DNA of 61,751 nucleotides from IMG/VR virus record IMGVR_UViG_3300009149_010511, positions 1 through 61,751 of that record; one strand, written 5' to 3'. Positions within the stretch are counted from its first letter, which is position 1. The number at the start of each line of letters is the position of its first letter. The position numbers were made by a program, and so were the translations under genes. Under the pieces are notes generated by a model that worked only from the letters and a program-made list of their open reading frames with translations, made no database searches and had not been told where the DNA came from. Below, one piece after another: positions 1-61,751 of this stretch. The DNA comes from a virus (taxonomy: Duplodnaviria; Caudoviricetes).

Positions 1-114
1 AAAGCAAGTAAGAAAGCACTCGAAATTCTTAAACCTTATACAGCAAAGGACAAGATGAAAAGATGGAAAGAATTGTATGATAATGAGCCTTACAGGACAT
101 ATGAGAAACTATAA
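1..114 (+). CDS. 3' end of a gene truncated by the window edge
   Basis: Open frame KASKKALEILKP...RTYEKL ending in TAA at 112-114, abutting the next ATG. Confidence 0.7.
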   Translation, partial: KASKKALEILKPYTAKDKMKRWKELYDNEPYRTYEKL

Positions 115-1170
115 ATGAACTTCACACAAATAGCAACTATTCTTGAAGCAGCAAAAGCTGACGTAGTATACCACTGCTCCCCTGACAAGCATAGTATACT
201 AACACCGCAGAACCTTCATGGTGATCCCGGAAGGAAACAAGATGTCTTTGCATCTCCTTATAAAGAAATGGCTTATGCCTACTTAGGAAAGAAATGGGGA
301 GATAGGGATATGAACCAAAGTGGTTATATCAAGAATGGTAAATACCATTGGGTGCTAGAAGAAATGCGTCCTAATGTATTTGAAGAATTATATAAAGGTC
401 GTACTGGTTACTTATATGTTCTTCCTGCTGCTACTTTTAAGTCAGGACAAACACGTGGCGGTACTTCCGAAGTTGTATCTCAGGTTCCAGTTAAACCTCT
501 CAATGTAGTTAAGATAGAAAATGTTTTAGGTTTTCTGAAAAGTAAGCATCCTATCATTGAGATGAAGAAATATAATCCAAATGGTGCTGGTTATAAAGCT
601 GCTGTTGAGAGAATGAAAAAACGATTAGCAAGATTTGGCAATCCTAAAGAACGACAAAAGTATCTTGATTGGGTTGGTGAGACTAATCCTAAGCTGAAAC
701 AAGAACTTGAAGGCTCTGTTTCAGAAAGATATAAAGATTCTGATCTTGTTCCGCATAGTGCAATAGCTGCTTTAATTCAAAGTGAATCAGGAGAAGTTCT
801 TATTCTCGATCATGTTAAGATTAAGAAGTGGACTATTCCTGTTGGAAAAGTAGACGAAGGTAAAACACCTGAACAAGCAACGAAGCAGGAAGTAAGAGAA
901 GAACTAGGTTTAGTTGTTAGTGAATTAAAACTAATTGAAAAGAAAGTTAAAACGTATACACGAGGTAGACCAGGAGAGCCACAAAAGAAAATCCCTATTA
1001 CTTTATATATTTACAAAGTGTTAAAGTATGCTGGAATACCGTCTAACAAAGAACCTAACAAGCATCGGTCTATGAAGTGGGCAAGCTTACAAGAACTTAA
1101 AGAGCTAATGGCTCAGGGGTTATTAAGCGACGCTACTCAGTGGGCATTGCAAGAGTTAATAAAAGTGTAG
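115..1170 (+). CDS. ADP-ribosyltransferase-like domain fused to a C-terminal Nudix hydrolase
   Basis: N-terminal VYHCS...VFASP...GYLYVL...SEVVS resembles the ART fold; C-terminal Nudix box GKVDEGKTPEQATKQEVREELG. Confidence 0.7.
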   Translation: MNFTQIATILEAAKADVVYHCSPDKHSILTPQNLHGDPGRKQDVFASPYKEMAYAYLGKKWGDRDMNQSGYIKNGKYHWVLEEMRPNVFEELYKGRTGYLYVLPAATFKSGQTRGGTSEVVSQVPVKPLNVVKIENVLGFLKSKHPIIEMKKYNPNGAGYKAAVERMKKRLARFGNPKERQKYLDWVGETNPKLKQELEGSVSERYKDSDLVPHSAIAALIQSESGEVLILDHVKIKKWTIPVGKVDEGKTPEQATKQEVREELGLVVSELKLIEKKVKTYTRGRPGEPQKKIPITLYIYKVLKYAGIPSNKEPNKHRSMKWASLQELKELMAQGLLSDATQWALQELIKV

Positions 1171-1207
1171 TTGGAGACAAACAATGAGTAAAAAAAAGCA
1201 ACTTAAA
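1161..1207 (+). repeat. 47-bp direct repeat, copy 1 (copy 2 at 2734-2780)
   Basis: AAAAGTGTAGTTGGAGACAAACAATGA(G/A)TAAAAA(A/G)AAGCAACTTAAA, 45/47 identical by manual alignment. Confidence 0.95.
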
Positions 1208-1222
1208 GGAGAAATAAACTAA
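1184..1222 (+). pseudogene. 12-aa mini-ORF MSKKKQLKGEIN, a remnant copy of the start of the 2757 gene
   Basis: GGAG SD; matches MNKKKQLK of the 2757 gene; its TAA overlaps the next ATG (TAATG). Confidence 0.6.
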
Positions 1223-2490
1223 TGGATACTGTTAAATTAACTAGCCACGACTTAGGGTGGCATATAGGGTCTTTGGACATTTTAAGTAGTTACGAGAGTT
1301 CTAGTATAATGATTAAACTCTTTGAGTTTCGAAATCAAGACTTAGGTAAAGGAAAGACTACTACTCCTTATACATTTTATGGTTATGACAAACAACTAAG
1401 CAAATCCTCTTTAGGAAGACTAGGACCATTTATCGCTACTTATTTTGACGCTGGCCCAAAGCGAAGCTCTAATTGGCTTATATGGTATCTACCGGAAGGC
1501 ATTAATACTTTAAAACAGATTGAACAGCTTCCGGCAAGTTGGTATAAACAAATTTGGAATAAACTACTCGCAGTTGCTGCTAAAAAAGCCGGAGAACATG
1601 CTATTGCTGGTGCAAGCAAGAGCTTGATACAAGAAGGCACGCAGCGAGGTAGGCATGAGTTATATGGGAAAAAAATTAACCTTATTATAAGTGGTGCATC
1701 TTTAAAAGGGAAATTAAAGCCTATAGGAGGCGATCTAGATCTTCCGAATGAAGTACAAAAAGCAGAAAAACCCAGTAAAGCATACAATGTAAATGATATG
1801 TTTGGCAATATTAGTGCAAAAGATGTTATTACCAATCCTTTAGATATAGCTAAGAGTGTAAAAAAAGCAGCCCCGGCTGCAGCAGCCGACGCAGAGAAAG
1901 CGATTAATTCTATTAAAGACGCAGCAAAATCAGGTAATGTAGAAGGTGTAGCAAAAGTAGTTGAGAAGGTTACCGAAGGCACAGTGTCTGAGCAAGACTT
2001 AAAAGATATGTCATCAGGAAAAATTCCCGATTCGCTGAATACTATGGTTAAGGATATAAATAAGGATATAGATAAGGATCCTATAAAAAAAGAAGCGTTA
2101 GAGATTGTTAAAAGCAAGAAAAGTTTTCTACAAAAAGTTTTTTCAAAAATTAAGACTATTTTTAAGGAGCACAAAGCTTTAGTAGTACTTATAGGTAGTC
2201 TTATTATAGCAGGTCTCGCAATAGTTGTGTATGTTAAATTAAAATCAAAGAAAAATACTAAGGCTGCAGAATCAGTTTTAGACTCTTTCTGTAGTATAAA
2301 CGATTCTGCCTTCCTAGAAGACACTTCTTCTGATATAGCGAAAATGCTTTTAGCTCTTGGTGCAATGGGATTAATTGCTAAGAGCTTAAAAGGTCTTTTT
2401 TCAAAAGAGTCATCTGGAGCAGATAGAGCTAGATGGGGAGCTACATTACTAATTACGCTTGCTGCAGTATTAGGGTCTGCAGCAGCTTAA
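1222..2490 (+). CDS. Membrane protein of the variable-N-terminus/shared-TM-anchor family
   Basis: AAGGAG SD; KDPIKKEALEIVK...KALVVLIGSLIIAGLAIVVYVKLKSKK then AES...FLED and two more hydrophobic segments. Confidence 0.8.
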   Translation: MDTVKLTSHDLGWHIGSLDILSSYESSSIMIKLFEFRNQDLGKGKTTTPYTFYGYDKQLSKSSLGRLGPFIATYFDAGPKRSSNWLIWYLPEGINTLKQIEQLPASWYKQIWNKLLAVAAKKAGEHAIAGASKSLIQEGTQRGRHELYGKKINLIISGASLKGKLKPIGGDLDLPNEVQKAEKPSKAYNVNDMFGNISAKDVITNPLDIAKSVKKAAPAAAADAEKAINSIKDAAKSGNVEGVAKVVEKVTEGTVSEQDLKDMSSGKIPDSLNTMVKDINKDIDKDPIKKEALEIVKSKKSFLQKVFSKIKTIFKEHKALVVLIGSLIIAGLAIVVYVKLKSKKNTKAAESVLDSFCSINDSAFLEDTSSDIAKMLLALGAMGLIAKSLKGLFSKESSGADRARWGATLLITLAAVLGSAAA

Positions 2491-2520
2491 AATTGACATA
2501 ATATAACTTAGAGGTAATAA

Positions 2521-2760
2521 ATGTTTAAATTTCTTAAATGGTATTTGCTTATAGGAATTATTTCCACTATATGGTACAATGCTGAAGATGCTCTCTGTGA
2601 TGTAACCATAACTGAATTAGTGCAGGATTATGATGAACGCATTGTATGTGGTGGCGTTTTTCTTGCTTTGGTTGCGATATCTGTAGTTGTAATGCCATTT
2701 TTTCTTCCTCTTTTGTTATTTGCAAAGTTAAAGAAAAGTGTAGTTGGAGACAAACAATGA
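2521..2760 (+). CDS. Small two-TM membrane protein
   Basis: GAGG SD, two hydrophobic stretches, ATGA overlap with the next gene. Confidence 0.7.
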   Translation: MFKFLKWYLLIGIISTIWYNAEDALCDVTITELVQDYDERIVCGGVFLALVAISVVVMPFFLPLLLFAKLKKSVVGDKQ

Positions 2761-2780
2761 ATAAAAAGAAGCAACTTAAA
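2734..2780 (+). repeat. 47-bp direct repeat, copy 2
   Basis: See 1161-1207; includes the SD and first 8 codons of the 2757 gene. Confidence 0.95.
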
Positions 2781-3467
2781 CTAGATGAATTACAAAAGGA
2801 ATTCGAGAAGTTAGATAGAACTTCCTCAAGACATGACCCTAGAGTATTAACACATGCTTTTTCTCTTGCTAGGGATGGCAAAGTAGAAGAAGCTGCGGAT
2901 GCTATCATGTTTGTCTATGATGAGTTGCCTAAAGAAAAAATAGTCGCTATCTTATCTGAGCCTCCAGGAGAAGAACTTGCTGCATTGCTTTCTGATGCTA
3001 ACAAAGCAATTAACAACTCAAAGCTAAAACATGACAAAGAGTTTGAAAGACTCAAAAAAGAAGTTGCTGACGTACAGAAACCGCTTATTGCTAAAATTTT
3101 AGCTAGCATAAAGAAATTCGTTACTGATAGAAGAGTGTTAGCTATAGTAGGTGTACTTGTTATAACAGCACTTGCAGTTATTGCTTATAGAAAATATAAA
3201 CAAGGTAAAGGTGATTCAATAACTAAAGCAACTGAATCTTTACTTGAGGTATCTCCTTTACTTACTAAAGCAACAAGTAAGAAGACTATCGGTACTCTTA
3301 CTATTGTATTAGGTATCCTATCATTAGTTCTAGCTACATTAAGACTTGTTAAACTTGTTAATTCAGACAAAGACATTACAGCAGAGGGCGGTGTACAGAT
3401 TGTTATATCTTATCTAGCAGGAATTATTACTTTACTGAAAGGTATCTCAATGCGTACGGCCTCATAA
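2757..3467 (+). CDS. Membrane protein of the shared-TM-anchor family (start revised from 2646)
   Basis: GGAG SD before ATG 2757; RRVLAIVGVLVITALAVIAYRKYKQ then ATESLLE and two more TM segments. Confidence 0.8.
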   Translation: MNKKKQLKLDELQKEFEKLDRTSSRHDPRVLTHAFSLARDGKVEEAADAIMFVYDELPKEKIVAILSEPPGEELAALLSDANKAINNSKLKHDKEFERLKKEVADVQKPLIAKILASIKKFVTDRRVLAIVGVLVITALAVIAYRKYKQGKGDSITKATESLLEVSPLLTKATSKKTIGTLTIVLGILSLVLATLRLVKLVNSDKDITAEGGVQIVISYLAGIITLLKGISMRTAS

Positions 3468-3478
3468 GAGATAATGAA

Positions 3479-3850
3479 ATGAAAAATACACAGAAGTTGC
3501 TAGATGACAAGTTTCGAGAAGCTGTTAGACTTTATCCCAACCAGATTAAGTTTTTTGCAGCATGTGGCGCTAATGTGGATGTAACAAACAGATTAGGCAA
3601 CACTTCTTTAATGTTAGCAGTATTCTTTGAAGAAGTGCACACTGTAAACACTTTAATTGAGTGTGGCGTTAATATAAACGCACAGAACCGTAATGGCGAT
3701 ACAGCTTTAATGATGGCTATTAGAAGCGGTAATAAAGAAATAATTAAGATATTGATTGACGCAGGAGCAAAGACATACGTTACAGATAAAGCAGGCAACG
3801 ATGCATTTACTAAGTTTTATACTACTCAACTAAATCAAAATTCTAAATAG
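3479..3850 (+). CDS. Ankyrin-repeat protein
   Basis: GANVDVTNRLGNTSLMLA, GVNINAQNRNGDTALMMA, GAKTYVTDKAGNDA. Confidence 0.92.
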   Translation: MKNTQKLLDDKFREAVRLYPNQIKFFAACGANVDVTNRLGNTSLMLAVFFEEVHTVNTLIECGVNINAQNRNGDTALMMAIRSGNKEIIKILIDAGAKTYVTDKAGNDAFTKFYTTQLNQNSK

Positions 3851-3861
3851 AAGGTGAATCT

Positions 3862-4218
3862 ATGATTATTCTAACATCAGAAGTAGTTAATGTAGCTGAT
3901 AAGTCTATTGGCTTATTTGGTGACTTAGTAAAGCAGTTCGGATCTCAGTACCCAGCAATCGCTTTATTTGCTCTTATTTTCATTGCTATACTTGCTTTAA
4001 TACTTTGGGGTGGTAAGAGCATGTTTAAAATGTTACTTGCTTTCTTTACAGCTAAAGATGTTAAGGAAGGCGAAAACCACTTAGCAGAAGTTAGACGACA
4101 GTTTGAAGCTATGTTTAAAAAACTTGATGTCATTGAAGATAAGATATCTGAGATACGCGGAGCTTTATTTATGAAAGCTAAAGAAGAAGAAAAATCTGAT
4201 GGAGATATTGATGTCTAG
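3862..4218 (+). CDS. Single-TM coiled-coil protein, possibly holin-like
   Basis: One TM (AIALFALIFIAILALILW) followed by a charged coiled coil; function inferred from architecture only. Confidence 0.45.
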   Translation: MIILTSEVVNVADKSIGLFGDLVKQFGSQYPAIALFALIFIAILALILWGGKSMFKMLLAFFTAKDVKEGENHLAEVRRQFEAMFKKLDVIEDKISEIRGALFMKAKEEEKSDGDIDV

Positions 4219-5197
4219 AGAAGTACCTACTATTGACGGAAGAGGAAGCATAGTTAAGCCAGACTACCCTTTTGATGGAAAGTTACTTTATAACCAATTA
4301 CTCGCTCGAGCGGCACTTCAAACTATGCTAGATGAAGAAATAGCTAAGAAAAGACTTGATAAAGAGCAGGCTCGTTTGAAGGAACAGCAAATGCGTTTTG
4401 ATCAAATTAAAAAGAATGCTAATATTAAACATGTAGTTTTATGGAATCAAGCTTTAGACAATGTATCACCAGATAATATAATGTTAGATGGTGTATTACT
4501 TCCTGCTATAACTAAAGGACAACAACGCGCAAGAAGTGTAGTTGTGAATAAAGTCTCTCGAGTATATTCAAAATACAAGGAAGATCGTCATAAAACAGAA
4601 GTATCCGAATTTGAAATTAGAAGAGTAGTAGGACCTAATGTAATAGCTGTAGAAGCACCACTTAATGAAAAAGACAGTGAAGGTCGGCAAGCAATCTTTG
4701 TAATTTATGTTGAATGTAAGAAAGCGTTAAACTCACGTGACATAATTCTTGTAATTGAAGCTATTAGAACTTTTTGCGGACTTGTTGGTATAAGTATAGC
4801 ACCTGCAGTACATAATAGTATTAAAGAACTTCTTGCAGGCAAACCTTCTATATGGCTAGTGTGTAAAGAAAAAGCTCGTGAAATGAAAGCTAAGTTAGTT
4901 AAAGCATTAGCCCCTGTGATGAAGAAAATCAAAGAGCGTAAAAAGCAGATAATCATTATAGTACTAGCACTAACTGTTCTTACTATAGCCCTTTATTACT
5001 TATACATGTACAAAAAGAAGAAGGTTTCTGCTGATGTAGTTAAAACACTAGTAACAGCTTCTACAACTAAAAGTTCTCATGATATAGTAAAAGAAATGAA
5101 ATCAGCAGATGATGCAATGAACTCTGGTAATATAGAACAGGCAGGAAAACAAGCTGTAAGTGTAATGAAAACGTTATTTACTCAACCTCAAATTTAA
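4211..5197 (+). CDS. Membrane-anchored protein; C-terminal ~120 aa paralogous to 23279-24208
   Basis: GGAG SD before ATG 4211; W..C.EKAREMK...IIIIVLALTVLTIALYYLYMYKK...AMNSGNIEQAGKQAV. Confidence 0.8.
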   Translation: MSREVPTIDGRGSIVKPDYPFDGKLLYNQLLARAALQTMLDEEIAKKRLDKEQARLKEQQMRFDQIKKNANIKHVVLWNQALDNVSPDNIMLDGVLLPAITKGQQRARSVVVNKVSRVYSKYKEDRHKTEVSEFEIRRVVGPNVIAVEAPLNEKDSEGRQAIFVIYVECKKALNSRDIILVIEAIRTFCGLVGISIAPAVHNSIKELLAGKPSIWLVCKEKAREMKAKLVKALAPVMKKIKERKKQIIIIVLALTVLTIALYYLYMYKKKKVSADVVKTLVTASTTKSSHDIVKEMKSADDAMNSGNIEQAGKQAVSVMKTLFTQPQI

Positions 5198-5208
5198 AGG
5201 ATAACTAA

Positions 5209-5703
5209 ATGCACATAACTAACTTAGAAGAAGCAGCTTACTTTTCATTATTGGAAGATGTCGTTCCTATGTCTGCTATATCCTTAAAGGATGTAACTAA
5301 TATTAAAGAAGCAGTTGCTTTATTTAAATCATCCTCCGATTTTGAAGAGTCAGGTATAAGTGATAAAAACGAAGGTGGCTTGTGGAATTATATAATGTAT
5401 GAAGATAAGCCAGCAGGTTTAATTGTTGTAACTATTGTTGATCAGAAGAGAAGACGAATATGCGAAATAAATAGTGTAGTCATTAAAGAAGAATATCGAG
5501 GCAAAGGTTTGCTAAGAGGTGAGCTTTTACTATTTGATAAATATAAGGTAGACATGTTGATAGCTGAAGTTAAAGACTACAACACACAATCAGCAAAGGC
5601 ACATAAGAAACTAGGTTTCAAGAAACATAAACCAGATGTTGATTGGCATGACTTTGTGTTACGCAAGAAGGACTTAGTACCTAAAGGAGAAGATAATGCC
5701 TAA
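5209..5703 (+). CDS. GNAT acetyltransferase
   Basis: VVIKEEYRGKGL (motif A) and N..S..AHKKLGF (motif B). Confidence 0.88.
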   Translation: MHITNLEEAAYFSLLEDVVPMSAISLKDVTNIKEAVALFKSSSDFEESGISDKNEGGLWNYIMYEDKPAGLIVVTIVDQKRRRICEINSVVIKEEYRGKGLLRGELLLFDKYKVDMLIAEVKDYNTQSAKAHKKLGFKKHKPDVDWHDFVLRKKDLVPKGEDNA

Positions 5704-6016
5704 ACCAAACAAAGGTGAACATAAAGACGAATTCATAAGCAGGTGTATACCTAAACTTATTAAAGATGAGAAGTATCCACAGAAACAGGCAATAGCTATT
5801 TGTTATAGTTATTGGAAAGACAAAGACAAAAGAAAGATGGAAGGTGTTTTTTGTGAGTCTAGTGAACATGGCTCACTATATTATAGATCAGGCAAACCTA
5901 TTGCTATGTATGTAAAAGATCTTAGAAAACTATATGTACTTACTGAATACATGACTTCCTACCAAACAATGGCAGACGCTTGTGAAGCTAAAGGCGTTAC
6001 AGTTGTTGGTGTATAA
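5696..6016 (+). CDS. Small phage protein with a PKP..GE..EFISRC...QAIAICYSYW domain
   Basis: AAGGAG SD; similar N-terminus at 28500. Confidence 0.7.
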   Translation: MPKPNKGEHKDEFISRCIPKLIKDEKYPQKQAIAICYSYWKDKDKRKMEGVFCESSEHGSLYYRSGKPIAMYVKDLRKLYVLTEYMTSYQTMADACEAKGVTVVGV

Positions 6017-6175
6017 TTGTATAACGAATCTTTCTATGTAGAAAACTCTTCTGAGTTATTGGAATTATTATTTCTTGCACATTTACTCGCTGTTGAGGAC
6101 GAAGAATACGAAGAAGAAGACAATGACGAAATAATTGGTTTACTAAACAATTACGTTCTCCCACTGTATTTCTGA
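6017..6175 (+). CDS. 52-aa acidic hypothetical protein (not in ORF track)
   Basis: TTG start immediately after the previous stop; MYNESFYVENSSELLELL...VLPLYF. Confidence 0.45.
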   Translation: MYNESFYVENSSELLELLFLAHLLAVEDEEYEEEDNDEIIGLLNNYVLPLYF

Positions 6176-6192
6176 AAGCGAGGTAAACAAAA

Positions 6193-6300
6193 ATGGACCC
6201 TAAGCAGTTTATGATGGCTGTCCTTAGACTTACAACTCTAATATTTATATCAGGTGCAATTCTTTTCGCTGTACTTAATTTTGTAGACTTTATTCTTTAG
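6193..6300 (+). CDS. 35-aa hydrophobic membrane peptide (not in ORF track)
   Basis: GAGG SD; MDPKQFMMAVLRLTTLIFISGAILFAVLNFVDFIL. Confidence 0.6.
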   Translation: MDPKQFMMAVLRLTTLIFISGAILFAVLNFVDFIL

Positions 6301-6311
6301 GAGATGATAGC

Positions 6312-7865
6312 ATGGCTGAAACACACGATTTCGCTAAAATTATTCAAGTAATTGAAACTAACAAAAGGAATCCGGAACTGATTTTAAAATTGTTAGCAAC
6401 ATACAAAACCTTTATTGCGTCAAAAGAAGATCCTTTGATACATTACGGAATGCGTCTCAATAAAGCTATGCTGGGAAGTTCTCCTAAGCCTAAAGATTAC
6501 GACGGTTACGCTGTATTGTCCTTAATTTGGATAACACATGAATTAGGCTCGTATGAAAAAGAATTGAAAACATTATTAAAGCATACAGGACTAGCAGCTA
6601 CTGGCGGAAGAGGTTTACGACATGACTTATTAGCTAAGAGTGTAGACTCATCTATTACAGCTCCAGCAGGAACAATGGATAACTTAGCACAGAATGTTAG
6701 ATACTTACTCGGAACTAAATACCTGAAAGCTGTTAATACAGTAGAAGCTAAGGATGGCACTAAAGGTATTATTGATAGAGTTATAAGAACAGCTGCCAGC
6801 TTGTTTGCATTAAACACAAACGAATTCTTTGCTATAGCTAACTTGTCAAAGTTTAATCTTGATATGTATACTAATATGTCTGATGCTTTTCTTTATACAT
6901 TACGTGCAGGCGGAGAAGACACTGATTTACACAGACTAAATGATAACCCTAGTGCTAATGCTGCCATTATTAATAATGATGTTTTTAAGAATATATTTTT
7001 AGATAAGTTTCCTGAACAGAAAGATATGCTGCTTAAGTTTGCTCTTACTAATGCTTCCATAGCAAGAAAACTTGTTGCTTCAGCTAAAGGTATAGCAGGT
7101 ATGGAAAAAGATGTGCAGCATAACGAAGCTGAAAAGATCCTCAACAGCGCATTAAATATTGATAAAATGAATCAGCCCTATCTAAAAAGATTATTCACAG
7201 GAACAACAGTAGGTATTAAAAATGTAGAACAACCTACAGCAGGCATAACTAAGAATTCACTAATTGAGACTGCTAAAGATTTACTTCCTGCTATAGATGA
7301 TCCTTTTGTACAAGAACATTTTAGCTTTTCAATGGGAAAAGATGCATCTGCTACTGAAATGTTTTCATCAATGGATAGTAGTACTAAGAATGTAATAAAG
7401 AAGTTTGTTGAAGATAAAGAAATTAGTGCAGAGGATGCAGGGCTAGATGATCTTAACGCTAACATAAATAAAGATCCTATGCTGAAACGAATCTATAATA
7501 AAGTGAAGACTAGCATAGGTGCGTTAAAGACACGGTTCGTTGCAATGCTTAAAAAGATAGGTGTTAAACCAAAGACTATTGCTATCCTTGTTGTTTTGCT
7601 AATTGCTGCAGTAGCAATTGTTATTTATATTAGAAAAAAGAAACAATCTTCATCAAGTACAGAATCTACTACAGTTGATGAATTATGTGAAGCAGGTACA
7701 CTTACAAACGTTAAGACAACCGGGCAGACTGTGTTTACTTTAGGTATTTCAGAATTCTTAATGGCTACTTCTAAGATTGGTAATGAAGGATTTACAGTAG
7801 CCTCTATCTTCTTTGTTTTCGGCCTAATTAACATTATGCGTTCATTAGGAGTCCAAAAACAATAA
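6312..7865 (+). CDS. Membrane protein of the shared-TM-anchor family with a large soluble N-terminal domain
   Basis: NKDPMLKRIYNKVK...KTIAILVVLLIAAVAIVIYIRKKK then STES...LCEAG and further hydrophobic segments. Confidence 0.8.
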   Translation: MAETHDFAKIIQVIETNKRNPELILKLLATYKTFIASKEDPLIHYGMRLNKAMLGSSPKPKDYDGYAVLSLIWITHELGSYEKELKTLLKHTGLAATGGRGLRHDLLAKSVDSSITAPAGTMDNLAQNVRYLLGTKYLKAVNTVEAKDGTKGIIDRVIRTAASLFALNTNEFFAIANLSKFNLDMYTNMSDAFLYTLRAGGEDTDLHRLNDNPSANAAIINNDVFKNIFLDKFPEQKDMLLKFALTNASIARKLVASAKGIAGMEKDVQHNEAEKILNSALNIDKMNQPYLKRLFTGTTVGIKNVEQPTAGITKNSLIETAKDLLPAIDDPFVQEHFSFSMGKDASATEMFSSMDSSTKNVIKKFVEDKEISAEDAGLDDLNANINKDPMLKRIYNKVKTSIGALKTRFVAMLKKIGVKPKTIAILVVLLIAAVAIVIYIRKKKQSSSSTESTTVDELCEAGTLTNVKTTGQTVFTLGISEFLMATSKIGNEGFTVASIFFVFGLINIMRSLGVQKQ

Positions 7866-7963
7866 CTTACTGATTTTCGGTAGCAATATGGAATAGTTCG
7901 ACAAACACACTAATTGAAATATTAAGCGGTTGTTTACATTATTACGAGGAGGTGATAACCCAT

Positions 7964-8131
7964 ATGTCTCAACGATACAGAACAGAAAACGATATCAATG
8001 AGATTATCGAGAGGGCCAAAAAGCGCTATAGTGGACAGGGCCTAACAGAGTCCACTAGGAAGAAGAAACTACGAAATCAGTTAGACAAAGGCATCAGAGC
8101 CGATGTTGCAAATAGAGCCGATAAAGACTAA
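7964..8131 (+). CDS. 55-aa basic protein (not in ORF track)
   Basis: Strong GAGGAGGTG SD; MSQRYRTENDINEIIERAKKRYSGQGLTESTRKKK. Confidence 0.7.
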   Translation: MSQRYRTENDINEIIERAKKRYSGQGLTESTRKKKLRNQLDKGIRADVANRADKD

Positions 8132-8156
8132 TAATTAATACAGGAGGAAAGTACTT

Positions 8157-9872
8157 ATGGCTAGTAATGTTATCAGCCCTGGCGTATATAGGCGGATAAT
8201 CGACCTCTCTACTTTTGTAGATTCCGTGCCTAGCACAATTGCGTTCATTTGTTTTCTGTCAGAAAAAGGTGAAGACAATGTTCTCAAGTTTGTTAGTTCA
8301 CAAGAAGAGTTGATCACTAAAAATGGTCAGCCTAACATCAACAGGTATGGACAAGGTCTGTATAATGCAGATCAGTTCCTACAGAGGTCACAGTCCCTTT
8401 ACTACGTTAGAGTAACTGCACCAGACGCATGTTTTGCTAACGTGTTTGTAACACTTGCTAACTCAGTGGATGACAAGTTCACAACAACATCACATGCAGA
8501 TGTTGAAACTGTTTCCGAGTTAGAAACAATTCTTGCAAGCACAACAGGAGATCCGAACTTTATTGCTTTTTACGGTGTTGGAAGAGGCACGTATTACAAC
8601 ACGACAGCAGTAACCTTAACACCTTCTTCAAGTCTTGCTGGACTAGACACTTATGTGATCGACATCTGGGAAGAAGATCTGACAGGTGATATGGTTATTA
8701 TTGAGTCGTTTGTTGGCTCTCTCAATCCGGATCAGCAGTACAATGGCAGATCCATTTATATCGAAGACATCGTTAACACTTATTCAAACATCTTGAATTG
8801 TCGTGTTAATGTTGCCAACATGACTGAATACCTCAGTTTTAAAGCGTTTGCTGATGCAGGAAATCCAGCAGGATACACAGGACCTATTACTTTCTGGTAT
8901 ACCGTTGGACCTCCAGTTCAGTATACAAAGATTTCTGATCCTTTCAGTGCTTACATTTTACTTGCTGGTGGATTTGATTCAGACATGTACAATGTAGACG
9001 GAACAGTTAACTGGGTAGCCGCTGAGCAATACTTAGCTCAGGCTTATCTTGGTGATCTTCCTTACTACGATCCATCCGTAGGTGATACCGACAGAACTTT
9101 CTTTACAGTTGTATTTGATGCAGACTATCCAGACGGAGTTAAAGACTCTATCAAAGCTCTGTGTGAAACACGTGAAGACTGTGTTGCTATTATGGACAAT
9201 GGTTTCCACACTGGTCCTAATGGTATTCAGGCTGCTATTGATGATGCAGAAGGCGGAGGCGTTCATGATTTCAATAGCTGGTATGTCGCACTATACGAAA
9301 ATCATACACTTGTATACGACAGATATACAGGCAGAAGAATCTGGTTGTCTCCTTCCTATTGGATGAGTGCAATCATTCCTACTAACGATAGAGTAGCTGA
9401 ACCTTGGTTTGCTGCTGCAGGCTATAATAGAGCCGCTCTTAGTGGTATTAAAGAAGGCGCACTGTATCCAACTAAAGGAGATAGAGATAGGTTTTACGAA
9501 ATCCAATTGAATCCTATCGCTCTCTTGAAACCAGGTTGGGTTGTCTGGGGACAGCAAACCAAATGGGACAAACCGTCTGCCCTTAGAGATCTGAACATTG
9601 TAAGGTTGCTGCTTTACATAGATGCAGCTCTTAAACAGTTTGCATTGTTCTACATCTTTGAACAGAATGACTATTTCACATGGTCATCGTTCCAGGATAG
9701 AGTTATTACGTTCCTGGAAGACATCGTGGCAAGGCGCGGTCTGTTCTCATATCAGGTTAAAGTGTTCGCAACTGAATATGAATTGCAGACAAACTCTTTC
9801 CATGCTGACATTTGGCTGAAGGCAATCCCTACAGTTGAAAAGATCTTCCTCAATTATACAATCACGAAGTAA
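8157..9872 (+). CDS. Contractile tail sheath protein (T4 gp18-like)
   Basis: ISPGVYRRIIDLS N-terminus; PWFAAAGYNRA, LYEIQLNPI-like, VVWGQQT, LRDLNIVRLL, FEQND motifs. Confidence 0.95.
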   Translation: MASNVISPGVYRRIIDLSTFVDSVPSTIAFICFLSEKGEDNVLKFVSSQEELITKNGQPNINRYGQGLYNADQFLQRSQSLYYVRVTAPDACFANVFVTLANSVDDKFTTTSHADVETVSELETILASTTGDPNFIAFYGVGRGTYYNTTAVTLTPSSSLAGLDTYVIDIWEEDLTGDMVIIESFVGSLNPDQQYNGRSIYIEDIVNTYSNILNCRVNVANMTEYLSFKAFADAGNPAGYTGPITFWYTVGPPVQYTKISDPFSAYILLAGGFDSDMYNVDGTVNWVAAEQYLAQAYLGDLPYYDPSVGDTDRTFFTVVFDADYPDGVKDSIKALCETREDCVAIMDNGFHTGPNGIQAAIDDAEGGGVHDFNSWYVALYENHTLVYDRYTGRRIWLSPSYWMSAIIPTNDRVAEPWFAAAGYNRAALSGIKEGALYPTKGDRDRFYEIQLNPIALLKPGWVVWGQQTKWDKPSALRDLNIVRLLLYIDAALKQFALFYIFEQNDYFTWSSFQDRVITFLEDIVARRGLFSYQVKVFATEYELQTNSFHADIWLKAIPTVEKIFLNYTITK

Positions 9873-9884
9873 TTATACAGAGGC

Positions 9885-9910
9885 ACGGGCTGCTTCGGCA
9901 GCCCAGCCTT
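9885..9910 (+). terminator. GC-rich UUCG hairpin between sheath and tube (terminator or RNA-stabilising stem)
   Basis: GGGCTGC-TTCG-GCAGCCC followed by AGCCTTT. Confidence 0.65.
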
Positions 9911-9946
9911 TATCATCACTTAAATCTCTAAGGAGGAGTTTTAATT

Positions 9947-10642
9947 ATGCCAGCAAATCCAAATCCTTTTGCAGCACGAAGACTTAACAGGTTCTTTGGC
10001 GGCACAAATGCGCAAAGAGACCCTTATGTGTCTGGATTCTTTCTAATCCAGTTTAGATCACTACCACAAGACATGATACCAGATGATAGTGGAAAAATTC
10101 TAACCGCCGTATGTACTGCTGTTACTCTACCAGATTATTCACTAGACAAAGTTACAGTCAATGCACTTGGTGGACTGAAATTCCATGTTCCTGGAGCATT
10201 AACAATCGGTGAAACTTGTTCACTGACATTCACTGAGTATCAGTATTTGCCAGTATTCAATACTATCCGTGATTGGTCACATGCTATTAGGAATAACATT
10301 CTTGGTTTCTCCAACCATGATTCATTAGTAGGCACTGACGCTTATGTACAGAACAAGTACAAAGCTGGTTTGCTTGTTGCTTACTGTAGACCAAACATGC
10401 AGGAAGTTGAATTCTATGCTTATCTATCAGGTGTATGGCCTCTCAAGGTTCCTACAGATGGTCTTAATGCTGAAATCGCAACAGTAGAAAAGAAAGATCT
10501 TACTGTTGACTTCTCAGTTGATCTTCTTCACCTTGATGAATGGGTCAAACAAGAATGCCAGAATATGGTTGATGACATCCGTGGCTCAGACATCAACAAT
10601 ATTATTAATCTTGACAACTTCACTATCGGTGGACAGAGCTAG
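9947..10642 (+). CDS. Tail tube protein (T4 gp19-like)
   Basis: Follows the sheath; CTAVTLPD, TCSLTFTE, LSGVWP..VP, LTVDFSVD match the tube beta-fold pattern. Confidence 0.8.
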   Translation: MPANPNPFAARRLNRFFGGTNAQRDPYVSGFFLIQFRSLPQDMIPDDSGKILTAVCTAVTLPDYSLDKVTVNALGGLKFHVPGALTIGETCSLTFTEYQYLPVFNTIRDWSHAIRNNILGFSNHDSLVGTDAYVQNKYKAGLLVAYCRPNMQEVEFYAYLSGVWPLKVPTDGLNAEIATVEKKDLTVDFSVDLLHLDEWVKQECQNMVDDIRGSDINNIINLDNFTIGGQS

Positions 10643-10651
10643 GAATAACCA

Positions 10652-12994
10652 ATGGCAATACTTAAAGAACGATTTCCCATTGAGTATGATGAGTTACGTG
10701 ACGAGTTAAAATCTTTAATAGAAGAAAAGTTTCAAACAGAGAACCCGGATGTTTATGAGTCCGGGTTCATTGCTTTCTTTACTGATGCATTAGCTACCGC
10801 ATCATTAGATTCACTTTTCTACTCATCTATGACTTATAAGGAAGCATTTCTTTCTCAGGCTGTACTGCCCGAATCTGTATTGAATATTGCACAGCAACTT
10901 TCTTACAATGTTCCTAATGCAATACCGTCTGAAGTTGATATTTTAATCTCAGTGCCTTTCGCTAAAAATGGCGTTAGGCTCTGGGATTATATCCAATTTA
11001 CATTTCCTAAGTGGACTAGGTTTTCAGCCTCGTCTTTACCTTTTCTACTTCCGTATGATGTAATCTTTAATTTCAATTATGACCCTGATGCTTTTGTAAA
11101 CAATTTATACAAGCAAACGGATACGGCTATCTCAAAGATTCCTTTTGAATTCAGCACAGTAGAGCCAGATCCAGTTGGACGACCTGGAGAGACTGATACT
11201 TACTTACAGTTCCTAGTAACAGGCGAACAGTATAACATAGAGGAATATACTTTTACAGCACCTAGACCAGAACCACTTAGGTTTAATACTATAGAAGTTG
11301 GTTTCTCTGATCAAGTATACAAAACAGAAGTATATATAAGACCTCCAAACGATGGTGCTGAATATGAATTATGGACAGAAGTTGATAATGTGTTTCAACT
11401 TAATTATGGAGAAAAAGGATACGCAACTAGCGTATTTCAAGATAAGGTAGTTTTCACTTTCGGTAATGGTATCTACGGACGCATTCCTCTTACAGAGTCT
11501 AGCATATTAATTAAGGTATTCGAGACTAAAGGTAAAGAAGGCAAAGTCGTTGCAGGTACAGTTACTACTGCACCTAGAATTTATAATGATGCTCCTACAG
11601 GCGGCATTGTAACTATGTATGTTTCTAATCCTAGAGTTTCTACTGATGGACAGAATAGAGAGACTATAGAGCAGACTAGAAGAAATGCTAGAGATTACGC
11701 ACGCGCTGTAAATGGTTTAGTATCAGAAAGAAACTATGAAAATTTAGGAGCTGTACTTCAGATACCTTTACAGGACTCAATGGCTATTATAAAAAGATCA
11801 GACATTCATTCAAATGAGATCTTTACTTATATAGCAACTAAGTTTTCTGATACTGAATTAGTTCCTAGTAGGTCAGATGTCGTAACCTTTGATAACTTAG
11901 TTCTGCAACCTATTACGAAGGACGGCTACACTTTCCGTTGCCCCTTCGAGATCTATCCTAACATTGCTTCAAATTCATTGGATTACAGGTATGTGGCTAA
12001 AAGTTTAACAGGCAATGTTGACTTAATCGCAACAACTGAAGAAGCAAAGAACCATGCAGCAGTATTAACTGGTTATGTAGCCACCTATGATTCCGTAGCA
12101 AGAACCTTTACATTAAAGATCCCTTACAACTATGTAAAACTTGATAGTGAAGGAAATGATGATCCAACATATCCACCTAAGCTACGACTGTATGGACAAA
12201 TGGGATTACATTCTTACGTATTTAATAATGACACAGGTAACAGATTGTTTGATGTTATTATTGATCGTGATGATGTTGAAGACGGTCTAACAACTATTAC
12301 AGTTGACTTTAAGTATTATGATGATTCAGTTCCTACTGAGAAACTTCTTAGAACATATAAGATGAATTTCATCTTAGTTCAGAATTTAGACTCACTGATT
12401 GCAAGCCCTACAAAAGACCTAGGCGGCAACATTATAGAAGCGTATGATGTTCCTTTAATCGAAGAAAGTTTTTATCTTTCTAACTTGCAGTGGCTTGATA
12501 TAAACATGCTGCAGCAAATGGCTATGTTTGCTGATGTTGTCGTTAGGTATCGTATTATGACTGACCAAGTGTATTTAAAGTTTGCTAATACTATCGGTAA
12601 AGTTCATAACATCGAATATAACGATACTAATCCAAATGCTGTTAAGACGTATGTATCACCTAACTTTCCTCTACCTATAGAAATTAGTATGCGTGTTTAT
12701 ATTAAAGAACAAAACAACGCGCAAGCTGATGTCGTTATTAGAGAAGTTAAGGAAGCTATTTATGAATACTTTAAGCCTAAGTTTGGTTTCGAAGTAAACA
12801 TTTATAAATCAGAAATAACCAAAGTTGCACAAAATGTTGATAACGTTGAATTTGTTGAACTTATTGAGCCTTATGATAGTATAGTTTATGACTACTATAG
12901 AAAAGACTTAACTAAGCAACAGCTAATTGAATTCACTCCTGAGTTTACTTGGTTCAACGAAAGCAATATACAAATTGAAATTATAGTAGACTAA
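10652..12994 (+). CDS. Baseplate wedge protein (T4 gp6-like)
   Basis: EYDELRDELK, EAFLSQAVLPESVLNIAQQLSY, FTFGNGIYGRIP, ETIEQTRRNA...VSERNYE motifs. Confidence 0.88.
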   Translation: MAILKERFPIEYDELRDELKSLIEEKFQTENPDVYESGFIAFFTDALATASLDSLFYSSMTYKEAFLSQAVLPESVLNIAQQLSYNVPNAIPSEVDILISVPFAKNGVRLWDYIQFTFPKWTRFSASSLPFLLPYDVIFNFNYDPDAFVNNLYKQTDTAISKIPFEFSTVEPDPVGRPGETDTYLQFLVTGEQYNIEEYTFTAPRPEPLRFNTIEVGFSDQVYKTEVYIRPPNDGAEYELWTEVDNVFQLNYGEKGYATSVFQDKVVFTFGNGIYGRIPLTESSILIKVFETKGKEGKVVAGTVTTAPRIYNDAPTGGIVTMYVSNPRVSTDGQNRETIEQTRRNARDYARAVNGLVSERNYENLGAVLQIPLQDSMAIIKRSDIHSNEIFTYIATKFSDTELVPSRSDVVTFDNLVLQPITKDGYTFRCPFEIYPNIASNSLDYRYVAKSLTGNVDLIATTEEAKNHAAVLTGYVATYDSVARTFTLKIPYNYVKLDSEGNDDPTYPPKLRLYGQMGLHSYVFNNDTGNRLFDVIIDRDDVEDGLTTITVDFKYYDDSVPTEKLLRTYKMNFILVQNLDSLIASPTKDLGGNIIEAYDVPLIEESFYLSNLQWLDINMLQQMAMFADVVVRYRIMTDQVYLKFANTIGKVHNIEYNDTNPNAVKTYVSPNFPLPIEISMRVYIKEQNNAQADVVIREVKEAIYEYFKPKFGFEVNIYKSEITKVAQNVDNVEFVELIEPYDSIVYDYYRKDLTKQQLIEFTPEFTWFNESNIQIEIIVD
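10741..10780 (+). terminator. Intragenic hairpin in the 5' end of the baseplate gene, possible attenuator
   Basis: GAACCCGGA-N10-TCCGGGTTC perfect 9-bp stem followed by ATTGCTTTCTTT. Confidence 0.5.
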
Positions 12995-13009
12995 ATTAGG
13001 AGTTATTAA

Positions 13010-13576
13010 ATGGCAGTCAATCCTTTCCTGTTACACCTTGCCTCAGATATTCCTGTGATAGTTTACACTTTAACAGACAAGGTTATAAAGCCTACTATTA
13101 AAGACAAGAAACGTTTAGTTAAAATCGATGAGGTTTTATCTGAGTTAAGACTAGCTTCTTCTATTTCTGTTATGGAAAGATTAAATCATGCTACTAATAA
13201 AGACTTTTATGAGTTCATGAAAACTTTCTATGACGTTACTACTTTTGAGAAATGGGAAAAAGAAGTAATGGGTTACTACATGTACTTTGTAAGAGAGGAT
13301 GGACCTTTAGTGTTAGGTACTTACATTACATATCTACTACTCTTAGACAAAAGAGTCATATCAAGTAGACTGAAAAAAGATTTCAAAGCAACAATGGAAA
13401 AGTTTGTTGATAGCATTCAGAAGGATCTGCTTAAAGATGAAGTTCGCATTGCTAAACGAATGGACGTAGCGGGCAAACGTATTATTTCTAAAACTTTAGC
13501 AGTTAAGAAAATTACCTTAGAACAACTAGCAGATACAGAAAGATTAGCAGAATTCGTAACAGACGTTTTTAAATAA
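13010..13576 (+). CDS. Hypothetical protein
   Basis: AGGAG SD, 188-aa ORF in the late operon. Confidence 0.75.
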   Translation: MAVNPFLLHLASDIPVIVYTLTDKVIKPTIKDKKRLVKIDEVLSELRLASSISVMERLNHATNKDFYEFMKTFYDVTTFEKWEKEVMGYYMYFVREDGPLVLGTYITYLLLLDKRVISSRLKKDFKATMEKFVDSIQKDLLKDEVRIAKRMDVAGKRIISKTLAVKKITLEQLADTERLAEFVTDVFK

Positions 13577-13587
13577 AAGGAGTAAGC

Positions 13588-14085
13588 ATGAAGCGCACAA
13601 ATCTAGAACAAATATTTGATGCTATCAACGAAAAAGCGGTGTTTTTCTCTAACCTACTAAAGACACAAAAAATGTCTGAAGAATATGAGAAACTTAGAAA
13701 CTTGTATGTAGCTAACCAGAAAGCAGGAATTCTTGACTATGCACAGGATGTTATGAATTCTTATGAAAGACTTGCTACTGGTAAAGAAGTTCCTCCGCGT
13801 AAGCTTGCAATGGTTGCTAGTTGTATAAACAACTATAGAAACTTTGCACCATTCCAGGAATTGACTGATGAAAATTTTGAAAACTCAGAACAGCTACTTA
13901 AGTTTCTGCTTTCTTTTCAGTTCCAGGGCGTAGACAAGAAACGCATACTTGTGTACGGTATTCCTATATTAATGTTAGATAGGCTTGCTACATTGGTTAA
14001 AAGATATGAAACACCTGGACTACAGCTTAAGCTTTTTAAACTGTGTGTAGGTGGTGATATATCGCCTCCAGCATTAATGAGCTGA
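13588..14085 (+). CDS. Hypothetical protein
   Basis: AAGGAG SD; N-terminal LE/INE leader. Confidence 0.75.
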   Translation: MKRTNLEQIFDAINEKAVFFSNLLKTQKMSEEYEKLRNLYVANQKAGILDYAQDVMNSYERLATGKEVPPRKLAMVASCINNYRNFAPFQELTDENFENSEQLLKFLLSFQFQGVDKKRILVYGIPILMLDRLATLVKRYETPGLQLKLFKLCVGGDISPPALMS

Positions 14086-14092
14086 GGATAAT

Positions 14093-15544
14093 ATGCCAAC
14101 TAAAGAACAACTAGAAAACGAGAAGCTTAAGAAAGCTTTAAACGCAGAAAAAGCTGCTCGCAAGGAAGCGGAAGCTGCTGCGCAAATGTATGGCGGAAAG
14201 GAATACAATCCTCAAAGCCAAGACATGCAGGAAGCTCTTAATAAGTTTGCACTGTCCGATATAAAGGTTTTAAATCCTAAACTCGCTGCAACTATTATTC
14301 AAGTTGCTAAAACAGATCAAACAACAGATGTTGCTAGGAAAGCAAAAGCTGTGTTAAGAGCGCTTCCTATGGTTATTGCTGCTGAGTTGTCTAAAGGTGT
14401 ATCAGCTGATGATACTGATATTTATCTTAGAACGTATATACTTTATAAAACAATGATTGACTTAGAGATGTTCCGTAAAGGACAGAACTGGGAAAAGTTA
14501 ATCCTTCCTGCAATGAAAGAAATCAGAGAGCATAAAGATAACGCGTGGGGTGGGAACAAAGCTACTTATAAAGTTAAAGTAGAGAACGCTATTTTAACTA
14601 AAGCTTTACAAGAAGAAACTAAGACTAGATCTGCTGATGAGTTTTATGGTGGATCTAAGAATGATTTCTTTGAAAAACTTGTAGCAGAGCTTTCAGATGA
14701 GAATAAGCACATTATGCAGAACTTTTTTGCTCCGGGAGCAACTCCTGCGTTAGACGATGTTAAAACAGTTGGTCAAGTTAAGTCAAAATATAACAAGATT
14801 AAAGGTGAAACTAAAAACAAAATAAGTGAGATACAATCAAAACCAAAAGAAGTATCTGAAGAAAAGGTTGTAGATCAACTAGAAACTGTACAGACTGAAA
14901 TTAACGCTAAGGTTAGAGAACTCCAAGAGGACGTAGATGCAGCAGAGAAAGAAGCTACTAATAAAATTAATAAGCTTCTTAAGCTTAAAGATAGAACATT
15001 AGCTGGAGTACTGGCTGATGTTGCAACTGACTCTTATGAAGAGACTTGGATGCGTGTTCAGAATTTTGTTAATGAAGTAATTAAACAGACAAAGATCAAA
15101 CCTGGTATGTTAATGGGATTGGTTGAGTCTTTTAAGTTTAAAAAGAAATTCAGAGACGCTAAAGAAAAAGCTAAAGGGTTCGTTAAGAACACTATAGCTA
15201 AGATGAAGAAGCGTTGGTCTGAGTTCAGTACTAAGAAGAAGGCATTAGTAGTTGTTACTTCTATTATATTCGCTTGTGTTGTTATAGGTCTTACCTACTA
15301 CATGATTTATAAAAATAAAATGAAAGCTGTAGTAGGCGATAAGGCTGTTGAGAAGATGGGCGAGAGTTTAATGGAAGCAAAAGATGTGCATGTAGGCTGG
15401 ACTATAACAGTCGTACTAGGTTTTGTTCTTTTGCTAGCTACTGTAATCAAGTTAGCCATCGATGCATTCAAAGATAAACGATATGTTGAAGGAATAGCCG
15501 AATCGGGTTTCGCTATCCTTTTAGTAATGTTCATATTTAGGTAG
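14093..15544 (+). CDS. Coiled-coil membrane protein of the shared-TM-anchor family
   Basis: KKKALVVVTSIIFACVVIGLTYYMIYKNK then GESLMEA and two more TM segments. Confidence 0.8.
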   Translation: MPTKEQLENEKLKKALNAEKAARKEAEAAAQMYGGKEYNPQSQDMQEALNKFALSDIKVLNPKLAATIIQVAKTDQTTDVARKAKAVLRALPMVIAAELSKGVSADDTDIYLRTYILYKTMIDLEMFRKGQNWEKLILPAMKEIREHKDNAWGGNKATYKVKVENAILTKALQEETKTRSADEFYGGSKNDFFEKLVAELSDENKHIMQNFFAPGATPALDDVKTVGQVKSKYNKIKGETKNKISEIQSKPKEVSEEKVVDQLETVQTEINAKVRELQEDVDAAEKEATNKINKLLKLKDRTLAGVLADVATDSYEETWMRVQNFVNEVIKQTKIKPGMLMGLVESFKFKKKFRDAKEKAKGFVKNTIAKMKKRWSEFSTKKKALVVVTSIIFACVVIGLTYYMIYKNKMKAVVGDKAVEKMGESLMEAKDVHVGWTITVVLGFVLLLATVIKLAIDAFKDKRYVEGIAESGFAILLVMFIFR

Positions 15545-15600
15545 AGGTTTAAAGAGTTACTATAAACTCTTATTTATAAAAATAATAAAGGAGTAACACA

Positions 15601-16380
15601 ATGAAGTTCAAAGAAACTACCGACAAGTTTGTAAACATACTAAAGAACTTGGGTAAGAAAGACAATGAAGCCGCTAAAAAGGGTGCAGAAGAGTTAGGTA
15701 TTCAGGATGACTTATTTGAAGGATCGCCTGAAGAAGCTGCTGAAAAGCTTTCTATGTCAGCAAAAATTAAAGAGACTGTTTCTAAGTTTCAAAATGCTGT
15801 TAACGAAAATGAGATGATTAAAAAAGCTAAAGAGATTGTGGAAACAAAATTCAGGCCGCAGATTACTAAAATCACTGTAGCAATAAAGAAACATTTCCCT
15901 AATAAAAAGTTTCTTGCTATAGCTATATCTTTACTCGTTATAGGATTCTCAATGTTTCTTTATTTCAAAGCTAGGTCTCAGAAGAAAGGCGAAGCATCGC
16001 AGGAATGTATGGAAACTATGCTTACTGAGGGTATATTTGCAGACATAGACAAAAGTGTTGACAGCTTCAGTGCAGATATGGACATGGACGGAACAGCGTC
16101 TGCAGTAAAGAAGATTACAAAAATAGCAACTGTAGTAGGTCCTATATTAATAGTTATTCTGGTAGGCGCTATAGCCGCAGGACTCTACTATATGGTAACA
16201 ACAGGTGAAATCTTAAAAGGCATAGGAATAATTACAGTAGCTGTATTTGTTTTCGCAGCAATTATCGTTGGTGGCGCTTTTATAGCCTTGTTAACTATGA
16301 AGAAAGGTATAGAGAAAGATGTTGATGCAGAAATGGCTAAAAATGCAGAACCAGCAGAACCAGTAGGTGCGCCTGCATAA
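15601..16380 (+). CDS. Membrane protein of the shared-TM-anchor family
   Basis: NKKFLAIAISLLVIGFSMFLYFKAR then MLTEG and two TM segments; closest to 18757. Confidence 0.82.
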   Translation: MKFKETTDKFVNILKNLGKKDNEAAKKGAEELGIQDDLFEGSPEEAAEKLSMSAKIKETVSKFQNAVNENEMIKKAKEIVETKFRPQITKITVAIKKHFPNKKFLAIAISLLVIGFSMFLYFKARSQKKGEASQECMETMLTEGIFADIDKSVDSFSADMDMDGTASAVKKITKIATVVGPILIVILVGAIAAGLYYMVTTGEILKGIGIITVAVFVFAAIIVGGAFIALLTMKKGIEKDVDAEMAKNAEPAEPVGAPA

Positions 16381-16446
16381 ACTAACTTCTATCAAAGAAG
16401 TTTCATCATACATTAATAAGTTCGTAATACCAAGGAGGTATACACA

Positions 16447-16830
16447 ATGGAATTCTTGAACAAGTTATTTGAGTTCTTGCTAAGACCTGAAGTTGTAGTT
16501 ATCGTCGGTGCTATTGTCGGTTTCGGTTTTGATGTTTGGAAGACAGCACCTAAGAGGGCACTACAAAGGGCGATTGAGTTGATTACTGATTACTCGCCAA
16601 TTATTTTTAATGCAGTAGAAGAAGCTGCGCGGGTTGCTAAACAAAAAGAAGGTGCCGATGTTGAGAAGATTGACAAAGCACTTTTATTTGAAGAGCACAT
16701 TAAACAACTACTTAAGCAGTATGGTGCTTTAGTAAATGATGAAGTCATTAAGTTTGCGCATGCAAATGCCAAGTCTATTAACTTTGCAAAGAGGCAGGAA
16801 GAGGCAGAAAATGCCAAACTACTGGGATAG
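16447..16830 (+). CDS. Putative holin (LL-H-like architecture)
   Basis: N-terminal TM followed by ..AVEEAAR....KI.KA..F helical domain; followed by a terminator. Confidence 0.45.
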   Translation: MEFLNKLFEFLLRPEVVVIVGAIVGFGFDVWKTAPKRALQRAIELITDYSPIIFNAVEEAARVAKQKEGADVEKIDKALLFEEHIKQLLKQYGALVNDEVIKFAHANAKSINFAKRQEEAENAKLLG

Positions 16831-16865
16831 TTAATCCCACAGGGTCCACACAACCCTAAAACCCT

Positions 16866-16900
16866 AAAGCTAGGATTGAGAAATCAGTCCTAGCTTTTTT
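16866..16900 (+). terminator. Rho-independent terminator
   Basis: AAAGCTAGGATTGA-GAAA-TCAGTCCTAGCTTT followed by a T run. Confidence 0.85.
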
Positions 16901-16925
16901 ATTTTGGTAAAATGAGGAGTTATTC

Positions 16926-17774
16926 ATGTCCAAGTATGTGAAGAACGGGATATTAACCGAAGCTGCAATTACAGCACTAACCGAAGCGGCTACTTCTGCA
17001 AACTTCAAGAAGATTGCAGCTACGCATATAAACAATGTAAGAAATATTGAAGAGACTCTTTCTAAGCATGGTGTAAATGTTAAGCAGTTAAAGCAAGAAG
17101 CAAAACCGATGTCTAAGAAAATACTTGCTGAAATTAAAATTGCAAAAGGTACTGATCCTAAGTCTGCAAGCACAAAGGTTATGGACATGATAGAAAAAGA
17201 AGCTAGAGTCCTACAGAAAAAATTTGAAAAACAGATAAAGACTCCTTCAACAGAAGGCGGAGACACTCTAGCTATAAACTTAGCAAAGTCCTTAGGTTTA
17301 CTTTTGCTTGCTACAATAATACAGCAGTTCTGTATGGGATTTGTTGAAGGAATTTTTAAAGGTTTTCAACAAGAACGCGGTATTTCTATAAATGAGGATG
17401 ACAACAAACTTAAGTCAGTAATGTTAGTTTCTATTATTGTAGCTCCTTTAACAGAAGAGTTTGCTAAACGTATAGCAATTAAAGATGATTTTGGGTGGAC
17501 ATTTGGTTTTGTATTTACAGGTGTTGAAACTGCGGGAGCTATCCACAAAGGTGTAACCGCCTTCGGGGTGAAGGGTTCTAAGAACATATCAAGATTAGTT
17601 TTCCTAAGACTACTAGCAGTTGTTATGCACTTTACTACAATTTTTGTTCAGAAATTGTTTGGAAAAGATAGTAAAAATGGCTTTTACATAGCTGTATTGA
17701 TACACGCTGTTTATAATGCAACTGCTTTCTTATTTGGTAAGCAGATTGCAGGATTTCTGGGTGTAACAGATTAA
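16926..17774 (+). CDS. CPBP/PrsW-like intramembrane metalloprotease with a soluble N-terminal extension
   Basis: APLTEEFAKR (EExxR/K), FVFTGVE, VMHF and LIHAVYN motifs within TM helices. Confidence 0.75.
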   Translation: MSKYVKNGILTEAAITALTEAATSANFKKIAATHINNVRNIEETLSKHGVNVKQLKQEAKPMSKKILAEIKIAKGTDPKSASTKVMDMIEKEARVLQKKFEKQIKTPSTEGGDTLAINLAKSLGLLLLATIIQQFCMGFVEGIFKGFQQERGISINEDDNKLKSVMLVSIIVAPLTEEFAKRIAIKDDFGWTFGFVFTGVETAGAIHKGVTAFGVKGSKNISRLVFLRLLAVVMHFTTIFVQKLFGKDSKNGFYIAVLIHAVYNATAFLFGKQIAGFLGVTD

Positions 17775-17789
17775 AAAGGAGAATAAATA

Positions 17790-18281
17790 ATGTACAGTTT
17801 TATGTTCTTAGTTATCTGTATCGGACTCGTTGTATATAAAAAAGAAGTTTTCGCAAACAAATTACTCATTACTAAAGTATTAAATCAAATACCATCCTTT
17901 GTAAGAATGGTGCGTGAGATTCAGAAGTGTATGGAAAAGAATGGCGACGATCCTAAGAAGATAAACTTAGTAGATGCTGTAGCAGACGAATGTGAACGCT
18001 TAGCTACTTTGCTAGGTATAGCCATTGACGGTAAGACAGGTAAAATTATTCGAATGTTAACATTAGCTTATTACAGTGAAGCACATTTCAAAAAAGATAT
18101 TACTATAGACTTTTATAATGTACTAGAAAAGACTGACTTGAAAGAAGAGAAATGCGATCACTTAGTTTATATCTTTAATAGGTTTATCGGAGAAATGCTA
18201 AGGAACCCATACCGTGCTCTTTTAAACGGTGCTTACAGGTTTTATAAATACTTGAGGCATTTTGGATACATAGGCGAATGA
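17790..18281 (+). CDS. Hypothetical protein with N-terminal TM/signal
   Basis: AAGGAG SD; hydrophobic N-terminus. Confidence 0.7.
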   Translation: MYSFMFLVICIGLVVYKKEVFANKLLITKVLNQIPSFVRMVREIQKCMEKNGDDPKKINLVDAVADECERLATLLGIAIDGKTGKIIRMLTLAYYSEAHFKKDITIDFYNVLEKTDLKEEKCDHLVYIFNRFIGEMLRNPYRALLNGAYRFYKYLRHFGYIGE

Positions 18282-18679
18282 CACTTGAACGTATAGAAAG
18301 AAAAGATAGAAAGCAAGTTTACGAAAACTTTGTTAAGCAGATTCACGAATTTGAGAAAGCATGTATATACTCGAAGGGGGATGCCCACTGGTTTTACATT
18401 ATGTCTAATGACGAGCCGGTGGGTATTATTGCTTGTAGAAAAGAAAAGAAAGAAGAAGGCTATGCAGGCTATTTACATATTGTAATTAAACCTGAGTATA
18501 GAGGACGAGGTTTTGTTAAGTCAGAATTACTGTTATTTGATCATATGCCAGAATTAACTTACTTAGTTGCTATAACTAGGAAGTGGAATAAGGCATCACA
18601 AATAGCTCATGAACGCATTGGGTTTCAATTTCATAGTTATCGTGACACCAACAAAATTTACAGATACTACCAAAAATAA
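18278..18679 (+). CDS. GNAT acetyltransferase (paralog of 5209)
   Basis: IVIKPEYRGRGF..ELLLFD and NKASQIAHERIGF. Confidence 0.88.
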   Translation: MTLERIERKDRKQVYENFVKQIHEFEKACIYSKGDAHWFYIMSNDEPVGIIACRKEKKEEGYAGYLHIVIKPEYRGRGFVKSELLLFDHMPELTYLVAITRKWNKASQIAHERIGFQFHSYRDTNKIYRYYQK

Positions 18680-18756
18680 CCAAAGAAAAATACTGTGTTT
18701 GAGATATATATCCATAAACACAACAATTGATAATTATACTCTTGGAGGATACTGTT

Positions 18757-19425
18757 ATGAAAATTGTAGAGTCGATTAAAGAATTCTATGCAAGTATGTC
18801 GGGTAAGGACAAGGCTGAAGTAAAGGAAATGCTTAATAACTTAAAGAATGAGGATTCTGCTAAGTATAAAGCTACTATCGAGGACTTAGAAAAAGAAACA
18901 GGAGCCCCTGCTAAAGAAGAGTTTGAGAAAGAAGATAGTCCTGAAGTTGATAAGTTTGCAGACAGGATGAAAAAAACTCTTAATGATGTACAAGCTAAGT
19001 ATATGAATCAGGATTACTTCAGAAAAATCTATGATGAAGTTAAAGGAAAAGCAAGACCTTTAATTGAAAGGCTTATGAAGCAGATGAGAGAGAAGATTAC
19101 AAACAAAAAATTCCTTGCTATCGCAGGTGCTGTTATTCTGTTTGGTATTGCATTGATTATATATTTCAATATGAAAAGAAAAGAAGGTGAACCTACAGCC
19201 GAAGCTATTCAAGAAGCAGTAGCTGGTTTTGAGCAGTCTGCTTTAACCGAAGCTGTAGCAGTAAAATTTTCAACTATAGCAGGACTCTTCCTAATTCTTC
19301 TAGGGTTTAAATATATTATACAACTACCTGACGATAGAGATAAGATGAATGATGCTGAGAAGAAATTATTTAACTCTGCAATAGGACACATAACTGTAGG
19401 AATGCTTTTACTTTTTGTAATCTAA
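18757..19425 (+). CDS. Membrane protein of the shared-TM-anchor family (start revised from 18727)
   Basis: GGAGG SD; NKKFLAIAGAVILFGIALIIYFNMKRK then ALTEA and two TM segments. Confidence 0.82.
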   Translation: MKIVESIKEFYASMSGKDKAEVKEMLNNLKNEDSAKYKATIEDLEKETGAPAKEEFEKEDSPEVDKFADRMKKTLNDVQAKYMNQDYFRKIYDEVKGKARPLIERLMKQMREKITNKKFLAIAGAVILFGIALIIYFNMKRKEGEPTAEAIQEAVAGFEQSALTEAVAVKFSTIAGLFLILLGFKYIIQLPDDRDKMNDAEKKLFNSAIGHITVGMLLLFVI

Positions 19426-19436
19426 AAGGAATAAAT

Positions 19437-21539
19437 ATGCCAACATCTCGAGACCAACTTCTCCATAAAGCAGGAATTGCCGAACTGCGTGATGGCTTAA
19501 CTCTTGAACTGTTAAGAGATAATCCTAACACAGGTTGGATAGTAAAGTCTTGCCGTACTAAGGATGCTGTAATAGGTGTACAAAAAATTAAAGGGATAGA
19601 AACTATCATTTGGTATGATGGTTCTTTCCTAGACGGCACGTGGCGTGGAGGAATTTGGCACTCGGGTCAATGGATGAACGGAACCTGGAAGTCAGGTGAA
19701 TGGAAAGATGGCACTTGGCATAAAGGTGAATGGAAAGATGGAACTTGGTATAATGGTGACTGGAAGTCAGGTACCTGGACAAATGGTACCTGGCTTGCCG
19801 GTAACTGGTTAAGTGGTAGTTGGTATGGTGGAAACTTCGGAACTGCCAAATGGCGCTATAGTACATGTATTTGGAAAAACGGAACATGGTATAATGGTGT
19901 ATTCAGAGGCGGTATATGGAGTGATGGTGATTGGCAAAACGGAACATGGAATGATGGTACGTGGAAAAAAGGTTCATGGAGAAATGGAACGTGGAAATCC
20001 GGAGAATGGGACAAAGGTGATTGGTATAGAGGAGATTGGTTAACTGGTGAATGGTATGGTGGTACTTGGTACGATGGTAAATGGAGAGATGGCAAGTGGG
20101 CTGATGGTTCATGGAAGTCTGGTGTCTGGTTTGACGGAACATGGAAAGATGGAACGTGGGAAAACGGAAAATGGCATAATGGTCTCTGGCTGAAAGGTTC
20201 TTGGAGAGGAGGCCATTGGTTTAAAGGAATATGGAAAGAAGGCAGTTGGAGAGCCGGAACCTGGTACGATGGTACGTGGCATTCTGGTACATGGGGTTCT
20301 GGGACTTGGAAAAGTGGTACTTGGATGACTGGAATGATTTTTGATCCAACTACTCAAAGATATATTGACTCTAATAAACCTCCAAAGGTTGTAGAGAAAG
20401 AAGAAAAGCAACAACATGATAATCCTTCTCCAAATGAGTCTGGTGTTTATATGCCGCAGCACCCTCAGCAAGACTCAACATTAGAGGAGAACAACATCTC
20501 TAAGCAAGGAGAAACAAGTCAGATGCACAATTTAACGTTACAGGAGATACTGCAAGATTCCTCAAGTTCTGTATATTTACCTATGTTACTAGGGTCACTA
20601 CGCAGTTTCCGTAAAGTATACATAGCTGTTAAAGATCAGGTTGAGAGCAAAACGGAAAAGGCTATTTGGGGCATCATGCAAACATTTTGTGCAACTCTTG
20701 GTATTACAGGAGCTGTCTTTCAAGAAGCAATAGTCTATAACATGCATTCAAAACACCCTGACTTATTTGAGAAGGGCATCCTTCCTTCTCGTTGGGAAGC
20801 TGCTAAAAAATATTTAAACAAAAAAAGACAGACAGCAGTAATTATACCTGAACTAAAGGAATGCGTCGATGAATTTTTAGTTAGAGTTTCTGGTAAAGGC
20901 AAACCTGCTATAAAGGTTACTTATGATGAAACGGTTGCTGGTTATACAGCACAAGCTTATACTATTGCTACAGGTACAAGCACAATCACACTTTATTTAC
21001 CGTCCATAGTACTAATGTATAGAGTTGCTAAAAAGCACAATGTTTCTTTTAAAGTAATGCTGATGGGAATCTTAATGCATGAATATGGACATATTGCCAA
21101 AATAAGCAGCACACCTTACGATGCGTTAGGTTATAAACTATTAAAAAGTGTAGTTCCTTACATAATCAGTGAATTTATCAAAAAGTTAGCAGTCGATGCA
21201 TTTATTAAGAAATTAAAGAAACGCTTAAACACTTTAGACGATAAGCAGAAGCAAAGAATACTTATTATAACGTTTGCTGCATTGATTGCGTATTCAATAG
21301 CACAGATACTTATTGTGGCAAGAGTAAACCGCAATGTGGAATATGAAGCTAACAGCTATTTAAACGCTGAAGAAAAGAAGGCGATGGCTATTTATTTCAA
21401 AGAAGGTGTTGCAAAAAAGCAAAAGGTTACGCCTATTGACCAAGGAAAGTTACATAAGATATTAAAAGAATTGTTAACTTTGTTTAATAAGTATCCTAAC
21501 TCTACTCAATTTATAAAAGATTTAACTAAGGAGTCATAA
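19437..21539 (+). CDS. Multidomain protein: Trp-Gly pentapeptide repeat plus C-terminal membrane Zn-metallopeptidase (M48-like)
   Basis: Roughly 45-48 WxxGx units; later ILMHEYGH (HExxH), a TM segment and EYEAN as a third-ligand-like motif. Confidence 0.75.
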   Translation: MPTSRDQLLHKAGIAELRDGLTLELLRDNPNTGWIVKSCRTKDAVIGVQKIKGIETIIWYDGSFLDGTWRGGIWHSGQWMNGTWKSGEWKDGTWHKGEWKDGTWYNGDWKSGTWTNGTWLAGNWLSGSWYGGNFGTAKWRYSTCIWKNGTWYNGVFRGGIWSDGDWQNGTWNDGTWKKGSWRNGTWKSGEWDKGDWYRGDWLTGEWYGGTWYDGKWRDGKWADGSWKSGVWFDGTWKDGTWENGKWHNGLWLKGSWRGGHWFKGIWKEGSWRAGTWYDGTWHSGTWGSGTWKSGTWMTGMIFDPTTQRYIDSNKPPKVVEKEEKQQHDNPSPNESGVYMPQHPQQDSTLEENNISKQGETSQMHNLTLQEILQDSSSSVYLPMLLGSLRSFRKVYIAVKDQVESKTEKAIWGIMQTFCATLGITGAVFQEAIVYNMHSKHPDLFEKGILPSRWEAAKKYLNKKRQTAVIIPELKECVDEFLVRVSGKGKPAIKVTYDETVAGYTAQAYTIATGTSTITLYLPSIVLMYRVAKKHNVSFKVMLMGILMHEYGHIAKISSTPYDALGYKLLKSVVPYIISEFIKKLAVDAFIKKLKKRLNTLDDKQKQRILIITFAALIAYSIAQILIVARVNRNVEYEANSYLNAEEKKAMAIYFKEGVAKKQKVTPIDQGKLHKILKELLTLFNKYPNSTQFIKDLTKES
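19611..20335 (+). repeat. Coding 15-bp-period repeat (WxxGx)n
   Basis: TGG recurs every 15 nt in frame. Confidence 0.9.
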
Positions 21540-21541
21540 CA

Positions 21542-23263
21542 ATGAGCACCATTAGACCTATATCGCATATTACAAATCAAACCTTAGATGGGGTTAAAGA
21601 AGGGTCAGACATAATTGCTAGCAAGCATGTTCGTCCTATTGACTCCGCATTAGCTTCTAGTAAGCAAGAAGCTGTAATGCCTGAAGGTGATGAAGATCCT
21701 AAAGGAACTGAAAAGAAAGAACCTTTAACTGAAGCATCTACAAAACTACCATTTAAACAGCACGACGAAAAACAAATGCATATGTTTAAAAAACAAATGG
21801 CGCATAAAATAGCTTTAGCTGTTAATGATGCAAAAGGTGATAAAGAGAAAAAGAAGGAAGCTACAAGACTCGCTAAAGAAATAATCAAGCTTGCTCAAAA
21901 TACATTCGGTAAGCATTATGCGTTTAGGGATACATTTTGTGATAATATAATATATTTTGATACATTCACTAAAGCTCTTATTTGGCAACTGTATGTCGCA
22001 ACAGGTAAAACAGTTAAGTTACCACAAGTAACAGAAAGTGTAACTAGCCCTAAGTCAACAGTAAGGGCTGAAATGTATCGTAATAATAAAGTATTATATG
22101 ATACTTTCTTTGAACAGCGTATTGCTGCAGCTAAAAGAGTTTTCCCTGCACTAAAACAGTTAGCAGAAGAATACATTACTAACGGTAAAGAATTTAAAGA
22201 ATTTTTTGAACAGGAAAAGGATAACTTAGAAGGAAGAGGTTTTCTGTTTCTTCCTTGGATAATTAAGTTAGTTACAGCTTGGTCATTAGAAGAGTGGCTT
22301 AAAGTTCATATAGATGATTATGATCAGGTAGCAGATTTGTACAATACTTTTCTTAAAATGAATGAAAGTAAGTTTATTGAAGAAGCAGTATCTGCTAAAT
22401 ACTACAAAGGTGAACAAGCAGCACCTAGTAAACTTTTCATAGACATTCTTCAAATAGACTCAGGTGTAGAGAATATGAATTATCTTCTTTATGGTTATAC
22501 AGGAACTAATGCTGTAACAGAGATACTTAATGAGAATAAACAAGCTAAAGTTTCTACTATGGAAGAATTAAAAGAAGCTAATAGAAAAGATTCAATGATA
22601 CCTATGTCTAAGCATGAAAAATTCGGCATCTCTCAATTGCGCGATGGCTTGACAATGGAAATGTTAGAACGAAGATTCAAATGGGTCTTAGAAGCGAAAA
22701 CAAGAAATGCTGTTTTAGGAATTTCTCAAAATTCAGACTCTAATAAAATATCTTTAGTCTGGTACTCAGGAGACTGGGAAGGTGGAGAATGGAAAGACGG
22801 TACTTGGATGAGTGGTACATGGCATAGAGGGACCTGGAACAAAGGTACTTGGGTTAACGGAAAATGGCACAAAGGTGATTGGATAAATGGAGAATGGCAG
22901 TTTGGAGTGTGGTACTCTGGACATTGGTATAATGGCACATGGAAGAATGGCCTTTGGGTCAAAGGTAAATGGCACAATGGTTTACATCAGTTAGGCTCTT
23001 GGGAAAATGGCATCTGGATTAAAGGAACCTGGGCTGGTGGAACTTGGAAAAGCGGTCTTTGGAATAATGGATTATGGCAGCAAGGAACTTGGGAACAAGG
23101 TACTTGGAAATCGGGCAAATGGAAAGCAGGCTCTTGGAAAGCTGGTAAATGGGGTAAAGGCTCAGTGTATGACTCTTCGAAAGATAAGTTTGTACATATT
23201 AAGATTAATCCTATGGAATACTATAAAACAGTTGAACACCTCGATGCCGAGGAAGAAGAATAA
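21542..23263 (+). CDS. Multidomain protein: helical domain shared with 24225/24849 plus C-terminal Trp-Gly pentapeptide repeat
   Basis: MY..K..Y....FPALK....Y...M...KF.....YY.G domain; GISQLRDGLT cap then about 27 WxxGx units. Confidence 0.78.
   Translation: MSTIRPISHITNQTLDGVKEGSDIIASKHVRPIDSALASSKQEAVMPEGDEDPKGTEKKEPLTEASTKLPFKQHDEKQMHMFKKQMAHKIALAVNDAKGDKEKKKEATRLAKEIIKLAQNTFGKHYAFRDTFCDNIIYFDTFTKALIWQLYVATGKTVKLPQVTESVTSPKSTVRAEMYRNNKVLYDTFFEQRIAAAKRVFPALKQLAEEYITNGKEFKEFFEQEKDNLEGRGFLFLPWIIKLVTAWSLEEWLKVHIDDYDQVADLYNTFLKMNESKFIEEAVSAKYYKGEQAAPSKLFIDILQIDSGVENMNYLLYGYTGTNAVTEILNENKQAKVSTMEELKEANRKDSMIPMSKHEKFGISQLRDGLTMEMLERRFKWVLEAKTRNAVLGISQNSDSNKISLVWYSGDWEGGEWKDGTWMSGTWHRGTWNKGTWVNGKWHKGDWINGEWQFGVWYSGHWYNGTWKNGLWVKGKWHNGLHQLGSWENGIWIKGTWAGGTWKSGLWNNGLWQQGTWEQGTWKSGKWKAGSWKAGKWGKGSVYDSSKDKFVHIKINPMEYYKTVEHLDAEEEE
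22759..23160 (+). repeat. Coding 15-bp-period repeat (WxxGx)n
   Basis: TGG recurs every 15 nt in frame. Confidence 0.9.
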
Positions 23264-23278
23264 TCTCAGGAGGATATA

Positions 23279-24208
23279 ATGACTAAACTAACAGAAAAGC
23301 AAGCACCTTGGCCGGTTCAAGGAATAAAAAATCAGCCACCTTATGATGTAAGTACATTTGCAGAAGGAGAAGCAGGGTGGTGGAACAAACCAAATGCTGA
23401 TCCTGTAAAAACAATGCTTCCTCCACAGTGGAAAGCAGCTCCTCTCAGAAGTGACGCTGCTAATATTGTATTAATTGGTAAACCGGGTGTAAAAGGTTGC
23501 TTAACAGCTACTCTACCTTACAAGACTACAATAGAAGTTGCACTGTATTGGGAGACGCCAGAAGAGGTTGCTGCTGGAAGGAGAAAAAACCCTTCTGCAC
23601 AGGAAATGTTAATAATGCGGTTCAAGCTTGAACCTTTCTGGGCTACACATTTTATTAACATCTTGGGAAGTTCAAACACCGAAAAAGAAATGCAAGAGAA
23701 GTTTGAACAGCTGGAACGAGAAGGATTCCCTGAAAGTAAGGAATCCACTTTAGATTCTGATATGCCAGAAGTTAGTTCTCAAGATGTCGACTCCTTACAA
23801 AAAGAAGCAGGTGTTGAACAAACAGGCGGAACAACTGATGTAGAGAACCCTCCTAAAGATTCACTCTGGCAAACATGTGTTAATAAAGCACGTGAAATGA
23901 AAGATAAGATTGCTAAGTTTCTTAGAGGAGTATTAGCAAAGATATCTGATAAACAGAAAAAGATCATTTTAATAATGCTCGCTATTACTGTACTTGCGAT
24001 TGCTCTTTACTATCTGTATAAGTATAAGAAACAAAACAGTAGTGCAGCGATTGCTTCCCTTTCTAAGAAAGAAGGCTTGTCTACTGTATCGGATTCAAAG
24101 TCATTGATCGGTACTATGTTTAAAGCTAAGCAAGCTATGGATAAAGGCAACGTTCCTGAAGCAGGTACACAAGCTGTTGCTTCTATGACTTATCTATTAA
24201 AACAATAA
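23279..24208 (+). CDS. Membrane-anchored protein; C-terminus paralogous to 4211
   Basis: W.TCVNKAREMKDK...IILIMLAITVLAIALYYLYKYKK...AMDKGNVPEAGTQAV. Confidence 0.8.
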   Translation: MTKLTEKQAPWPVQGIKNQPPYDVSTFAEGEAGWWNKPNADPVKTMLPPQWKAAPLRSDAANIVLIGKPGVKGCLTATLPYKTTIEVALYWETPEEVAAGRRKNPSAQEMLIMRFKLEPFWATHFINILGSSNTEKEMQEKFEQLEREGFPESKESTLDSDMPEVSSQDVDSLQKEAGVEQTGGTTDVENPPKDSLWQTCVNKAREMKDKIAKFLRGVLAKISDKQKKIILIMLAITVLAIALYYLYKYKKQNSSAAIASLSKKEGLSTVSDSKSLIGTMFKAKQAMDKGNVPEAGTQAVASMTYLLKQ

Positions 24209-24224
24209 TCTACTGGAGGAAGCT

Positions 24225-24830
24225 GTGGATAACGAAAGACAAACAATGGAGTACAAAGACTTTATTAAATCTGTTAATGAGCATCTGCAACAGATTAATG
24301 ACTCGTACGATGCTTATAAGAAGAAACTAGGCAATGCTGTAGGTTTCGTCTTAAACGCAATAGCAGATGACATAGCAGAAAGTGAAGGCTTTGCAGATTA
24401 TAAAAACCTTCATAGCAGAATTTTCTCAGCTTCCGCAGAATTCTATAGCAAGTATAAAGATACTTATAACACGCATTGGGCAAAAGGTATTGAACGTATT
24501 GCTAAGAACTTTCCTGCTATCAAAGAAACTTGGGATGAGTATATTAAGCACTGTAAAGAATTTGTAGAAGTACTAAAAGCTAATCCTGAATATGCTCGTG
24601 GCTACGAACAGTTTTATCTAGTTTCTTTAAGAGCTAGAAAATTACAAGATGTGCTCAATGAAGTTAACAAGCGCATTGAACTAATCAATCAAGCTAAACC
24701 AATGTCATCTATCAAGTTTGCACAAGAGTTTCTAAACATTTATTACTTATCAGGAAAATCTTCTGATAAGGCTCCAATGATGGGAATAGTATCAAACGAT
24801 GATTACTGGCATATGATGTTTATTTATTAA
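24225..24830 (+). CDS. Hypothetical helical protein (paralog of 24849)
   Basis: GGAGG SD with GTG start; FYSKYKDTY...FPAIKETWDEY...MSSIKFAQEFLNIYYLSG. Confidence 0.75.
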   Translation: MDNERQTMEYKDFIKSVNEHLQQINDSYDAYKKKLGNAVGFVLNAIADDIAESEGFADYKNLHSRIFSASAEFYSKYKDTYNTHWAKGIERIAKNFPAIKETWDEYIKHCKEFVEVLKANPEYARGYEQFYLVSLRARKLQDVLNEVNKRIELINQAKPMSSIKFAQEFLNIYYLSGKSSDKAPMMGIVSNDDYWHMMFIY

Positions 24831-24848
24831 TTAATAAAGAGGTTAACA

Positions 24849-25613
24849 ATGGCATTATCACAACAAGAATTAAAAGCAGCGAAAAGCGAGTTTAAAAAAC
24901 TACTCGCAAACACTCGTTCTATCTACATTCAGTACTATAAAGTATTAAAGTATGCTACGGGGAATATGCTGTTTGATATTTGTAAAGATGTTTTTACAAA
25001 AGAACACCCTACTTTTGCACCTTATAAAAAATATGAGGATGACACGACTCTTACACGTATGGCAGATACTGACGAATTTAAAGAGATTTATGAAAATATA
25101 ACCTCTAACGATAAGTCTAAAAGAGGTAGGATGTATAGACAGTATACTGATATATACAAAGATAGATTAGGTTTTGCTTTAAGCGAATTAGTTCGTGTAA
25201 ATCCTGAATTAAAAAAACTGTGGAAACAGTATCGTTCTTCTTTAGCAGACCTTACAGTATTTTATAAAAAGTATGGGAAAGACCTTGACCCTGACAAAAT
25301 GCCTTGGTACAAAAAAGCGTGGCGTTGGCTTGTTGGCAATCATAAAGATAGTATGGAACATTTTAAGCTAAGAGCAAAAGCTGTTAAGAAAGCTATAACA
25401 ATGGATCCTCTGAAGTTTGCAAACGCATTTTTGGATGTTGACTTCTTTGTAGGAAGAAGAGATAAAAATGATCTTCTTATATATGTTCTGTATGCTGAAG
25501 ACTATAAAATGTTAATCGCAGGTATTCCTTATAGCGAATATCAGACTAGGTACGCATCACAATATAAAGACATACAATTGCATGCACGCATTAACCCTAA
25601 AGATCATAAATAA
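24849..25613 (+). CDS. Hypothetical helical protein (paralog of 24225)
   Basis: MYRQYTDIY...NPELKKLWKQY...MDPLKFANAFLDVDFFVG. Confidence 0.75.
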   Translation: MALSQQELKAAKSEFKKLLANTRSIYIQYYKVLKYATGNMLFDICKDVFTKEHPTFAPYKKYEDDTTLTRMADTDEFKEIYENITSNDKSKRGRMYRQYTDIYKDRLGFALSELVRVNPELKKLWKQYRSSLADLTVFYKKYGKDLDPDKMPWYKKAWRWLVGNHKDSMEHFKLRAKAVKKAITMDPLKFANAFLDVDFFVGRRDKNDLLIYVLYAEDYKMLIAGIPYSEYQTRYASQYKDIQLHARINPKDHK

Positions 25614-25636
25614 TAATTAAGAAGGAGAACTACGTT

Positions 25637-26098
25637 ATGACAAAGAAAAGTTTAGAAAGGTTACAGGAAATTAAAGCACAGCAACAGGCTTGGGATGACT
25701 TAGTGAATGAAGCTAGAATGCATCCAGAAAAATATCAGAAGCTTACTGAGCTTGATTTTACTTCTAAAGACATAAATAAAGTATATGGATTCGTAATGAG
25801 GAACGGCTTACCTTTGTTTAATGCTACTTATGCAAATACTGAAACTAGAGAAGTAAAAGTTACTTTAAGGGATAATCAAAGATTTAGTTTTAATAAGGAA
25901 GGCGAATTATCAGATTTTATGGCTATAACTTCTGAGCCTGTTATCACATGGAAAGGTAATGAACCAGAAAAGATGGAAATTACAATAAAAGATGATGCAC
26001 TAATTGAGATATTTCGGCTTCATCATCAGACTATGGAACTTATTCCTATAGATGATGAAGCCAGTTTGAATAACAGAGGTGAGAAAACCAATGAATAA
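25637..26098 (+). CDS. Hypothetical protein
   Basis: AAGGAG SD, 153-aa ORF. Confidence 0.72.
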   Translation: MTKKSLERLQEIKAQQQAWDDLVNEARMHPEKYQKLTELDFTSKDINKVYGFVMRNGLPLFNATYANTETREVKVTLRDNQRFSFNKEGELSDFMAITSEPVITWKGNEPEKMEITIKDDALIEIFRLHHQTMELIPIDDEASLNNRGEKTNE

Positions 26099-26645
26099 TT
26101 ATGATAGTGAAGTTCTAATTAGGCTCCTGGAGAACTTTAATTCTTTTGCTAAGCCTGTTACGAAAGGTATTAGATATCGTAAAGAAGAGTTTGAGGTATG
26201 TCCTCATTGCGGAAAAGAGATTGGAGAGAAAGAACTTTCCTATGATGGCAAAGATTGGTTTCATAGACCATGCCATGACAAAGGACCTATCTCTTTAAAT
26301 GATAATATGTGGCAAGGACCTGTAACTACAGCAGACCCTAACGCTAATCTTGAACATGCTAAATTAACAGAAAGTCAAGAAGATGTTGACACAGCAGCAG
26401 CTGACTTTATTCATGCTATAGATATTGCTATTATGTTCTGCAGACAGCAAGATAATTATGGTAGTGCAATTCAGTCACTACTAACTTTAAGACACAAAAT
26501 AGACAATGCTGAAGAGTTTAATGCTAACATAATCGGTTACAAGATTCAAAAGACTTTACTTCGCATTAAAGATTCATTTGGTGAAGGCACAAAAGAATAT
26601 GATATGCTGCAAGCTGAAGCAGCTAATTTAGATAAATATACTTAA
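26091..26645 (+). CDS. Zn-ribbon-containing protein
   Basis: GAGGTG SD before ATG 26091; CPHC...HRPC. Confidence 0.7.
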   Translation: MNNYDSEVLIRLLENFNSFAKPVTKGIRYRKEEFEVCPHCGKEIGEKELSYDGKDWFHRPCHDKGPISLNDNMWQGPVTTADPNANLEHAKLTESQEDVDTAAADFIHAIDIAIMFCRQQDNYGSAIQSLLTLRHKIDNAEEFNANIIGYKIQKTLLRIKDSFGEGTKEYDMLQAEAANLDKYT

Positions 26646-26658
26646 GGAGATAAATAAA

Positions 26659-27060
26659 ATGGCATCGAAACAAGTAGTAGTTGAAGTTACTAAGTTTTTA
26701 CTAGCAAACCCGAAACCATCTGATTCTGAGATGCACGAATGGGCAAAAGGAAAAGGATTAGATATTCATGACGTAGAAGCTGTTTGTTACGAACTAGCAG
26801 CTAAGTTTATTGCTTTTATGAATTCAGGCAATGCTAAGAAAGTTGGTTTTACAAAAGGACAAGCTGATCCAGAACAACTTAAGATGGGAATTAAAGTTGA
26901 AATGGAGCACACTGACGATCCTGTGCTTGCTGAAAAAATCACTTTAGATCATTTGTCAGAAAACAGAGCCAGCAACAAGAAATACTATACTAAGCTTGAT
27001 GGGGTGGAAAAAGAACTTGAAGCTGAAGATAAGAAAATGGACGAAGAAGAAGGAAAATAA
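26659..27060 (+). CDS. DUF5661-like protein
   Basis: QLKMGIKVEMEHTDD...KITLDHLSE...YYTKL signature. Confidence 0.75.
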   Translation: MASKQVVVEVTKFLLANPKPSDSEMHEWAKGKGLDIHDVEAVCYELAAKFIAFMNSGNAKKVGFTKGQADPEQLKMGIKVEMEHTDDPVLAEKITLDHLSENRASNKKYYTKLDGVEKELEAEDKKMDEEEGK

Positions 27061-27461
27061 TGAATAACTATATGACCCCTTCAGAAGAGAAGCGCATTAA
27101 ACAAGAGTTTGTAACATACCTTAGAAAGGGCGACATTGACGCTAATATAAAAAGTGATCTCATTCGCATAAACAAAATCAAAGGTATTGCAACTCTTGTT
27201 TCCTGCGAGGGTCATAACAGTAAGTGTCCTTACATAGTGTTTGCTGTTAGCAAAGCACAAGAAAAGAAACTTAACGAATGGATCTCTTATTTCGTTAAAT
27301 TACATATAGACACAAAGAAACGATACAAAGTTAAAACTATTGAGATACCTTTGTACGACTTTGATGCAAAAAAGAAATCTGCAATCAAACCTGCTATTGC
27401 AGTGTACGGTGATGTTAAGTCACCAGAATTATTTAGAGAAGCTTTACACAAGCTTCGCTAA
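27060..27461 (+). CDS. TYW3-like (tRNA methyltransferase fold) protein, paralog 1
   Basis: DIDANI..L.RIN.IKGIATLVSCEGH..PYIVF resembles the TYW3 D..I....IN....T.SSCSGR motif. Confidence 0.55.
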   Translation: MNNYMTPSEEKRIKQEFVTYLRKGDIDANIKSDLIRINKIKGIATLVSCEGHNSKCPYIVFAVSKAQEKKLNEWISYFVKLHIDTKKRYKVKTIEIPLYDFDAKKKSAIKPAIAVYGDVKSPELFREALHKLR

Positions 27462-27471
27462 GGAGGTCGGA

Positions 27472-27681
27472 ATGACTAAAGGTATATTGACAGAGGTTGT
27501 CAAATTCCTGAGGGAAAATCCTTCGCCTAGTGAAGGCCAAGTACAATCTTTCGCTATTGATAATGATTTAAATTACACGACAGTTGAGGAAAGTATATTT
27601 CGCTTAGCTGGCATGTACATTAAAAGCTTAGATGGAAAATCAGAAGCTGGTCCAGATAATGTGGAGCAGCAGGAGGAATAA
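27472..27681 (+). CDS. Standalone copy of the N-terminal domain of 26659 (start revised)
   Basis: AAGGAGG SD; EVVKFLRENPSPSE...VEESIFRLA vs EVTKFLLANPKPSD...VEAVCYELA. Confidence 0.75.
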   Translation: MTKGILTEVVKFLRENPSPSEGQVQSFAIDNDLNYTTVEESIFRLAGMYIKSLDGKSEAGPDNVEQQEE

Positions 27682-27682
27682 A

Positions 27683-27934
27683 ATGACTTATAGTAGTTTG
27701 GAAAAACTTCCAATCAGTGCGCCATGTTTAAGGATATGGACATTCGTTGATGATGCAGATAGCAAAACTTGTAAGGCTATTTGGAATCACAGCTCAATTT
27801 TAATTATCAGCAAACTGGAAAGTATAACAGAAGGAGAAGATTGGAAAGAATTAGAACAGCGCAGTTTCCTTTATGCCAACTTTCATAGTATTCTGTCTGA
27901 TCAAATGCTTGAAGACATATTAGCAGCTATTTAA
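27683..27934 (+). CDS. Hypothetical protein (start revised from 27632)
   Basis: AGGAGG SD before ATG 27683. Confidence 0.7.
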   Translation: MTYSSLEKLPISAPCLRIWTFVDDADSKTCKAIWNHSSILIISKLESITEGEDWKELEQRSFLYANFHSILSDQMLEDILAAI

Positions 27935-27949
27935 TAGGAGTGTGAGACA

Positions 27950-28069
27950 ATGAGATTCTTTCAAGATCTAGAGTTCTGGATGTTGATTGGTTTAGTCTTT
28001 ACTCCGGTTGCTACAATTGGTTTAAACAAAGATTTCTTAATATTTTACTGGAGGACAAATGATTCGTAA
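27950..28069 (+). CDS. 39-aa hydrophobic peptide (not in ORF track)
   Basis: AGGAG SD; MRFFQDLEFWMLIGLVFTPVATIG. Confidence 0.5.
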   Translation: MRFFQDLEFWMLIGLVFTPVATIGLNKDFLIFYWRTNDS

Positions 28070-28145
28070 TGCATTTTGGATTGTTGTAGGTTTTATGTTG
28101 TACGCACTGTACGTGCTTGTTCCTATCAATGGAGGGAAGCAATGA
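28059..28145 (+). CDS. 28-aa hydrophobic peptide (not in ORF track)
   Basis: GGAGG SD; MIRNAFWIVVGFMLYALYVLVPINGGKQ; ATGA overlap with the next gene. Confidence 0.55.
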   Translation: MIRNAFWIVVGFMLYALYVLVPINGGKQ

Positions 28146-28498
28146 AACGTTATTTAGTTATTTTCTTAATGCTACTTGCCTTTATTTGCGTACAAGCAAA
28201 AGAGTTACAGTTTGATGATCAAGGTAACTTAATTGATCATGATTTAGATAAACTGTATCACATTACGAGTAAGTATAGCTTAGTTATTACTTGCGATGTT
28301 GTTACACCTGGTTATGAAGTTGTATTCAGAGAGGATTGGGGCTGGGAGTTGGCTTTTGGTTTTGGTTATAAACTGCTTTACAGTAACTTTCAGAAACAAT
28401 TCTTTTATAAAGCAGTAGGTATCGGGTTTGTTCTCGGTTATTCGTTAGATAGTCATAGACCAACTTATGGGATAGGATTTACACTCAGGAGGTTTTGA
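28142..28498 (+). CDS. Secreted protein with signal peptide and amphipathic beta-strands (start revised)
   Basis: MKRYLVIFLMLLAFICVQA signal; GWELAFGFGY, GIGFVLGY, YGIGFTLRRF with C-terminal Phe. Confidence 0.65.
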   Translation: MKRYLVIFLMLLAFICVQAKELQFDDQGNLIDHDLDKLYHITSKYSLVITCDVVTPGYEVVFREDWGWELAFGFGYKLLYSNFQKQFFYKAVGIGFVLGYSLDSHRPTYGIGFTLRRF

Positions 28499-28499
28499 G

Positions 28500-28880
28500 A
28501 TGATATTAAAACCATACGTAGGAGAAGATCAAAAAGCTTTCTTAAAGAGAGCTCTTACAATGCTTGTTACGAAACAAAATTACAAACCAGAAGAAGCTAA
28601 AATCATTGTTTCTTATCTATGGAAGCATAAAGAATCTCCTGAGGTAATAGCTGCGCAGAATGCTTTAGCAAAACCTACAATGGAATCAACAAGTACTACC
28701 TTTGTTAATAATATTCCTGTGCAACCACCTACCGGAGGTTTCCCTACGACACAAAATCTAGCTGGTCCTAATAATCAAATGCCGCAAGCTCCTACACAGA
28801 TGACTCCTATGATGACAATCTTTGAAAAGAAGCGACAAGAAGAACATGCTAAATGGTTAGCATCGAGAAATAAGAAATAA
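28500..28880 (+). CDS. Hypothetical protein; N-terminus similar to 5696
   Basis: KPYVGEDQKAFLKR...YKPEEAKIIVSYLWK; Pro/Gln-rich tail. Confidence 0.68.
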   Translation: MILKPYVGEDQKAFLKRALTMLVTKQNYKPEEAKIIVSYLWKHKESPEVIAAQNALAKPTMESTSTTFVNNIPVQPPTGGFPTTQNLAGPNNQMPQAPTQMTPMMTIFEKKRQEEHAKWLASRNKK

Positions 28881-29111
28881 ATGTAGTATTTATTAGTATG
28901 ACGTTAGACAAAAAAGATTTTATTGTTTTTTCGCACACTTTGACATACAGACGTATGTGTTTAGTAGGCTCCCTGTGACAAATACACAGTCATCACTAAT
29001 AAGTAGAAATTACAGAAATGTATTGTGCTACAATCACTTTAACGATACAGAGAAGTTTTTGTTAACAAGAATGTACACATCAGTAATTGGCCATTATTGG
29101 AGAAAGAGATA

Positions 29112-29321
29112 ATGAGGATTAAACCTAAACGCAAACCAATGGATGTTTCTGAATTCTACAATGTAGGAGAGTTGGTTAGAGGTACTAAGAAAGATAGTCC
29201 TTATGCAAGATTTAGGAAAGAGAATCAAACTATGTATTTTAAATGTTGTGTTTATGTTTTATACATATGTCAGACTAGGCGAAGACGCTTTGGTCTTTCT
29301 AAAGCAGGAGTGGTTACGTAG
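29112..29321 (+). CDS. Small ORF, hypervariable array A
   Basis: Overlap-coupled; ends YICQTRRRR. Confidence 0.55.
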   Translation: MRIKPKRKPMDVSEFYNVGELVRGTKKDSPYARFRKENQTMYFKCCVYVLYICQTRRRRFGLSKAGVVT

Positions 29322-29548
29322 TGGGAATCGTTTACGGACAACGAGATGAAGTTTTTCATGAGATGATTCAAGCATTCTGTGATAAAGAGGATGCTCTTGA
29401 CAAATATATGTTTCCAGTTAAGTTTCAGAACATTTTACAAAAATTTAGGATAAAGCGTCCTCACGGTGCAAAGATACACGAACTACTTGGATTCTCTGAT
29501 ATGGTATCTACTTTTATTTTTAAGAGAAAGGGTCTATTGCATCAATAG
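29321..29548 (+). CDS. Small ORF, array A (C-terminal FIFKRK)
   Basis: GGAG SD, GTG start overlapping the previous stop. Confidence 0.6.
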   Translation: MGIVYGQRDEVFHEMIQAFCDKEDALDKYMFPVKFQNILQKFRIKRPHGAKIHELLGFSDMVSTFIFKRKGLLHQ

Positions 29549-29573
29549 AGTTATAATAAGTGTTAATTAATAT

Positions 29574-29783
29574 ATGAGACATATTTCACAAGCAATATTA
29601 GTCGCTTATACTTTAACTCGTCCTTCTGCAATAGTAGGAAGGAATAAGTATTACTCGATAGTAGCACGTAGGCTAGATTTACTGGAAGTACATGCTTTTT
29701 GTAGTAGTAGTGACATACTAATTCCGTTATGTATAACAGAGTCTATCATCAACGTTGAGAAGTGGAAACTAGATGTTAAGTAA
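29574..29783 (+). CDS. Small ORF, array A
   Basis: 69-aa ORF, weak SD. Confidence 0.4.
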   Translation: MRHISQAILVAYTLTRPSAIVGRNKYYSIVARRLDLLEVHAFCSSSDILIPLCITESIINVEKWKLDVK

Positions 29784-30072
29784 CTGTACAACTAAACTTA
29801 AACAACTATTTTCAACACTGGAGAAAGAATCGTATGTGCAAACGCTGCAGCAAGTTTCTTCTATGGAGAAGCTTTATGGTGTTTTAGGTCTTACTGCTAG
29901 CGCTTTAATTAGATTTAATTTATCTATCGATAAATATGTCTTTTGCAAACCATTAAAATTTTATATTGAACCAGACACACTTGTTAGTGGCTCTGTTACA
30001 ACTGCATACTTACATACCTGCTTAGAATCTGAAAATACTATGATTAGGAAATACGTTTATGCCACACACTAA
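29773..30072 (+). CDS. Small ORF, array A (C-terminal KYVYATH)
   Basis: Overlap-coupled. Confidence 0.55.
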   Translation: MLSNCTTKLKQLFSTLEKESYVQTLQQVSSMEKLYGVLGLTASALIRFNLSIDKYVFCKPLKFYIEPDTLVSGSVTTAYLHTCLESENTMIRKYVYATH

Positions 30073-30319
30073 CGTTGAAACACGTTATCAACTTCCGTCC
30101 AAAGTAGCAGTAATTGACTCTTTATTAAGAAGAGGTGTTTTCACAGTTAAGCTATTTTCTATGCGTGCTTGTGCTGAGTATGCAGCTACTGTTAATTTAT
30201 ATTGTAAAGCTCACTATTATTGTTATAATAAACATGATTGCAGTTCTTGTTTTTATCATAGCCGCAGAAACGGGCCTTCTTGCATACATTGTTATTCAGG
30301 AGCGTTAGGATGGAAGTAA
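30059..30319 (+). CDS. Small Cys-rich ORF, array A
   Basis: CSSC...CIHC. Confidence 0.5.
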   Translation: MPHTNVETRYQLPSKVAVIDSLLRRGVFTVKLFSMRACAEYAATVNLYCKAHYYCYNKHDCSSCFYHSRRNGPSCIHCYSGALGWK

Positions 30320-30606
30320 TATATGCTTTTCCTAGCCATGATGAATTCACAATAGACTTACTTACGAATGAAACATTTTTCCATACAAAGGCAAGGTTGA
30401 AATTTGGTACACGTATGAGAAGAGATTTTAAGTATCGTGCAGATTGGTTTAGTCAACAAACATACGGGATGGCTGATACAGGGTTAGGTACTTATTGGAA
30501 TTTTCCAATGTTACTTACGTTACAATCAAGAGGAACGTTGACTACTCTCCCTTTTCCTATAGTAGTAGCACAATTACTATTTGTAAGAAAGGTTAAAAGA
30601 TGCTAG
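30310..30606 (+). CDS. Small ORF, array A (C-terminal LLFVRK; start revised)
   Basis: AGGAG SD before ATG 30310. Confidence 0.6.
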   Translation: MEVIYAFPSHDEFTIDLLTNETFFHTKARLKFGTRMRRDFKYRADWFSQQTYGMADTGLGTYWNFPMLLTLQSRGTLTTLPFPIVVAQLLFVRKVKRC

Positions 30607-30788
30607 CAGTAAGAGCAAGGAAGTCTTTAGCGGCAGAACATTTACATCCTTATATTTTTAAAATATGTAGAGTTACTATTTATGAGGATGAGCGCTGCCT
30701 TCGTCGACTATTTAATCGCTATGACAGCCAGTTAGTTGCTGAGTTACAGTGGTTTAATATAATACTGCGAGGCAGGTATATTCGATGA
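30600..30788 (+). CDS. Small ORF, array A
   Basis: ORF-track call overlapping both neighbours; start codon uncertain. Confidence 0.4.
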   Translation: MLAVRARKSLAAEHLHPYIFKICRVTIYEDERCLRRLFNRYDSQLVAELQWFNIILRGRYIR

Positions 30789-31021
30789 GCAGGAAAAAGA
30801 TTAGAGAATGTGAAGGTTTTACATGGTTACTGTGTGGGCGAAGTAAAAGTAGTATGATATCCTTTTTATATGGGGAGGAAGCAGCGTTACGTAGCGCTGC
30901 TTTTGGCTTATATATGAATGCAAGGCATGATCCCTTTACGCAAGGGTTACCAGAAATACCTACATACATTTTTTGTCGAAGAGGCTGCATGGCTTATAAA
31001 TATGCTGGAGCGAGAAGATGA
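30785..31021 (+). CDS. Small ORF, array A (YIFCRR)
   Basis: ATGA overlaps at both ends. Confidence 0.6.
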   Translation: MSRKKIRECEGFTWLLCGRSKSSMISFLYGEEAALRSAAFGLYMNARHDPFTQGLPEIPTYIFCRRGCMAYKYAGARR

Positions 31022-31260
31022 CGTCTACGGATGGTCACTTAGAGTGGTTAGTTTTTATACCTTGCTTTAAAGGCAACTTTTATCTTAGAAAAGAAAGTTT
31101 TGGCTTTTCAAGTAATTCCAGTCAGTATATGATTAAACCTGAGATAGATTCGCCACCTTTTGTTATAAATATAAATTATCTTCCACAACAGGGTGTGCTT
31201 TTTGAATTATTTATGACTTCAAGAATTTTCGCAAAGAAGTTAGTTACTAATATAGATTAG
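31018..31260 (+). CDS. Small ORF, array A (RIFAKK)
   Basis: GGAG SD, ATGA overlap. Confidence 0.6.
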   Translation: MTSTDGHLEWLVFIPCFKGNFYLRKESFGFSSNSSQYMIKPEIDSPPFVININYLPQQGVLFELFMTSRIFAKKLVTNID

Positions 31261-31271
31261 GAGATAGTAAA

Positions 31272-31766
31272 ATGATTCAACGATGGTTACCGAAAGAAGA
31301 AGAACTGAAAATCAAAAGTAACTTCCTTAAACTTGTAAAAGAGAATAAAATTGATTTTGGTATAGTTAAGTTAATGCAGTCTTTTAATCGTATCCCAGGC
31401 ATAGCCACTATCTGGTCTTGTGAAGGTCATACAGGGAACGAACTTTCAGGCTATACGCCTTACGTTAGTTTTGTATATAGTTTACATAGGAAGCCTAATG
31501 TAGAAAAATTCTGCAGATTAGTAAGAGATGAACTTAGATTCAAGAAGCCTGTTATTCAATTATCTATAAAGCCTAAAGAAGAAATGAGTTACTTTTCTGG
31601 ATATGATAAAGTATTAAAAGGCGAATGCGATAAAGAAGGTAACGTTGACAACTACAAAGAATGTGTTGCTTGTCATGTTCATTGTTACTCGAAAAACAAC
31701 ACCAGATTGTTTTGGTCTGTTGTTAAAAAGCACTTACCAATACTGAATAAGGAAATTGAACTTTAA
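31272..31766 (+). CDS. TYW3-like protein, paralog 2
   Basis: KIDFGIVKLMQSFNRIPGIATIWSCEGH...PYVSF. Confidence 0.6.
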   Translation: MIQRWLPKEEELKIKSNFLKLVKENKIDFGIVKLMQSFNRIPGIATIWSCEGHTGNELSGYTPYVSFVYSLHRKPNVEKFCRLVRDELRFKKPVIQLSIKPKEEMSYFSGYDKVLKGECDKEGNVDNYKECVACHVHCYSKNNTRLFWSVVKKHLPILNKEIEL

Positions 31767-31769
31767 ACT

Positions 31770-32057
31770 ATGAAATTGAATGGGAGCACTAACTATTTTT
31801 TTGGGAAAAAGAATCAGCCTAACACATACTTAGAAAGTAAAGAGTCAGGACAGATATCCTATGTTAGTAATCGGTGCTTTTTTCCAAATAGAGCATGCAC
31901 TGATTTTTGTTCGTCGGTTGCAGTAGATTGTCCAAGCCAACACTATTACTTCACTAGATATTTTCTTCCTCAGCTAATATTTGTAACTAAAAGGTTTTTT
32001 GATAAATATTATCCTCTTGATGACACTGTCGGAGGGAGTAAGGGTGGACATAGATGA
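31770..32057 (+). CDS. Small ORF, array A (LIFVTKR)
   Basis: Coupled ORF. Confidence 0.55.
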   Translation: MKLNGSTNYFFGKKNQPNTYLESKESGQISYVSNRCFFPNRACTDFCSSVAVDCPSQHYYFTRYFLPQLIFVTKRFFDKYYPLDDTVGGSKGGHR

Positions 32058-32320
32058 CTCGTGGCCAAGTAGTTCGTAAAAGCATAATCTCTGACTATTT
32101 GCTTGGTACTGGTAAAAAACTTAACCTTTTTTTAAGGAGGAGTTGGCAGCCGTCAATTGTTCTATGGCATTATCAGCTCGATTATTGGCCTCCTAATGGA
32201 GATAAAGCTTCTGTATACCCATTAGGAGAACCTGTTGCTAATATAGCTCGCACGTCGGCAATTCGGTATTATGTATTTGCTAACAAGAAGATGGTTGACC
32301 CCTCTTTGGAGATTAGATGA
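32054..32320 (+). CDS. Small ORF, array A (YVFANKK)
   Basis: ATGA overlaps; tag identical to that of 41135. Confidence 0.62.
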   Translation: MTRGQVVRKSIISDYLLGTGKKLNLFLRRSWQPSIVLWHYQLDYWPPNGDKASVYPLGEPVANIARTSAIRYYVFANKKMVDPSLEIR

Positions 32321-32547
32321 ATAGAATACCTTCATACATTCGACAGTATATATTTACCGAGGATCATACCTATAATCGTTTTTTTAGTTATCACGATTAT
32401 AATTTGGGTGACCAACATTTATACATAGAAGGATATTATGCATTTGACTATTTCCGTACGAGAGTAACTTATCCTAAAAGGACTGATAATGTAGTTGATT
32501 CCTATGCAATGTACGAATACATTTTCAATGCTAAGAGGTTAGTGTGA
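32317..32547 (+). CDS. Small ORF, array A (YIFNAKR)
   Basis: GGAG SD, ATGA overlap. Confidence 0.62.
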   Translation: MNRIPSYIRQYIFTEDHTYNRFFSYHDYNLGDQHLYIEGYYAFDYFRTRVTYPKRTDNVVDSYAMYEYIFNAKRLV

Positions 32548-32780
32548 TATGCGAGGGAGATTTTTTTGATAGTAGGGATAAAGGAAATGCTTTCTTAGGT
32601 TCCGGTAAATACATATTTCAAGAACCAATGAACCTATCCTGTATAAAATATTATCTTGGGCCAAAGGATACCTTATGTAATATCTGTGCTTATGGTCCGG
32701 TTGGTTTACCTGAAGTGTTTAGAATTGCATGTCTCACATTCGTATTCACAGCTAGACGCTCAGTAAAGTACACTTACTAA
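32544..32780 (+). CDS. Small ORF, array A (FVFTARR)
   Basis: GAGG SD, GTGA overlap. Confidence 0.6.
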   Translation: MICEGDFFDSRDKGNAFLGSGKYIFQEPMNLSCIKYYLGPKDTLCNICAYGPVGLPEVFRIACLTFVFTARRSVKYTY

Positions 32781-32826
32781 TTATTAAAGTATTTAATCAT
32801 CTCATAAGAAAAGGAGTGTGATAATT

Positions 32827-33228
32827 TTGGCATACTTTCTTAATGACCTAGAAGAAAGAGATATTAAGACTAAGTTTAAAGAGAAGGTTAGGAAAGAGGA
32901 GGTAGACTCACATCTTATCGAAATACTTAAAAGCTTTAATCGTATACAAGGTATAGCAGCATCAAAGTTTTACGATGGTAAGAATGGTGCGTATATCTTA
33001 ATCAGATCATCTTACGATAAGTCAAATAAACTTTCAAACTTTTTAGAAGCAGTAGCAAGTAGTTTTAGAACTAAAGACTTACCCTGTGTGTTCAGACACA
33101 GAGCTGGAGAACTATTAATCCAATGTAAGTCACGAGACTACAATGACATGTTCTGGTTTATAGTGATGTCACATGTAAGTAAACTTGCAGAAAAACCTAG
33201 TAAAAAAACAAGAAGGCCTAAGTCATGA
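32827..33228 (+). CDS. TYW3-like protein, paralog 3, lacking SCEGH
   Basis: AAGGAG SD with TTG start; EVDSHLIEILKSFNRIQGIAASKFYDG aligns with paralogs 1 and 2. Confidence 0.55.
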   Translation: MAYFLNDLEERDIKTKFKEKVRKEEVDSHLIEILKSFNRIQGIAASKFYDGKNGAYILIRSSYDKSNKLSNFLEAVASSFRTKDLPCVFRHRAGELLIQCKSRDYNDMFWFIVMSHVSKLAEKPSKKTRRPKS

Positions 33229-33935
33229 AGTTATTTCATTTTATTTCTGAAGCAGATTCAGAGACCGATCAATACTTAAAGAAGTATGGATTGTGTTCTC
33301 CTAGGAAGCTTTACCACGCGAATCTTACACTGTTTATGAAGTATCCTTTTGCTATTTATGGAGAAAGAGCTGCTAAATGGTTAAAGATACCTAAAGCGCA
33401 ACTACTTCCACAACAAGTACTTGACTATTTGGATAGAAGTCCTAAGAGAGCCCCTTATCTTAATTCAAGTTCTCTTTTCTTTTCACTATTACCATTAAGT
33501 GACTACCACGAAGATTTTAAAAATAACTTAAGGGAGGTATTAGAACTGGAAGTTGATTCAGCTATATTTCATGTTAAGCATGAACCTATTTTATTAAATA
33601 GAAAAGACATTCATCCTACTAGTTGGTCAATTGTTGGTAATGAGCGATACTTAGATACAGTTAGAGAAAAAGCAGCTAATAAACCAATAGGATCTTTATT
33701 ATTCAGAGACGTTCCTCATGTAGCTGTTAACTGTTATCATATCCTTTACAAACAATTGACAATCCTAAATGAAAAATTAGCTGATAAAACAGATCTCTCA
33801 AGAAACACAACAATCGAAGAGGATAATGACCATTTGGTAGAAAAGCCTAAAAATCCTCAACAAGCAAAGACGTTAATAGCTTCCGGATCTACCTCAGCAG
33901 AGGCATTAGAAAAGCTATACAATAAATTTAAGTAA
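33225..33935 (+). CDS. Possible ART-fold protein
   Basis: KLFHF...YLKKYGLCSP...SLFFS pattern resembles the H-..-GL.S-..-F.S ART core; inferred. Confidence 0.4.
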   Translation: MKLFHFISEADSETDQYLKKYGLCSPRKLYHANLTLFMKYPFAIYGERAAKWLKIPKAQLLPQQVLDYLDRSPKRAPYLNSSSLFFSLLPLSDYHEDFKNNLREVLELEVDSAIFHVKHEPILLNRKDIHPTSWSIVGNERYLDTVREKAANKPIGSLLFRDVPHVAVNCYHILYKQLTILNEKLADKTDLSRNTTIEEDNDHLVEKPKNPQQAKTLIASGSTSAEALEKLYNKFK

Positions 33936-33955
33936 ACCTTTAAGGAGGATACACA

Positions 33956-35347
33956 ATGACAAGAGAAAGTATTGTACAAAGTGCTCTTGATGCAGCATTT
34001 ACAAAGCATAGGGGTAGTGGGCACAATAGAGACTATTTTGGTGTTAATGACATAACTCCGCATTTTGAATCAAAAGTTGATACAAACATCAACTATGATA
34101 AACAGATTGCTGAAGCTGTTAAAGTCACTAAGCCCGAAGAATCTGAGAAAGGTAAGCCTGCCGCTAAGAACAAAAAAGATGCGCCTAAGTCTGCTGGAAA
34201 GATTATCGAAGAGCAGACAGCTGATAAAAAATTAGCTGAAGGTGTCAAGCAAGCAAAGAATGATAGGAACTATGACCCTAGTGTTAAAGGTGAATTGAAA
34301 AAGACTAAGAATGATGGTGTTGGTGGTTATTCTGGAACACAGGAACACATTGCAGCTAAGAATAGCACAGGTGTAGCAAAAACTAAATATGCTGTCGATA
34401 GTTTCACTAAAGCTCAGAAGACTTCTGCTAAACTAGTTGAAGCTGAGAACTATGAAGCAGACATTAAGAAAAATGCTAATAATTCTGCTCCTGCTAAGAA
34501 AGCAAGTAAGTCTTATGAAGGTGTTCATAGCAACGTAAATGATCCTAGAGCTAAGAGAGCAGTTGCTTCTTTTACTAATGCTGAAAAGTCTGATGCTAAA
34601 CTTCGTGAAGACACATCTTCTGATGTTGACGATTTAACACCGACAACTAATCCAGAAAAAGCTGTAGCTCCTATAAAGGCTCCATTAAAAGAAGACTCTA
34701 TTGAAGTGCAGTCAACTGATGAAGGCGACACTCCTCAGGATGTAATTGCAAACAATGTTGATGATCTTACTCCTACTGCTGGCCCTGGATTAGCTGTAAA
34801 GCCTGAAACTATTGCTGTAACGCAAAAGCAGCTTCCAACCTCCCCCGAAGATGTTCAAGCACAGAATTCACAGCAAGAAGGTGAAGTTGTTACGGTTGCT
34901 GTTGAAGACGACACTGAAGGCGAAGGCGAAATGCATCAGTATAGGCATGGACAAGACGATGGTGATGATTATGATGATGAAGAAGTTGACGAAGATGATT
35001 CTGACAATGACGAAGGCGAATACGAAGAAGACGAGGATAAAGATGCATACGAAGCCGATGAAGACGAAGACGACGATGAAGTAAATGAAGAAAGCACTGC
35101 AGTTGAATGTAACACCAAAAAAGGCAAAGGTCCTAAGATGGTTTACTTGACTGATGACAAACAGCGTGTTGCTTATATGCTTAATGAAAACGTTGTTGGT
35201 ATTCTTGACAAAACTTCAAATAAGCTTTATGTATCTGAATCGCTTGCAGAGTCTGTAAGAGACCAGTTAGAGAATCTTTCAGCCGGACTCGCTGTTCATG
35301 CAGTACCTGCTGGTAAGATGATAAGGAAGAATTATCCTAAAGGTTAA
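33956..35347 (+). CDS. Low-complexity repeat protein with an Asp/Glu tract, possible prohead core/scaffold-type protein
   Basis: AAGGAGG SD; repeats AVDSFTKAQKTSAKLVE / AVASFTNAEKSDAKLRE and VDDLTPT x2; many LxE sites. Confidence 0.6.
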   Translation: MTRESIVQSALDAAFTKHRGSGHNRDYFGVNDITPHFESKVDTNINYDKQIAEAVKVTKPEESEKGKPAAKNKKDAPKSAGKIIEEQTADKKLAEGVKQAKNDRNYDPSVKGELKKTKNDGVGGYSGTQEHIAAKNSTGVAKTKYAVDSFTKAQKTSAKLVEAENYEADIKKNANNSAPAKKASKSYEGVHSNVNDPRAKRAVASFTNAEKSDAKLREDTSSDVDDLTPTTNPEKAVAPIKAPLKEDSIEVQSTDEGDTPQDVIANNVDDLTPTAGPGLAVKPETIAVTQKQLPTSPEDVQAQNSQQEGEVVTVAVEDDTEGEGEMHQYRHGQDDGDDYDDEEVDEDDSDNDEGEYEEDEDKDAYEADEDEDDDEVNEESTAVECNTKKGKGPKMVYLTDDKQRVAYMLNENVVGILDKTSNKLYVSESLAESVRDQLENLSAGLAVHAVPAGKMIRKNYPKG

Positions 35348-35381
35348 TTACGTAGCGATTATATAAGAAGGAGTCTTTACA

Positions 35382-36665
35382 ATGAAATTCGTGTTTATCA
35401 GCCGATACGGTTTAGGTTTTTCAACAGCATACAGAGTACAACAAGAAGGTAATGAAGTTTACTTCTGCATGCTTGAGGATGACGGTATAATGTTGAATAC
35501 ATATAAAGGTATGTTAAAAAATGTAGTTTCAGACTATACCAGTTATATTGATAAAGATACTACGGTAGTCTTTGATAGTTCTACCAATGGTGATAGTGCG
35601 TACTGGTTAAAGAAAGCTGGCTACAAAACCTTTGGCGGTTCAGTATTTGCAGACCGTGTTGAGAGAGACAGACTCTGGGGACTCCTTACAGTTGCAGCTG
35701 ATTGCGGTTTAAACATTCCTGAAACAAGATTGTTTACTGATTTAAATGATGCACTTGTGTTTTTAAGAAAGACTAAGAATCTTAAACGATGGGTCTTTAA
35801 ACCACAAGGTTTCTATCATGAAAGTTATACACCCGCAACAGCTGTGCTATCTAAAGAATATCCAGAAGATGATCTAGAACAGATTTTTGGAATGTTTGCA
35901 ATCGGTGACTTTATACTACAAGAGTTTATTCCAGGTGAAGAAATTGCTTGGGAAGCTTGGTATAGTGAAGGTGAAAGAGTTGGCGACATTAATATGACCT
36001 TTGATGGAAAGAAATTGTTTGACCACGATAAGGGTCCTACAGTTGGCGGAACCGTTAATGTTGACATTGTTAGAGAACCTGAAACCTGTAAGATATATCA
36101 AGAGACTTGTATAGGTATAGAGAAACTTCTTAAGGCTGCTAGATACACAGGACCATTTGATTTAGCATTTATTATTTCAAGCGAAGACGGAAAACCTTAT
36201 TTCTTAGAGTTTACTCCTAGAATGGGTTATCCATCGTCTTATGCTTTATTTCATGGCACACCTGAGGTAGGTAAAGTCTTTTATGAATATGCACACGGTA
36301 AGGCCACAGAGCGGTACTTAGATAGAGATAAGTTTTATGCCACAGCTTTATTATCAGCTGCACCATTTCCTTACAATCCTATGCCTAGAGGAGTTCCTAT
36401 TAGATTTAATCCTGCGCATAGAGATAACCTTTGGTTTCAATTTATGATTGAGGAACAAGGTGTTATTAAAACTGCTGGAGCGTGTGCTGAGATTGCTTAC
36501 GTATGTGATTATGGTAACTCACTATTAAAAGTTAATGAAAACATTTTAAATATTATGAGACAGGTAAAAGTTCCTGTAGTATATCCTTTACAGTATAGAG
36601 AAGACATGGTTGAGGTTACTCTCAAAAGAATTAAAGCAGCTATCGCAACTGGCTACGTTGAATAA
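35382..36665 (+). CDS. PurD (GAR synthetase)-like ATP-grasp ligase
   Basis: FGGS..ADRVERDR, WVFKP, ILQEFIPGEE, KKLFDHDKGPTVGG, YFLEFTPRMGYP. Confidence 0.8.
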   Translation: MKFVFISRYGLGFSTAYRVQQEGNEVYFCMLEDDGIMLNTYKGMLKNVVSDYTSYIDKDTTVVFDSSTNGDSAYWLKKAGYKTFGGSVFADRVERDRLWGLLTVAADCGLNIPETRLFTDLNDALVFLRKTKNLKRWVFKPQGFYHESYTPATAVLSKEYPEDDLEQIFGMFAIGDFILQEFIPGEEIAWEAWYSEGERVGDINMTFDGKKLFDHDKGPTVGGTVNVDIVREPETCKIYQETCIGIEKLLKAARYTGPFDLAFIISSEDGKPYFLEFTPRMGYPSSYALFHGTPEVGKVFYEYAHGKATERYLDRDKFYATALLSAAPFPYNPMPRGVPIRFNPAHRDNLWFQFMIEEQGVIKTAGACAEIAYVCDYGNSLLKVNENILNIMRQVKVPVVYPLQYREDMVEVTLKRIKAAIATGYVE

Positions 36666-36678
36666 GGAGCAATAATAT

Positions 36679-37356
36679 ATGCCTGATATATTTGCCGAGA
36701 TTTCTGATATTCAAGAATATATTGACATATCTGAAAAGGCGCATGAGGATCTTAAAACTACTCGACTGTCTATAGCTTCTCCTTTAGTAATGGCTTTGCG
36801 TAAAGAGCAAGTTGTTCTAAAGCAGGAAGAAGAAAAAGTAACTAAGATTAAGCAGCGCCTAATGCAGTTAATGCGTCAAGGTAATTACGAATTAGTTGCT
36901 AGAATAGTGCGGCAGGTTAAAGGCTCTGAATCTTTTGATGATATTCAAGGTTATGTTGATGATCCTGCAACGTTCTATAAAGATGTGCAACAAGTAGTAA
37001 CGTCTCAAGGATTAGATGTTGGTCAGTATACAGAAAGCTACAAAAAGTTTCTTAGAAGTTTTCTTACACACTTTAGAACATCTATGGAAGATTGGGAACA
37101 ATGGCAAGTTGAGATCTTTATGTTTGAGATAGAGATAATATCAGTGTTCCTTTCTTATAGAACAGTTGATGGCTCTATTACAGAAGATGAAGTTATAACA
37201 CAGCTTATTGAAAACCTTAATCCTTATGATCCAGATATCTCTAAGTCAGATGTTTTCCTGAAAGGTGCATTTATAAAAGATGTAGCTACTTTAGGCATTA
37301 TTGGAATGTTAGCATTAGTAGCTGCGGCTTACATGTCTAAGAAGGGAGCTAAGTAA
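36679..37356 (+). CDS. Hypothetical protein with C-terminal TM anchor
   Basis: ATLGIIGMLALVAAAYMSKK. Confidence 0.72.
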   Translation: MPDIFAEISDIQEYIDISEKAHEDLKTTRLSIASPLVMALRKEQVVLKQEEEKVTKIKQRLMQLMRQGNYELVARIVRQVKGSESFDDIQGYVDDPATFYKDVQQVVTSQGLDVGQYTESYKKFLRSFLTHFRTSMEDWEQWQVEIFMFEIEIISVFLSYRTVDGSITEDEVITQLIENLNPYDPDISKSDVFLKGAFIKDVATLGIIGMLALVAAAYMSKKGAK

Positions 37357-38225
37357 TGATATACGCCATTAAACCTGCAAGTACTTACACAGACTTAGTT
37401 CCTACTAAGGAAAAGATTAGCAGGTTAAGTCAACAGGCATATGAAAGTAAGAAGTTTTATAAAGATTTCTTAGTAACCTTTGCTGAGTACGCACCTAGGT
37501 TAGGTATACAGAGATTCACTGGATTGTTTGAGAAGCTATTTGAGAAAGGAAAGATTGTTGTTTTCTTTACGAAAAGGCCACCAGAAGAATTAACATACGG
37601 TGCTTATTACAATTCAGCCTCTAATATACTGTTTGTTCCTTATACTACATTCTATCAAGGAACATATACAGTTAACTTTGTGAAGGCTTTATCTGTTATA
37701 GTACATGAATTAGCGCATATGGTTTATGCTAATAAACCATTCTTAACTATAAACACATTCAAGGATCTACTGAGAGTGTTTTATAAATATTCTATTACAC
37801 TTTGGATCAAGAGTCAGAACATTGTTGTTAATCAGGAATTAAGAGATGACATAGATGAGATGGCTGAAAGGTTTTTCATTACAGCTGATGCCGGTCTTGC
37901 AACCGTGTTAATGGCTAACCTTGAGGACTTTTATAAAGAAAAAGGTTTCCCTAGAGAAGTTAGAAAGAGCGTTGACGATCTTTTAAACATACTCTTTATT
38001 ATAAGAAGCGGAAAAGCTCTAAAAGAGAATCACAAACGTTTAATATGGATCTTAATTAAAACCCATTCAATGATATCTGGAGTTGATGTTAAGACTTATT
38101 TTAAAGCAGATGCTGGAATTCCTTATCAGGAATTCTATTTCCCCTCTGAAATTATTTCGTTACAGTCACAAGTTAACCAAGCGGTCCGAGTAAAGGTACT
38201 TGGTATCGTAAACCGCATTGTTTAA
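37356..38225 (+). CDS. Putative zincin metallopeptidase
   Basis: GAYY...VIVHELAH (HExxH) with downstream YQE...SE. Confidence 0.6.
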   Translation: MIYAIKPASTYTDLVPTKEKISRLSQQAYESKKFYKDFLVTFAEYAPRLGIQRFTGLFEKLFEKGKIVVFFTKRPPEELTYGAYYNSASNILFVPYTTFYQGTYTVNFVKALSVIVHELAHMVYANKPFLTINTFKDLLRVFYKYSITLWIKSQNIVVNQELRDDIDEMAERFFITADAGLATVLMANLEDFYKEKGFPREVRKSVDDLLNILFIIRSGKALKENHKRLIWILIKTHSMISGVDVKTYFKADAGIPYQEFYFPSEIISLQSQVNQAVRVKVLGIVNRIV

Positions 38226-38242
38226 AAGGAAGGTAATTACTC

Positions 38243-38662
38243 ATGGCTAGAACAACAAATTATTTTGAGACTAGAGCTAGTTCTGGTGATTTCACAAAGA
38301 TCATAGATAAAGAAACTATCTTAACATCAATACGTAATATCATAACCACTCCCAAAAATGCTAGAATCTTTTTACCAGGATACGGAGTAGACCTTTACAA
38401 GTATTTGTTTGAACCTTTAGATGACATAACTCGAACACAACTAACAACAGAATTATACAGAAATATTGCTACTTGGGAAGACCGAGCAATTATTAATGAT
38501 ATAACTGTAGAACAAGATTTAGTCAATATGGCATTACGTGTTAACATTAGCTTTTCTTATTTAGGGGATGATTATGAAGAGCCAATTACGTTGACTCAAG
38601 ATGTGTGGGAAGAAATTAAGACCGATTTTGAAATCCCAATCTCAGAACAACTGGGGCTTTAA
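38243..38662 (+). CDS. Baseplate wedge subunit, T4 gp25/GPW family
   Basis: SIRNIITTPKNARIFLPGYGVDLYKYLFEP...IATWEDR. Confidence 0.92.
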   Translation: MARTTNYFETRASSGDFTKIIDKETILTSIRNIITTPKNARIFLPGYGVDLYKYLFEPLDDITRTQLTTELYRNIATWEDRAIINDITVEQDLVNMALRVNISFSYLGDDYEEPITLTQDVWEEIKTDFEIPISEQLGL

Positions 38663-39717
38663 ACTTTTCTCTTTTTCATAGCATTGTAATATCTATATAG
38701 AGCGATAATACAAATGTAAGCAATCTTTCTTTTGGAAGAGTCTGCTAACGTTTTGTATCGCTCTTTCAGTATATCGTTCTCTTGCACTTTCGTGTGAACC
38801 AACTCAAAAAACGCTTTCCGTTCATTAACTAATTCTTTACTTCGGCTAAAAGCGGTTAGAACAGTATTTTCAGGTTCTAGGTTTACGACTCGGGCAAGGG
38901 CTGGAATTAGAGTTGGAATGTCATTTGTATCAAATGATACCAAGACGTAATAAGGGTAAAGGGGTCGTACTCCTAAGTTCTTTGCAAGAGTGGTAACAAT
39001 GTCCTTCTTGAACTCGTTCTTTTCATTTATAAACAAATTCAATATATTAGATAGTCTACTATCAACGGATTCGGCTTCCGTTCCTTGACCATCAGAAACA
39101 TCATCACCTTCTTTATCTTTACCCTTTTTTGTTTTGTCATACATATCATAATATTGTTTAGCGAGTGCTTTCATTATCTGAGATGTTCTATTGCGTGATT
39201 GCGTTATTAAATCCTCAAGGATGCTAAACTTGTCTTCGCCTTTTTTAAGTTTTTCGTTTACACGATTATTTAAACCTTCTGCTAAGACTTCGATTACCTT
39301 AGAGATAGATCCATGCTTAGTAAGGTAAAACTTCTTTGATAAAGAAGCAATAGTCATTTCAAACACGGTTTCATCAAAGCCTCTAGGGAAGCTTCTCCAC
39401 ATAGCGGTATTCCAGAATTTATAAACAAGTATGTATAAACACTTTTTGGAGTAGTCGATATCTTGTCGAGCAACCTTTGGGTATTTTGTTAAGTATCTAA
39501 ACAATGTAAGGTAAGGCCAGAACACGTTCTCCTTTCTCTTAGTAAGAGGAGTCCTCATTTTTACTTGTTCATAAACTTTGTCGAAGTCTTTAGTAGGGAA
39601 GTCTTGTTCGCGCATTAATTCAGTCACAACTGCATCAGACACTGAAAACCTTTTAGAAGGTTCATTTGCGATTAGTGTCACTTTATTATATAGCTTATCA
39701 ACTTCCTTATCAATCAT
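38659..39717 (-). CDS. Hypothetical helical, basic protein
   Basis: GGAG SD; 352-aa ORF; stop overlaps the convergent gp25 stop. Confidence 0.75.
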   Translation of the reverse strand: MIDKEVDKLYNKVTLIANEPSKRFSVSDAVVTELMREQDFPTKDFDKVYEQVKMRTPLTKRKENVFWPYLTLFRYLTKYPKVARQDIDYSKKCLYILVYKFWNTAMWRSFPRGFDETVFEMTIASLSKKFYLTKHGSISKVIEVLAEGLNNRVNEKLKKGEDKFSILEDLITQSRNRTSQIMKALAKQYYDMYDKTKKGKDKEGDDVSDGQGTEAESVDSRLSNILNLFINEKNEFKKDIVTTLAKNLGVRPLYPYYVLVSFDTNDIPTLIPALARVVNLEPENTVLTAFSRSKELVNERKAFFELVHTKVQENDILKERYKTLADSSKRKIAYICIIALYRYYNAMKKRKV

Positions 39718-40475
39718 TCTGACTCCTCCGAAGAATATTCCGCATTTATTGTGTTTTCTGATATTCCTCTTTCCTGTAGGATATCAAGCAAGCACTGTCT
39801 AAAAGATTGATTAGCATTTAGAATACAGCCTGTATAATCTGAATTATAGGATACTCCTGGTATTGTATCAGGGTCTACAGTTCTTTTGTCAAACACCATT
39901 CTAATAAGTATTGCATCAGGCAAGCGATTAAGAAGTGAAAGTACCTTAGGCGCTAAGTCAAGTTCATATATTTCATAAGGTGCAGGATATAGGTTTTTAA
40001 ATACATTGCCTCTTTCAGCACATAATATTAAAATAGCTTCAATTAACTCATCAGTGATAGATAGGTGATTAGGATCAGTTTCAAGTAAGCCTAATCCGAT
40101 GATAGCAGGTATTTCTTTTAACCAATCAAGATCTGTCCAATCACCCCACTTGTAATAAATTAGTTTCTTTGCAAGAGTAGACCATGGTTCAAAGTTATCT
40201 GGAACAGGTTCTTTTAGTTTACCAGGTTCGTATGTTAAAGTGTATTGAATTTCTTTAATTGTATGTATAAAAACATCATTCAATCTATAGCGTCTACTTC
40301 TTTCCTTTGTATAATCTGTTTCACTAAACTTATTAGCATAACTCGCTTTTGCAGTTTTACTACTAATTAAGTATTCAATAAGCTCTCCGAAACTCCAAGG
40401 CTCCGCTATTATCGACCTATGTGTTGGTTTATTCGGAGAATATCTTAATTCAGCTACAGGTTCCCAATTAGGCAT
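39714..40475 (-). CDS. Hypothetical protein
   Basis: AGGAG SD, 253 aa. Confidence 0.75.
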   Translation of the reverse strand: MPNWEPVAELRYSPNKPTHRSIIAEPWSFGELIEYLISSKTAKASYANKFSETDYTKERSRRYRLNDVFIHTIKEIQYTLTYEPGKLKEPVPDNFEPWSTLAKKLIYYKWGDWTDLDWLKEIPAIIGLGLLETDPNHLSITDELIEAILILCAERGNVFKNLYPAPYEIYELDLAPKVLSLLNRLPDAILIRMVFDKRTVDPDTIPGVSYNSDYTGCILNANQSFRQCLLDILQERGISENTINAEYSSEESE

Positions 40476-40495
40476 TTTTTTTCTCCTACGTATAT

Positions 40496-40822
40496 TTAAA
40501 TACTAAGCTTTGCTGGTCGCTTCCTTTTGGTGAATATGAATTCTTCCTCATTAGTTACAAGCAATTTTTCAACTGTTATGTTCTGTACGTCATCAACACA
40601 TCCATCAGATGTATAGCAATTAGCAGGTTCCCAAGCTTCTTTTTCGCGAATCAAGCATAATTTTGCTCGAAGGATATGTTCTTCACAACAATGAACTTTA
40701 CAATCCCTATACCTCTTAGAAGATTTATTAAGCAATGTCAACTTATAAGCCGAAGTGTTCTCACAACCATCGATTTGGCACTGATAATAAGTTGCCCCAT
40801 TGTGAATTAATTTGTTCTTCAT
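40496..40822 (-). CDS. Zn-finger small protein, array B (FIFTKRKR)
   Basis: CQIDGC...CCEEH. Confidence 0.68.
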   Translation of the reverse strand: MKNKLIHNGATYYQCQIDGCENTSAYKLTLLNKSSKRYRDCKVHCCEEHILRAKLCLIREKEAWEPANCYTSDGCVDDVQNITVEKLLVTNEEEFIFTKRKRPAKLSI

Positions 40823-40842
40823 TATACTAATGCAACGCCTTA

Positions 40843-41151
40843 TTATATTGATTCAGAATCTGCAATTCCTAAAATTCTTAAAAGGTCAAACTTTCTCGGA
40901 CATATAACATTGCTTAGTTCATCATCGTCATCTATAATATGTAGCTTGATATCGAATACATCTCTTAAAGGTGCATTGGGTGTAAAATCTATTGAGCGCT
41001 GTAATTCTTTTACTAAAAAGTCTTTAACTAGTCTAGGAAAACATTCTTCACATACAGGTTCCAACACAGTCTTGTGTTTCCCCGTTAAATAATATTTAGC
41101 AGGACGTCTCTCACAACAATAACACATTCTCTTTTCATGTAACATAGACAT
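40843..41151 (-). CDS. Zn-finger small protein, array B
   Basis: CYCCE...VCEEC; tail VICPRK. Confidence 0.68.
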   Translation of the reverse strand: MSMLHEKRMCYCCERRPAKYYLTGKHKTVLEPVCEECFPRLVKDFLVKELQRSIDFTPNAPLRDVFDIKLHIIDDDDELSNVICPRKFDLLRILGIADSESI

Positions 41152-41491
41152 TTCCTCTTAGCAAGTTCTGTTTCCTAAATGGAGTTTCAACATGCTTCTT
41201 GTTTGCAAAGACATAGAAAGCTAGAGCATTAATAGGTGCGTGTGTGATATCAAATAATTCTGCAGGTGTATAACAATGCGAAGCCATGCTAAACTCGTAG
41301 CTAAACCCGTAGTTAATAGCTTGGCTCAAACAGTTCTCACATACATTATAATTCATGTTAGGTTGTTTGAGCCAAATACTGAATAAAGCAATTAGAGAAA
41401 ACTCATCACACAAGTCACATATAACATGTTTTCCCGCAGGAATAATTTCTTGTCGTATCCAGTTTTGCATTTCTTGATGTGTTGTATACAT
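41135..41491 (-). CDS. Zn-finger small protein, array B (YVFANKK)
   Basis: CDLC...VCENC. Confidence 0.68.
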   Translation of the reverse strand: MYTTHQEMQNWIRQEIIPAGKHVICDLCDEFSLIALFSIWLKQPNMNYNVCENCLSQAINYGFSYEFSMASHCYTPAELFDITHAPINALAFYVFANKKHVETPFRKQNLLRGNVYVT

Positions 41492-41778
41492 TATTCGTGG
41501 TGCCTCAGTAAACTGTATGCTCTAAAACCAAATACAAACTTTGCCGTCATTGCTTCAAGACCTAAAGGACTTTTCAAGATATGTATTTTGACTCCATGCA
41601 AAGGTTCTTTGTTGTCGCCTTTAGGAATGTCGTCACGACCTCTTAACGTATAGTAAATAGCTTTAGCACATCCCCTTTTTCCACAACAATAAAAAGAAGC
41701 TGTCCCCTGTTCCTTACTTATGAAGGTGTCTATTAAGATACTAGCTTCTTTACAACAAATATGACAACGATTTATCAT
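41491..41778 (-). CDS. Zn-finger small protein, array B (FVFGFR)
   Basis: CHICCKEAS...YCCGKRGC. Confidence 0.68.
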   Translation of the reverse strand: MINRCHICCKEASILIDTFISKEQGTASFYCCGKRGCAKAIYYTLRGRDDIPKGDNKEPLHGVKIHILKSPLGLEAMTAKFVFGFRAYSLLRHHE

Positions 41779-41831
41779 TCGTGGTACCTCAGTGAATCAA
41801 CTAGCTTGGAACCACATCTAAACTTTGTCAT
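41775..41831 (-). pseudogene. 18-aa mini-ORF MTKFRCGSKLVDSLRYHE, degenerate duplicate of the 3' end of 41491-41778
   Basis: ATGA overlaps at both ends; DNA similarity TTCGTGGT(G/A)CCTCAGT at about 41495 and 41778. Confidence 0.6.
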
Positions 41832-42133
41832 TTTTGTATCCCTACTCCAAGCATCTCCCTCATAGAGCGTTTCCTAGGAAACATTTGGAAAGAAAAAAGC
41901 CCATCATTAAACGACGAAATGTTAATTACTTTTAATGTATCTTCGATAGAATTAAATCCTCCCGTAGCTAACGCCTCTCCTAAGACTATCAAGAATTGTT
42001 TCTGCAAACATTTGTCACAACAACAATAACGTCGGTTCGCCATATTTAACATTCCTGTTTTTCGCTCAACAAAATGTTGAGCTGCTGCATCTTTGCATAA
42101 GTGACATTTAATATCTTTACGCGTGTTTAGCAT
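41828..42133 (-). CDS. Zn-finger small protein, array B (MFPRKR)
   Basis: CHLCK...YCCCDKC. Confidence 0.68.
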   Translation of the reverse strand: MLNTRKDIKCHLCKDAAAQHFVERKTGMLNMANRRYCCCDKCLQKQFLIVLGEALATGGFNSIEDTLKVINISSFNDGLFSFQMFPRKRSMREMLGVGIQK

Positions 42134-42142
42134 TCACGTTCC

Positions 42143-42421
42143 TCATTCAAGACTATAGCATTTTACAAGACTAAAAGGCTTTTTGCCAAAAATAAACTTA
42201 GATAGTCTTAGTTCTTTGTTAAATATTTTTATTCCAATAGTTTCTCTTTCTTTTTTAGTGAGGGCAACTATATCAGCGATAGCAACTATATCAGCGAGGA
42301 TGGCTCTATAGCACTTAGGAGATGTACAGCAGTGATAAATGAAGCTACCATCTACTGAAATACCAAAAGATGCTTCTTTCCTGCAGATTGAACAATCACT
42401 TGCCGAGCCATGAAAACTCAT
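42143..42421 (-). CDS. Zn-finger small protein, array B (FIFGKK)
   Basis: CSICRKEAS...HCCTSPKC; paralog of 41491. Confidence 0.68.
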   Translation of the reverse strand: MSFHGSASDCSICRKEASFGISVDGSFIYHCCTSPKCYRAILADIVAIADIVALTKKERETIGIKIFNKELRLSKFIFGKKPFSLVKCYSLE

Positions 42422-42643
42422 TTATTTATTTATTTCTCCTTCATCCTCTTCTGGTACTTCAAAATAATCGCCTACAGGGAATACTTCTCTAAGGGACAAA
42501 ATGAAATGATCGATATCACAAAACATTCCAATTCCGATAGGAGAAAGTATAAGAGTGCAACACAGTGCAGTTGCGAAAAACAAATAAAGCGAAATCAATG
42601 TAAGTTTACACATAGCATGTGCAAATACTAAAACCTCTTTCAT
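42422..42643 (-). CDS. Small membrane protein
   Basis: Hydrophobic N-terminal half, acidic tail. Confidence 0.55.
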   Translation of the reverse strand: MKEVLVFAHAMCKLTLISLYLFFATALCCTLILSPIGIGMFCDIDHFILSLREVFPVGDYFEVPEEDEGEINK

Positions 42644-42864
42644 TCTTTTTCCTCAACAGTTAATATTATTTTCCTAGGCACATCAGTGTACTTGAGGGTA
42701 GGGACTAAGTCGATTGGAGGAGATTTAAACCTGCAAACGAGATGGTTGTCTTCATGTCCACCTCTCCATAAGAGCCGTCCTTGAAAATCAAACTGCTCCG
42801 GTCTTTCTTTAAAAATAACACAGTCGCCATCCTCGTTCCGTGCAATGTATCCTTCGAAGTGCAT
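42640..42864 (-). CDS. Hypothetical protein
   Basis: GGAGG SD; YIARNEDG...F.ERP...W pattern. Confidence 0.65.
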   Translation of the reverse strand: MHFEGYIARNEDGDCVIFKERPEQFDFQGRLLWRGGHEDNHLVCRFKSPPIDLVPTLKYTDVPRKIILTVEEKE

Positions 42865-43082
42865 CTTACCTCCTCTGTTACTTCATCTACATCTTTTTGT
42901 GTAACCCTTGACTTTGTTAATAGTGTCTCAAGGATGTGCTTATCAATATCTACTCTTATTTGATCAGCCATTAGTTTCATTAGACTGCATTGTATGGAAC
43001 AACTACCCCATACAATACGTTTACATACATTGCAGACATACATGTATGATTCTTTTAGTTTCTTTTCTCGCTCATTTGTCAT
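42705..43082 (-). CDS. Hypothetical Cys-containing protein (3' end overlaps the next gene)
   Basis: ATGA overlap at 43082; CNVC...C...C. Confidence 0.45.
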   Translation of the reverse strand: MTNEREKKLKESYMYVCNVCKRIVWGSCSIQCSLMKLMADQIRVDIDKHILETLLTKSRVTQKDVDEVTEEVRCTSKDTLHGTRMATVLFLKKDRSSLIFKDGSYGEVDMKTTISFAGLNLLQST

Positions 43083-43444
43083 TCTTCCGTTGTCCACTGT
43101 AAGTTGTCTGGAATACTCATAATGGGAGGACAAGCACTATTTGTCTCTAGTAGTATTAGCTCGTCTTCTACCATTAAGAATACTTCTATCTTTGTAAGGC
43201 TTAAAACCTTATGTGTTTTCTTAACTTTAAGTGTATACATATGCTTGGTCTGCCGATTCTTAATAGTTGATGTTTGATAAGTTGCGTATGTATATGTGCT
43301 AGGCAGTTTGTAACACTTATATGCACCTAGTGCAAGTAAACATGCAACAAAAAGACACTGGAGACCTTTACTTGTACTTTCAGTCAAAAACAATACAAAA
43401 CTTACAATTAAAGCAAGGCTGCTTAGGCTTAACAAAATTATCAT
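43079..43444 (-). CDS. Two-TM membrane protein (start revised)
   Basis: AAGGAG SD before ATG 43444. Confidence 0.6.
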   Translation of the reverse strand: MIILLSLSSLALIVSFVLFLTESTSKGLQCLFVACLLALGAYKCYKLPSTYTYATYQTSTIKNRQTKHMYTLKVKKTHKVLSLTKIEVFLMVEDELILLETNSACPPIMSIPDNLQWTTEE

Positions 43445-43445
43445 A

Positions 43446-43820
43446 TCAGTTCTCCTTGTCCTCAATTAAGCATAATCCGAATTCATCGTATAATTCGAAT
43501 GGAGATATATAATAATAATTAACTCTATAATCGGCATAATCGACAGTTTTAGTTTGATAATAAATTTTAACACTTGCTTCATCGTTAGAATGTAATTCGA
43601 TATAATAACAATTCTTACTATTAAGCCTCCAAGCGTGTTCAGCTAATACTGTTATGTTATCTCCTACTAAATGATCGCCTTCAAATTCAATGTAGGGCCC
43701 TCTTTGCCCTATAACAACTTGTACATAGCCTGTAGCGACTAAAGTGTTATCAGCAGTATAGAAATCTCTATCATTGCCTTCTAAAGGAATGTGTAAACGT
43801 TTTTCATAAGAATTATGCAA
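43446..43820 (-). CDS. Conserved-looking phage hypothetical protein
   Basis: GY..VVIG.RGPYIEF...IYYQ.KTV.YADY...YYISP. Confidence 0.7.
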   Translation of the reverse strand: MHNSYEKRLHIPLEGNDRDFYTADNTLVATGYVQVVIGQRGPYIEFEGDHLVGDNITVLAEHAWRLNSKNCYYIELHSNDEASVKIYYQTKTVDYADYRVNYYYISPFELYDEFGLCLIEDKEN

Positions 43821-43839
43821 CTTCCTTAAAACCTCTTAT

Positions 43840-44178
43840 TCACATTTCTTCATCATCTTCATAAAAGTCATCATCGTCATCAATAAACTCTTCATCATCG
43901 ATATCATATGCACCAGGTTCTGCTTCTTTGCCGTCAAATTCTGAAGCTTGTTCATACATCATCATTAGCAAGTTCATGCAGTCAATAATTTCCTCTTGCA
44001 CACGTTCAGTACTCTCGGAAAAGCAAATTGCTGCTTCTAAATTTTCTTGTGTATCTTTAAAACGTTTATGAAGGTCAGCAAAGGACATATCATCCCACCC
44101 ACCTTTATAATCGTTTAACTCAAGCTTTACTTCCATGACGTCTGCTATAGCTGTTATTGACTGCTTTATTTTTCCCAT
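43840..44178 (-). CDS. MazG-like (all-alpha NTP pyrophosphohydrolase) protein
   Basis: KL..N.YKGGW....L...EEIIDCMN pattern; acidic tail. Confidence 0.5.
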   Translation of the reverse strand: MGKIKQSITAIADVMEVKLELNDYKGGWDDMSFADLHKRFKDTQENLEAAICFSESTERVQEEIIDCMNLLMMMYEQASEFDGKEAEPGAYDIDDEEFIDDDDDFYEDDEEM

Positions 44179-44864
44179 TACTTCCTCCTGAGCTTTTTAA
44201 ACAATTTAGGTATTTCAACGTTTTCAACATGCTTTGTCAATAGATTAATAACAAGTTTTTTCATACACTTCGGACATTGATCTATTCTGTCATGAACATC
44301 ATCCATATCTCCTGCACCTGTAGCAACTCTATCTACAGGTACTGATATTGTTTGTACTCCTTCTCGTGCATCACATGAATCACAGCATAAAATTTTTAGT
44401 TCCATGGGTACCTTCTCCTCATCGTCAAAATTTAAAACTCTGGTAACTCTTTTTACAGGGATTGCTATGCTTTTTACAGGGACAACTCTGCTTTTCCTTT
44501 TCTGTGGAGCAGCTTCGGGTATCTTAGGATCATAACAATAAACACTATGCTTTGTTAAAGTAAAACAAATAAGGATTCCTCTGGTTATCAATTTTATAGT
44601 AACGTCCGTCTCAACCTCACTTACAAATTGAAGTTTTATTGTTTCAATGTTCTTCGCTAGTGTAACTAATGAGCAGTTAAATTTCGCTTGTTTATTTAGC
44701 TGCTTCATAAAACCTTTTGTGGGGTAAAGATGAACAGTATCATCAGCATACCGCTTAATAGTGAATACATTTGTTGAACTTAGTTTTGGTTCTACACTTG
44801 TAACATCATAGTGAAAACCTTCAAATTCTAGCCTTCCCCAATCCGTCCCAAACTTTTCAAGCAT
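44178..44864 (-). CDS. Hypothetical protein, probably a fusion of two genes with a C-terminal Zn finger
   Basis: Internal GAGGAG SD and ATG at 44406 (MELKILCCDSC...CPKC). Confidence 0.65.
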   Translation of the reverse strand: MLEKFGTDWGRLEFEGFHYDVTSVEPKLSSTNVFTIKRYADDTVHLYPTKGFMKQLNKQAKFNCSLVTLAKNIETIKLQFVSEVETDVTIKLITRGILICFTLTKHSVYCYDPKIPEAAPQKRKSRVVPVKSIAIPVKRVTRVLNFDDEEKVPMELKILCCDSCDAREGVQTISVPVDRVATGAGDMDDVHDRIDQCPKCMKKLVINLLTKHVENVEIPKLFKKLRRK

Positions 44865-44874
44865 TTAACCTCCT

Positions 44875-45126
44875 CTAATGATCCTCAATAGTGATTATCT
44901 TGCTTGCGCCTAGTGGAGTCCTTACTTCAGTAGTATCGCCTTCTCCCGGAATAAGGACAGACTGCACAGGCATGTCACCTTCATAGTGATGTTCAATCTT
45001 TATTGCTGGCTTCTTAGGATCTTTTTTCGCAAATGTAGGTAAACCGAGCTGCACCCAGATACCTACAACTGTTGCTATAATACCTAAAAGCAAAGCTACC
45101 CTCTTCATTCGTAATTTTCTTTTCAT
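44875..45126 (-). CDS. Small protein with N-terminal TM/signal
   Basis: Basic N-terminus followed by VALLLGIIATVVGIWV. Confidence 0.62.
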   Translation of the reverse strand: MKRKLRMKRVALLLGIIATVVGIWVQLGLPTFAKKDPKKPAIKIEHHYEGDMPVQSVLIPGEGDTTEVRTPLGASKIITIEDH

Positions 45127-45130
45127 AAAG

Positions 45131-45316
45131 TTAAACCTCGAAAACTACTAGTGTGGTGTATGTAGTTGTTATCTTACAATTGGAGTCTACTACAGAACTA
45201 ATTTTTAGTTTGATATCATCAGTTGCATTAGGATCAGCTAACTGTTGAATAAACTCATTTGTCCTGGTAATAACATCGTTAGGGTCTGAACTTGTGAAAA
45301 TTCCTATCTGTTGCAT
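45131..45316 (-). CDS. Small hypothetical protein
   Basis: AAGGAGG SD. Confidence 0.65.
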   Translation of the reverse strand: MQQIGIFTSSDPNDVITRTNEFIQQLADPNATDDIKLKISSVVDSNCKITTTYTTLVVFEV

Positions 45317-45364
45317 TTCGTTGCCTCCTTAGTGTTTACATTGCTTTTTTTATCTGGCATAAGG

Positions 45365-46042
45365 CTATCGTTCATCCATTACCTCAATTATAAGATCACG
45401 TATTCTTCGTGTTGTATTAAATTCAGGCTTAAATAATAAAGTACTTAGGTAGCCAGGAGAGTTTATATGCAGGGCTTCAAGTCCTTTCTTTACTGTACGA
45501 ATAACATACTCTGATATATGCGTATATCTGAACCGATCAGGAGAATGTAGCGTAAATACATTCTCATAGCTGGTAGCACTTTTGTATACAACCTCATCTA
45601 TTGTATTAAAAATATGAAGTGCATTCATCCCTATAGCTTTCAACAATTCCTTATTCGAACTATTGGTAGACCAGACTGTATAAAGACCTGTCAGTATAAT
45701 CATAGGTTGATTATGTGTACACCATGCAGTATCACTCCAAGCAGTATTATGAAAATACTGAAAATTCTTTACGAAGCTGCGGGCAGCGTCGTGGGAGCAA
45801 AAAAGCTCAATTTCAAAGCTTAACCCATTTACTTGCATTTGTAATATATGTTTTGTTGACGTAGGTATGTGCATTTGACTTCCGCCTACACTATTCACAT
45901 ATTGATAATCTGTTTTTATTTCAAGGTTATAATCAAATATAGGTGAGTTGTCGTAGCCTAGATTAATAGTAATATTGTCGGGGATTAAAGGCTCCCCGAC
46001 AATATTATAAGTACAAGAATCAGTTGTAGGCTCGTAGGACAT
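45365..46042 (-). CDS. Hypothetical protein
   Basis: 225-aa ORF coupled to thioredoxin; ends TTRRIRDLIIE. Confidence 0.65.
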   Translation of the reverse strand: MSYEPTTDSCTYNIVGEPLIPDNITINLGYDNSPIFDYNLEIKTDYQYVNSVGGSQMHIPTSTKHILQMQVNGLSFEIELFCSHDAARSFVKNFQYFHNTAWSDTAWCTHNQPMIILTGLYTVWSTNSSNKELLKAIGMNALHIFNTIDEVVYKSATSYENVFTLHSPDRFRYTHISEYVIRTVKKGLEALHINSPGYLSTLLFKPEFNTTRRIRDLIIEVMDER

Positions 46043-46361
46043 CGTCTATTGCCTGCTCATTTACTTGACCATCTATGAAAGTATGTTTTAATTCACCTTG
46101 AACATAAACAAAAGCTGCTGGCAGAGACTTAATACCCATCTGAGCAATAGTATTTGGGGCATCATCAGCATTTAATTTACAGATAGTGATTTTGTCCCAG
46201 TACTTGTCGTGCAACCTAAATAGCGACGGAATAAAGATTTTACATTTAGTACACCAATCAGCATACACATCTATGAGAACAACTCCTTCACTAATCGTTT
46301 CTTGGAAATTGCTATCATCGATATCGATAATGTTTACAAACTGTTTATCGTCCTGTTCCAT
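46020..46361 (-). CDS. Thioredoxin
   Basis: VLIDVYADWCTKCK, KLNAD, GIKSLP; GAGGAGG SD before ATG 46361. Confidence 0.9.
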   Translation of the reverse strand: MEQDDKQFVNIIDIDDSNFQETISEGVVLIDVYADWCTKCKIFIPSLFRLHDKYWDKITICKLNADDAPNTIAQMGIKSLPAAFVYVQGELKHTFIDGQVNEQAIDDVLRAYN

Positions 46362-46386
46362 TGCTGCCTCCTCAAACCAAAGAGCC

Positions 46387-47016
46387 TCAAGCGTCATTAC
46401 TAATTGCGTCTTTGAGTAAAGTTGTAAGAACCTCTACGCCATTCCAATAACCAGGCTTCTTAGTTCCCATTTCCACATTGTCTACCATTAACCTTTGATA
46501 GTCTTCACAAAGTCTTGTAGCTTTCTCGATAGCTGCTGCTTTAGGCGATGGAGTAGCGGACATTGCTTCTTCTTTCAATTTAGCAATTTTTCTGTTCTTT
46601 AGCGCAATGTCTGTTTCCAAAGTCTTGATTGTTTCTTCAAGTGCTGTAACTTCAGCTTGTTTGGTTGTAGCATCTACAAAACCCGCTTCCGGTGTTTCTT
46701 TAGCATCTACAAAACCTGTAGCTGGTTTTTCAGAAAGTGTTTTTAGTTCAGCTGCTACTTTAAGCAAATCTACTTTGGCTTCGTTAAGCTGCTTGTCGAG
46801 CTCTTCGTTTCGTTTTTGAAGACTTGCAATTGTTCTGTTTTCTTTTCCCAGTTCTTTTGCTTCAGCACGTTCCTGACTTTTTATCTTATTTAGTTCACTC
46901 CTAAGATCGCAGTTTTCTTTCTCAAGGATTCCTGCTTTTGCTAGTACTTCAGGAGCCATCTTCTTTGCAACTTTCTTTGCCATTGCGTTTTTCCTATTCG
47001 TGCTTGGCCTACCCAT
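46387..47016 (-). CDS. Coiled-coil protein (start revised)
   Basis: AAGGAGG SD before ATG 47016; heptad pattern; GFVDA repeated. Confidence 0.72.
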   Translation of the reverse strand: MGRPSTNRKNAMAKKVAKKMAPEVLAKAGILEKENCDLRSELNKIKSQERAEAKELGKENRTIASLQKRNEELDKQLNEAKVDLLKVAAELKTLSEKPATGFVDAKETPEAGFVDATTKQAEVTALEETIKTLETDIALKNRKIAKLKEEAMSATPSPKAAAIEKATRLCEDYQRLMVDNVEMGTKKPGYWNGVEVLTTLLKDAISNDA

Positions 47017-47188
47017 TAAACCCTCCTTTAAGGTCAAAGTATATACACCTATTGTCAGCATTAGTTTTCTTTTCCATGTGGGCACAAATCTTAGTATCTT
47101 TGTCCCACCTTGCACAAGCACCGCAACAAGCTTTATTACTGATTTGTTTTTCCGATGCTTTGCTCATCCTATTACCGTATTTACTCAT
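47009..47188 (-). CDS. 59-aa Cys-rich protein (not in ORF track)
   Basis: GGAGG SD; CCGACARW...C...C. Confidence 0.6.
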   Translation of the reverse strand: MSKYGNRMSKASEKQISNKACCGACARWDKDTKICAHMEKKTNADNRCIYFDLKGGFNG

Positions 47189-47194
47189 GTGTTG

Positions 47195-47422
47195 TTAAGC
47201 CTCCGTATTCCTCCATATGACATGACGATTAAACATCTCTGTAACCAATTCAACTGCTGGTTCGTCTCTTTTAGCTTTAGGATCATTGTCAAGAGACATC
47301 ATTGTATTCTCAATCATCTCTTCCATAAAGTCCTGATCCTCAGCCTGCTTGATTCCTTCTTCAATCATGTCTGCCAGATTGATTCCTACTAGTGTGTCCT
47401 TTCCTGGTGTTCCGAATGGCAT
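47195..47422 (-). CDS. Small hypothetical protein
   Basis: AGGAGG SD. Confidence 0.68.
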   Translation of the reverse strand: MPFGTPGKDTLVGINLADMIEEGIKQAEDQDFMEEMIENTMMSLDNDPKAKRDEPAVELVTEMFNRHVIWRNTEA

Positions 47423-47441
47423 GTTACGTTCCTCCTAGGTT

Positions 47442-48104
47442 TTATGTTAAGGCAGTATACCTTTCATATATTAACAGAACTTTCTTTGCATATTTCTCAG
47501 CTTTTTTGCATAATCCAAAATATCTCATGAGTGCTCTTCTATATAGTTCGACATCGTTTACCAATCCATCTCCAGCAGCACTATACTGTTCTTCTTGCTT
47601 CTTATATTTATTAAAAATGTAAAGACCGCATTTTATATTATTACCGATATCATACAGATATTCTCTGCTAGAAATAGATAATTCTTTTTGCCACACAGGA
47701 AAGTTAATTTGCATTAAACCATGACAGTCAGCATGTGATTCTAAATACTGATTAAAACCAGACTCCTGTTCTATAATAGCATATATTAATGCAGGAGGTA
47801 GCCCATATTCTTTAGCATAAGATAACACATACTTACTTATCTTAGCCATGTATTCTTCTGTTAAGTCAAACTTAGTCATTGCATAAGCTGCCCGTTTAGT
47901 TAGTTGTACTTCTTGCGTAGTAATTGTTATTTCTTCTGAATCTTCTAATCCTGGGTAAGTGTGTATAATTTCTTTTACTACTACTAATGTTTGAGGTTTA
48001 CTTTCTTGCGGTGAATTACCAAATAAAGTTCCAAACATAAACATACAGAATAATATAATAATTACCCCTATAGTATCTCGATGCTTACTAAACCAGTTTT
48101 CCAT
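47442..48104 (-). CDS. Membrane-anchored lytic transglycosylase (SLT domain)
   Basis: N-terminal TM; AIIEQESGFN, GLMQIN, NIKCGLYIF motifs. Confidence 0.9.
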   Translation of the reverse strand: MENWFSKHRDTIGVIIILFCMFMFGTLFGNSPQESKPQTLVVVKEIIHTYPGLEDSEEITITTQEVQLTKRAAYAMTKFDLTEEYMAKISKYVLSYAKEYGLPPALIYAIIEQESGFNQYLESHADCHGLMQINFPVWQKELSISSREYLYDIGNNIKCGLYIFNKYKKQEEQYSAAGDGLVNDVELYRRALMRYFGLCKKAEKYAKKVLLIYERYTALT

Positions 48105-48116
48105 TCTAATTCTCCT

Positions 48117-48605
48117 TTAGTCAAATCTTAAGCGTCTGGTGGTGATTTTTTTCATGGGAGGTTTAAGAGGGTCTACAAAGTGTACCTTGTTGAAGCCCTT
48201 AACACTTGCTGTATAAGTAGCACGATCTGTTACTAACCTTTTATTTCTTCTAACATCTTCTATAAAGTAAGGATCAACTATTTCTCCATTTAGAAATAAA
48301 AATGTTATAAAATTAGCTGCTGTGATAGTTAAAGTGTTTCTTCCATTATCTGAGAATAGAGCTTCTACGTTTAAAGTAGATAGAAAAGGTTCTATATCCG
48401 TACAAGGACATGCAAAGAACTCATCTCTGTTTTCCAGAATATATTTTTGAAGCTGACAATTAAATGTTTGTGCTGCCTTAAATTGAAGCTCTAATGTCAT
48501 TAATTCATATAGATATATCTCTAGCGCTGCATAGCAGCTATCTAAGCATTTTTTTACAGCATCCATCTTGTATGTGTATACTTTAGGAAAACCACTATTA
48601 GCCAT
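48117..48605 (-). CDS. Hypothetical protein ending in RRLRFD (start revised)
   Basis: AGGAG SD; overlap with the upstream stop. Confidence 0.65.
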   Translation of the reverse strand: MANSGFPKVYTYKMDAVKKCLDSCYAALEIYLYELMTLELQFKAAQTFNCQLQKYILENRDEFFACPCTDIEPFLSTLNVEALFSDNGRNTLTITAANFITFLFLNGEIVDPYFIEDVRRNKRLVTDRATYTASVKGFNKVHFVDPLKPPMKKITTRRLRFD

Positions 48606-49098
48606 CATTGCTCCTATTAGTATAAATAATTTCGTACATTTTATCAAAACATTCTCTGTAAGGATTGCTCATCTGCTGCATCTTCAAAAAGTGTAATATT
48701 CCTGTATCCTTAACTTGCTGCATTGCATGTTCATACACATAGCCACATCTTGAACTTATGGTCAGAATAGAGGGTCCTGTTACAAAAGTTGTATGCAAAA
48801 ACTTTGCTAAAGTGTCATGTGGTATTGTTTCCATAACATTAATAATTTCTTTGTACCATTGCGCTGCACCACACACTGTTACTGAAAAATTATCATCTAG
48901 TAGCCATCTAAAGTCAGTGCCACCTTGTGTACGATAGTAAGTTTGTCGAATAGAGTAATCCTCATCTTCAGCAGCATCAGGGTCTGTCCAAAGTTTATCA
49001 GAATAATAATATCTTCTGATTAAAGATGAGGAGGCTTGTTTAGCCTCCTCATCCCAATTCCTAGATCTATGATAAGCCAGGAGTTCTTCTATCGACAT
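48598..49098 (-). CDS. Helical-repeat protein (paralog of 49098)
   Basis: WTDPDAAEDEDYSIRQTYY units. Confidence 0.7.
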   Translation of the reverse strand: MSIEELLAYHRSRNWDEEAKQASSSLIRRYYYSDKLWTDPDAAEDEDYSIRQTYYRTQGGTDFRWLLDDNFSVTVCGAAQWYKEIINVMETIPHDTLAKFLHTTFVTGPSILTISSRCGYVYEHAMQQVKDTGILHFLKMQQMSNPYRECFDKMYEIIYTNRSNDG

Positions 49099-49964
49099 TA
49101 TTTGCTAACAGAGGCTTCTTTACCTACAGGCTTTCCAGCCATAATCTCAGTAATCATTTCTCTTAAGTTATCCTTCAAACCTTTTCTGAGAAGGAGTTGA
49201 GAAAGAATAGCACCATCTGTCTTCTCGAAAATCTGTTTGAGTTTTTCTGGTGGCAGGAATGTCTCAGGAGAATCATCTGTCATCATGAATGTATAAAGAC
49301 ATTCGTAAAAATCTTCGGTTGGTTCAAATTCGTTTGAGAATAAGAGGGCAAATCTTTTTACGTATGCTTCTTCATCTGTACACCATCCTTGATCTTCATA
49401 CTTACCTGTCATGAAATAATGATTCCTTACGACAGGATCTTTATCAGTTTTACCATCTTTGTCTTCTGGATGCATTTTATAGTAGTATGCTCTGATTCCC
49501 CAGTCTTCGTCAACCTTAGCATCTACATCGTCGATGTTATGCAGATAGTAGATTTCTCTAATGTCTGAATTTTCATCTGTCTTCGCAGCAGCATCTTTCC
49601 ACTGATTGAACTCATAATACTTAAGACGAATAGTTGCTTCTTTATCAGTCTTAGCCCGCTCGTCTTTCCACTGATTAACACTGTAGTATAAAGTTCTGAT
49701 ATGACTGTCATCATCATTAGCAGCGTCTGGGTCATTCCATTTTACTTTTTCATAATACCACTGCCTGATTTCTTGCTTTTCATCATCTTTAGCACCTGCG
49801 TAATGTTCTGGATCGGCACTGTAGTAACCCATTCTGATCAACCAGTACTCATCTTTCTTTGCTTTGCTGTCTGTGAAATTGCTTGCGGAGTGCCAGCAAT
49901 AACGAAGTGCGCTGTTCTCTGATTTCCCCCATTCTTTCTTCGGTTCAATCTTAATTGTACTCAT
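49098..49964 (-). CDS. HEAT-like ~21-aa tandem-repeat protein
   Basis: About 8 units of W.D..AK.D.D..IR..YY. Confidence 0.75.
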   Translation of the reverse strand: MSTIKIEPKKEWGKSENSALRYCWHSASNFTDSKAKKDEYWLIRMGYYSADPEHYAGAKDDEKQEIRQWYYEKVKWNDPDAANDDDSHIRTLYYSVNQWKDERAKTDKEATIRLKYYEFNQWKDAAAKTDENSDIREIYYLHNIDDVDAKVDEDWGIRAYYYKMHPEDKDGKTDKDPVVRNHYFMTGKYEDQGWCTDEEAYVKRFALLFSNEFEPTEDFYECLYTFMMTDDSPETFLPPEKLKQIFEKTDGAILSQLLLRKGLKDNLREMITEIMAGKPVGKEASVSK

Positions 49965-49998
49965 TTACGTAACCCTCCTAAAGAGTATATTTAAAGTG

Positions 49999-50142
49999 TT
50001 AGTCACTTTCTTTTTCAACTTTGTCTCCGCAATTTTCTAAATCTTCACAACAATAATCATCCGATTCTGCAAGCTCCTCAAGTTCAACTGCAATTGCTAG
50101 CCCTGTAACTATCCCTGCTAAGAAAAACAATACCGATTTCAT
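49999..50142 (-). CDS. 47-aa protein with hydrophobic N-terminus (not in ORF track)
   Basis: GGAGG SD; MKSVLFFLAGIVTGLAIA followed by an acidic tail. Confidence 0.6.
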   Translation of the reverse strand: MKSVLFFLAGIVTGLAIAVELEELAESDDYCCEDLENCGDKVEKESD

Positions 50143-50232
50143 CTGATCCTCCGTTATTCATTGTATGCTTCCATACGTTTTAATACTCTGCTTTTCCTTC
50201 TTATGTGTTGTAATACTCTACTTTTTTATTTT

Positions 50233-50601
50233 TCACCAGAGAAATATTACATTTTTATAATTTTTTAATGCTTTCTTAATTCCCGGCTCAATTACTTCTT
50301 CGAATATTCCATGTTTGTTTGCTAACCCTGAACCAATCTTTGAAATCAAAAAAGTCTTGCTAGGGTTCTCTTGTATCTTCGCTTTGAGTTTCATTAGCTC
50401 TTGTTGATATATCTTCTTGTATTCCTTTGGAGTGAAGTAAGCTTCGTCTTTAAAGTTGGGCGCTCTTTTAGTAATAAAGCCATACGTGTTTAGTTCATCA
50501 CGTAATTCGGCCGCTCCGCCTTTTCCTGTTCTTTCTATATTATCACCAAAAACGAATATGTGGTCTCTATGGGTTCGTAAAAAGGAGACTGTTACATTCA
50601 T
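50233..50601 (-). CDS. Macro-domain-like phage protein (A1S_2505-like)
   Basis: HIFVFGDN....GKGGAA...YGFITK...FLISKIGSGLA. Confidence 0.65.
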   Translation of the reverse strand: MNVTVSFLRTHRDHIFVFGDNIERTGKGGAAELRDELNTYGFITKRAPNFKDEAYFTPKEYKKIYQQELMKLKAKIQENPSKTFLISKIGSGLANKHGIFEEVIEPGIKKALKNYKNVIFLW

Positions 50602-51131
50602 TTGCCTTGCTCCTCTTTTTCAATCTCATCCATCATTGTTAATGTGTCCACTATTCGCTTCAGTTCTGCTTCCTTCTCTTCCTTAGTAGAACCTTCAGGC
50701 ATTTTTTCGGAGACTAAGTCTGCTAGCTTAGTAGCGTAATATGTAGGTTTAGCAGCAATGTGGTTTTCCGCAAGAAGAATTATATTTAAAAAGTGTATAT
50801 TGCCACACTTCTTACAAGTAACAGGAAGCACTTCAAGATGTCCAAGATCTATGGAAACGCCTGCGTCTTTACACTTACTAGTAATTCCTCTGAGGAAGTC
50901 ACCAAAGCCCTCGCCTAAAGCAAGATCTTTAAACAGGTTATGCTTAGTTTCAGGACTATGTAGTTCAAAGACCCCTTTTGGCACTTTCCAGTCCATTGCG
51001 CCGCATAACAAACATCTTATATCTTTCATAGTAGTTCCAACAGTGTCAATTACTTCTTTTTTAAGTTCGTTATTTACACTTTGTATAGCTTCTACTGCTG
51101 GCTCTATTTTATCATCAAATAAACTATTCAC
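50598..51131 (-). CDS. Zn-ribbon protein
   Basis: CLLCG...W and VTCKKCGNIHF. Confidence 0.68.
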   Translation of the reverse strand: MNSLFDDKIEPAVEAIQSVNNELKKEVIDTVGTTMKDIRCLLCGAMDWKVPKGVFELHSPETKHNLFKDLALGEGFGDFLRGITSKCKDAGVSIDLGHLEVLPVTCKKCGNIHFLNIILLAENHIAAKPTYYATKLADLVSEKMPEGSTKEEKEAELKRIVDTLTMMDEIEKEEQGK

Positions 51132-51140
51132 GTAATCCTC

Positions 51141-51437
51141 CTAAGTAATCTGTGCTACTAGCATAATAATCCCGCACCAGAATATTGCTACCGCTATAGA
51201 CACGCCTAATACATCAGCAACGAAATCCCAAACATCTGCTATGTGATTAGGATCCTTGTAGTCTTTAACTTCTTTTAAGAAACCTCCAACCATTACTAAT
51301 ACTGCTCCAGGCCACCATTCTCCTGTTAGTTTAACACCTAAAGGAATTGCGATTAGTGCAAGCAAGCAACAACCTAAGCAGTGCCATACTTTATCCCAGC
51401 CCATTTTAAATTTCCAATTCAATCCTGTGTGTGGCAT
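51141..51437 (-). CDS. VanZ/YfiM-like membrane protein
   Basis: DKVWH...KEVKD...DFVADVLG within TM segments. Confidence 0.65.
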   Translation of the reverse strand: MPHTGLNWKFKMGWDKVWHCLGCCLLALIAIPLGVKLTGEWWPGAVLVMVGGFLKEVKDYKDPNHIADVWDFVADVLGVSIAVAIFWCGIIMLVAQIT

Positions 51438-51542
51438 TAAGTTATCTCCTTTTACTTCTATTGTTATTTAACACTGGAACTGTGTGAAATTCCAGTTGAC
51501 TAATTTTAGAAAGTATACCATGTACTTGCCAAGCATGCATAC

Positions 51543-51944
51543 CTAATTTACAGAATATAGACTTTGCCATGGTTCACTACGCCTTCTACCAAATAGTATT
51601 TCTTGCCCTCTTCCTTTCTTCATAAGTTCTGTAAGAGAATTGAGCTTATTAATTTCTTGTTGTATCTTACAAGCTTGATCTCTATAACATCCTACCCGAT
51701 TAATAAAATAATTAGTTGCATCCTTTTGTTGTTTTCCGCACACGCTACATTGTTGATCAACCAGTAAAGTTTGTTCTCTTTCTCGGAGATAATAAGGCAG
51801 CAGTAAGCAATGCAAAGAGACTTTGTACCTTCGGTAAAAAAAGTCGTATACTTCCCTATTTATACTATCGTGAGTCCTCGTTCGACTTACTTCCCAATCA
51901 TGGAATCCTAGTTTACAGCAGAGGCGAGAGAACATTTTTTTCAT
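51543..51944 (-). CDS. Zn-binding protein (LC.xG.H.W...CxxCG) carrying an ILFGRRR tag
   Basis: LCCKLGFHDW...CSVCGK. Confidence 0.65.
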   Translation of the reverse strand: MKKMFSRLCCKLGFHDWEVSRTRTHDSINREVYDFFYRRYKVSLHCLLLPYYLREREQTLLVDQQCSVCGKQQKDATNYFINRVGCYRDQACKIQQEINKLNSLTELMKKGRGQEILFGRRRSEPWQSLYSVN

Positions 51945-52360
51945 TGAATGCTCATTCTCTCTTTACTTTTATTTTGTAATGAAGGGATGATATATTTTCT
52001 TGCTTTATCTAAAGCGTCTTCATGTAATTTTCCTAAAACTGTAGGAGTCGCTATACGATTTATAACAGAGCCTGAGTCATTATAAACAGCATAAAAGACC
52101 ATATCACTCGCTAGGTCAACTCTATTATCTTCTTTTCCACACCTAGCACATTTGATATTCTTAATTGTTCTATGGTCAGCTAAAGGTGCTCGATTATGCT
52201 CTATGTTATGTATAAGCCTGGAGTAATCCGCGAATGAAAGTTTTTGTTTTTCGACGTCTGTTAAACGATCGTAAATACCACAAAAACTTTTACAGCTTAC
52301 TATTGTCCATTTGTGTATGTTAAGTGTGCGACATAAAATATAAGCAAGTAATTTACTCAT
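51941..52360 (-). CDS. Zn-binding protein, paralog of 51543
   Basis: LCRTLNIHKW...CARCGK. Confidence 0.65.
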   Translation of the reverse strand: MSKLLAYILCRTLNIHKWTIVSCKSFCGIYDRLTDVEKQKLSFADYSRLIHNIEHNRAPLADHRTIKNIKCARCGKEDNRVDLASDMVFYAVYNDSGSVINRIATPTVLGKLHEDALDKARKYIIPSLQNKSKERMSIQ

Positions 52361-52613
52361 TATCATCACATAGTATCATCCCTAGTGCATTATTATTTCT
52401 AGAATTAGGGTTGAACAGTTTATTGAGTAATTCATTATCTCTTCTTTCTTCCTGCATTTCCCATGAAGCTGCTTCCACGCTTTTAAGAAAATCTGTTGCC
52501 AGATACCACGATTTGTCTCCTGGCTGGAAATCAACTATTCCCGCATGTTCAAGAAGACTTTGAATACGAGAAAAATATGAACGTCTTTGAGGTTTCTTAG
52601 ATTTCTTACTAAT
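52353..52613 (-). CDS. 86-aa ORF with probable ATT start (not in ORF track)
   Basis: AAGGAG SD 7 nt upstream of ATT; fills the gap exactly and overlaps both neighbours. Confidence 0.5.
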   Translation of the reverse strand: MSKKSKKPQRRSYFSRIQSLLEHAGIVDFQPGDKSWYLATDFLKSVEAASWEMQEERRDNELLNKLFNPNSRNNNALGMILCDDNE

Positions 52614-53358
52614 GATTAAACTCCTTGAAAGTTGTATCGCTTGCGTAGGCTATTCTTAATCTTTCTACTGCCCCTTTGTAAATCTGTCTAATGCGTTCAT
52701 GAGACTTTCCAAATACATAAGCAATTGCACGAAAGGACATACGTTTAAATACGTGCATTTCTACAATTTTTCTCTCTCGGTCCGGAAGATTTCTTACTTT
52801 TTTTAAAGCAGCTACTTCCCCATAATATCTTTCATACATTATTTCAAAAGGCTGCCCACTAGAATCACGGAACTCTTCCTCTAAATCCATACCACATTCA
52901 ATTGGAGTAGGGTATATAATCCTTCCTAACGATTGTAAGTTATGTATAGTTTTTTTACGTAAAGCAAAATGTTTTGCCAATTCGTCTAGTGTAGGGTAAC
53001 TATCCTTATCCGTATAGTATGCTTGAATAAATGATTTAAGCTTAGTACATCTAATCAAAGTTTCTCTTGCAACACCTAATGTCCTAGATACCTCAATCAC
53101 AGTATAAGTGTGCATCCTAAGCATAGCATATGTGCTAAACTGCGCTCTTTTAGGATCATATGTTTCTACAGCGTGGATTAATCCAAGATTTGCATAACCA
53201 AGTACATCCTCGAAATCCATATGGTTGCTGAAGTTGCTATGTAGTTTACTAGCAAGACGTTTTGCTAGAGGTAGATTCCTCGTTGCTAATTCATTTCTAA
53301 GTTTTATATCTCTTGTTTTAAAGTAACGCTCCCACAAATCTTTTTCTTCCGGCCTCAC
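52609..53358 (-). CDS. Sigma-70 family RNA polymerase sigma factor (FliA/SigF-like)
   Basis: LRNELATRNLPL, DVLGYANLGLIHAVETYDP..AQFSTYA, LPDRERKIV...SFRAIA..FGKSHERIRQI. Confidence 0.9.
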   Translation of the reverse strand: MRPEEKDLWERYFKTRDIKLRNELATRNLPLAKRLASKLHSNFSNHMDFEDVLGYANLGLIHAVETYDPKRAQFSTYAMLRMHTYTVIEVSRTLGVARETLIRCTKLKSFIQAYYTDKDSYPTLDELAKHFALRKKTIHNLQSLGRIIYPTPIECGMDLEEEFRDSSGQPFEIMYERYYGEVAALKKVRNLPDRERKIVEMHVFKRMSFRAIAYVFGKSHERIRQIYKGAVERLRIAYASDTTFKEFNH

Positions 53359-53417
53359 GTTAATTTTCCCCCATGTTATCGTTTACTAAATGTGCTCCAA
53401 CTATTAATATAACAAAG

Positions 53418-53768
53418 TTATGAGCGTCTTTTCATTATCTCTGCTCGATCAATTGTTTCCTTTATTCTTTCCCATTTTGTAGCTAACGGTTGCGGATCAT
53501 TCAGCCAATCGATACTTTTGTCATCGATGTAAAACTAAGCGCTAATTTTCCCAGGAGCTATCTTATCAAAGACAAGTCCCCTTTTGGCACACCAATCAAC
53601 AGCTTCCTGTAAGAGATTTTTATCGTGAGACCGACAAGTCCAAAGGATAAGCGTGTGCCCCTTACTCTGCAGTTTTTTTAATGTATCTACAGCACCAGGC
53701 ATCTCTGCTCCTATCATAGGATAAGCGTCTTTTACAAGTGTGCCATCAAAGTCAATTGCTAATTGCAT
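53418..53768 (-). pseudogene. HAD-superfamily phosphatase interrupted by an in-frame TAG at 53535-53537 (pseudogene or readthrough)
   Basis: AIDFDGTL and ILWTCR before the TAG; the frame continues KISA*FYIDDK...WERIKE to TAA at 53418. Confidence 0.75.
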
Positions 53769-54220
53769 TTTATTTCCTCCATATTAATGAAAGGTACAGC
53801 ACCTTTCCGCGTAAAGAATACTAATAGTATCTTAACTCCGTCTACAATACCAGTTTCCTCATTGTAGTCATTGACACTAAGCGTTACACGTGCTTCGAGT
53901 TCGCCATCTTGATAACATTTTTTTATTTCATCGTATAATGTAGGACGCTTTGTGAAGATGCTGCATTTAGGATTAAGTTCAAGTAACGCTTGTAATGTAC
54001 CATCTTGTAAGAGTACTACAGAATCTGCTATGCCTATCATTAACTCATTCATAGCGTCTATTGTTACCGTAGGCGGTGTGTCTATACATAGTGGTAAAGG
54101 CTGAGTCCTTTCATTGAAATGTTTCACTGTATTAATTAAAACATCTTTAGTGTAAAGTCTACCATTGCTCGTACGAACATCTGCTTTGATAGGTAGATCC
54201 GCGAATATTCTCATAAACAC
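53759..54220 (-). CDS. Degenerate T4 gp21-like prohead protease homolog
   Basis: AD..TSNGRLYTKDVL matches the gp21 N-terminal motif, but GELxHP is replaced by LCIDTPP. Confidence 0.45.
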   Translation of the reverse strand: MFMRIFADLPIKADVRTSNGRLYTKDVLINTVKHFNERTQPLPLCIDTPPTVTIDAMNELMIGIADSVVLLQDGTLQALLELNPKCSIFTKRPTLYDEIKKCYQDGELEARVTLSVNDYNEETGIVDGVKILLVFFTRKGAVPFINMEEIKCN

Positions 54221-54225
54221 CTTCT

Positions 54226-55167
54226 TTATGATTTTGGTTGCAGTTTCTTAAGCAGCGGAAACCAATCAACTAAGTTAACGGATTTTATTTCTTCACAGAA
54301 GTCAATCCAATTAGTATTCTTAGCTTTGGCAGCTTCTCGTTCTGCCTCTACTAAAAGTTTATCAAAGAATGGCGTATCCTCTAAGACTACGTCAAACCCT
54401 ACTAGTCTGTGGTTCCTTTCATACACTGCATAATGTTCTTCATCTTCTAGTAAATCCCCGCGACGAAGATTTTTAACATCCCCTCCCAGTACCATGGCCT
54501 TTGCTATCGGTAATCCATAAACGTTACCAATTCCATTAATACCTTTAATGTTATCAGAAGTATCTCCTACTAAAGCTTTAAGTGCTCTCATAATCTGTAA
54601 GGGGCTTTCAGCTCCAAACTGATTAACAATATCATCCCATTTGACTGTTTCTTCTTTAATAGGTTTATGATGCAAGCATGTTGTATTCTCTCTTAACATT
54701 AAAGTCCAATCCCCGTCTTCTGTTAGCAATACAAAGTCATTATGCTTTCTTGTGATATGAAAAGCAATATCGTCCGCTTCTACATCTTCGCACTTCAAAG
54801 AAACTAAACCTAATCCAGGAAAGACTGTATGAAGATAATCTCTCGTTTCTCCATAAACTTGTAAGGAGTGTGCCTCGTGTGGCTCCGGCTCTTTTTGTTT
54901 GTATTCTGGATAGATAGCAACACGTTTAGGATTCAGACCTCCATCCCAACATACATATGTTTTTGTAAATATGAGATTGTTTTCTCTTGCAAGGTCATCT
55001 AAGCTTGACAGTAATGTTCTTGTAAAGAAATAACTAAACGTATTTCTATCCTGATTAAACGATTTAAATCTAGTGCGGTGAAGCATGTGGCTACCATCTA
55101 CGATAGCCACTGCTTTAACACGCTGCGGAAGTTGATTTGCATTGTTCATTAAGTCTGCAAATTTCAT
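54226..55167 (-). CDS. 5'-3' exonuclease / T4 RNase H-like flap endonuclease
   Basis: IVDGSH, VCWDGG, YPEYK, VEADDIA, TEDGDW, ALVGDTSDNIKGINGIG. Confidence 0.92.
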   Translation of the reverse strand: MKFADLMNNANQLPQRVKAVAIVDGSHMLHRTRFKSFNQDRNTFSYFFTRTLLSSLDDLARENNLIFTKTYVCWDGGLNPKRVAIYPEYKQKEPEPHEAHSLQVYGETRDYLHTVFPGLGLVSLKCEDVEADDIAFHITRKHNDFVLLTEDGDWTLMLRENTTCLHHKPIKEETVKWDDIVNQFGAESPLQIMRALKALVGDTSDNIKGINGIGNVYGLPIAKAMVLGGDVKNLRRGDLLEDEEHYAVYERNHRLVGFDVVLEDTPFFDKLLVEAEREAAKAKNTNWIDFCEEIKSVNLVDWFPLLKKLQPKS

Positions 55168-55988
55168 AAGCTCATCTTGTCCATTTTAAGAACGTGCAAC
55201 GCAAAGTTGGGGGTAGTGCCCTCTTTAAGTCTCAGTTCTGTATACTTTTTAAAGACCTCAGTTTTATCCATGCCTTTTGACATAAACATTACTTCGCCAT
55301 TAGAAAGCATAATATTGTCCGCAAGTAGTACTTCCCTGGTTGCGCCTATTCTCTTTTCTTTCACAAGATGAAATCTAAACACTAAATCATCATCTGTAAA
55401 ATTATAATTTTCCTTTAATGTTTGTCTTTCTTCATCTGTAAAGTCATACGCATATCCAATAAGTTCAGTACAGTAGAGAGCCTTATGGTCTGTATAACGA
55501 AAATCAAAGTCATACGGTCTACCTAAACAATCCAAAGCTCTCTTTGCTGCTAGCTCACATGCTTTTTCAGGAAGGCTTGGTCTAAATATAACAGCATGGT
55601 CTGTCCTAAAGAAGTCAATTGCATTGGCTTTGAGCACACCCTCTGACATTGAATGTACTACCGTGTGCCTTTTAATTCCATCTTCCCATGCAATTTTACC
55701 TACGTACATTCCAGCATGTTTCAGATCGCCTGGAATAAAAAAACTGCTCCAGTATTTATCATACTTCCTTAGAAAGACATCGCCAGGTCGTAAATGATTA
55801 TCGTATATTAGTCTGCTGACAGTATCACTATCGTCACCTTTTAGTTTATAACTTGTTGGAGCATACACAACCCAGAAGGGGCATTTAGCCCCTTGCCAGG
55901 TTAAGTCTCCGATAAAAGTAAAAAGTTTTTCTTGACCTTTTGCGAGCAGACCTTTCTGGAATTGAAAGTTATTAGCCTGCTTGCTCAT
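55164..55988 (-). CDS. Permuted papain-like NlpC/P60 enzyme (YiiX/YebB-like)
   Basis: LRPGDVFL, KHAGMY, GRPYDFDF, LYCTELI. Confidence 0.85.
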   Translation of the reverse strand: MSKQANNFQFQKGLLAKGQEKLFTFIGDLTWQGAKCPFWVVYAPTSYKLKGDDSDTVSRLIYDNHLRPGDVFLRKYDKYWSSFFIPGDLKHAGMYVGKIAWEDGIKRHTVVHSMSEGVLKANAIDFFRTDHAVIFRPSLPEKACELAAKRALDCLGRPYDFDFRYTDHKALYCTELIGYAYDFTDEERQTLKENYNFTDDDLVFRFHLVKEKRIGATREVLLADNIMLSNGEVMFMSKGMDKTEVFKKYTELRLKEGTTPNFALHVLKMDKMSL

Positions 55989-56394
55989 TTGTTTTTTCTT
56001 CCTCCACTACTTCTTCTGTAAAAGTTGTTGTAGCTTCTTCTGTTGTAACTGTTTCAGCCACATCTACAAAGCCTGCATTTTCCTTGGGAGAGGCTATGCC
56101 TTCGGCTTGTGTTCCATCTTCTTTTGTAACAAATTTTTCTGGGTTCTGTTCTTTGTAGTAATTAAAGAGGAACTGAAGATCCTGTTCTTTCTTTAAACAC
56201 TGCTTGCATACACAAGCTCCTGAATTCTTTGGATCTTCCCATGCAAGGTCTTTTGTCTTATCATACAGGTTAAGACATCTGTCGCAAATAAAAAGACCGG
56301 ATGTGTTATTTTTGTTGAAGACTAATATCTGTCCTCGTACTGCAGGAACCATTACTACTTCTTCTGCGTGCTTTACCAGTGACATTCCGTTCAT
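55972..56394 (-). CDS. Zn-finger protein with acidic tail
   Basis: CDRC...VCKQC. Confidence 0.68.
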   Translation of the reverse strand: MNGMSLVKHAEEVVMVPAVRGQILVFNKNNTSGLFICDRCLNLYDKTKDLAWEDPKNSGACVCKQCLKKEQDLQFLFNYYKEQNPEKFVTKEDGTQAEGIASPKENAGFVDVAETVTTEEATTTFTEEVVEEEKTNEQAG

Positions 56395-56480
56395 GTTCGT
56401 TGCCTCCTTAGAGAAAATAGATTATAATAGCAACTATAAAAGCTGCGATTGCTGTGGGAATATAGCACTCACGTGCCCTT

Positions 56481-57026
56481 TCACTCAGTTTCGGTTTCGG
56501 ATTTTGTTTCAATGTTAACCTCGGTTTCAGTTGCAGGTTCAACCTTAGCCTCTATTTCAGTTTCAATAACTGTCTCAGGCTTACTCGGATCTTGTGCATC
56601 TTTAATGGAATAGCCCGCCTGGCTTACTAAGCGCTTATGCACCTGCGTATACTTCATATAAGCGTGCATTAAGTCTGCTTGTGGGTTTTGCATATCCTCT
56701 TTTTTCTTAGCTTCATACACTTTCCTGAAGCCTTGCAGGTTTCTTAATATTAAGCTCTCTAATATTATATACTCTTCGTGTGATAGTTTTAAGATAGTTC
56801 TTCTATTATCAGCCCAATTGACCTTTTTACTTTGAAGCTTCTTATCAACACTTTCAGCAATTGCGAAAGACTCTGTAGCTTGTGCAGTATGCGGGTCATC
56901 TGGGTTAGGCTCTACACCCTTCATAGATTCTTTAAAACCTTTTACTGTGTTGTGAACTAAACCTTCAAGTAAAAGAAAATCTGTAGCAGGAAGTTTTAAA
57001 ATTACGCGACGACGAAAACTACTCAA
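56481..57026 (-). CDS. Hypothetical protein with an internal two-fold repeat
   Basis: RRVILKLPATDFLLLEGLV..GF vs RRTILKLSHEEYIILESLI..GF. Confidence 0.7.
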   Translation of the reverse strand: MSSFRRRVILKLPATDFLLLEGLVHNTVKGFKESMKGVEPNPDDPHTAQATESFAIAESVDKKLQSKKVNWADNRRTILKLSHEEYIILESLILRNLQGFRKVYEAKKKEDMQNPQADLMHAYMKYTQVHKRLVSQAGYSIKDAQDPSKPETVIETEIEAKVEPATETEVNIETKSETETE

Positions 57027-57516
57027 TTGTTGCCTCCTTATCTGTACTGCCTAATCCACCCCTTGAGTTATTATCAGGTATAAACTCTTCTACTGTTATG
57101 CCTGTAGCAGGTTCAAGTACTAATTGAGCGATAGGCGTGCCTTTAGGAAGGATCTGTTTAAGTCTACCAGTCTCATCTGTTTGCACGTCAAGGCAATAAC
57201 AAGGCCAAAAGACTCTATCTTCCGGTCCACAATAGTCAGGGTCAATTATGCCTACACTATTAGCTTGCATTAAACCCCATTTCATAAAAGTAGAGCTTCT
57301 AGCATACAGCACAGCTCTCATCCCTTCAGGTGGCTTTACTATTACGCCTACAGGAATCAAAAAGAACTTATTCTTAATTAACTTGATGTCTTCCGTAGTC
57401 ACCAGATCAAAACCAACCGAGCCCTCAGTCTTAACTCCACCCTTCGTCTTATAGAGTTCTTTCACCTCATCAGACGTAAAATGAACTAACAACGTCTTGT
57501 CACTAAAATGTTTCAT
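57019..57516 (-). CDS. dut: Trimeric dUTPase
   Basis: GSVGFDL, ARSS, GIIDPDYCG, IAQL, RGGLGST (motifs I-V). Confidence 0.93.
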   Translation of the reverse strand: MKHFSDKTLLVHFTSDEVKELYKTKGGVKTEGSVGFDLVTTEDIKLIKNKFFLIPVGVIVKPPEGMRAVLYARSSTFMKWGLMQANSVGIIDPDYCGPEDRVFWPCYCLDVQTDETGRLKQILPKGTPIAQLVLEPATGITVEEFIPDNNSRGGLGSTDKEATIE

Positions 57517-57737
57517 TTTATCTCCCTATTTTGTATTATCTCCAATGCCCTCTCTTTTACACTGTCTTTGATAGGTTGGAGAAAAACTGTATGTTCCTTT
57601 TCCCACTGTTTAAAAAAATCGTCGAAACTGCTGTCTTGTCTAAGATAGGCAACTGCTAAGTGCATCGCCTTTGTTTCAACATTAATACTTTCAAAATATA
57701 TTTGTTTAGCCAAGAGAAGACCTCCAAGGTTCATCAT
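57513..57737 (-). CDS. Small hypothetical protein
   Basis: AAGGAG SD. Confidence 0.65.
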   Translation of the reverse strand: MMNLGGLLLAKQIYFESINVETKAMHLAVAYLRQDSSFDDFFKQWEKEHTVFLQPIKDSVKERALEIIQNREIK

Positions 57738-57780
57738 AGTGTTGCTCCTTTAATTACGGATGTCTACTCTTTACTCAATA

Positions 57781-58293
57781 CTACTGATCTAAGTATATAA
57801 GTAACTGTAATGTCTTCTGTAACATAGCATAAAATGGTTGAGGAAAATGGAATCTATTAGCCTGTCGTATTTCTAAGCATTCTAATACATCAGTCCCATA
57901 CTGCTTACTTCTAGCATACCAGTCTATTGCTAACTCCATCATAGCTGCTTCTTCCATCTCTGTAATATCTTTGTAAAATTCTGGATGGTGATCGTTTACT
58001 TCATAATGTTTTCTGATGTAAACCATCTTTTCATCAGATGCTACTTTTGTGACATTAGGATCTTTTAATGCTGCAACATCGTCTGCAAACTTAGCCATCC
58101 CATAGAATTCATTTTTTGTAAATTTACTTAAATCATGCGATGCTACTCTTTCGGCTAATATTCTTGCGTATTCTACTTTCCTTTTTTCTAACAAATGAAG
58201 TACAACTTTGTTTCCAATCTCTAATACAAATGATCTATGTATGAGTGTATCATTCATTTGAGCAGTGCAGTTCTTTTGTAGAGTATCACTCAT
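57781..58293 (-). CDS. HD-domain phosphohydrolase (DUF5662-like)
   Basis: H...HDLSKF...HYEVNDHHPEFY...ELAIDW. Confidence 0.78.
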   Translation of the reverse strand: MSDTLQKNCTAQMNDTLIHRSFVLEIGNKVVLHLLEKRKVEYARILAERVASHDLSKFTKNEFYGMAKFADDVAALKDPNVTKVASDEKMVYIRKHYEVNDHHPEFYKDITEMEEAAMMELAIDWYARSKQYGTDVLECLEIRQANRFHFPQPFYAMLQKTLQLLIYLDQ

Positions 58294-58320
58294 TTAGTAT
58301 CCTTAATGTTGTTAGTAGGG

Positions 58321-58367
58321 ATTACAGGGTTGGTAATCTTTTTATCAACAACCAACCCTGCTGTAAT
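58321..58367 (-). terminator. Long hairpin, probable terminator of the Hc1-like gene
   Basis: ATTACAG(CA)GGTTGGT...ACCAACCCTGTAAT inverted repeat. Confidence 0.6.
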
Positions 58368-58368
58368 A

Positions 58369-58466
58369 GTGAACTGCCTGCGCTTCTTAGCGACTCGACT
58401 TCCTGCTTCATAGATTCCGGTAATCCAGACATCTCCACAGGCTCTTCGGACAGTCCCTGCCGTGTA
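58369..58466 (-). ncRNA. Orphan IS200/IS605/IS607 right end, TnpB omega-RNA-like scaffold
   Basis: ACGGCAGGGACTGTCCGAAGA-GCCTGTGGAGAT...TATGAAGCAGGAAG...GCAGTTCAC; GC-rich island resembling tnpB 3' ends as recalled; no tnpB in the window. Confidence 0.55.
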
Positions 58467-58477
58467 CTAAGTAAAGA

Positions 58478-58666
58478 TTATTTTACTTCACCCTTTTCTA
58501 CTGCGATGCTGTACTTACGGAAAGCAGCATTAGCTTTTTCAAGTTGTCTCTGAGCCTTACGTGCTCTAAGACCTGCGGACTTGTTCCCTTTGTCGTAGAA
58601 CTTGTCCATTTCAGCTTTCACCTCTTCCATTAGTACATAAATTTCGGTTCTGTGATCGGCTCCCAT
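58478..58666 (-). CDS. Histone H1-like Hc1-family small basic protein
   Basis: KF..KGNKSAGLRARK...LEK....FRK.S. Confidence 0.8.
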   Translation of the reverse strand: MGADHRTEIYVLMEEVKAEMDKFYDKGNKSAGLRARKAQRQLEKANAAFRKYSIAVEKGEVK

Positions 58667-58706
58667 ACGTTTACCTCCTTTGGCAAATTAAAATGAGTAA
58701 TTATAA

Positions 58707-58931
58707 TTACTCATAATAGTTAACTTTTGTTTTTAAAACTTTTTTATCTTTAGGCTTTCTTGCTATCTTCGCAATAACTGCGACTCCCTCCTCGGCTAAA
58801 AAGTCCTCATAATCTTCTTCCGTCATTCTAAAAGCGCATGAATCGACAGTACAGAAAATAATATCTTCTCCTCCAGGTACATTCATTACTTCCAGCAGTT
58901 TACCGCAAACAGGGCATACAAACTCTGACAA
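58707..58931 (-). CDS. Zn-ribbon small protein
   Basis: CPVCGK...FCTVDSC; AAGGAGG SD with TTG start. Confidence 0.65.
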   Translation of the reverse strand: MSEFVCPVCGKLLEVMNVPGGEDIIFCTVDSCAFRMTEEDYEDFLAEEGVAVIAKIARKPKDKKVLKTKVNYYE

Positions 58932-58933
58932 AA

Positions 58934-60268
58934 CTATTGTCCTCCTTTACTAAGTGTAGTTACAAACTGGAGTCCGTCCTCTTTAGTTTTAATCTTTCCT
59001 TGTATTTGTAACTCAATTACTTGTTTTTTTATCTCACCTATTTGTTTACCTGAGATATCTTTTATTATATCCATAATTTCAAAACCATCTATAACACAGG
59101 CAACAACTGACTTAGCTTTAATACTGATGTTTTGTTTCAAGGTTTCAATCCTCGCAGCAAGTGGCTCATTGTCTACTAATTCTCTATCCGCACGCACTAG
59201 CATTATCGAAGGCTCCAAGTAACTGTAATGCTCTCGTATAAATTTCGCAACAGTTTTATCCGAACCTTTAGCCGCGATCTCTTTAATCTTAATGTGTGCC
59301 GCCACGACGTGTTTTGCAAGTTTTCTCTCCTTCGCAGGCATATGTAATCTTCTAAAAATTACTCGAACCATTTCTGCTCCAACTTCGTCATGCCCCTTAA
59401 AGTTGTATGTTCCGTATTTTTCAGAAATACCTCTTGTACGCTTTTTTCCTACATCGTGTAAGAGAGCAATTAACCTTAGCATTGGGTCTGGTGTCTGCTC
59501 TGCCATATACTGCATGACATCTAAGGAATGCTCGAATACACTTTTAATATGATATCTACTATATTGTGAGAAGTCGATTAGATCATGGAGTTCAGGAAGT
59601 ATATGATGTAACATGTTTGTATCAACTAAAAGTCTAATACCCCTCTTAATTGCATGTGGAGGAGCTGTTAACATTTTTAATAACTCTACAGACACCCTCT
59701 CACCAGAGAGCTTGGTTATGCTTTGGGAGTTCTGCTTAATGGCCCGGTAAAGTGTCGGAGCTAAAGAAAAACCAAGCAGAACTGCGCAATTCAATGCTCT
59801 CAGCATTCTAAGATAATCCTGAGTCATTTTATCTTGTGGACAACCGACTGACCGAACTATTTGGTTTTCTAAATCTTTTAATCCTCCTAAAGGATCAATA
59901 ATTTCTCCTGTCACAGGATCCAGTGCCATAGCGTTTACAGTAAAATCTCTTCTTACTAAATCTTTCTCTATACTGTTTATAAATGTAACATTAGCATGTC
60001 TCCCATTTTGATTACTGTCTGTCCTAAAGGTACCTACTTCAAGAATGCTGTCCTTGTACTTTACTTGGACAGACCCATAAGTCTTACCCAAGTCTCTGCT
60101 ATCAGGAAAAAGCTTCTTTACAATATCAGGTGTAGCATTAGTAGCAATATCGAAATCTTTAGGAAGTCTGTCTAGAAGTATATCTCTAACAGCTCCTCCA
60201 ACTATGTAAGCTTGAAAGCCTTGATACTGTAATATTTTTATTATTTCTGTAGCATTCTTTAAAGACAT
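58934..60268 (-). CDS. cca: CCA tRNA nucleotidyltransferase (class II) with HD domain
   Basis: YIVGGAVRD..L...KDFDIAT, DLVRRDFTVNAMA, DYLRMLRA, H...VFEHS...LLHDVGK. Confidence 0.9.
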   Translation of the reverse strand: MSLKNATEIIKILQYQGFQAYIVGGAVRDILLDRLPKDFDIATNATPDIVKKLFPDSRDLGKTYGSVQVKYKDSILEVGTFRTDSNQNGRHANVTFINSIEKDLVRRDFTVNAMALDPVTGEIIDPLGGLKDLENQIVRSVGCPQDKMTQDYLRMLRALNCAVLLGFSLAPTLYRAIKQNSQSITKLSGERVSVELLKMLTAPPHAIKRGIRLLVDTNMLHHILPELHDLIDFSQYSRYHIKSVFEHSLDVMQYMAEQTPDPMLRLIALLHDVGKKRTRGISEKYGTYNFKGHDEVGAEMVRVIFRRLHMPAKERKLAKHVVAAHIKIKEIAAKGSDKTVAKFIREHYSYLEPSIMLVRADRELVDNEPLAARIETLKQNISIKAKSVVACVIDGFEIMDIIKDISGKQIGEIKKQVIELQIQGKIKTKEDGLQFVTTLSKGGQ

Positions 60269-61167
60269 TACACGCTCTTTGTATCCACTGAGTCAAGACC
60301 CTTCCAACGTTTTGTAGAACTCCAGAGGTATGCAGCAGGAAATTCCATATACTTTCTTTTACCTTTCTTTACTTCTACCTTAGAAAGTGATAAATTAAAA
60401 CTAACTTCATCTTCAGTTGGGAAAGGGCGTCTCTTTCCTCTGTAGTATGCAACGTCTGTAAATCTTGTGTATATAAGCTTTACAAGTCGTGTTTCTAGCT
60501 CCTTAGACTGCAAAGTTCCCTGTATGTAAGAATTATATACAGTTTTAGTTATAGTCTTTATTATTGTACTAGAAGCCTTTTTTGCAAACTTAGGAAGATC
60601 AACATAATCAGGAGTAAATGTTTCGCCTGCTTTATGTGCTTTTATTCCTTTTACCATAGACGACACAAGCGCATTTATATCTGCTTGCATTTCCTCAGGA
60701 CCTTTTTTGCTAATGTTGCCAAGCTCAAGCACAGGAAGTGTATGCTTATCTTTAGGAAATAATGTTTCCTGACCTGGAGTGGAACAATAATCAGTGTCAA
60801 TTGCAGGTAACATAATTGGCGTAGATTTAGTTGAATGTCCTAACATCATTTTTGCAACATTCTTAATATAAGGCTGGATAACATCCTTATCAAAAGAATA
60901 CTCTGCTCCTGCAAGACCCTTTTCTAAGTTACGCACCCTGGATGGACGCATATAAGCATAACCTGGAAGTAAGTCAGCCTTGAAAAATTTTAAGACTGTT
61001 CTTCTAGAACAATTCAACTGTTTTGCTATGTAAGCGGTACCTACCTCGGCTTCTTCAGGAATTAAAGCATCTCCCGGACATAGAATAATCTTAGCGTTTT
61101 TAAGGTTTTGTAAACTCTTGTGAAGTTTTACTCCTAATTTAAGTAGAACTGCTTCTAATTTACTCAT
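60268..61167 (-). CDS. Protein with an N-terminal excisionase/MerR-like HTH (start revised)
   Basis: GTAYIAKQLNCSRRTVLKFFKADLLPG; AGGAGG SD before ATG 61167. Confidence 0.55.
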   Translation of the reverse strand: MSKLEAVLLKLGVKLHKSLQNLKNAKIILCPGDALIPEEAEVGTAYIAKQLNCSRRTVLKFFKADLLPGYAYMRPSRVRNLEKGLAGAEYSFDKDVIQPYIKNVAKMMLGHSTKSTPIMLPAIDTDYCSTPGQETLFPKDKHTLPVLELGNISKKGPEEMQADINALVSSMVKGIKAHKAGETFTPDYVDLPKFAKKASSTIIKTITKTVYNSYIQGTLQSKELETRLVKLIYTRFTDVAYYRGKRRPFPTEDEVSFNLSLSKVEVKKGKRKYMEFPAAYLWSSTKRWKGLDSVDTKSV

Positions 61168-61181
61168 GTTACGTATCCCTC

Positions 61182-61751
61182 CTATTTCTTTTTCATCGGA
61201 GAACCTTCCCAAGCAAGCTCAAACATTAACCCACGTATGAACTCAAAGAAGGTAACCTCTGTATCCATTTTTTCTCTATAAGAAAATTTTAATGGCTCAT
61301 TTGTAATGTAGACTTCGTTGTCTCGTTCTATTTTTAACTTAGCAGGTATTAAATTTCCTATAGGAGTATACTCTATAGCCCAGTGCGTATCGTCCCCTTC
61401 ATGTATAACACTAGGGGCTGCATACATATCAAGCCAGTTACTGCCTTCGCAGCATGTTACTCCTACTGATTTATAAATAACAACTTCTTTTACCTTGTAG
61501 GTTTCATCAACAATATGTCTTTTAACTTTAGCAGCTTCTAGCAAATCTTTTATGTGAGCATCCAGATTTTGTAAAGACTTATAATGAATAAACATCTTAA
61601 TAAAACTAAGAAATGTGCATTTGTCTTCAAGATAGATTTTCTCGCCTAAGTAGTGCAGTGCTTTCTTTTTACTTATAAGCTTCTCCACCTTTTGCGTAGA
61701 CACGCTTAGTAGCATTCCTTCAGCTGTAAGTCTAATGTGTTCTGTTGCCAT
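61182..61751 (-). CDS. Hypothetical protein (starts at or beyond the window edge)
   Basis: 189-aa ORF ending TFFEFIRGLMFELAWEGSP. Confidence 0.7.
   Translation of the reverse strand: MATEHIRLTAEGMLLSVSTQKVEKLISKKKALHYLGEKIYLEDKCTFLSFIKMFIHYKSLQNLDAHIKDLLEAAKVKRHIVDETYKVKEVVIYKSVGVTCCEGSNWLDMYAAPSVIHEGDDTHWAIEYTPIGNLIPAKLKIERDNEVYITNEPLKFSYREKMDTEVTFFEFIRGLMFELAWEGSPMKKK

Follow-up and report, generated by a model that had tools for sequence, protein, structure and literature searches.

Introduction

The large phages phiKZ and 201phi2-1 possess paralog families of virion and inner-body proteins, which are soluble virion proteins. Chlamydia Inc proteins share a hydrophobic hairpin that is bilobed and poorly conserved in sequence, and they depend on type III secretion; Escherichia coli encodes a membrane-anchored J-domain protein, DjlA. 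In the Rhs/CDI polymorphic toxins, the N-terminal delivery part is constant, the C-terminal toxin is variable, and an immunity gene lies adjacent. T4 Imm, Sp, and holins are single-copy proteins, mostly shorter than 150 aa.

Here, we analyzed a 61,751-nt fragment of an uncultivated huge phage (IMG/VR record IMGVR_UViG_3300009149_010511; hereafter the window), which encodes at least nine related, predicted membrane proteins with a new helical module common to all. The family is real and without a name, and it would have a role at the membrane of the infected cell. An initial annotation had described membrane proteins with swappable N-terminal cargo on a shared anchor and had read them as a putative effector system that would target variable cargo to the host inner membrane or to a phage-built lipid compartment, with superinfection exclusion and anti-defence among the roles that it might have. 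Our analysis confirms part of that observation and supports part of the interpretation.

Members of the family in the window

The eight members lying entirely in the window are named by the start of their open reading frames (ORFs). Their coordinates were as initially annotated, and an independent gene caller (P0001-P0008) reproduced the lengths of seven of them (236, 222, 259, 517, 309, 483, and 328 aa). For 1222, the caller placed the start 29 codons downstream, giving 393 aa; the 422-aa start is backed by the orthologue P0010. Together, the eight genes occupy 8352 nt, or 34.5% of the initial 24.2 kb and 13.5% of the whole contig. A ninth member reaches into the left end of the window: the translation of positions 1-114 is identical to the C-terminus of the protein P0016, and profile A2 matches window positions 4-72. 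The members are as follows (TM, transmembrane helix).

1..114, plus strand: 3' end of the ninth member, its last 37 codons and stop, with the rest mostly upstream of the window
1222..2490, plus strand: 1222, 422 aa; TM1 at aa 320-338 (nt 2179-2235); own alpha/beta N-terminal domain at about 1-225, module from about residue 226
2757..3467, plus strand: 2757, 236 aa, module only; TM1 at aa 126-144 (nt 3132-3188); TM2 and TM3 clear
4211..5197, plus strand: 4211, 328 aa, single-TM sub-clade; TM at aa 247-265 (nt 4949-5005); orphan N-terminal domain (about 1-200), C-terminal helix conserved
6312..7865, plus strand: 6312, 517 aa; TM1 at aa 422-440 (nt 7575-7631); orphan N-terminal part, from 1 to about 335-359
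14093..15544, plus strand: 14093, 483 aa; TM1 at aa 384-402 (nt 15242-15298); helical, Lys/Glu-rich N-terminal part (about 1-340); TM2 and TM3 clear
15601..16380, plus strand: 15601, 259 aa, module only; TM1 at aa 104-122 (nt 15910-15966); longer linker, TM2 and TM3, short acidic tail
18757..19425, plus strand: 18757, 222 aa, module only; TM1 at aa 119-137 (nt 19111-19167); TM2 and TM3 present
23279..24208, plus strand: 23279, 309 aa, single-TM sub-clade; TM at aa 229-247 (nt 23963-24019); orphan N-terminal domain (about 1-180)

We compared these eight proteins and the peptidase 19437, whose anchor had been likened to theirs, with all 172 six-frame ORFs of at least 60 aa using BLASTP. The eight were tied together through their C-terminal parts, with the pairs 4211-23279 (73-96 bits), 15601-18757 (48), 2757-18757 (42), 1222-6312 (40-43), 1222-2757 (39-40), 2757-23279 (31-32), and 2757-14093 (28-30). 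In leave-one-out HMMs, the real modules of all eight members scored 26.4-52.0 bits (2757, 52.0; 18757, 51.2; 1222, 48.4; 6312, 43.8; 23279, 37.3; 15601, 35.8; 14093, 26.4). The maxima of the shuffled modules, about 1000 per member with TM position and per-segment composition preserved, were 9.3-19.0 bits, and none equalled the real score, so the C-terminal similarity exceeds mere TM composition. Nor did the family HMM match other hydrophobic ORFs of the window (3862, -0.7 bits; 16447, 2.2; 16926, 1.6; 17790, 0.6; 36679, 0.8), which likewise argues against generic TM composition. An HMM built from the other six members gave 18.2 bits for 23279 and 7.4 bits for 4211; the eight are linked by one module, although these two join the other six only weakly. 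The anchor of 19437 did not belong: its BLASTP match to 23279 reached merely 24 bits (E 0.4-0.9), and the family HMM gave -1.8 bits (E 23).

Features of the shared module

The module measures about 110-200 aa and consists, in order, of a KD(P/S) box, one or two basic helices, TM1, an acidic stretch, and zero to two further hydrophobic helices, which in most members form a weaker two-helix hairpin at the module end. TM1 comprises about 21 residues with a conserved small-residue/Tyr face ([AG]-[GIA]-[ILF]-[AST]-L..Y), and its Kyte-Doolittle mean is 2.4-3.2 in all eight window members. Its 15-residue flanks are basic on both sides in 13 of 14 members (3-7 K/R before, 3-5 after), the exception being P0013 with two K/R before TM1. 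The acidic stretch past TM1 reads E-[STA]-[LIVM]-x-[EDT] (E-S-L-x-E). An [LIVM]-x-E motif lies within 30 residues past TM1, at a fixed distance, in 10 of 14 members; the last residue is D or T in several (ESVLD, ETIMD, ETMLT, ESVLT), and the sub-clade of 4211, 23279, and P0009 is without the acidic motif.

With a 19-residue Kyte-Doolittle mean of at least 1.6 taken as a clear TM, the two extra TMs initially assigned to six members were clear in four; 6312 combines a clear segment with a weak one, and both segments of 1222 are weak (1.38-1.55). The pre-TM helix, which had been called amphipathic, was better than shuffles (p<0.05) in just 2 of 14 members. We saw no signal-like hydrophobic segment at the N-terminus of the members. 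The AF2 model of 2757 is helical throughout (mean pLDDT 72.5, pTM 0.70).

Relatives and phylogeny

A profile of the module matched just 16 of 1,835,955,588 proteins at E<=1e-3. Eight of these were the window's own, and six were credible relatives: P0009 (79.8 bits), P0010 (62.7), P0012 (46.0), P0013 (46.0), P0015 (38.6), and P0016 (37.2; E 2e-4 among 1.84 billion proteins). No member matched Pfam, PHROGs, NCBIfam, or PADLOC above threshold, in agreement with the initial view that this is not a named family. No PHROGs lysis or exclusion family matched any member, and Pfam, NCBIfam, and PADLOC revealed no domain of a toxin, defence, or anti-defence type in them. The tblastn search of GenBank phages with three queries returned no relative, the profile search of seven reference jumbo phages (phiKZ, SPN3US, phage G, AR9, phiR1-37, NCTB, and Y3) returned none, and fold searches gave no match. 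Domain, family, and relative searches assigned no function to the cargo domains of the window.

The family numbers at least nine members in the phage and at least four in a related contig, G001, whose right end (g70593, g71974, and the start of a NUDIX orthologue) has the order of the window's left end. 1222 and P0010 of a second phage are orthologues with 27% identity over their full length, and P0016 forms one clade with g71974 (support 100/100), again a full-length orthologue in the second phage. These orthologues indicate that much of the family consists of old, vertically kept paralogs and not of cassettes exchanged freely. The sub-clade of 4211 was also supported at 100/100. In the family tree as a whole, the terminal branches measure about 1.3 substitutions per site, and 9 of the 14 inner branches are unresolved.

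Variable parts and domain exchange

The members' own N-terminal sequence ahead of the module reaches about 340-360 residues (about 420 before TM1). When the N-terminal parts, taken from residue 1 to 60 residues ahead of TM1, were compared by BLASTP in a nine-sequence database, the best pairwise hit was no better than E 0.11. A word search of 5.8 billion clusters gave no relative of 4211 residues 1-205, and searches with 23279 residues 1-175 and with the entire 6312 protein returned none. When an HMM was built from the short members at full length, its match began at residue 226 in 1222 and at residue 179 in P0010. Sequence comparison thus supports a composition of module plus mutually unrelated soluble parts in five of the eight members; the remaining three (2757, 15601, and 18757), for which N-terminal cargo had also been proposed, are without a separate N-terminal domain.

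At the sequence level, N-terminal exchange is demonstrated in the sub-clade of 4211, 23279, and P0009. The modules are 47% identical between 4211 and 23279 (over 120 aa) and 51% between 23279 and P0009 (over 131 aa), and beyond a sharp boundary stand three unrelated N-termini, two orphan and one a Pfam ankyrin domain (P0009; Ank, 70 bits). Of the swapping proposed for the whole family, this sub-clade is the one case demonstrated. Nor is the variable part always N-terminal: in P0016, a charged C-terminal domain of about 160 aa comes after the module (residues ~50-215), its relative g71974 in G001 has the module and then a C-terminal domain of similar size (~160 aa), and in g67451 of G001 the module precedes a J-like domain below the Pfam cut-off (23.3 vs 27.8 bits), in which the HPD tripeptide reads HPA.

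A direct repeat was found around gene 1222.

1147..1212, plus strand: 66-nt direct repeat (family D3), copy 1, 86% identical to 2720-2785
2720..2785, plus strand: 66-nt direct repeat, copy 2, at the real start of gene 2757

Copy 1 takes in the final part of the NUDIX gene, a ribosome-binding region, and a truncated version of the 2757 start, and the two copies flank 1222 together with a 79-aa hydrophobic ORF (2521-2760). The place of 1222 relative to the NUDIX gene is not as in G001, which together with the repeat shows that a cassette-like rearrangement has occurred.

Genomic neighbourhood

The initial annotation placed the family among virion genes. This is true of the sheath (8157), tube (9947), and baseplate wedge (10652) genes, the only three recognisable virion neighbours; the other recognisable neighbours are NUDIX, ankyrin, two GNATs, and protease-like genes. 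The family genes share the strand of the sheath, tube, and wedge genes and are tightly packed among them, an arrangement compatible both with virion components and with late non-structural proteins. Further membrane proteins are encoded in the block, among them one that is PrsW/CPBP-like and one in which an HExxH motif is accompanied by a hydrophobic helix.

Possible roles

We give about half of our confidence to the following reading: these are integral membrane proteins of an old, much-diverged, lineage-specific phage family, and their module serves membrane targeting and assembly, putting variable domains on the membrane of the infected cell. The proteins would be produced during infection and then inserted into the host cytoplasmic membrane with TM1 as a signal anchor; a site on a phage-made lipid compartment may also be considered. 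The large N-terminal parts, being without a signal peptide, would remain cytoplasmic. With insertion in this orientation, the module would concentrate soluble domains of different kinds on the membrane, among them orphan domains, the ankyrin repeats of a relative, and, in other relatives, C-terminal domains that are charged or J-like. Because TM1 and the acidic stretch are conserved beyond hydrophobicity, the module is probably more than a passive anchor and would dock to a common partner, which may be further family members or a single membrane protein of phage or host.

The positive-inside rule gives no orientation for TM1, whose two flanks are both basic. With three TMs followed by a C-terminal soluble domain, as in P0016 and g67451, the membrane must separate the N- and C-parts. 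A C-in and hence N-out arrangement would be favoured by the J-like domain and by the basic stretch that follows TM3, and it conflicts with the N-in arrangement suggested by the large N-terminal domains.

An N-out/C-in topology would suit a different explanation, which we consider doubtful, since N-terminal domains outside the cytoplasm would then need no signal peptide. Here, the virion would carry the proteins in its head or tail as ejection or pilot proteins and deliver them along with the DNA; their helices would enter the host membrane from outside to form or line an entry conduit or to seed an early membrane-bound compartment, and a maturation protease would cut at the acidic stretch past TM1. 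Sheath, tube, and baseplate wedge genes are interspersed with the family genes in the same orientation, and the [LIVM]-x-E motif in 10 of 14 members is similar to the Glu-P1 sites that prohead proteases of the T4 and phiKZ types recognise. However, D or T as the last residue in several members does not make a strict Glu-P1 site, and 4211, 23279, and P0009 lack the motif. The closest relatives of the window's sheath belong to phiR1-37, AR9, and PBS1, and G001 encodes a phage RNA-polymerase-like gene; related jumbo phages are known to inject many proteins, such as gp58 of Goslar (10.1101/2023.09.20.558163). On the other side, NUDIX, ankyrin, and GNAT genes are untypical of virions, and the seven reference jumbo phages without the family include some with published virion proteomes.

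We regard it as equally doubtful that the family comprises ordinary fast-evolving paralogs with no real swapping, in which one ancestral membrane protein was duplicated many times and the N-termini diverged past recognition or were extended. Such redundant members could act in lysis timing, superinfection exclusion, or membrane-stress control. The BLASTP alignment of 15601 with 18757 spans nearly their full length, the three short members consist of the module only, and 1222 and P0016 have full-length orthologues. The long, poorly resolved branches make vanished N-terminal similarity plausible for the six core members, and the modules of 4211 and 23279 share no long DNA identity, which excludes recent recombination. 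In the sub-clade of 4211, 23279, and P0009, however, a conserved module beside unalignable N-termini, one of them ankyrin, rules out uniform divergence. Soluble additions at either module end and the rearrangement around 1222 also speak against this explanation. A holin-like role fits poorly with proteins of 222-517 aa, and the sole lysozyme-like gene is on the minus strand at 47442-48104, over 23 kb from the family.

It is considerably less probable that the members are substrates of phage membrane proteases, with 16926 or 19437 cutting at the juxtamembrane acidic stretch so that tethered, inactive cargo is freed at a set time. 16926 lies inside the cluster, has a weak PrsW match (E 4.3e-4, 20.3 bits; cut-off 23.5), and contains EEFAKR and HAVYN, which we take to be a CPBP/PrsW-type motif pattern; 19437 contains HEYGH followed by a hydrophobic helix, and the fixed distance of the acidic motif from TM1 in 10 of 14 members would suit a cleavage site. 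Neither gene exceeds a curated threshold, however, and G001, which does have family members, yielded no orthologue of 16926. The motif is also missing from the single-TM sub-clade, and enzyme and substrate are linked only by proximity. Finally, chance likeness from generic TM and Lys-rich composition, to which sub-threshold Pfam matches to the unrelated families SpoIIIAH, YpjB, and TraL might point as noise attraction, is refuted by the shuffles, the unmatched TM ORFs, and the specificity of the profile (16 matches in 1.84 billion proteins).

Comparison with known systems

The paralog groups of phiKZ and 201phi2-1 resemble this family in that many diverged, clustered paralogs occur in one large genome, partly interleaved with structural genes and with similarity limited to part of the protein. 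In contrast, the family in the window is defined by a transmembrane module, which is absent from phiKZ. T4 Imm, Sp, and holins are likewise phage-encoded inner-membrane proteins with basic juxtamembrane residues, whereas here there are at least nine paralogs of 222-517 aa with large soluble parts. Rhs/CDI toxins share the combination of a constant part with variable parts, but in the window the variation lies mostly at the N-terminus, the domain searches yielded no toxin, and the genes are not paired with small immunity genes. DjlA offers a parallel for g67451, in which the TM region of the module and the C-terminal J-like domain could tether a chaperone-recruiting domain to the inner membrane; this domain is sub-threshold with HPA, and the window members have no J domain. 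Compared with Inc proteins, the module shows sequence conservation, a single strong TM with basic flanks, and no secretion signal, and the two are not homologous. The likeness to Inc proteins is in how the systems would work, with many proteins of a parasite using a common hydrophobic element to place unrelated soluble domains on a membrane.

A membrane-module family in the window

The initial annotation had proposed that the C-terminal parts of eight open reading frames, named here by their start positions (1222, 2757, 4211, 6312, 14093, 15601, 18757 and 23279), are related, and all eight were confirmed in the window at the positions it described. When the nine proteins that it named were compared by BLASTP with the 172 six-frame ORFs of at least 60 aa, these eight were joined through their C-terminal parts. 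Six of them (1222, 2757, 6312, 14093, 15601 and 18757) formed a mutual web at 28-48 bits, while 4211 and 23279, which share 47% identity over 120 residues, contacted this web only through 2757, 6312 and 14093 (26-34 bits). As a control, residues were permuted inside each of three segments (pre-TM, TM and post-TM), so that the position of the hydrophobic helix and its composition were kept. With leave-one-out HMMs, the eight real modules scored 26.4-52.0 bits, compared with 9.3-19.0 bits for the best of approximately 1000 shuffles each. Against an HMM of the core six, 23279 scored 18.2 bits and 4211 scored 7.4 bits (best domain 13.3), and the other hydrophobic ORFs checked in the window (3862, 16447, 16926, 17790 and 36679) scored at most 2.2 bits.

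The BLASTP web, the shuffle control and the six-member HMM together establish the family as real, and the likeness of the modules exceeds that of generic TM segments; chance similarity of TM and Lys-rich segments is excluded. The original observation was therefore largely right, and the HMM scores and weak BLASTP ties place 4211 and 23279 in a distant sub-clade. The similar anchor also claimed for 19437, a peptidase ORF, did not hold up: it scored -1.8 bits (E 23) with the six-member HMM, was absent from the matches of a 14-sequence HMM (E<0.5) and of profile A2, and was rejected as a member.

The family is unnamed in the curated libraries Pfam-A, PHROGs v4, NCBIfam 20 and PADLOC 2.0. Every Pfam match of a member was below the gathering score (best E 0.0016), PHROGs gave no family for seven of the eight and one weak N-terminal match for 18757 (E 0.0026), NCBIfam matches were far under the cut-offs, and PADLOC returned only noise (E>0.001). 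Profile A2, which recovered all eight members and the left-edge fragment in the window as a positive control, had no match in phiR1-37, AR9, phiKZ, phage G, SPN3US, NCTB or Y3. No close relatives were found in GenBank phages by megablast of the tail block or tblastn of 6312, 2757 and P0010 (a protein matched by the module profile), and full-text literature searches listed no paper on a family of this kind. Judged from sequence comparison, this is a real, unnamed and ancient membrane-module family with partial modularity, from an uncultivated lineage of huge phages.

Relatives and modularity

A profile of the eight modules was searched against 1.84 billion representative proteins, and 16 matched at E<=1e-3, eight of which were the window's own. 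Six of the others are credible relatives (P0009, P0010, P0012, P0013, P0015 and P0016). P0011, a 1289-aa repeat protein matched in 11 short stretches, was discounted as spurious, and the 77-aa P0014, with a TM and a basic patch alone, was left out as uncertain. P0012, P0013 and P0015 have N-termini of their own, and P0010 is a full-length orthologue of 1222 (27% identity). In P0009, Pfam ankyrin repeats (Ank, 70 bits) are joined sharply to a module that shares 51% identity with the 23279 module. A metagenome scan with P0009 returned only its own 1,024-nt contig, too short to give genomic context, and ankyrin-only matches. The module of P0016 lies within residues 1-215 and precedes a charged domain of approximately 160 residues. 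Window positions 1-114 translate to exactly the final 37 residues of P0016, which is therefore very probably a ninth member from the window's phage, cut by the window edge.

IMG/VR scans with the tail sheath, P0009, P0012, P0013 and P0015 found nothing; P0010 alone led to a contig, the 73-kb record G001 (estimated 25% complete), on which it sits. Members on G001 are g70593 (identical to P0010), g71974 (the P0016 orthologue), g67451 (16.6 bits) and g5419 (16.4 bits), so that a second, distant phage encodes orthologues of two members. The TM1 signature of g67451 is clear, and a J-like region lies at the C-terminus of this protein; its assignment as a J-domain protein was rejected (Pfam DnaJ 23.3 bits against a cut-off of 27.8, with HPA in place of HPD). 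Between two family members, G001 also encodes a 428-aa protein (68567-69853; L008 11567-12853) with one hydrophobic helix (aa 134-152) ahead of a region resembling AAA/clamp-loader ATPases (PHROG 1250, E 7e-23), and it holds an RNA-polymerase-like ORF (L005 8247-9611).

In a tree of 17 modules, only the 4211/23279/P0009 and P0016/g71974 clades were resolved, both at 100/100, and the long terminal branches (median 1.26 substitutions per site) indicate that the family is old. At the DNA level, no long identity links the modules of 4211 and 23279 (best 32 nt at 84%), so their kinship does not come from recent recombination. Plain divergence without domain swapping would suit the core six members and fails for the 4211/23279/P0009 clade, and we consider it an unlikely account of the family.

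Anatomy of the module

Alignments show a constant order of KD(P/S) box, helix, basic helix, TM1, basic cluster and acidic stretch, after which come one or two less hydrophobic helices. TM1 is strongly hydrophobic (Kyte-Doolittle 2.4-3.2) and is closed by a conserved Tyr, which 9 of 14 members have in that alignment column. Lys and Arg flank it in all 14, with 2-7 in the preceding 15 residues and 3-5 in the following 15. The acidic stretch, E-[STAC]-[LIVMAT]-[LIVMQTC]-[EDT], is present in ten members and missing in four. Amphipathicity of the pre-TM helix rose above shuffles (p<0.05) in only 2 of 14.

We built an HMM from the full-length short members (2757, 15601, 18757, P0013 and P0015). Its match begins at residue 226 of 1222, 179 of P0010, 359 of 6312 and 349 of 14093, indicating that the three short window members (2757, 15601 and 18757) consist of little besides the module; in the other five, approximately 180-360 further residues precede it. 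These N-terminal parts showed no pairwise similarity (best E 0.11), no named domain was found in them, and PDB sequence searches with five of them gave nothing significant. In a word-based protein search, whole 6312, residues 1-175 of 23279 and residues 1-205 of 4211 found only themselves; this search covered proteins of similar length, and split or fused forms of these N-termini may therefore exist.

The AlphaFold2 model of 2757, from an 11-row alignment, is all helical (pLDDT 72.5, pTM 0.70). It had no Foldseek match in the viral and PDB sets at E<=0.001 and only generic helical matches in a VIA-wide fold search (best Z 5.9). The model of 1222, with its single orthologue, was unusable (mean pLDDT 37), and the ESM Atlas gave no usable feature matches, its own models reaching pLDDT 0.36-0.40. 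A homodimer prediction of the 2757 module, run without controls, scored 0.00 and speaks neither for nor against binding.

Two known classes of membrane protein were considered. Tail-anchored proteins have a single TM within approximately 30 residues of the C-terminus; this class was rejected because the TM ends 63 (4211) and 62 (23279) residues before the C-terminus and the other members add helices. Holins have roughly 60-150 aa, 1-4 TMs and a charged C-terminus. At 222-517 aa the members are too large for this role, and they have no endolysin linkage, since more than 23 kb separate the closest member from the sole lysozyme/transglycosylase-like ORF:

47442-48104, minus strand: lysozyme/transglycosylase-like ORF, N-terminal hydrophobic helix at aa 11-29

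Its product may be a signal-anchored endolysin.

The phage and its gene neighbourhood

CheckV estimated the 61,751-nt virus contig as 22% complete, which suggests a phage genome of roughly 280 kb. The stretch is present in one DNA run labelled subsurface metagenome, with no RNA runs listed. Its sheath protein has its best GenBank relatives, at approximately 27-28% identity, in the jumbo phages phiR1-37, AR9 and PBS1, and a DNA search of GenBank phages gave no near-identical match. The minus-strand half encodes a sigma factor, a tRNA nucleotidyltransferase and an exonuclease.

8157-9872: tail sheath (family match)
9947-10642: tail tube/virion protein (family match)
10652-12994: baseplate wedge (family match)
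52609-53358, minus strand: sigma-factor-like gene (PHROG 351, E 1.7e-24)

Through this sigma-factor-like gene, the phage may redirect host RNA polymerase.

About one third of a 24-kb block of the window is spent on this one membrane-protein family. A strong hydrophobic helix occurs in approximately 14 of the approximately 27 genes of the first 24 kb, and the "intergenic" gaps contain small ORFs (6193-6300 and 2521-2760) that encode one or two such helices. A scan for sigma-70 promoters and terminators remained at shuffle level, and 8-mer counting found no common upstream motif of the members. Other features of the cluster are as follows:

115-1170: NUDIX protein, 351 aa, C-terminal NUDIX hydrolase domain (PHROG 1198, E 1e-13), N-terminal half unassigned
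1147-1212 and 2720-2785: 66-nt direct repeat, copies 86% identical
3479-3850: free-standing ankyrin-repeat gene (Pfam Ank_2, 59 bits), two genes upstream of 4211
5209-5703 and 18278-18679: paralogous GNAT acetyltransferases, both passing the Pfam Acetyltransf_1 threshold and adjoining family members
16926-17774: multi-pass hydrophobic protein, mid-cluster, weak PrsW-protease match under the cut-off (E 4.3e-4)

The repeat copies flank gene 1222 and a 79-aa hydrophobic ORF (2521-2760), and the copy at 1147-1212 repeats the start of gene 2757 in truncated form; the pair resembles an insertion or duplication scar. The right end of G001 (g70593, g71974 and the start of a NUDIX orthologue) corresponds to the left end of the window, and in G001 the 1222 orthologue lies on the opposite side of the NUDIX gene. 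The repeat and this differing place indicate that gene-sized pieces of the cluster have moved.

The product of the ankyrin gene and the ankyrin repeats of P0009 share 30% identity. The 16926 protein, for which no orthologue was found in G001, contains EEFAKR and HAVYN, which we take to be CPBP/PrsW-like motifs. The adjacent large proteins at 19437-21539 and 21542-23263 share a run of five-residue Trp-centred repeats (G-x-W-x-x, 15-nt period), with 34 DNA copies of an 87-nt register and a mutual BLASTP score of 160 bits, and neither matched a Pfam or PHROGs family; in 19437, an HEYGH motif is followed by a hydrophobic helix.

Possible roles of the family

As a general rule, export of a long N-terminal domain requires a signal peptide. 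Up to approximately 420 residues precede TM1 in the members, which have no N-terminal signal-like segment, and the N-terminal parts should therefore be cytoplasmic and TM1 should serve as a signal anchor. The most likely function that we infer for the family is that the module would tether varied soluble domains to the host membrane on its inner side. The conserved small-residue and Tyr face of TM1, together with the acidic stretch, suggests that the modules may have a common docking partner, beyond anchoring; single-TM members keep this face though they have no intramolecular helix partner. The main difficulty lies in three-TM members with a C-terminal soluble domain (P0016 and g67451), in which one soluble part would be placed outside the cytoplasm; the charge pattern of both favours C-in.

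This topology puzzle and the location of members among tail genes speak for virion-borne ejection proteins. Prohead-protease sites, as in the internal proteins of T4 and the inner-body proteins of phiKZ, have Glu at P1 (L/I-x-E or S/A/G-x-E), and [LIVM]-x-E occurs within 30 residues past TM1 in 10 of 14 members. However, the last residue of the aligned acidic motif is D or T in at least four members, and the motif is missing in four, so that its strict reading as a protease site was rejected. Given this loose acid position and the non-structural neighbour genes, ejection proteins seem rather improbable. Release of the cargo by the 16926 or 19437 protein, for which the sole support is proximity, is far less probable still.

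Large phages reorganise the infected cell, lipid vesicles included, and to our knowledge few phage-encoded membrane proteins have been linked to this process. If the module serves as a label for membrane targeting or docking, it would provide a portable tag to the phage's site of membrane action and a defined candidate list for membrane-linked infection steps. If the members are only diverged paralogs of unknown role, the gain is largely limited to a useful definition of a new family. As a highly speculative extension, to which we give very little credence, the module could address proteins to a lipid membrane under phage control: at least nine paralogs, packaged and co-injected or made very early, would build or decorate a compartment around the incoming genome, each bringing a different activity.

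Such a compartment would resemble the vesicle that nucleus-forming jumbo phages make early in infection; a term search of 10.1101/2023.09.20.558163 found no mention of a phage membrane protein for this vesicle. The polymorphic effector system envisaged by the initial annotation, a constant anchor with variable N-terminal cargo, is only partly supported: the modularity stands in part, whereas a polymorphic-toxin reading was rejected and no toxin domain was found in the members. Polymorphic toxin systems join a constant N-terminal region for delivery to a variable toxin at the C-terminus, with a matching immunity gene, whereas in this family the constant part is C-terminal or central.

Follow-up and report, generated by a model that had tools for sequence, protein, structure and literature searches.

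Two arrays of small open reading frames in an uncultivated phage have a C-terminal aromatic-basic motif in common

Hyperplastic or lineage-specific arrays of small genes are known in large phages, where they occupy T4-type variable regions and early host-takeover modules. The T-even phages encode small and diverse internal proteins (IPI, IPII, IPIII and their variants), and the T4 capsid targeting sequence is removed by the prohead protease. Short C-terminal tags are known as well. The tail of MinD is a basic-plus-hydrophobic membrane-targeting sequence and that of MuA is a basic tag for the unfoldase ClpX; through tags of this type, proteins that differ in other respects are attached to an anionic surface or a common machine. 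Here we describe two arrays of small ORFs, A and B, in a window of 61,751 nucleotides, i.e. the whole stretch of DNA that was analysed. Like the small-gene arrays of large phages, array A is tandem, tight, apparently coupled, without homologues, located between conserved modules and fast-evolving.

The window corresponds to IMG/VR record IMGVR_UViG_3300009149_010511, the estimated completeness of which is about 22%. It encodes a tail sheath protein (at 8157) and baseplate proteins (at 10652 and 38243), and array A is located among structural genes of this kind on the + strand. The source is best explained as an uncultivated large myophage, represented by a fragment only. Genes for the portal, prohead protease and scaffold were not identified in this 22% fragment, and no enzyme families of Pfam or PHROG were found within 27000-33935. 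None of the libraries searched contained relatives of the array proteins. The 32054 protein matched only itself among 5.8e9 proteins, and tblastn against phages gave no match for the ORFs at 29773, 30059 or 31770.

Array A (29097-32780, + strand) comprises 13 small ORFs of 62-108 aa in a gap-free chain. This count omits an embedded gene of another family (31272-31766), which has a strong Shine-Dalgarno (SD) site, belongs to phrog_7413, lacks the tag described below and has paralogs at 27060-27461 and 32818-33228; its N-terminus resembles TYW3 weakly, below the threshold (E 0.004, 17 bits against a cut-off of 27). The array A ORFs are kept open: ORFs of at least 60 aa cover 98.9% of the region on the + strand and 6.4% on the - strand, compared with a mean of 4.8% and a maximum of 26% in 500 Markov-1 simulations. 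Every ORF named in the first-pass annotation is present at its start, the position numbers given there being those of start codons rather than of motifs. Two of these starts, 29112 and 30310, are ATGs inside longer ORFs that open at TTG 29097 and TTG 30280; the source gene call for the latter is 98 aa, matching the start at 30310, and both array A ORFs that were checked are also called by the source's gene caller. Four-base ATGA/GTGA overlaps are found at five junctions (30785, 31018, 32054, 32317 and 32544), so that the 30785 ORF has an ATGA overlap at both ends, and a one-base overlap is found at 29321. The remaining junctions are overlaps of 7-14 nt or gaps of 3-37 nt. This layout of overlaps and short gaps is supportive of the translational coupling claimed earlier. 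SD sites are weak or absent for many array A ORFs, whereas ordinary genes in this genome have a strong AGGAG. The stop-codon-corrected codon score of array A (mean 0.029) is similar to that of array B (0.022; Mann-Whitney P 0.83) and higher than that of 44 spurious ORFs (-0.146; P 1.9e-5), falling between real genes and spurious ORFs. Thus, the array A ORFs look coding and are probably translated. Most of the predicted products are basic, with pI above 9 in 9/13 versus 38% of other genes, and their GRAVY values lie between -0.72 and 0.33.

The strict motif, [FY][IV]F-x(1-2)-[KR][KR], is present in 5/13 array A ORFs, always within the last 25 aa. The corresponding sequences are FIFKRK in 29321-29548 (75 aa, 5 aa before the stop), YIFCRR in 30785-31021 (78 aa, 12 aa before the stop), YVFANKK in 32054-32320 (88 aa, 9 aa), YIFNAKR in 32317-32547 (76 aa, 2 aa) and FVFTARR in 32544-32780 (78 aa, 6 aa). 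Shuffled array A sequences contained a mean of 0.038 ORFs with a match and 0/20000 shuffles reached five, contradicting the possibility that the motif is no more frequent than expected by chance. Outside array A, the 158 ORFs contain three strict matches, all in array B and 7-19 aa from the C-terminus (shuffles: mean 0.069 matches in the last 30 aa, 0/1000 reaching three). Six-frame translation of the whole window yields nine strict matches, against a Markov-1 expectation of 2.24 (sd 1.43, maximum 6 in 100 simulations). Eight of the nine are in arrays A or B, and eight have one orientation and lie in frame, close to the end of an ORF of 75-118 aa. An unbiased count of fixed-spacing patterns found nothing significant in array A alone, where the best 5-position pattern occurs in 3/13 ORFs and is equalled in 274/300 shuffles; for both arrays combined, the top pattern, aromatic-aliphatic-aromatic-small-x-basic, occurs in 7/19 and is reached in 0/300. 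The distance of the tag from the C-terminus varies between 2 and 20 aa. The motif is non-random, specific to arrays A and B and conserved at the protein level.

Profile searches extend these results to part of the remaining ORFs. C-terminal profiles were built without the tested member, which was then ranked among ~270 sequences. In these leave-one-out runs, five of nine array A members are among the top 4 of 274, and the array B protein 41135 is the top outside match in 6/9. Rank 1 was obtained for 32317 (E 0.001), for 32544 (E 0.012, full-length leave-one-out) and for 31770-32057 (95 aa; E 0.074), the last with the looser LIFVTKR 20 aa before the stop. The eight tags originally listed are therefore only partly borne out: the five strict ones fit, LIFVTKR is a looser variant, and LLFVRK (30280-30606, 108 aa, or 98 aa from ATG 30310; 4 aa before the stop) and RIFAKK (31018-31260, 80 aa; 6 aa before the stop) do not match the expression and were not recovered, ranking 69 and 91 of 274, respectively. 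Two further sequences had been proposed as weaker tags. YICQTRRRR (29097-29321, 74 aa, ATG 29112; 12 aa before the stop) is also off the expression and was not found by the leave-one-out search, and KYVYATH (29773-30072, 99 aa) is not a match, as the basic pair is absent. The tag is missing from the ORFs at 29574-29783 (69 aa), 30059-30319 (86 aa, Cys-rich with two CxxC pairs) and 30600-30788 (62 aa). Overall, the original observation is partly confirmed.

Array B (40496-42421, - strand) consists of six zinc-ribbon paralogs in which four cysteines (CxxC ... CCxxxC) are invariant in 6/6 proteins; judging by these sequences, it is a bona fide constrained protein family. Three of the six proteins have the strict motif (shuffle mean 0.0027, 0/20000 reaching three), namely, 40496-40822 (108 aa, FIFTKRK), 41135-41491 (118 aa, YVFANKK) and 42143-42421 (92 aa, FIFGKK). 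Variant tags are found in 40843-41151 (102 aa, VICPRKFDLLR), 41491-41778 (95 aa, FVFGFRAYSLLR) and 41828-42133 (101 aa, QMFPRKRSM). The predicted fold of the 42143-42421 protein has a low-confidence pLDDT of 61, dropping below 50 in the tail from residue 78. In this low-confidence model the first half of the motif would form the second strand of a hairpin, and the residues past the FIF strand have pLDDT below 50. An array B profile searched against array A found only 29321, weakly (E 0.047-0.13). With a profile of both arrays, 29321 ranks 1 of 268 (E 2.4e-6), the resemblance to the array B module being in its C-terminal ~30 aa; for the other array A members, the predicted C-terminal hairpin-plus-basic module gives E of 0.001-21. 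Assignment of array A to the four-Cys zinc-ribbon family was considered and rejected, since the tag-bearing array A ORFs are without this pattern.

Outside the motif the array A proteins have little in common. The earlier statement that they do not align except near the C-terminus holds: in an all-against-all BLASTP no pair is below E 8e-4, and the one pair at this value is Cys-rich. When the motif is cut off, the leave-one-out ranks are 11, 199, 19, 96, 156, 1 and 56 of 276, and those of a 9-member set are worse still. The 13 ORFs have no N-terminal sequence in common. Since similarity is not demonstrable with the motif cut off, common descent of the array A bodies is something that we infer. 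All five strict members are 75-88 aa long and their motif begins 67-72 codons after the preceding stop. Hydropathy upstream of the motif is weakly correlated (0.074 versus 0 +/- 0.023; 4/2000 controls reach it), but the meaning of this correlation is uncertain because the same test fails on array B, a known family, where 1232/2000 controls reach the observed value. Uniform length, motif position and the hydropathy correlation together suggest one domain. The predicted fold of an array A protein is of low confidence (pLDDT 49). Length, position, hydropathy and the match of 29321 to array B are at least as compatible with diverged paralogs as with a portable tag.

Array A is hypervariable in the population. 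A near-identical contig from run X1, spanning 26500-41937, differs by 11 substitutions, of which 9/11 are inside array A (binomial P 8.5e-5), a density about 14x that of the flanks (9 in 3.7 kb versus 2 in 11.8 kb). All 10 SNPs in array A ORFs are nonsynonymous, as opposed to 7 synonymous and 3 nonsynonymous outside them (Fisher P 0.003). They comprise 29766 K>E in the 29574 ORF, 29789 T>I and 29797 L>F in the 29773 ORF, three nonsynonymous changes each in the 30059 and 30785 ORFs, and 31782 G>W in the 31770 ORF; the embedded 31272 gene has one SNP, which is synonymous. The array A SNPs fall into three tight clusters and one further site, and because of this clustering about 4 events, not 10, may underlie them. 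Under neutrality, 10/10 nonsynonymous changes are only marginally unlikely (P 0.047). Selection on the array A bodies stays a proposal, since the SNP density is compatible with neutral drift.

Several explanations can be considered for these observations. One is that a nucleotide signal, a T-rich then purine-rich RNA or DNA element such as an SD or standby site, a processing site or a promoter, merely translates as the motif. It was noted earlier that AAG-AGG codons may double as the SD of the next gene at 32317, which is confirmed: the AAGAGG of this tag precedes the GTG at 32544 by 5 nt. Similarly, AGAAAGG of the 30280 ORF lies upstream of the ATG at 30600. These, the second arguably, are the only tags of nine in which the K/R codons are close enough to the following start to act as its SD, and the doubling does not account for the motif elsewhere. 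In 7/9 tag-bearing array A ORFs about 27-60 nt separate the K/R codons from the following start, and another SD-like site sits nearer to it. The codons of the motif vary at synonymous positions, with TTT/TTC for F, GTA/GTC for V and AAG/AGA/AGG/CGA/CGC for R and K. Even the heptapeptide YVFANKK common to 32054 and 41135, which extends to YVFANKK-x-V-[DE], differs at synonymous sites in the two arrays. DNA comparisons within 27000-43500 gave short chance matches only and no repeat families, and a comparison with Rfam gave no match. Because synonymous codons differ, the signal is at the protein level and is neither an SD site nor a DNA repeat; together with the in-frame, ORF-terminal placement of the six-frame matches, this largely refutes the nucleotide-level reading, which we consider very improbable. 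A purely neutral origin at the protein level has more in its favour, if still little. The ORFs could be old duplicates of small genes whose protein sequence is no longer important, kept open only for ribosome travel through a coupled operon, avoiding polarity on the downstream structural genes, with the motif as a fading relic of ancestry. The weak SD sites, the intermediate codon score, the lack of homologues in the searches made and the compatibility of both the 0/10 SNP ratio and the 14x density with neutrality all suit this possibility. However, a relic would blur, whereas the motif is strict in 5/13 ORFs while the remainder has diverged beyond recognition; a sharp motif with synonymous variation implies purifying selection on its residues. 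Moreover, about 5.5% of random single-base changes in array A would create a stop, yet the 3.7 kb are 99% open, and array B, clearly a constrained family, has the same codon signature. Drifting ORFs are thus an improbable explanation.

The first-pass annotation had proposed a candidate system of tagged effectors, in which a short linear motif docks diverse payloads on a common partner (a phage hub, a host protease or adaptor, or a membrane). On such a reading the bodies would be unrelated payloads that the C-terminal motif delivers to one machine. This could be a hub, adaptor or protease of phage or host, or the prohead for co-injection, in which case the motif would be a C-terminal analogue of the T4 capsid targeting sequence. 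Two body types carry the motif, with a zinc ribbon in array B and without it in array A, and similarity outside the motif is not demonstrable. The proteins are small, mostly basic and hypervariable, array A is set among + strand structural genes, and the poorly modelled residues past the FIF strand in array B resemble an exposed tail. By contrast, the strict members are uniform in length and motif position and their upstream hydropathy correlates, the array B model (low confidence) places the first half of the motif in a hairpin strand instead of a free tail, the 22% fragment has yielded no partner, protease or portal gene, and the T4 sequence is at the opposite end of the protein. A portable address tag is therefore possible but doubtful. 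Of the earlier interpretation, which is partly supported overall, a motif that is real at the protein level and recurs in array B stands, and unrelated payloads stay hypothetical. We favour, with a probability of about 0.5, the reading that arrays A and B encode lineage-specific, fast-diversifying small proteins with a conserved C-terminal handle. Array A would be composed of real, translationally coupled small genes with mostly basic products, forming with array B an accessory protein set that is specific to the lineage and quick to diversify. The sole strongly constrained element would be the aromatic-aliphatic-aromatic triad with a group of 2-4 K/R after it, located 2-20 residues before the C-terminus. 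The members are probably diverged tandem paralogs, or at least have a common homologous C-terminal module, rather than unrelated payloads. The motif may be the handle by which all of them contact one common partner, which is probably anionic, i.e. a nucleic acid, a membrane or an acidic protein, while the bodies would change under relaxed or diversifying selection, as in host-takeover or counter-defence genes. What we infer in this proposal is that the ORFs are translated, that the members descend from a common ancestor, that they bind a partner and what kind of partner it is.

The arrays were compared with several described systems. On repeats and base changes, a target of a diversity-generating retroelement was rejected: there are no repeat pairs in 27000-43500 beyond short chance matches, and the changes in the population hit A, C and G alike. 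Inspection likewise speaks against a sortase or exosortase sorting signal, with no hydrophobic run of at least 15 aa in the 34 aa before the basic pair. A RiPP precursor array would have adjacent modifying enzymes and a constant leader or follower next to a variable core; no Pfam or PHROG enzyme family was found in 27000-33935, where the embedded 31272 gene has its weak likeness to TYW3, and the array A ORFs, at 62-108 aa, are long for such precursors. To our knowledge, from a light search of the literature, small-gene arrays of large phages are not generally reported to have a single terminal motif in common between an array on one strand and a second on the other. The tags of the MinD and MuA type take the form of an amphipathic helix or of a peptide at the extreme C-terminus, whereas the array triad is a predicted beta-strand, at low confidence; like these tails, the array motif is a short C-terminal stretch of aromatic or aliphatic residues with K/R, and we use the likeness as a working analogy only. 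The T4 capsid targeting sequence is N-terminal and differs in composition from the array motif, which is C-terminal (2-20 aa from the end), and an N-terminal targeting sequence of T4 type is not shared by the array proteins. Nevertheless, array A, like the T-even internal proteins, consists of small proteins, highly diverse within loci as well as from locus to locus, with only a short terminal sequence in common. In both cases the genes lie in variable regions of large myophages, and array A further resembles the internal proteins in being hypervariable in the population and mostly basic.

Array A is a succession of 13 ORFs of 62-108 aa on the + strand (29097-32780; members are named by start coordinate), the sole interruption being one ordinary gene at 31272-31766. 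Coverage of 29097-32780 by ORFs of at least 60 aa is 98.9% on the + strand, compared with 6.4% on the opposite strand and with a mean of 4.8% (maximum 26%) in 500 Markov-1 simulations. Since about 5.5% of random single-base changes in the array would create a stop, coverage of this extent means that the frames are being kept open. Exact ATGA or GTGA overlaps, present at five junctions and also a feature of ordinary genes in the window, argue against one long frameshifted gene. This possibility was rejected along with recoded stops, as the frame shifts at nearly every junction and starts fall exactly on stops. A DNA repeat or mobile element as the origin of the array was rejected in the absence of DNA repeat families. 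The codon log-odds score was trained on 47 long genes, with stop codons removed from the background so that openness by itself earns no score. The mean for array A (0.029) is lower than that for 24 held-out ordinary small genes (0.185), higher than that for 44 spurious wrong-frame ORFs (-0.146; P 1.9e-5) and indistinguishable from that of array B, the second small-gene array of the window (0.022; P 0.83). The two arrays resemble each other in composition: in both, the first codon position is poor in G and rich in T, and F, Y, C, R and H are over-represented. The isoelectric point exceeds 9 in 9/13 array A proteins versus 38% of other genes. Both array A ORFs that were looked up in the source's gene calls, 32054 and 30280, had been called. 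Shine-Dalgarno (SD) sites of ordinary genes in the window are strong (AGGAG); at many array A starts, the SD site is weak or missing, which counts against independent translation.

The first-pass annotation had listed ten C-terminal tags in array A and proposed a common motif, [FY][IV]F-x(1-2)-[KR][KR]. The motif is real and occurs well above chance. Five of the 13 ORFs (29321, 30785, 32054, 32317 and 32544) contain a strict match, always in the last 25 residues, whereas shuffled array A ORFs yield 0.038 such ORFs on average and five or more in 0/20000 shuffles. As the pattern was defined post hoc, it was also tested on sequence that had not been used for its definition. Among 158 other ORFs of at least 60 aa there are three strict matches, all in small - strand ORFs at 40496-42421 (array B) and 7-19 residues from the ORF end; the expectation for the last 30 aa of these 158 ORFs is 0.069, and three or more were obtained in 0/1000 shuffles. 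Six-frame translation of the whole window gives nine strict matches (Markov-1 expectation 2.24 +/- 1.43), namely, the eight in the arrays and one out-of-frame inside the sheath gene. Leave-one-out profile searches, based on the C-terminal 30 aa, placed five of nine array A members at rank 4 or better among 274, and the top outside match was array B member 41135 in six of the nine runs. Five of the ten listed tags are strict matches, and the loose tag of 31770 is recovered by the same searches (rank 1, E 0.074). The other four are weak or invalid: the loose tags of 30280 (rank 69), 31018 (rank 91) and 29097 (not found) are not recovered, and KYVYATH is devoid of the basic pair. When fixed-spacing patterns in a reduced alphabet were counted without bias, array A alone gave no significant result, the observed value being reached by 274/300 shuffles. 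When arrays A and B are combined, the top pattern is aromatic-aliphatic-aromatic-small-x-basic, found in 7/19 sequences, a share reached by 0/300 shuffles. The second array, the six-frame exclusivity and the population hypervariability make the observation stronger than the first-pass annotation could know.

The motif is sharply conserved at the protein level and confined to arrays A and B. Its codons vary at synonymous positions, and in the ten-residue match YVFANKK-x-V-[D/E] between 32054 in array A and 41135 in array B the third positions differ. No DNA repeat family (27000-43500, covering both arrays) or Rfam match was found as a nucleotide-level cause. The earlier caveat that tag codons can double as an SD site is right for 32317 and arguably for 30280, where K/R codons of the motif lie within SD range of the next start. 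This explanation fails for the remaining tags, whose K/R codons are about 27-60 nt from the next start, with a separate SD-like site closer to it.

Array B (40496-42421, -) comprises six ORFs of 92-118 aa, which are clear tandem paralogs. They share four invariant cysteines in a CxxC...CCxxxC zinc ribbon and a C-terminal consensus of roughly ...I-x-I-F...S-x-x-x-F-[GP]-x-[RK]-K-x-S-L-L-R. ORF 51543-51944, with ILFGRRR near its end and a family-profile E of 0.018, may represent a seventh, dispersed member. In the AlphaFold model of 42143-42421 (pLDDT 61.4, pTM 0.51), strands E64-68 and E73-77 make up a hairpin, and the motif begins as the second of them; pLDDT falls below 50 from residue 78. 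This placement of the motif is suggestive only. Foldseek found no PDB match to the array B model at E <= 0.001 (best E 1.3), and in the ESM Atlas the best score for 42143-42421 was 0.87, to clusters without names, a lead at most. The array B profile matched, among the matches listed for a library of 5.8e9 proteins, five proteins, all from the window itself; in a library of 1.84e9 representatives it retrieved the window's own 6/6 and nothing else. No protein of either array had a Pfam or PHROGs match above threshold.

Outside the C-terminal motif, the array A proteins do not align with each other, as noted in the first-pass annotation. All-against-all BLASTP produced no convincing similarity, and the array B profile reaches 29321 alone, weakly; both results count against homology. 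Leave-one-out profiles without the motif fail as well (ranks 11, 199, 19, 96, 156, 1 and 56 of 276), with no improvement over the smaller set when nine members were used. Other observations count for homology. The five strict members are all 75-88 aa long, with the motif starting 67-72 codons past the preceding stop in 5/5, and the C-terminal profile built from both arrays retrieves 29321 (E 2.4e-6). The codon and amino-acid biases common to the arrays point the same way. Hydropathy over the 50 residues upstream of the motif correlates at 0.074 (controls 0 +/- 0.023; 4/2000 reach 0.074), a blunt tool given that the same test fails on array B, a family with indels. The fold model of an array A protein is uninformative (pLDDT 49.3, pTM 0.23). 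On balance, we lean towards the array A bodies being diverged paralogs, or at least carrying a homologous C-terminal module.

Variation within the phage population is concentrated in array A. A contig of run X1, possibly the very sample that the window came from, differs from the window by 11 substitutions over 26500-41937; nine of these lie in array A, which accounts for 24% of that stretch (binomial P 8.5e-5). Across all runs, as represented by Logan contigs, from which rare variants are dropped, all ten SNPs that fall within array A ORFs are nonsynonymous when read in the called frames, versus 7/10 synonymous outside the array (Fisher P 0.003). None of these SNPs creates a stop or touches a motif. 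The 10/10 proportion is only marginally unlikely under neutrality (P 0.047), and the SNPs fall in three tight clusters plus one further site, maybe only about four independent events. These data show a lack of purifying selection on the array A bodies, short of proving positive selection. Within ORF 30059-30319, a 57-aa ORF in an alternative frame (30135-30308, +) resembles a transmembrane peptide. SNP 30174 is nonsynonymous in either frame; SNP 30143 is so in the called frame only, being synonymous in the alternative one. Three indels were also seen. Runs X2 and X4 carry one additional C at 28928, in the gap that precedes array A; gene 33225-33935 of X2 is longer by an in-frame GAG at 33818; and X1 lacks one base at 40475, at the edge of the start codon of 39714-40475.

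CheckV estimates the completeness of the window, that is, the whole IMG/VR virus record of 61751 bases, at about 22%, and it is therefore a fragment of a large phage. Its GC content is 34-42%. Structural genes on the + strand encode a tail sheath (8157-9872), a baseplate wedge-like protein (10652-12994) and a gp25-like baseplate protein (38243-38662). The - strand carries genes for a 5'-3' exonuclease, dUTPase, SLT transglycosylase, thioredoxin, a CCA-adding tRNA nucleotidyltransferase (58934-60268; phrog_2244, E 4e-67) and a sigma-70-like factor (52609-53358), with regions 2 and 4 each above the Pfam cut-off. Since the phage encodes this factor, it may use promoters of its own, invisible to a scan with the sigma-70 consensus; promoter counts with that consensus, like the terminator counts, did not exceed shuffle expectation. 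ARAGORN found no tRNA genes in the window despite the CCA-adding enzyme, and no Rfam family matched. Three + strand paralogs lie before, inside and after array A (27060-27461, 31272-31766 and 32818-33228), with 26-31% mutual identity (BLASTP E 4e-10 to 7e-8), a common motif SFNRIxGIA...SCEGH, a phrog_7413 match (E 1.2e-10) and sub-threshold Pfam TYW3 matches (E 0.004-0.012). The 140-aa ORF 28076-28498 (+), which lies shortly before array A, has an internal Met that opens a signal-peptide-like stretch, MKRYLVIFLMLLAFICVQA; the product of this ORF has no family match and may be a secreted protein or lipoprotein. Near each array there is a gene for a very acidic, D/E-rich protein (33956-35347, +, without family match; 43840-44178, -). 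At about 34950-35100 and 43850-43900, the DNA is GAT-rich and of low complexity and draws contigs of other organisms, with depth spikes of at least 100 in all four runs.

Close relatives of the window were absent from the phage, viral, metagenome and genome contig collections searched. Megablast of 28900-33300 and tblastn of three array A ORFs gave no match in phages, and tblastn of 35382-36665 gave a single one, MW202796 (25% identity), whose neighbourhood lacks the arrays. Searches of viral contigs with 31272-31766 and 35382-36665, of metagenome contigs, and of genome contigs with the tail sheath yielded no related locus. Alignment A2 retrieved from viral contigs one distant high-GC phage locus, L003, without the arrays; its 7917-8285 gene, beside an SNF2-like gene, is a distant homologue of the three paralogs around array A. 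With the gp25-like gene as query, eight viral loci were found; they share 30-33% identity and belong to small unrelated phages. Searches with 32054 and 30280 among library proteins of similar length, where fused forms would not appear, returned self-matches alone. Runs of three studies, whose habitat labels are subsurface, aquatic and marine sediment, contain the phage itself (26500-44000) at about 99% identity, for the most part in short contigs of low depth.

Array A thus combines open frames and a constrained motif with fast change elsewhere, and its proteins are mostly basic. The main deflationary explanation is neutral drift of ORFs that are held open for translational coupling. While drift accounts for the array A SNPs and for the weak SD sites, it leaves unexplained both the sharpness of the motif and its synonymous variation. 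We favour the reading that the motif is a constrained contact element, an aromatic strand with a K/R clamp, that would join all members to one putative partner, for which motif chemistry suggests, as a guess, an anionic nature; a transmembrane anchor was rejected. The variable bodies would then carry changing specificities, as expected of takeover or counter-defence proteins. The 'tagged effector' interpretation of the first-pass annotation is one live possibility among these, not the best-supported one. In its boldest form, the motif would be an address tag by which a changing repertoire of small basic proteins is loaded onto a single phage machine; the most attractive destination would be the capsid, for co-injection with the DNA. 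We regard this reading as unlikely, with a probability of roughly one in eight. A capsid-loaded set entering with the DNA would act as first-strike counter-defence or takeover proteins.

Fast-evolving small-gene arrays hold much of the host-takeover and counter-defence repertoire of large phages, and most of their genes are uninterpretable. We rate array A as belonging to this known kind of locus, the new element being the common terminal handle. A short handle on about 11-15 otherwise unalignable proteins offers an experimental grip on such genes: one tag peptide could pull down the common partner, and one reporter fusion could locate all members. A handle that served for packaging or delivery would double as a tool for cargo loading. 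If it is instead no more than the one strand still conserved in a diverging family, the locus would remain a clean natural case of extreme divergence, in which a single constrained element is combined with hypervariability in the population. The address tag, if true, would be an evolutionarily independent counterpart, in an orphan large-phage lineage, of the T4 capsid targeting sequence. The latter is N-terminal, whereas the array motif is C-terminal and known here from sequence. In the T4 internal proteins, which are otherwise highly diverse, this element is described as the sole part that is conserved (PMC3012670).
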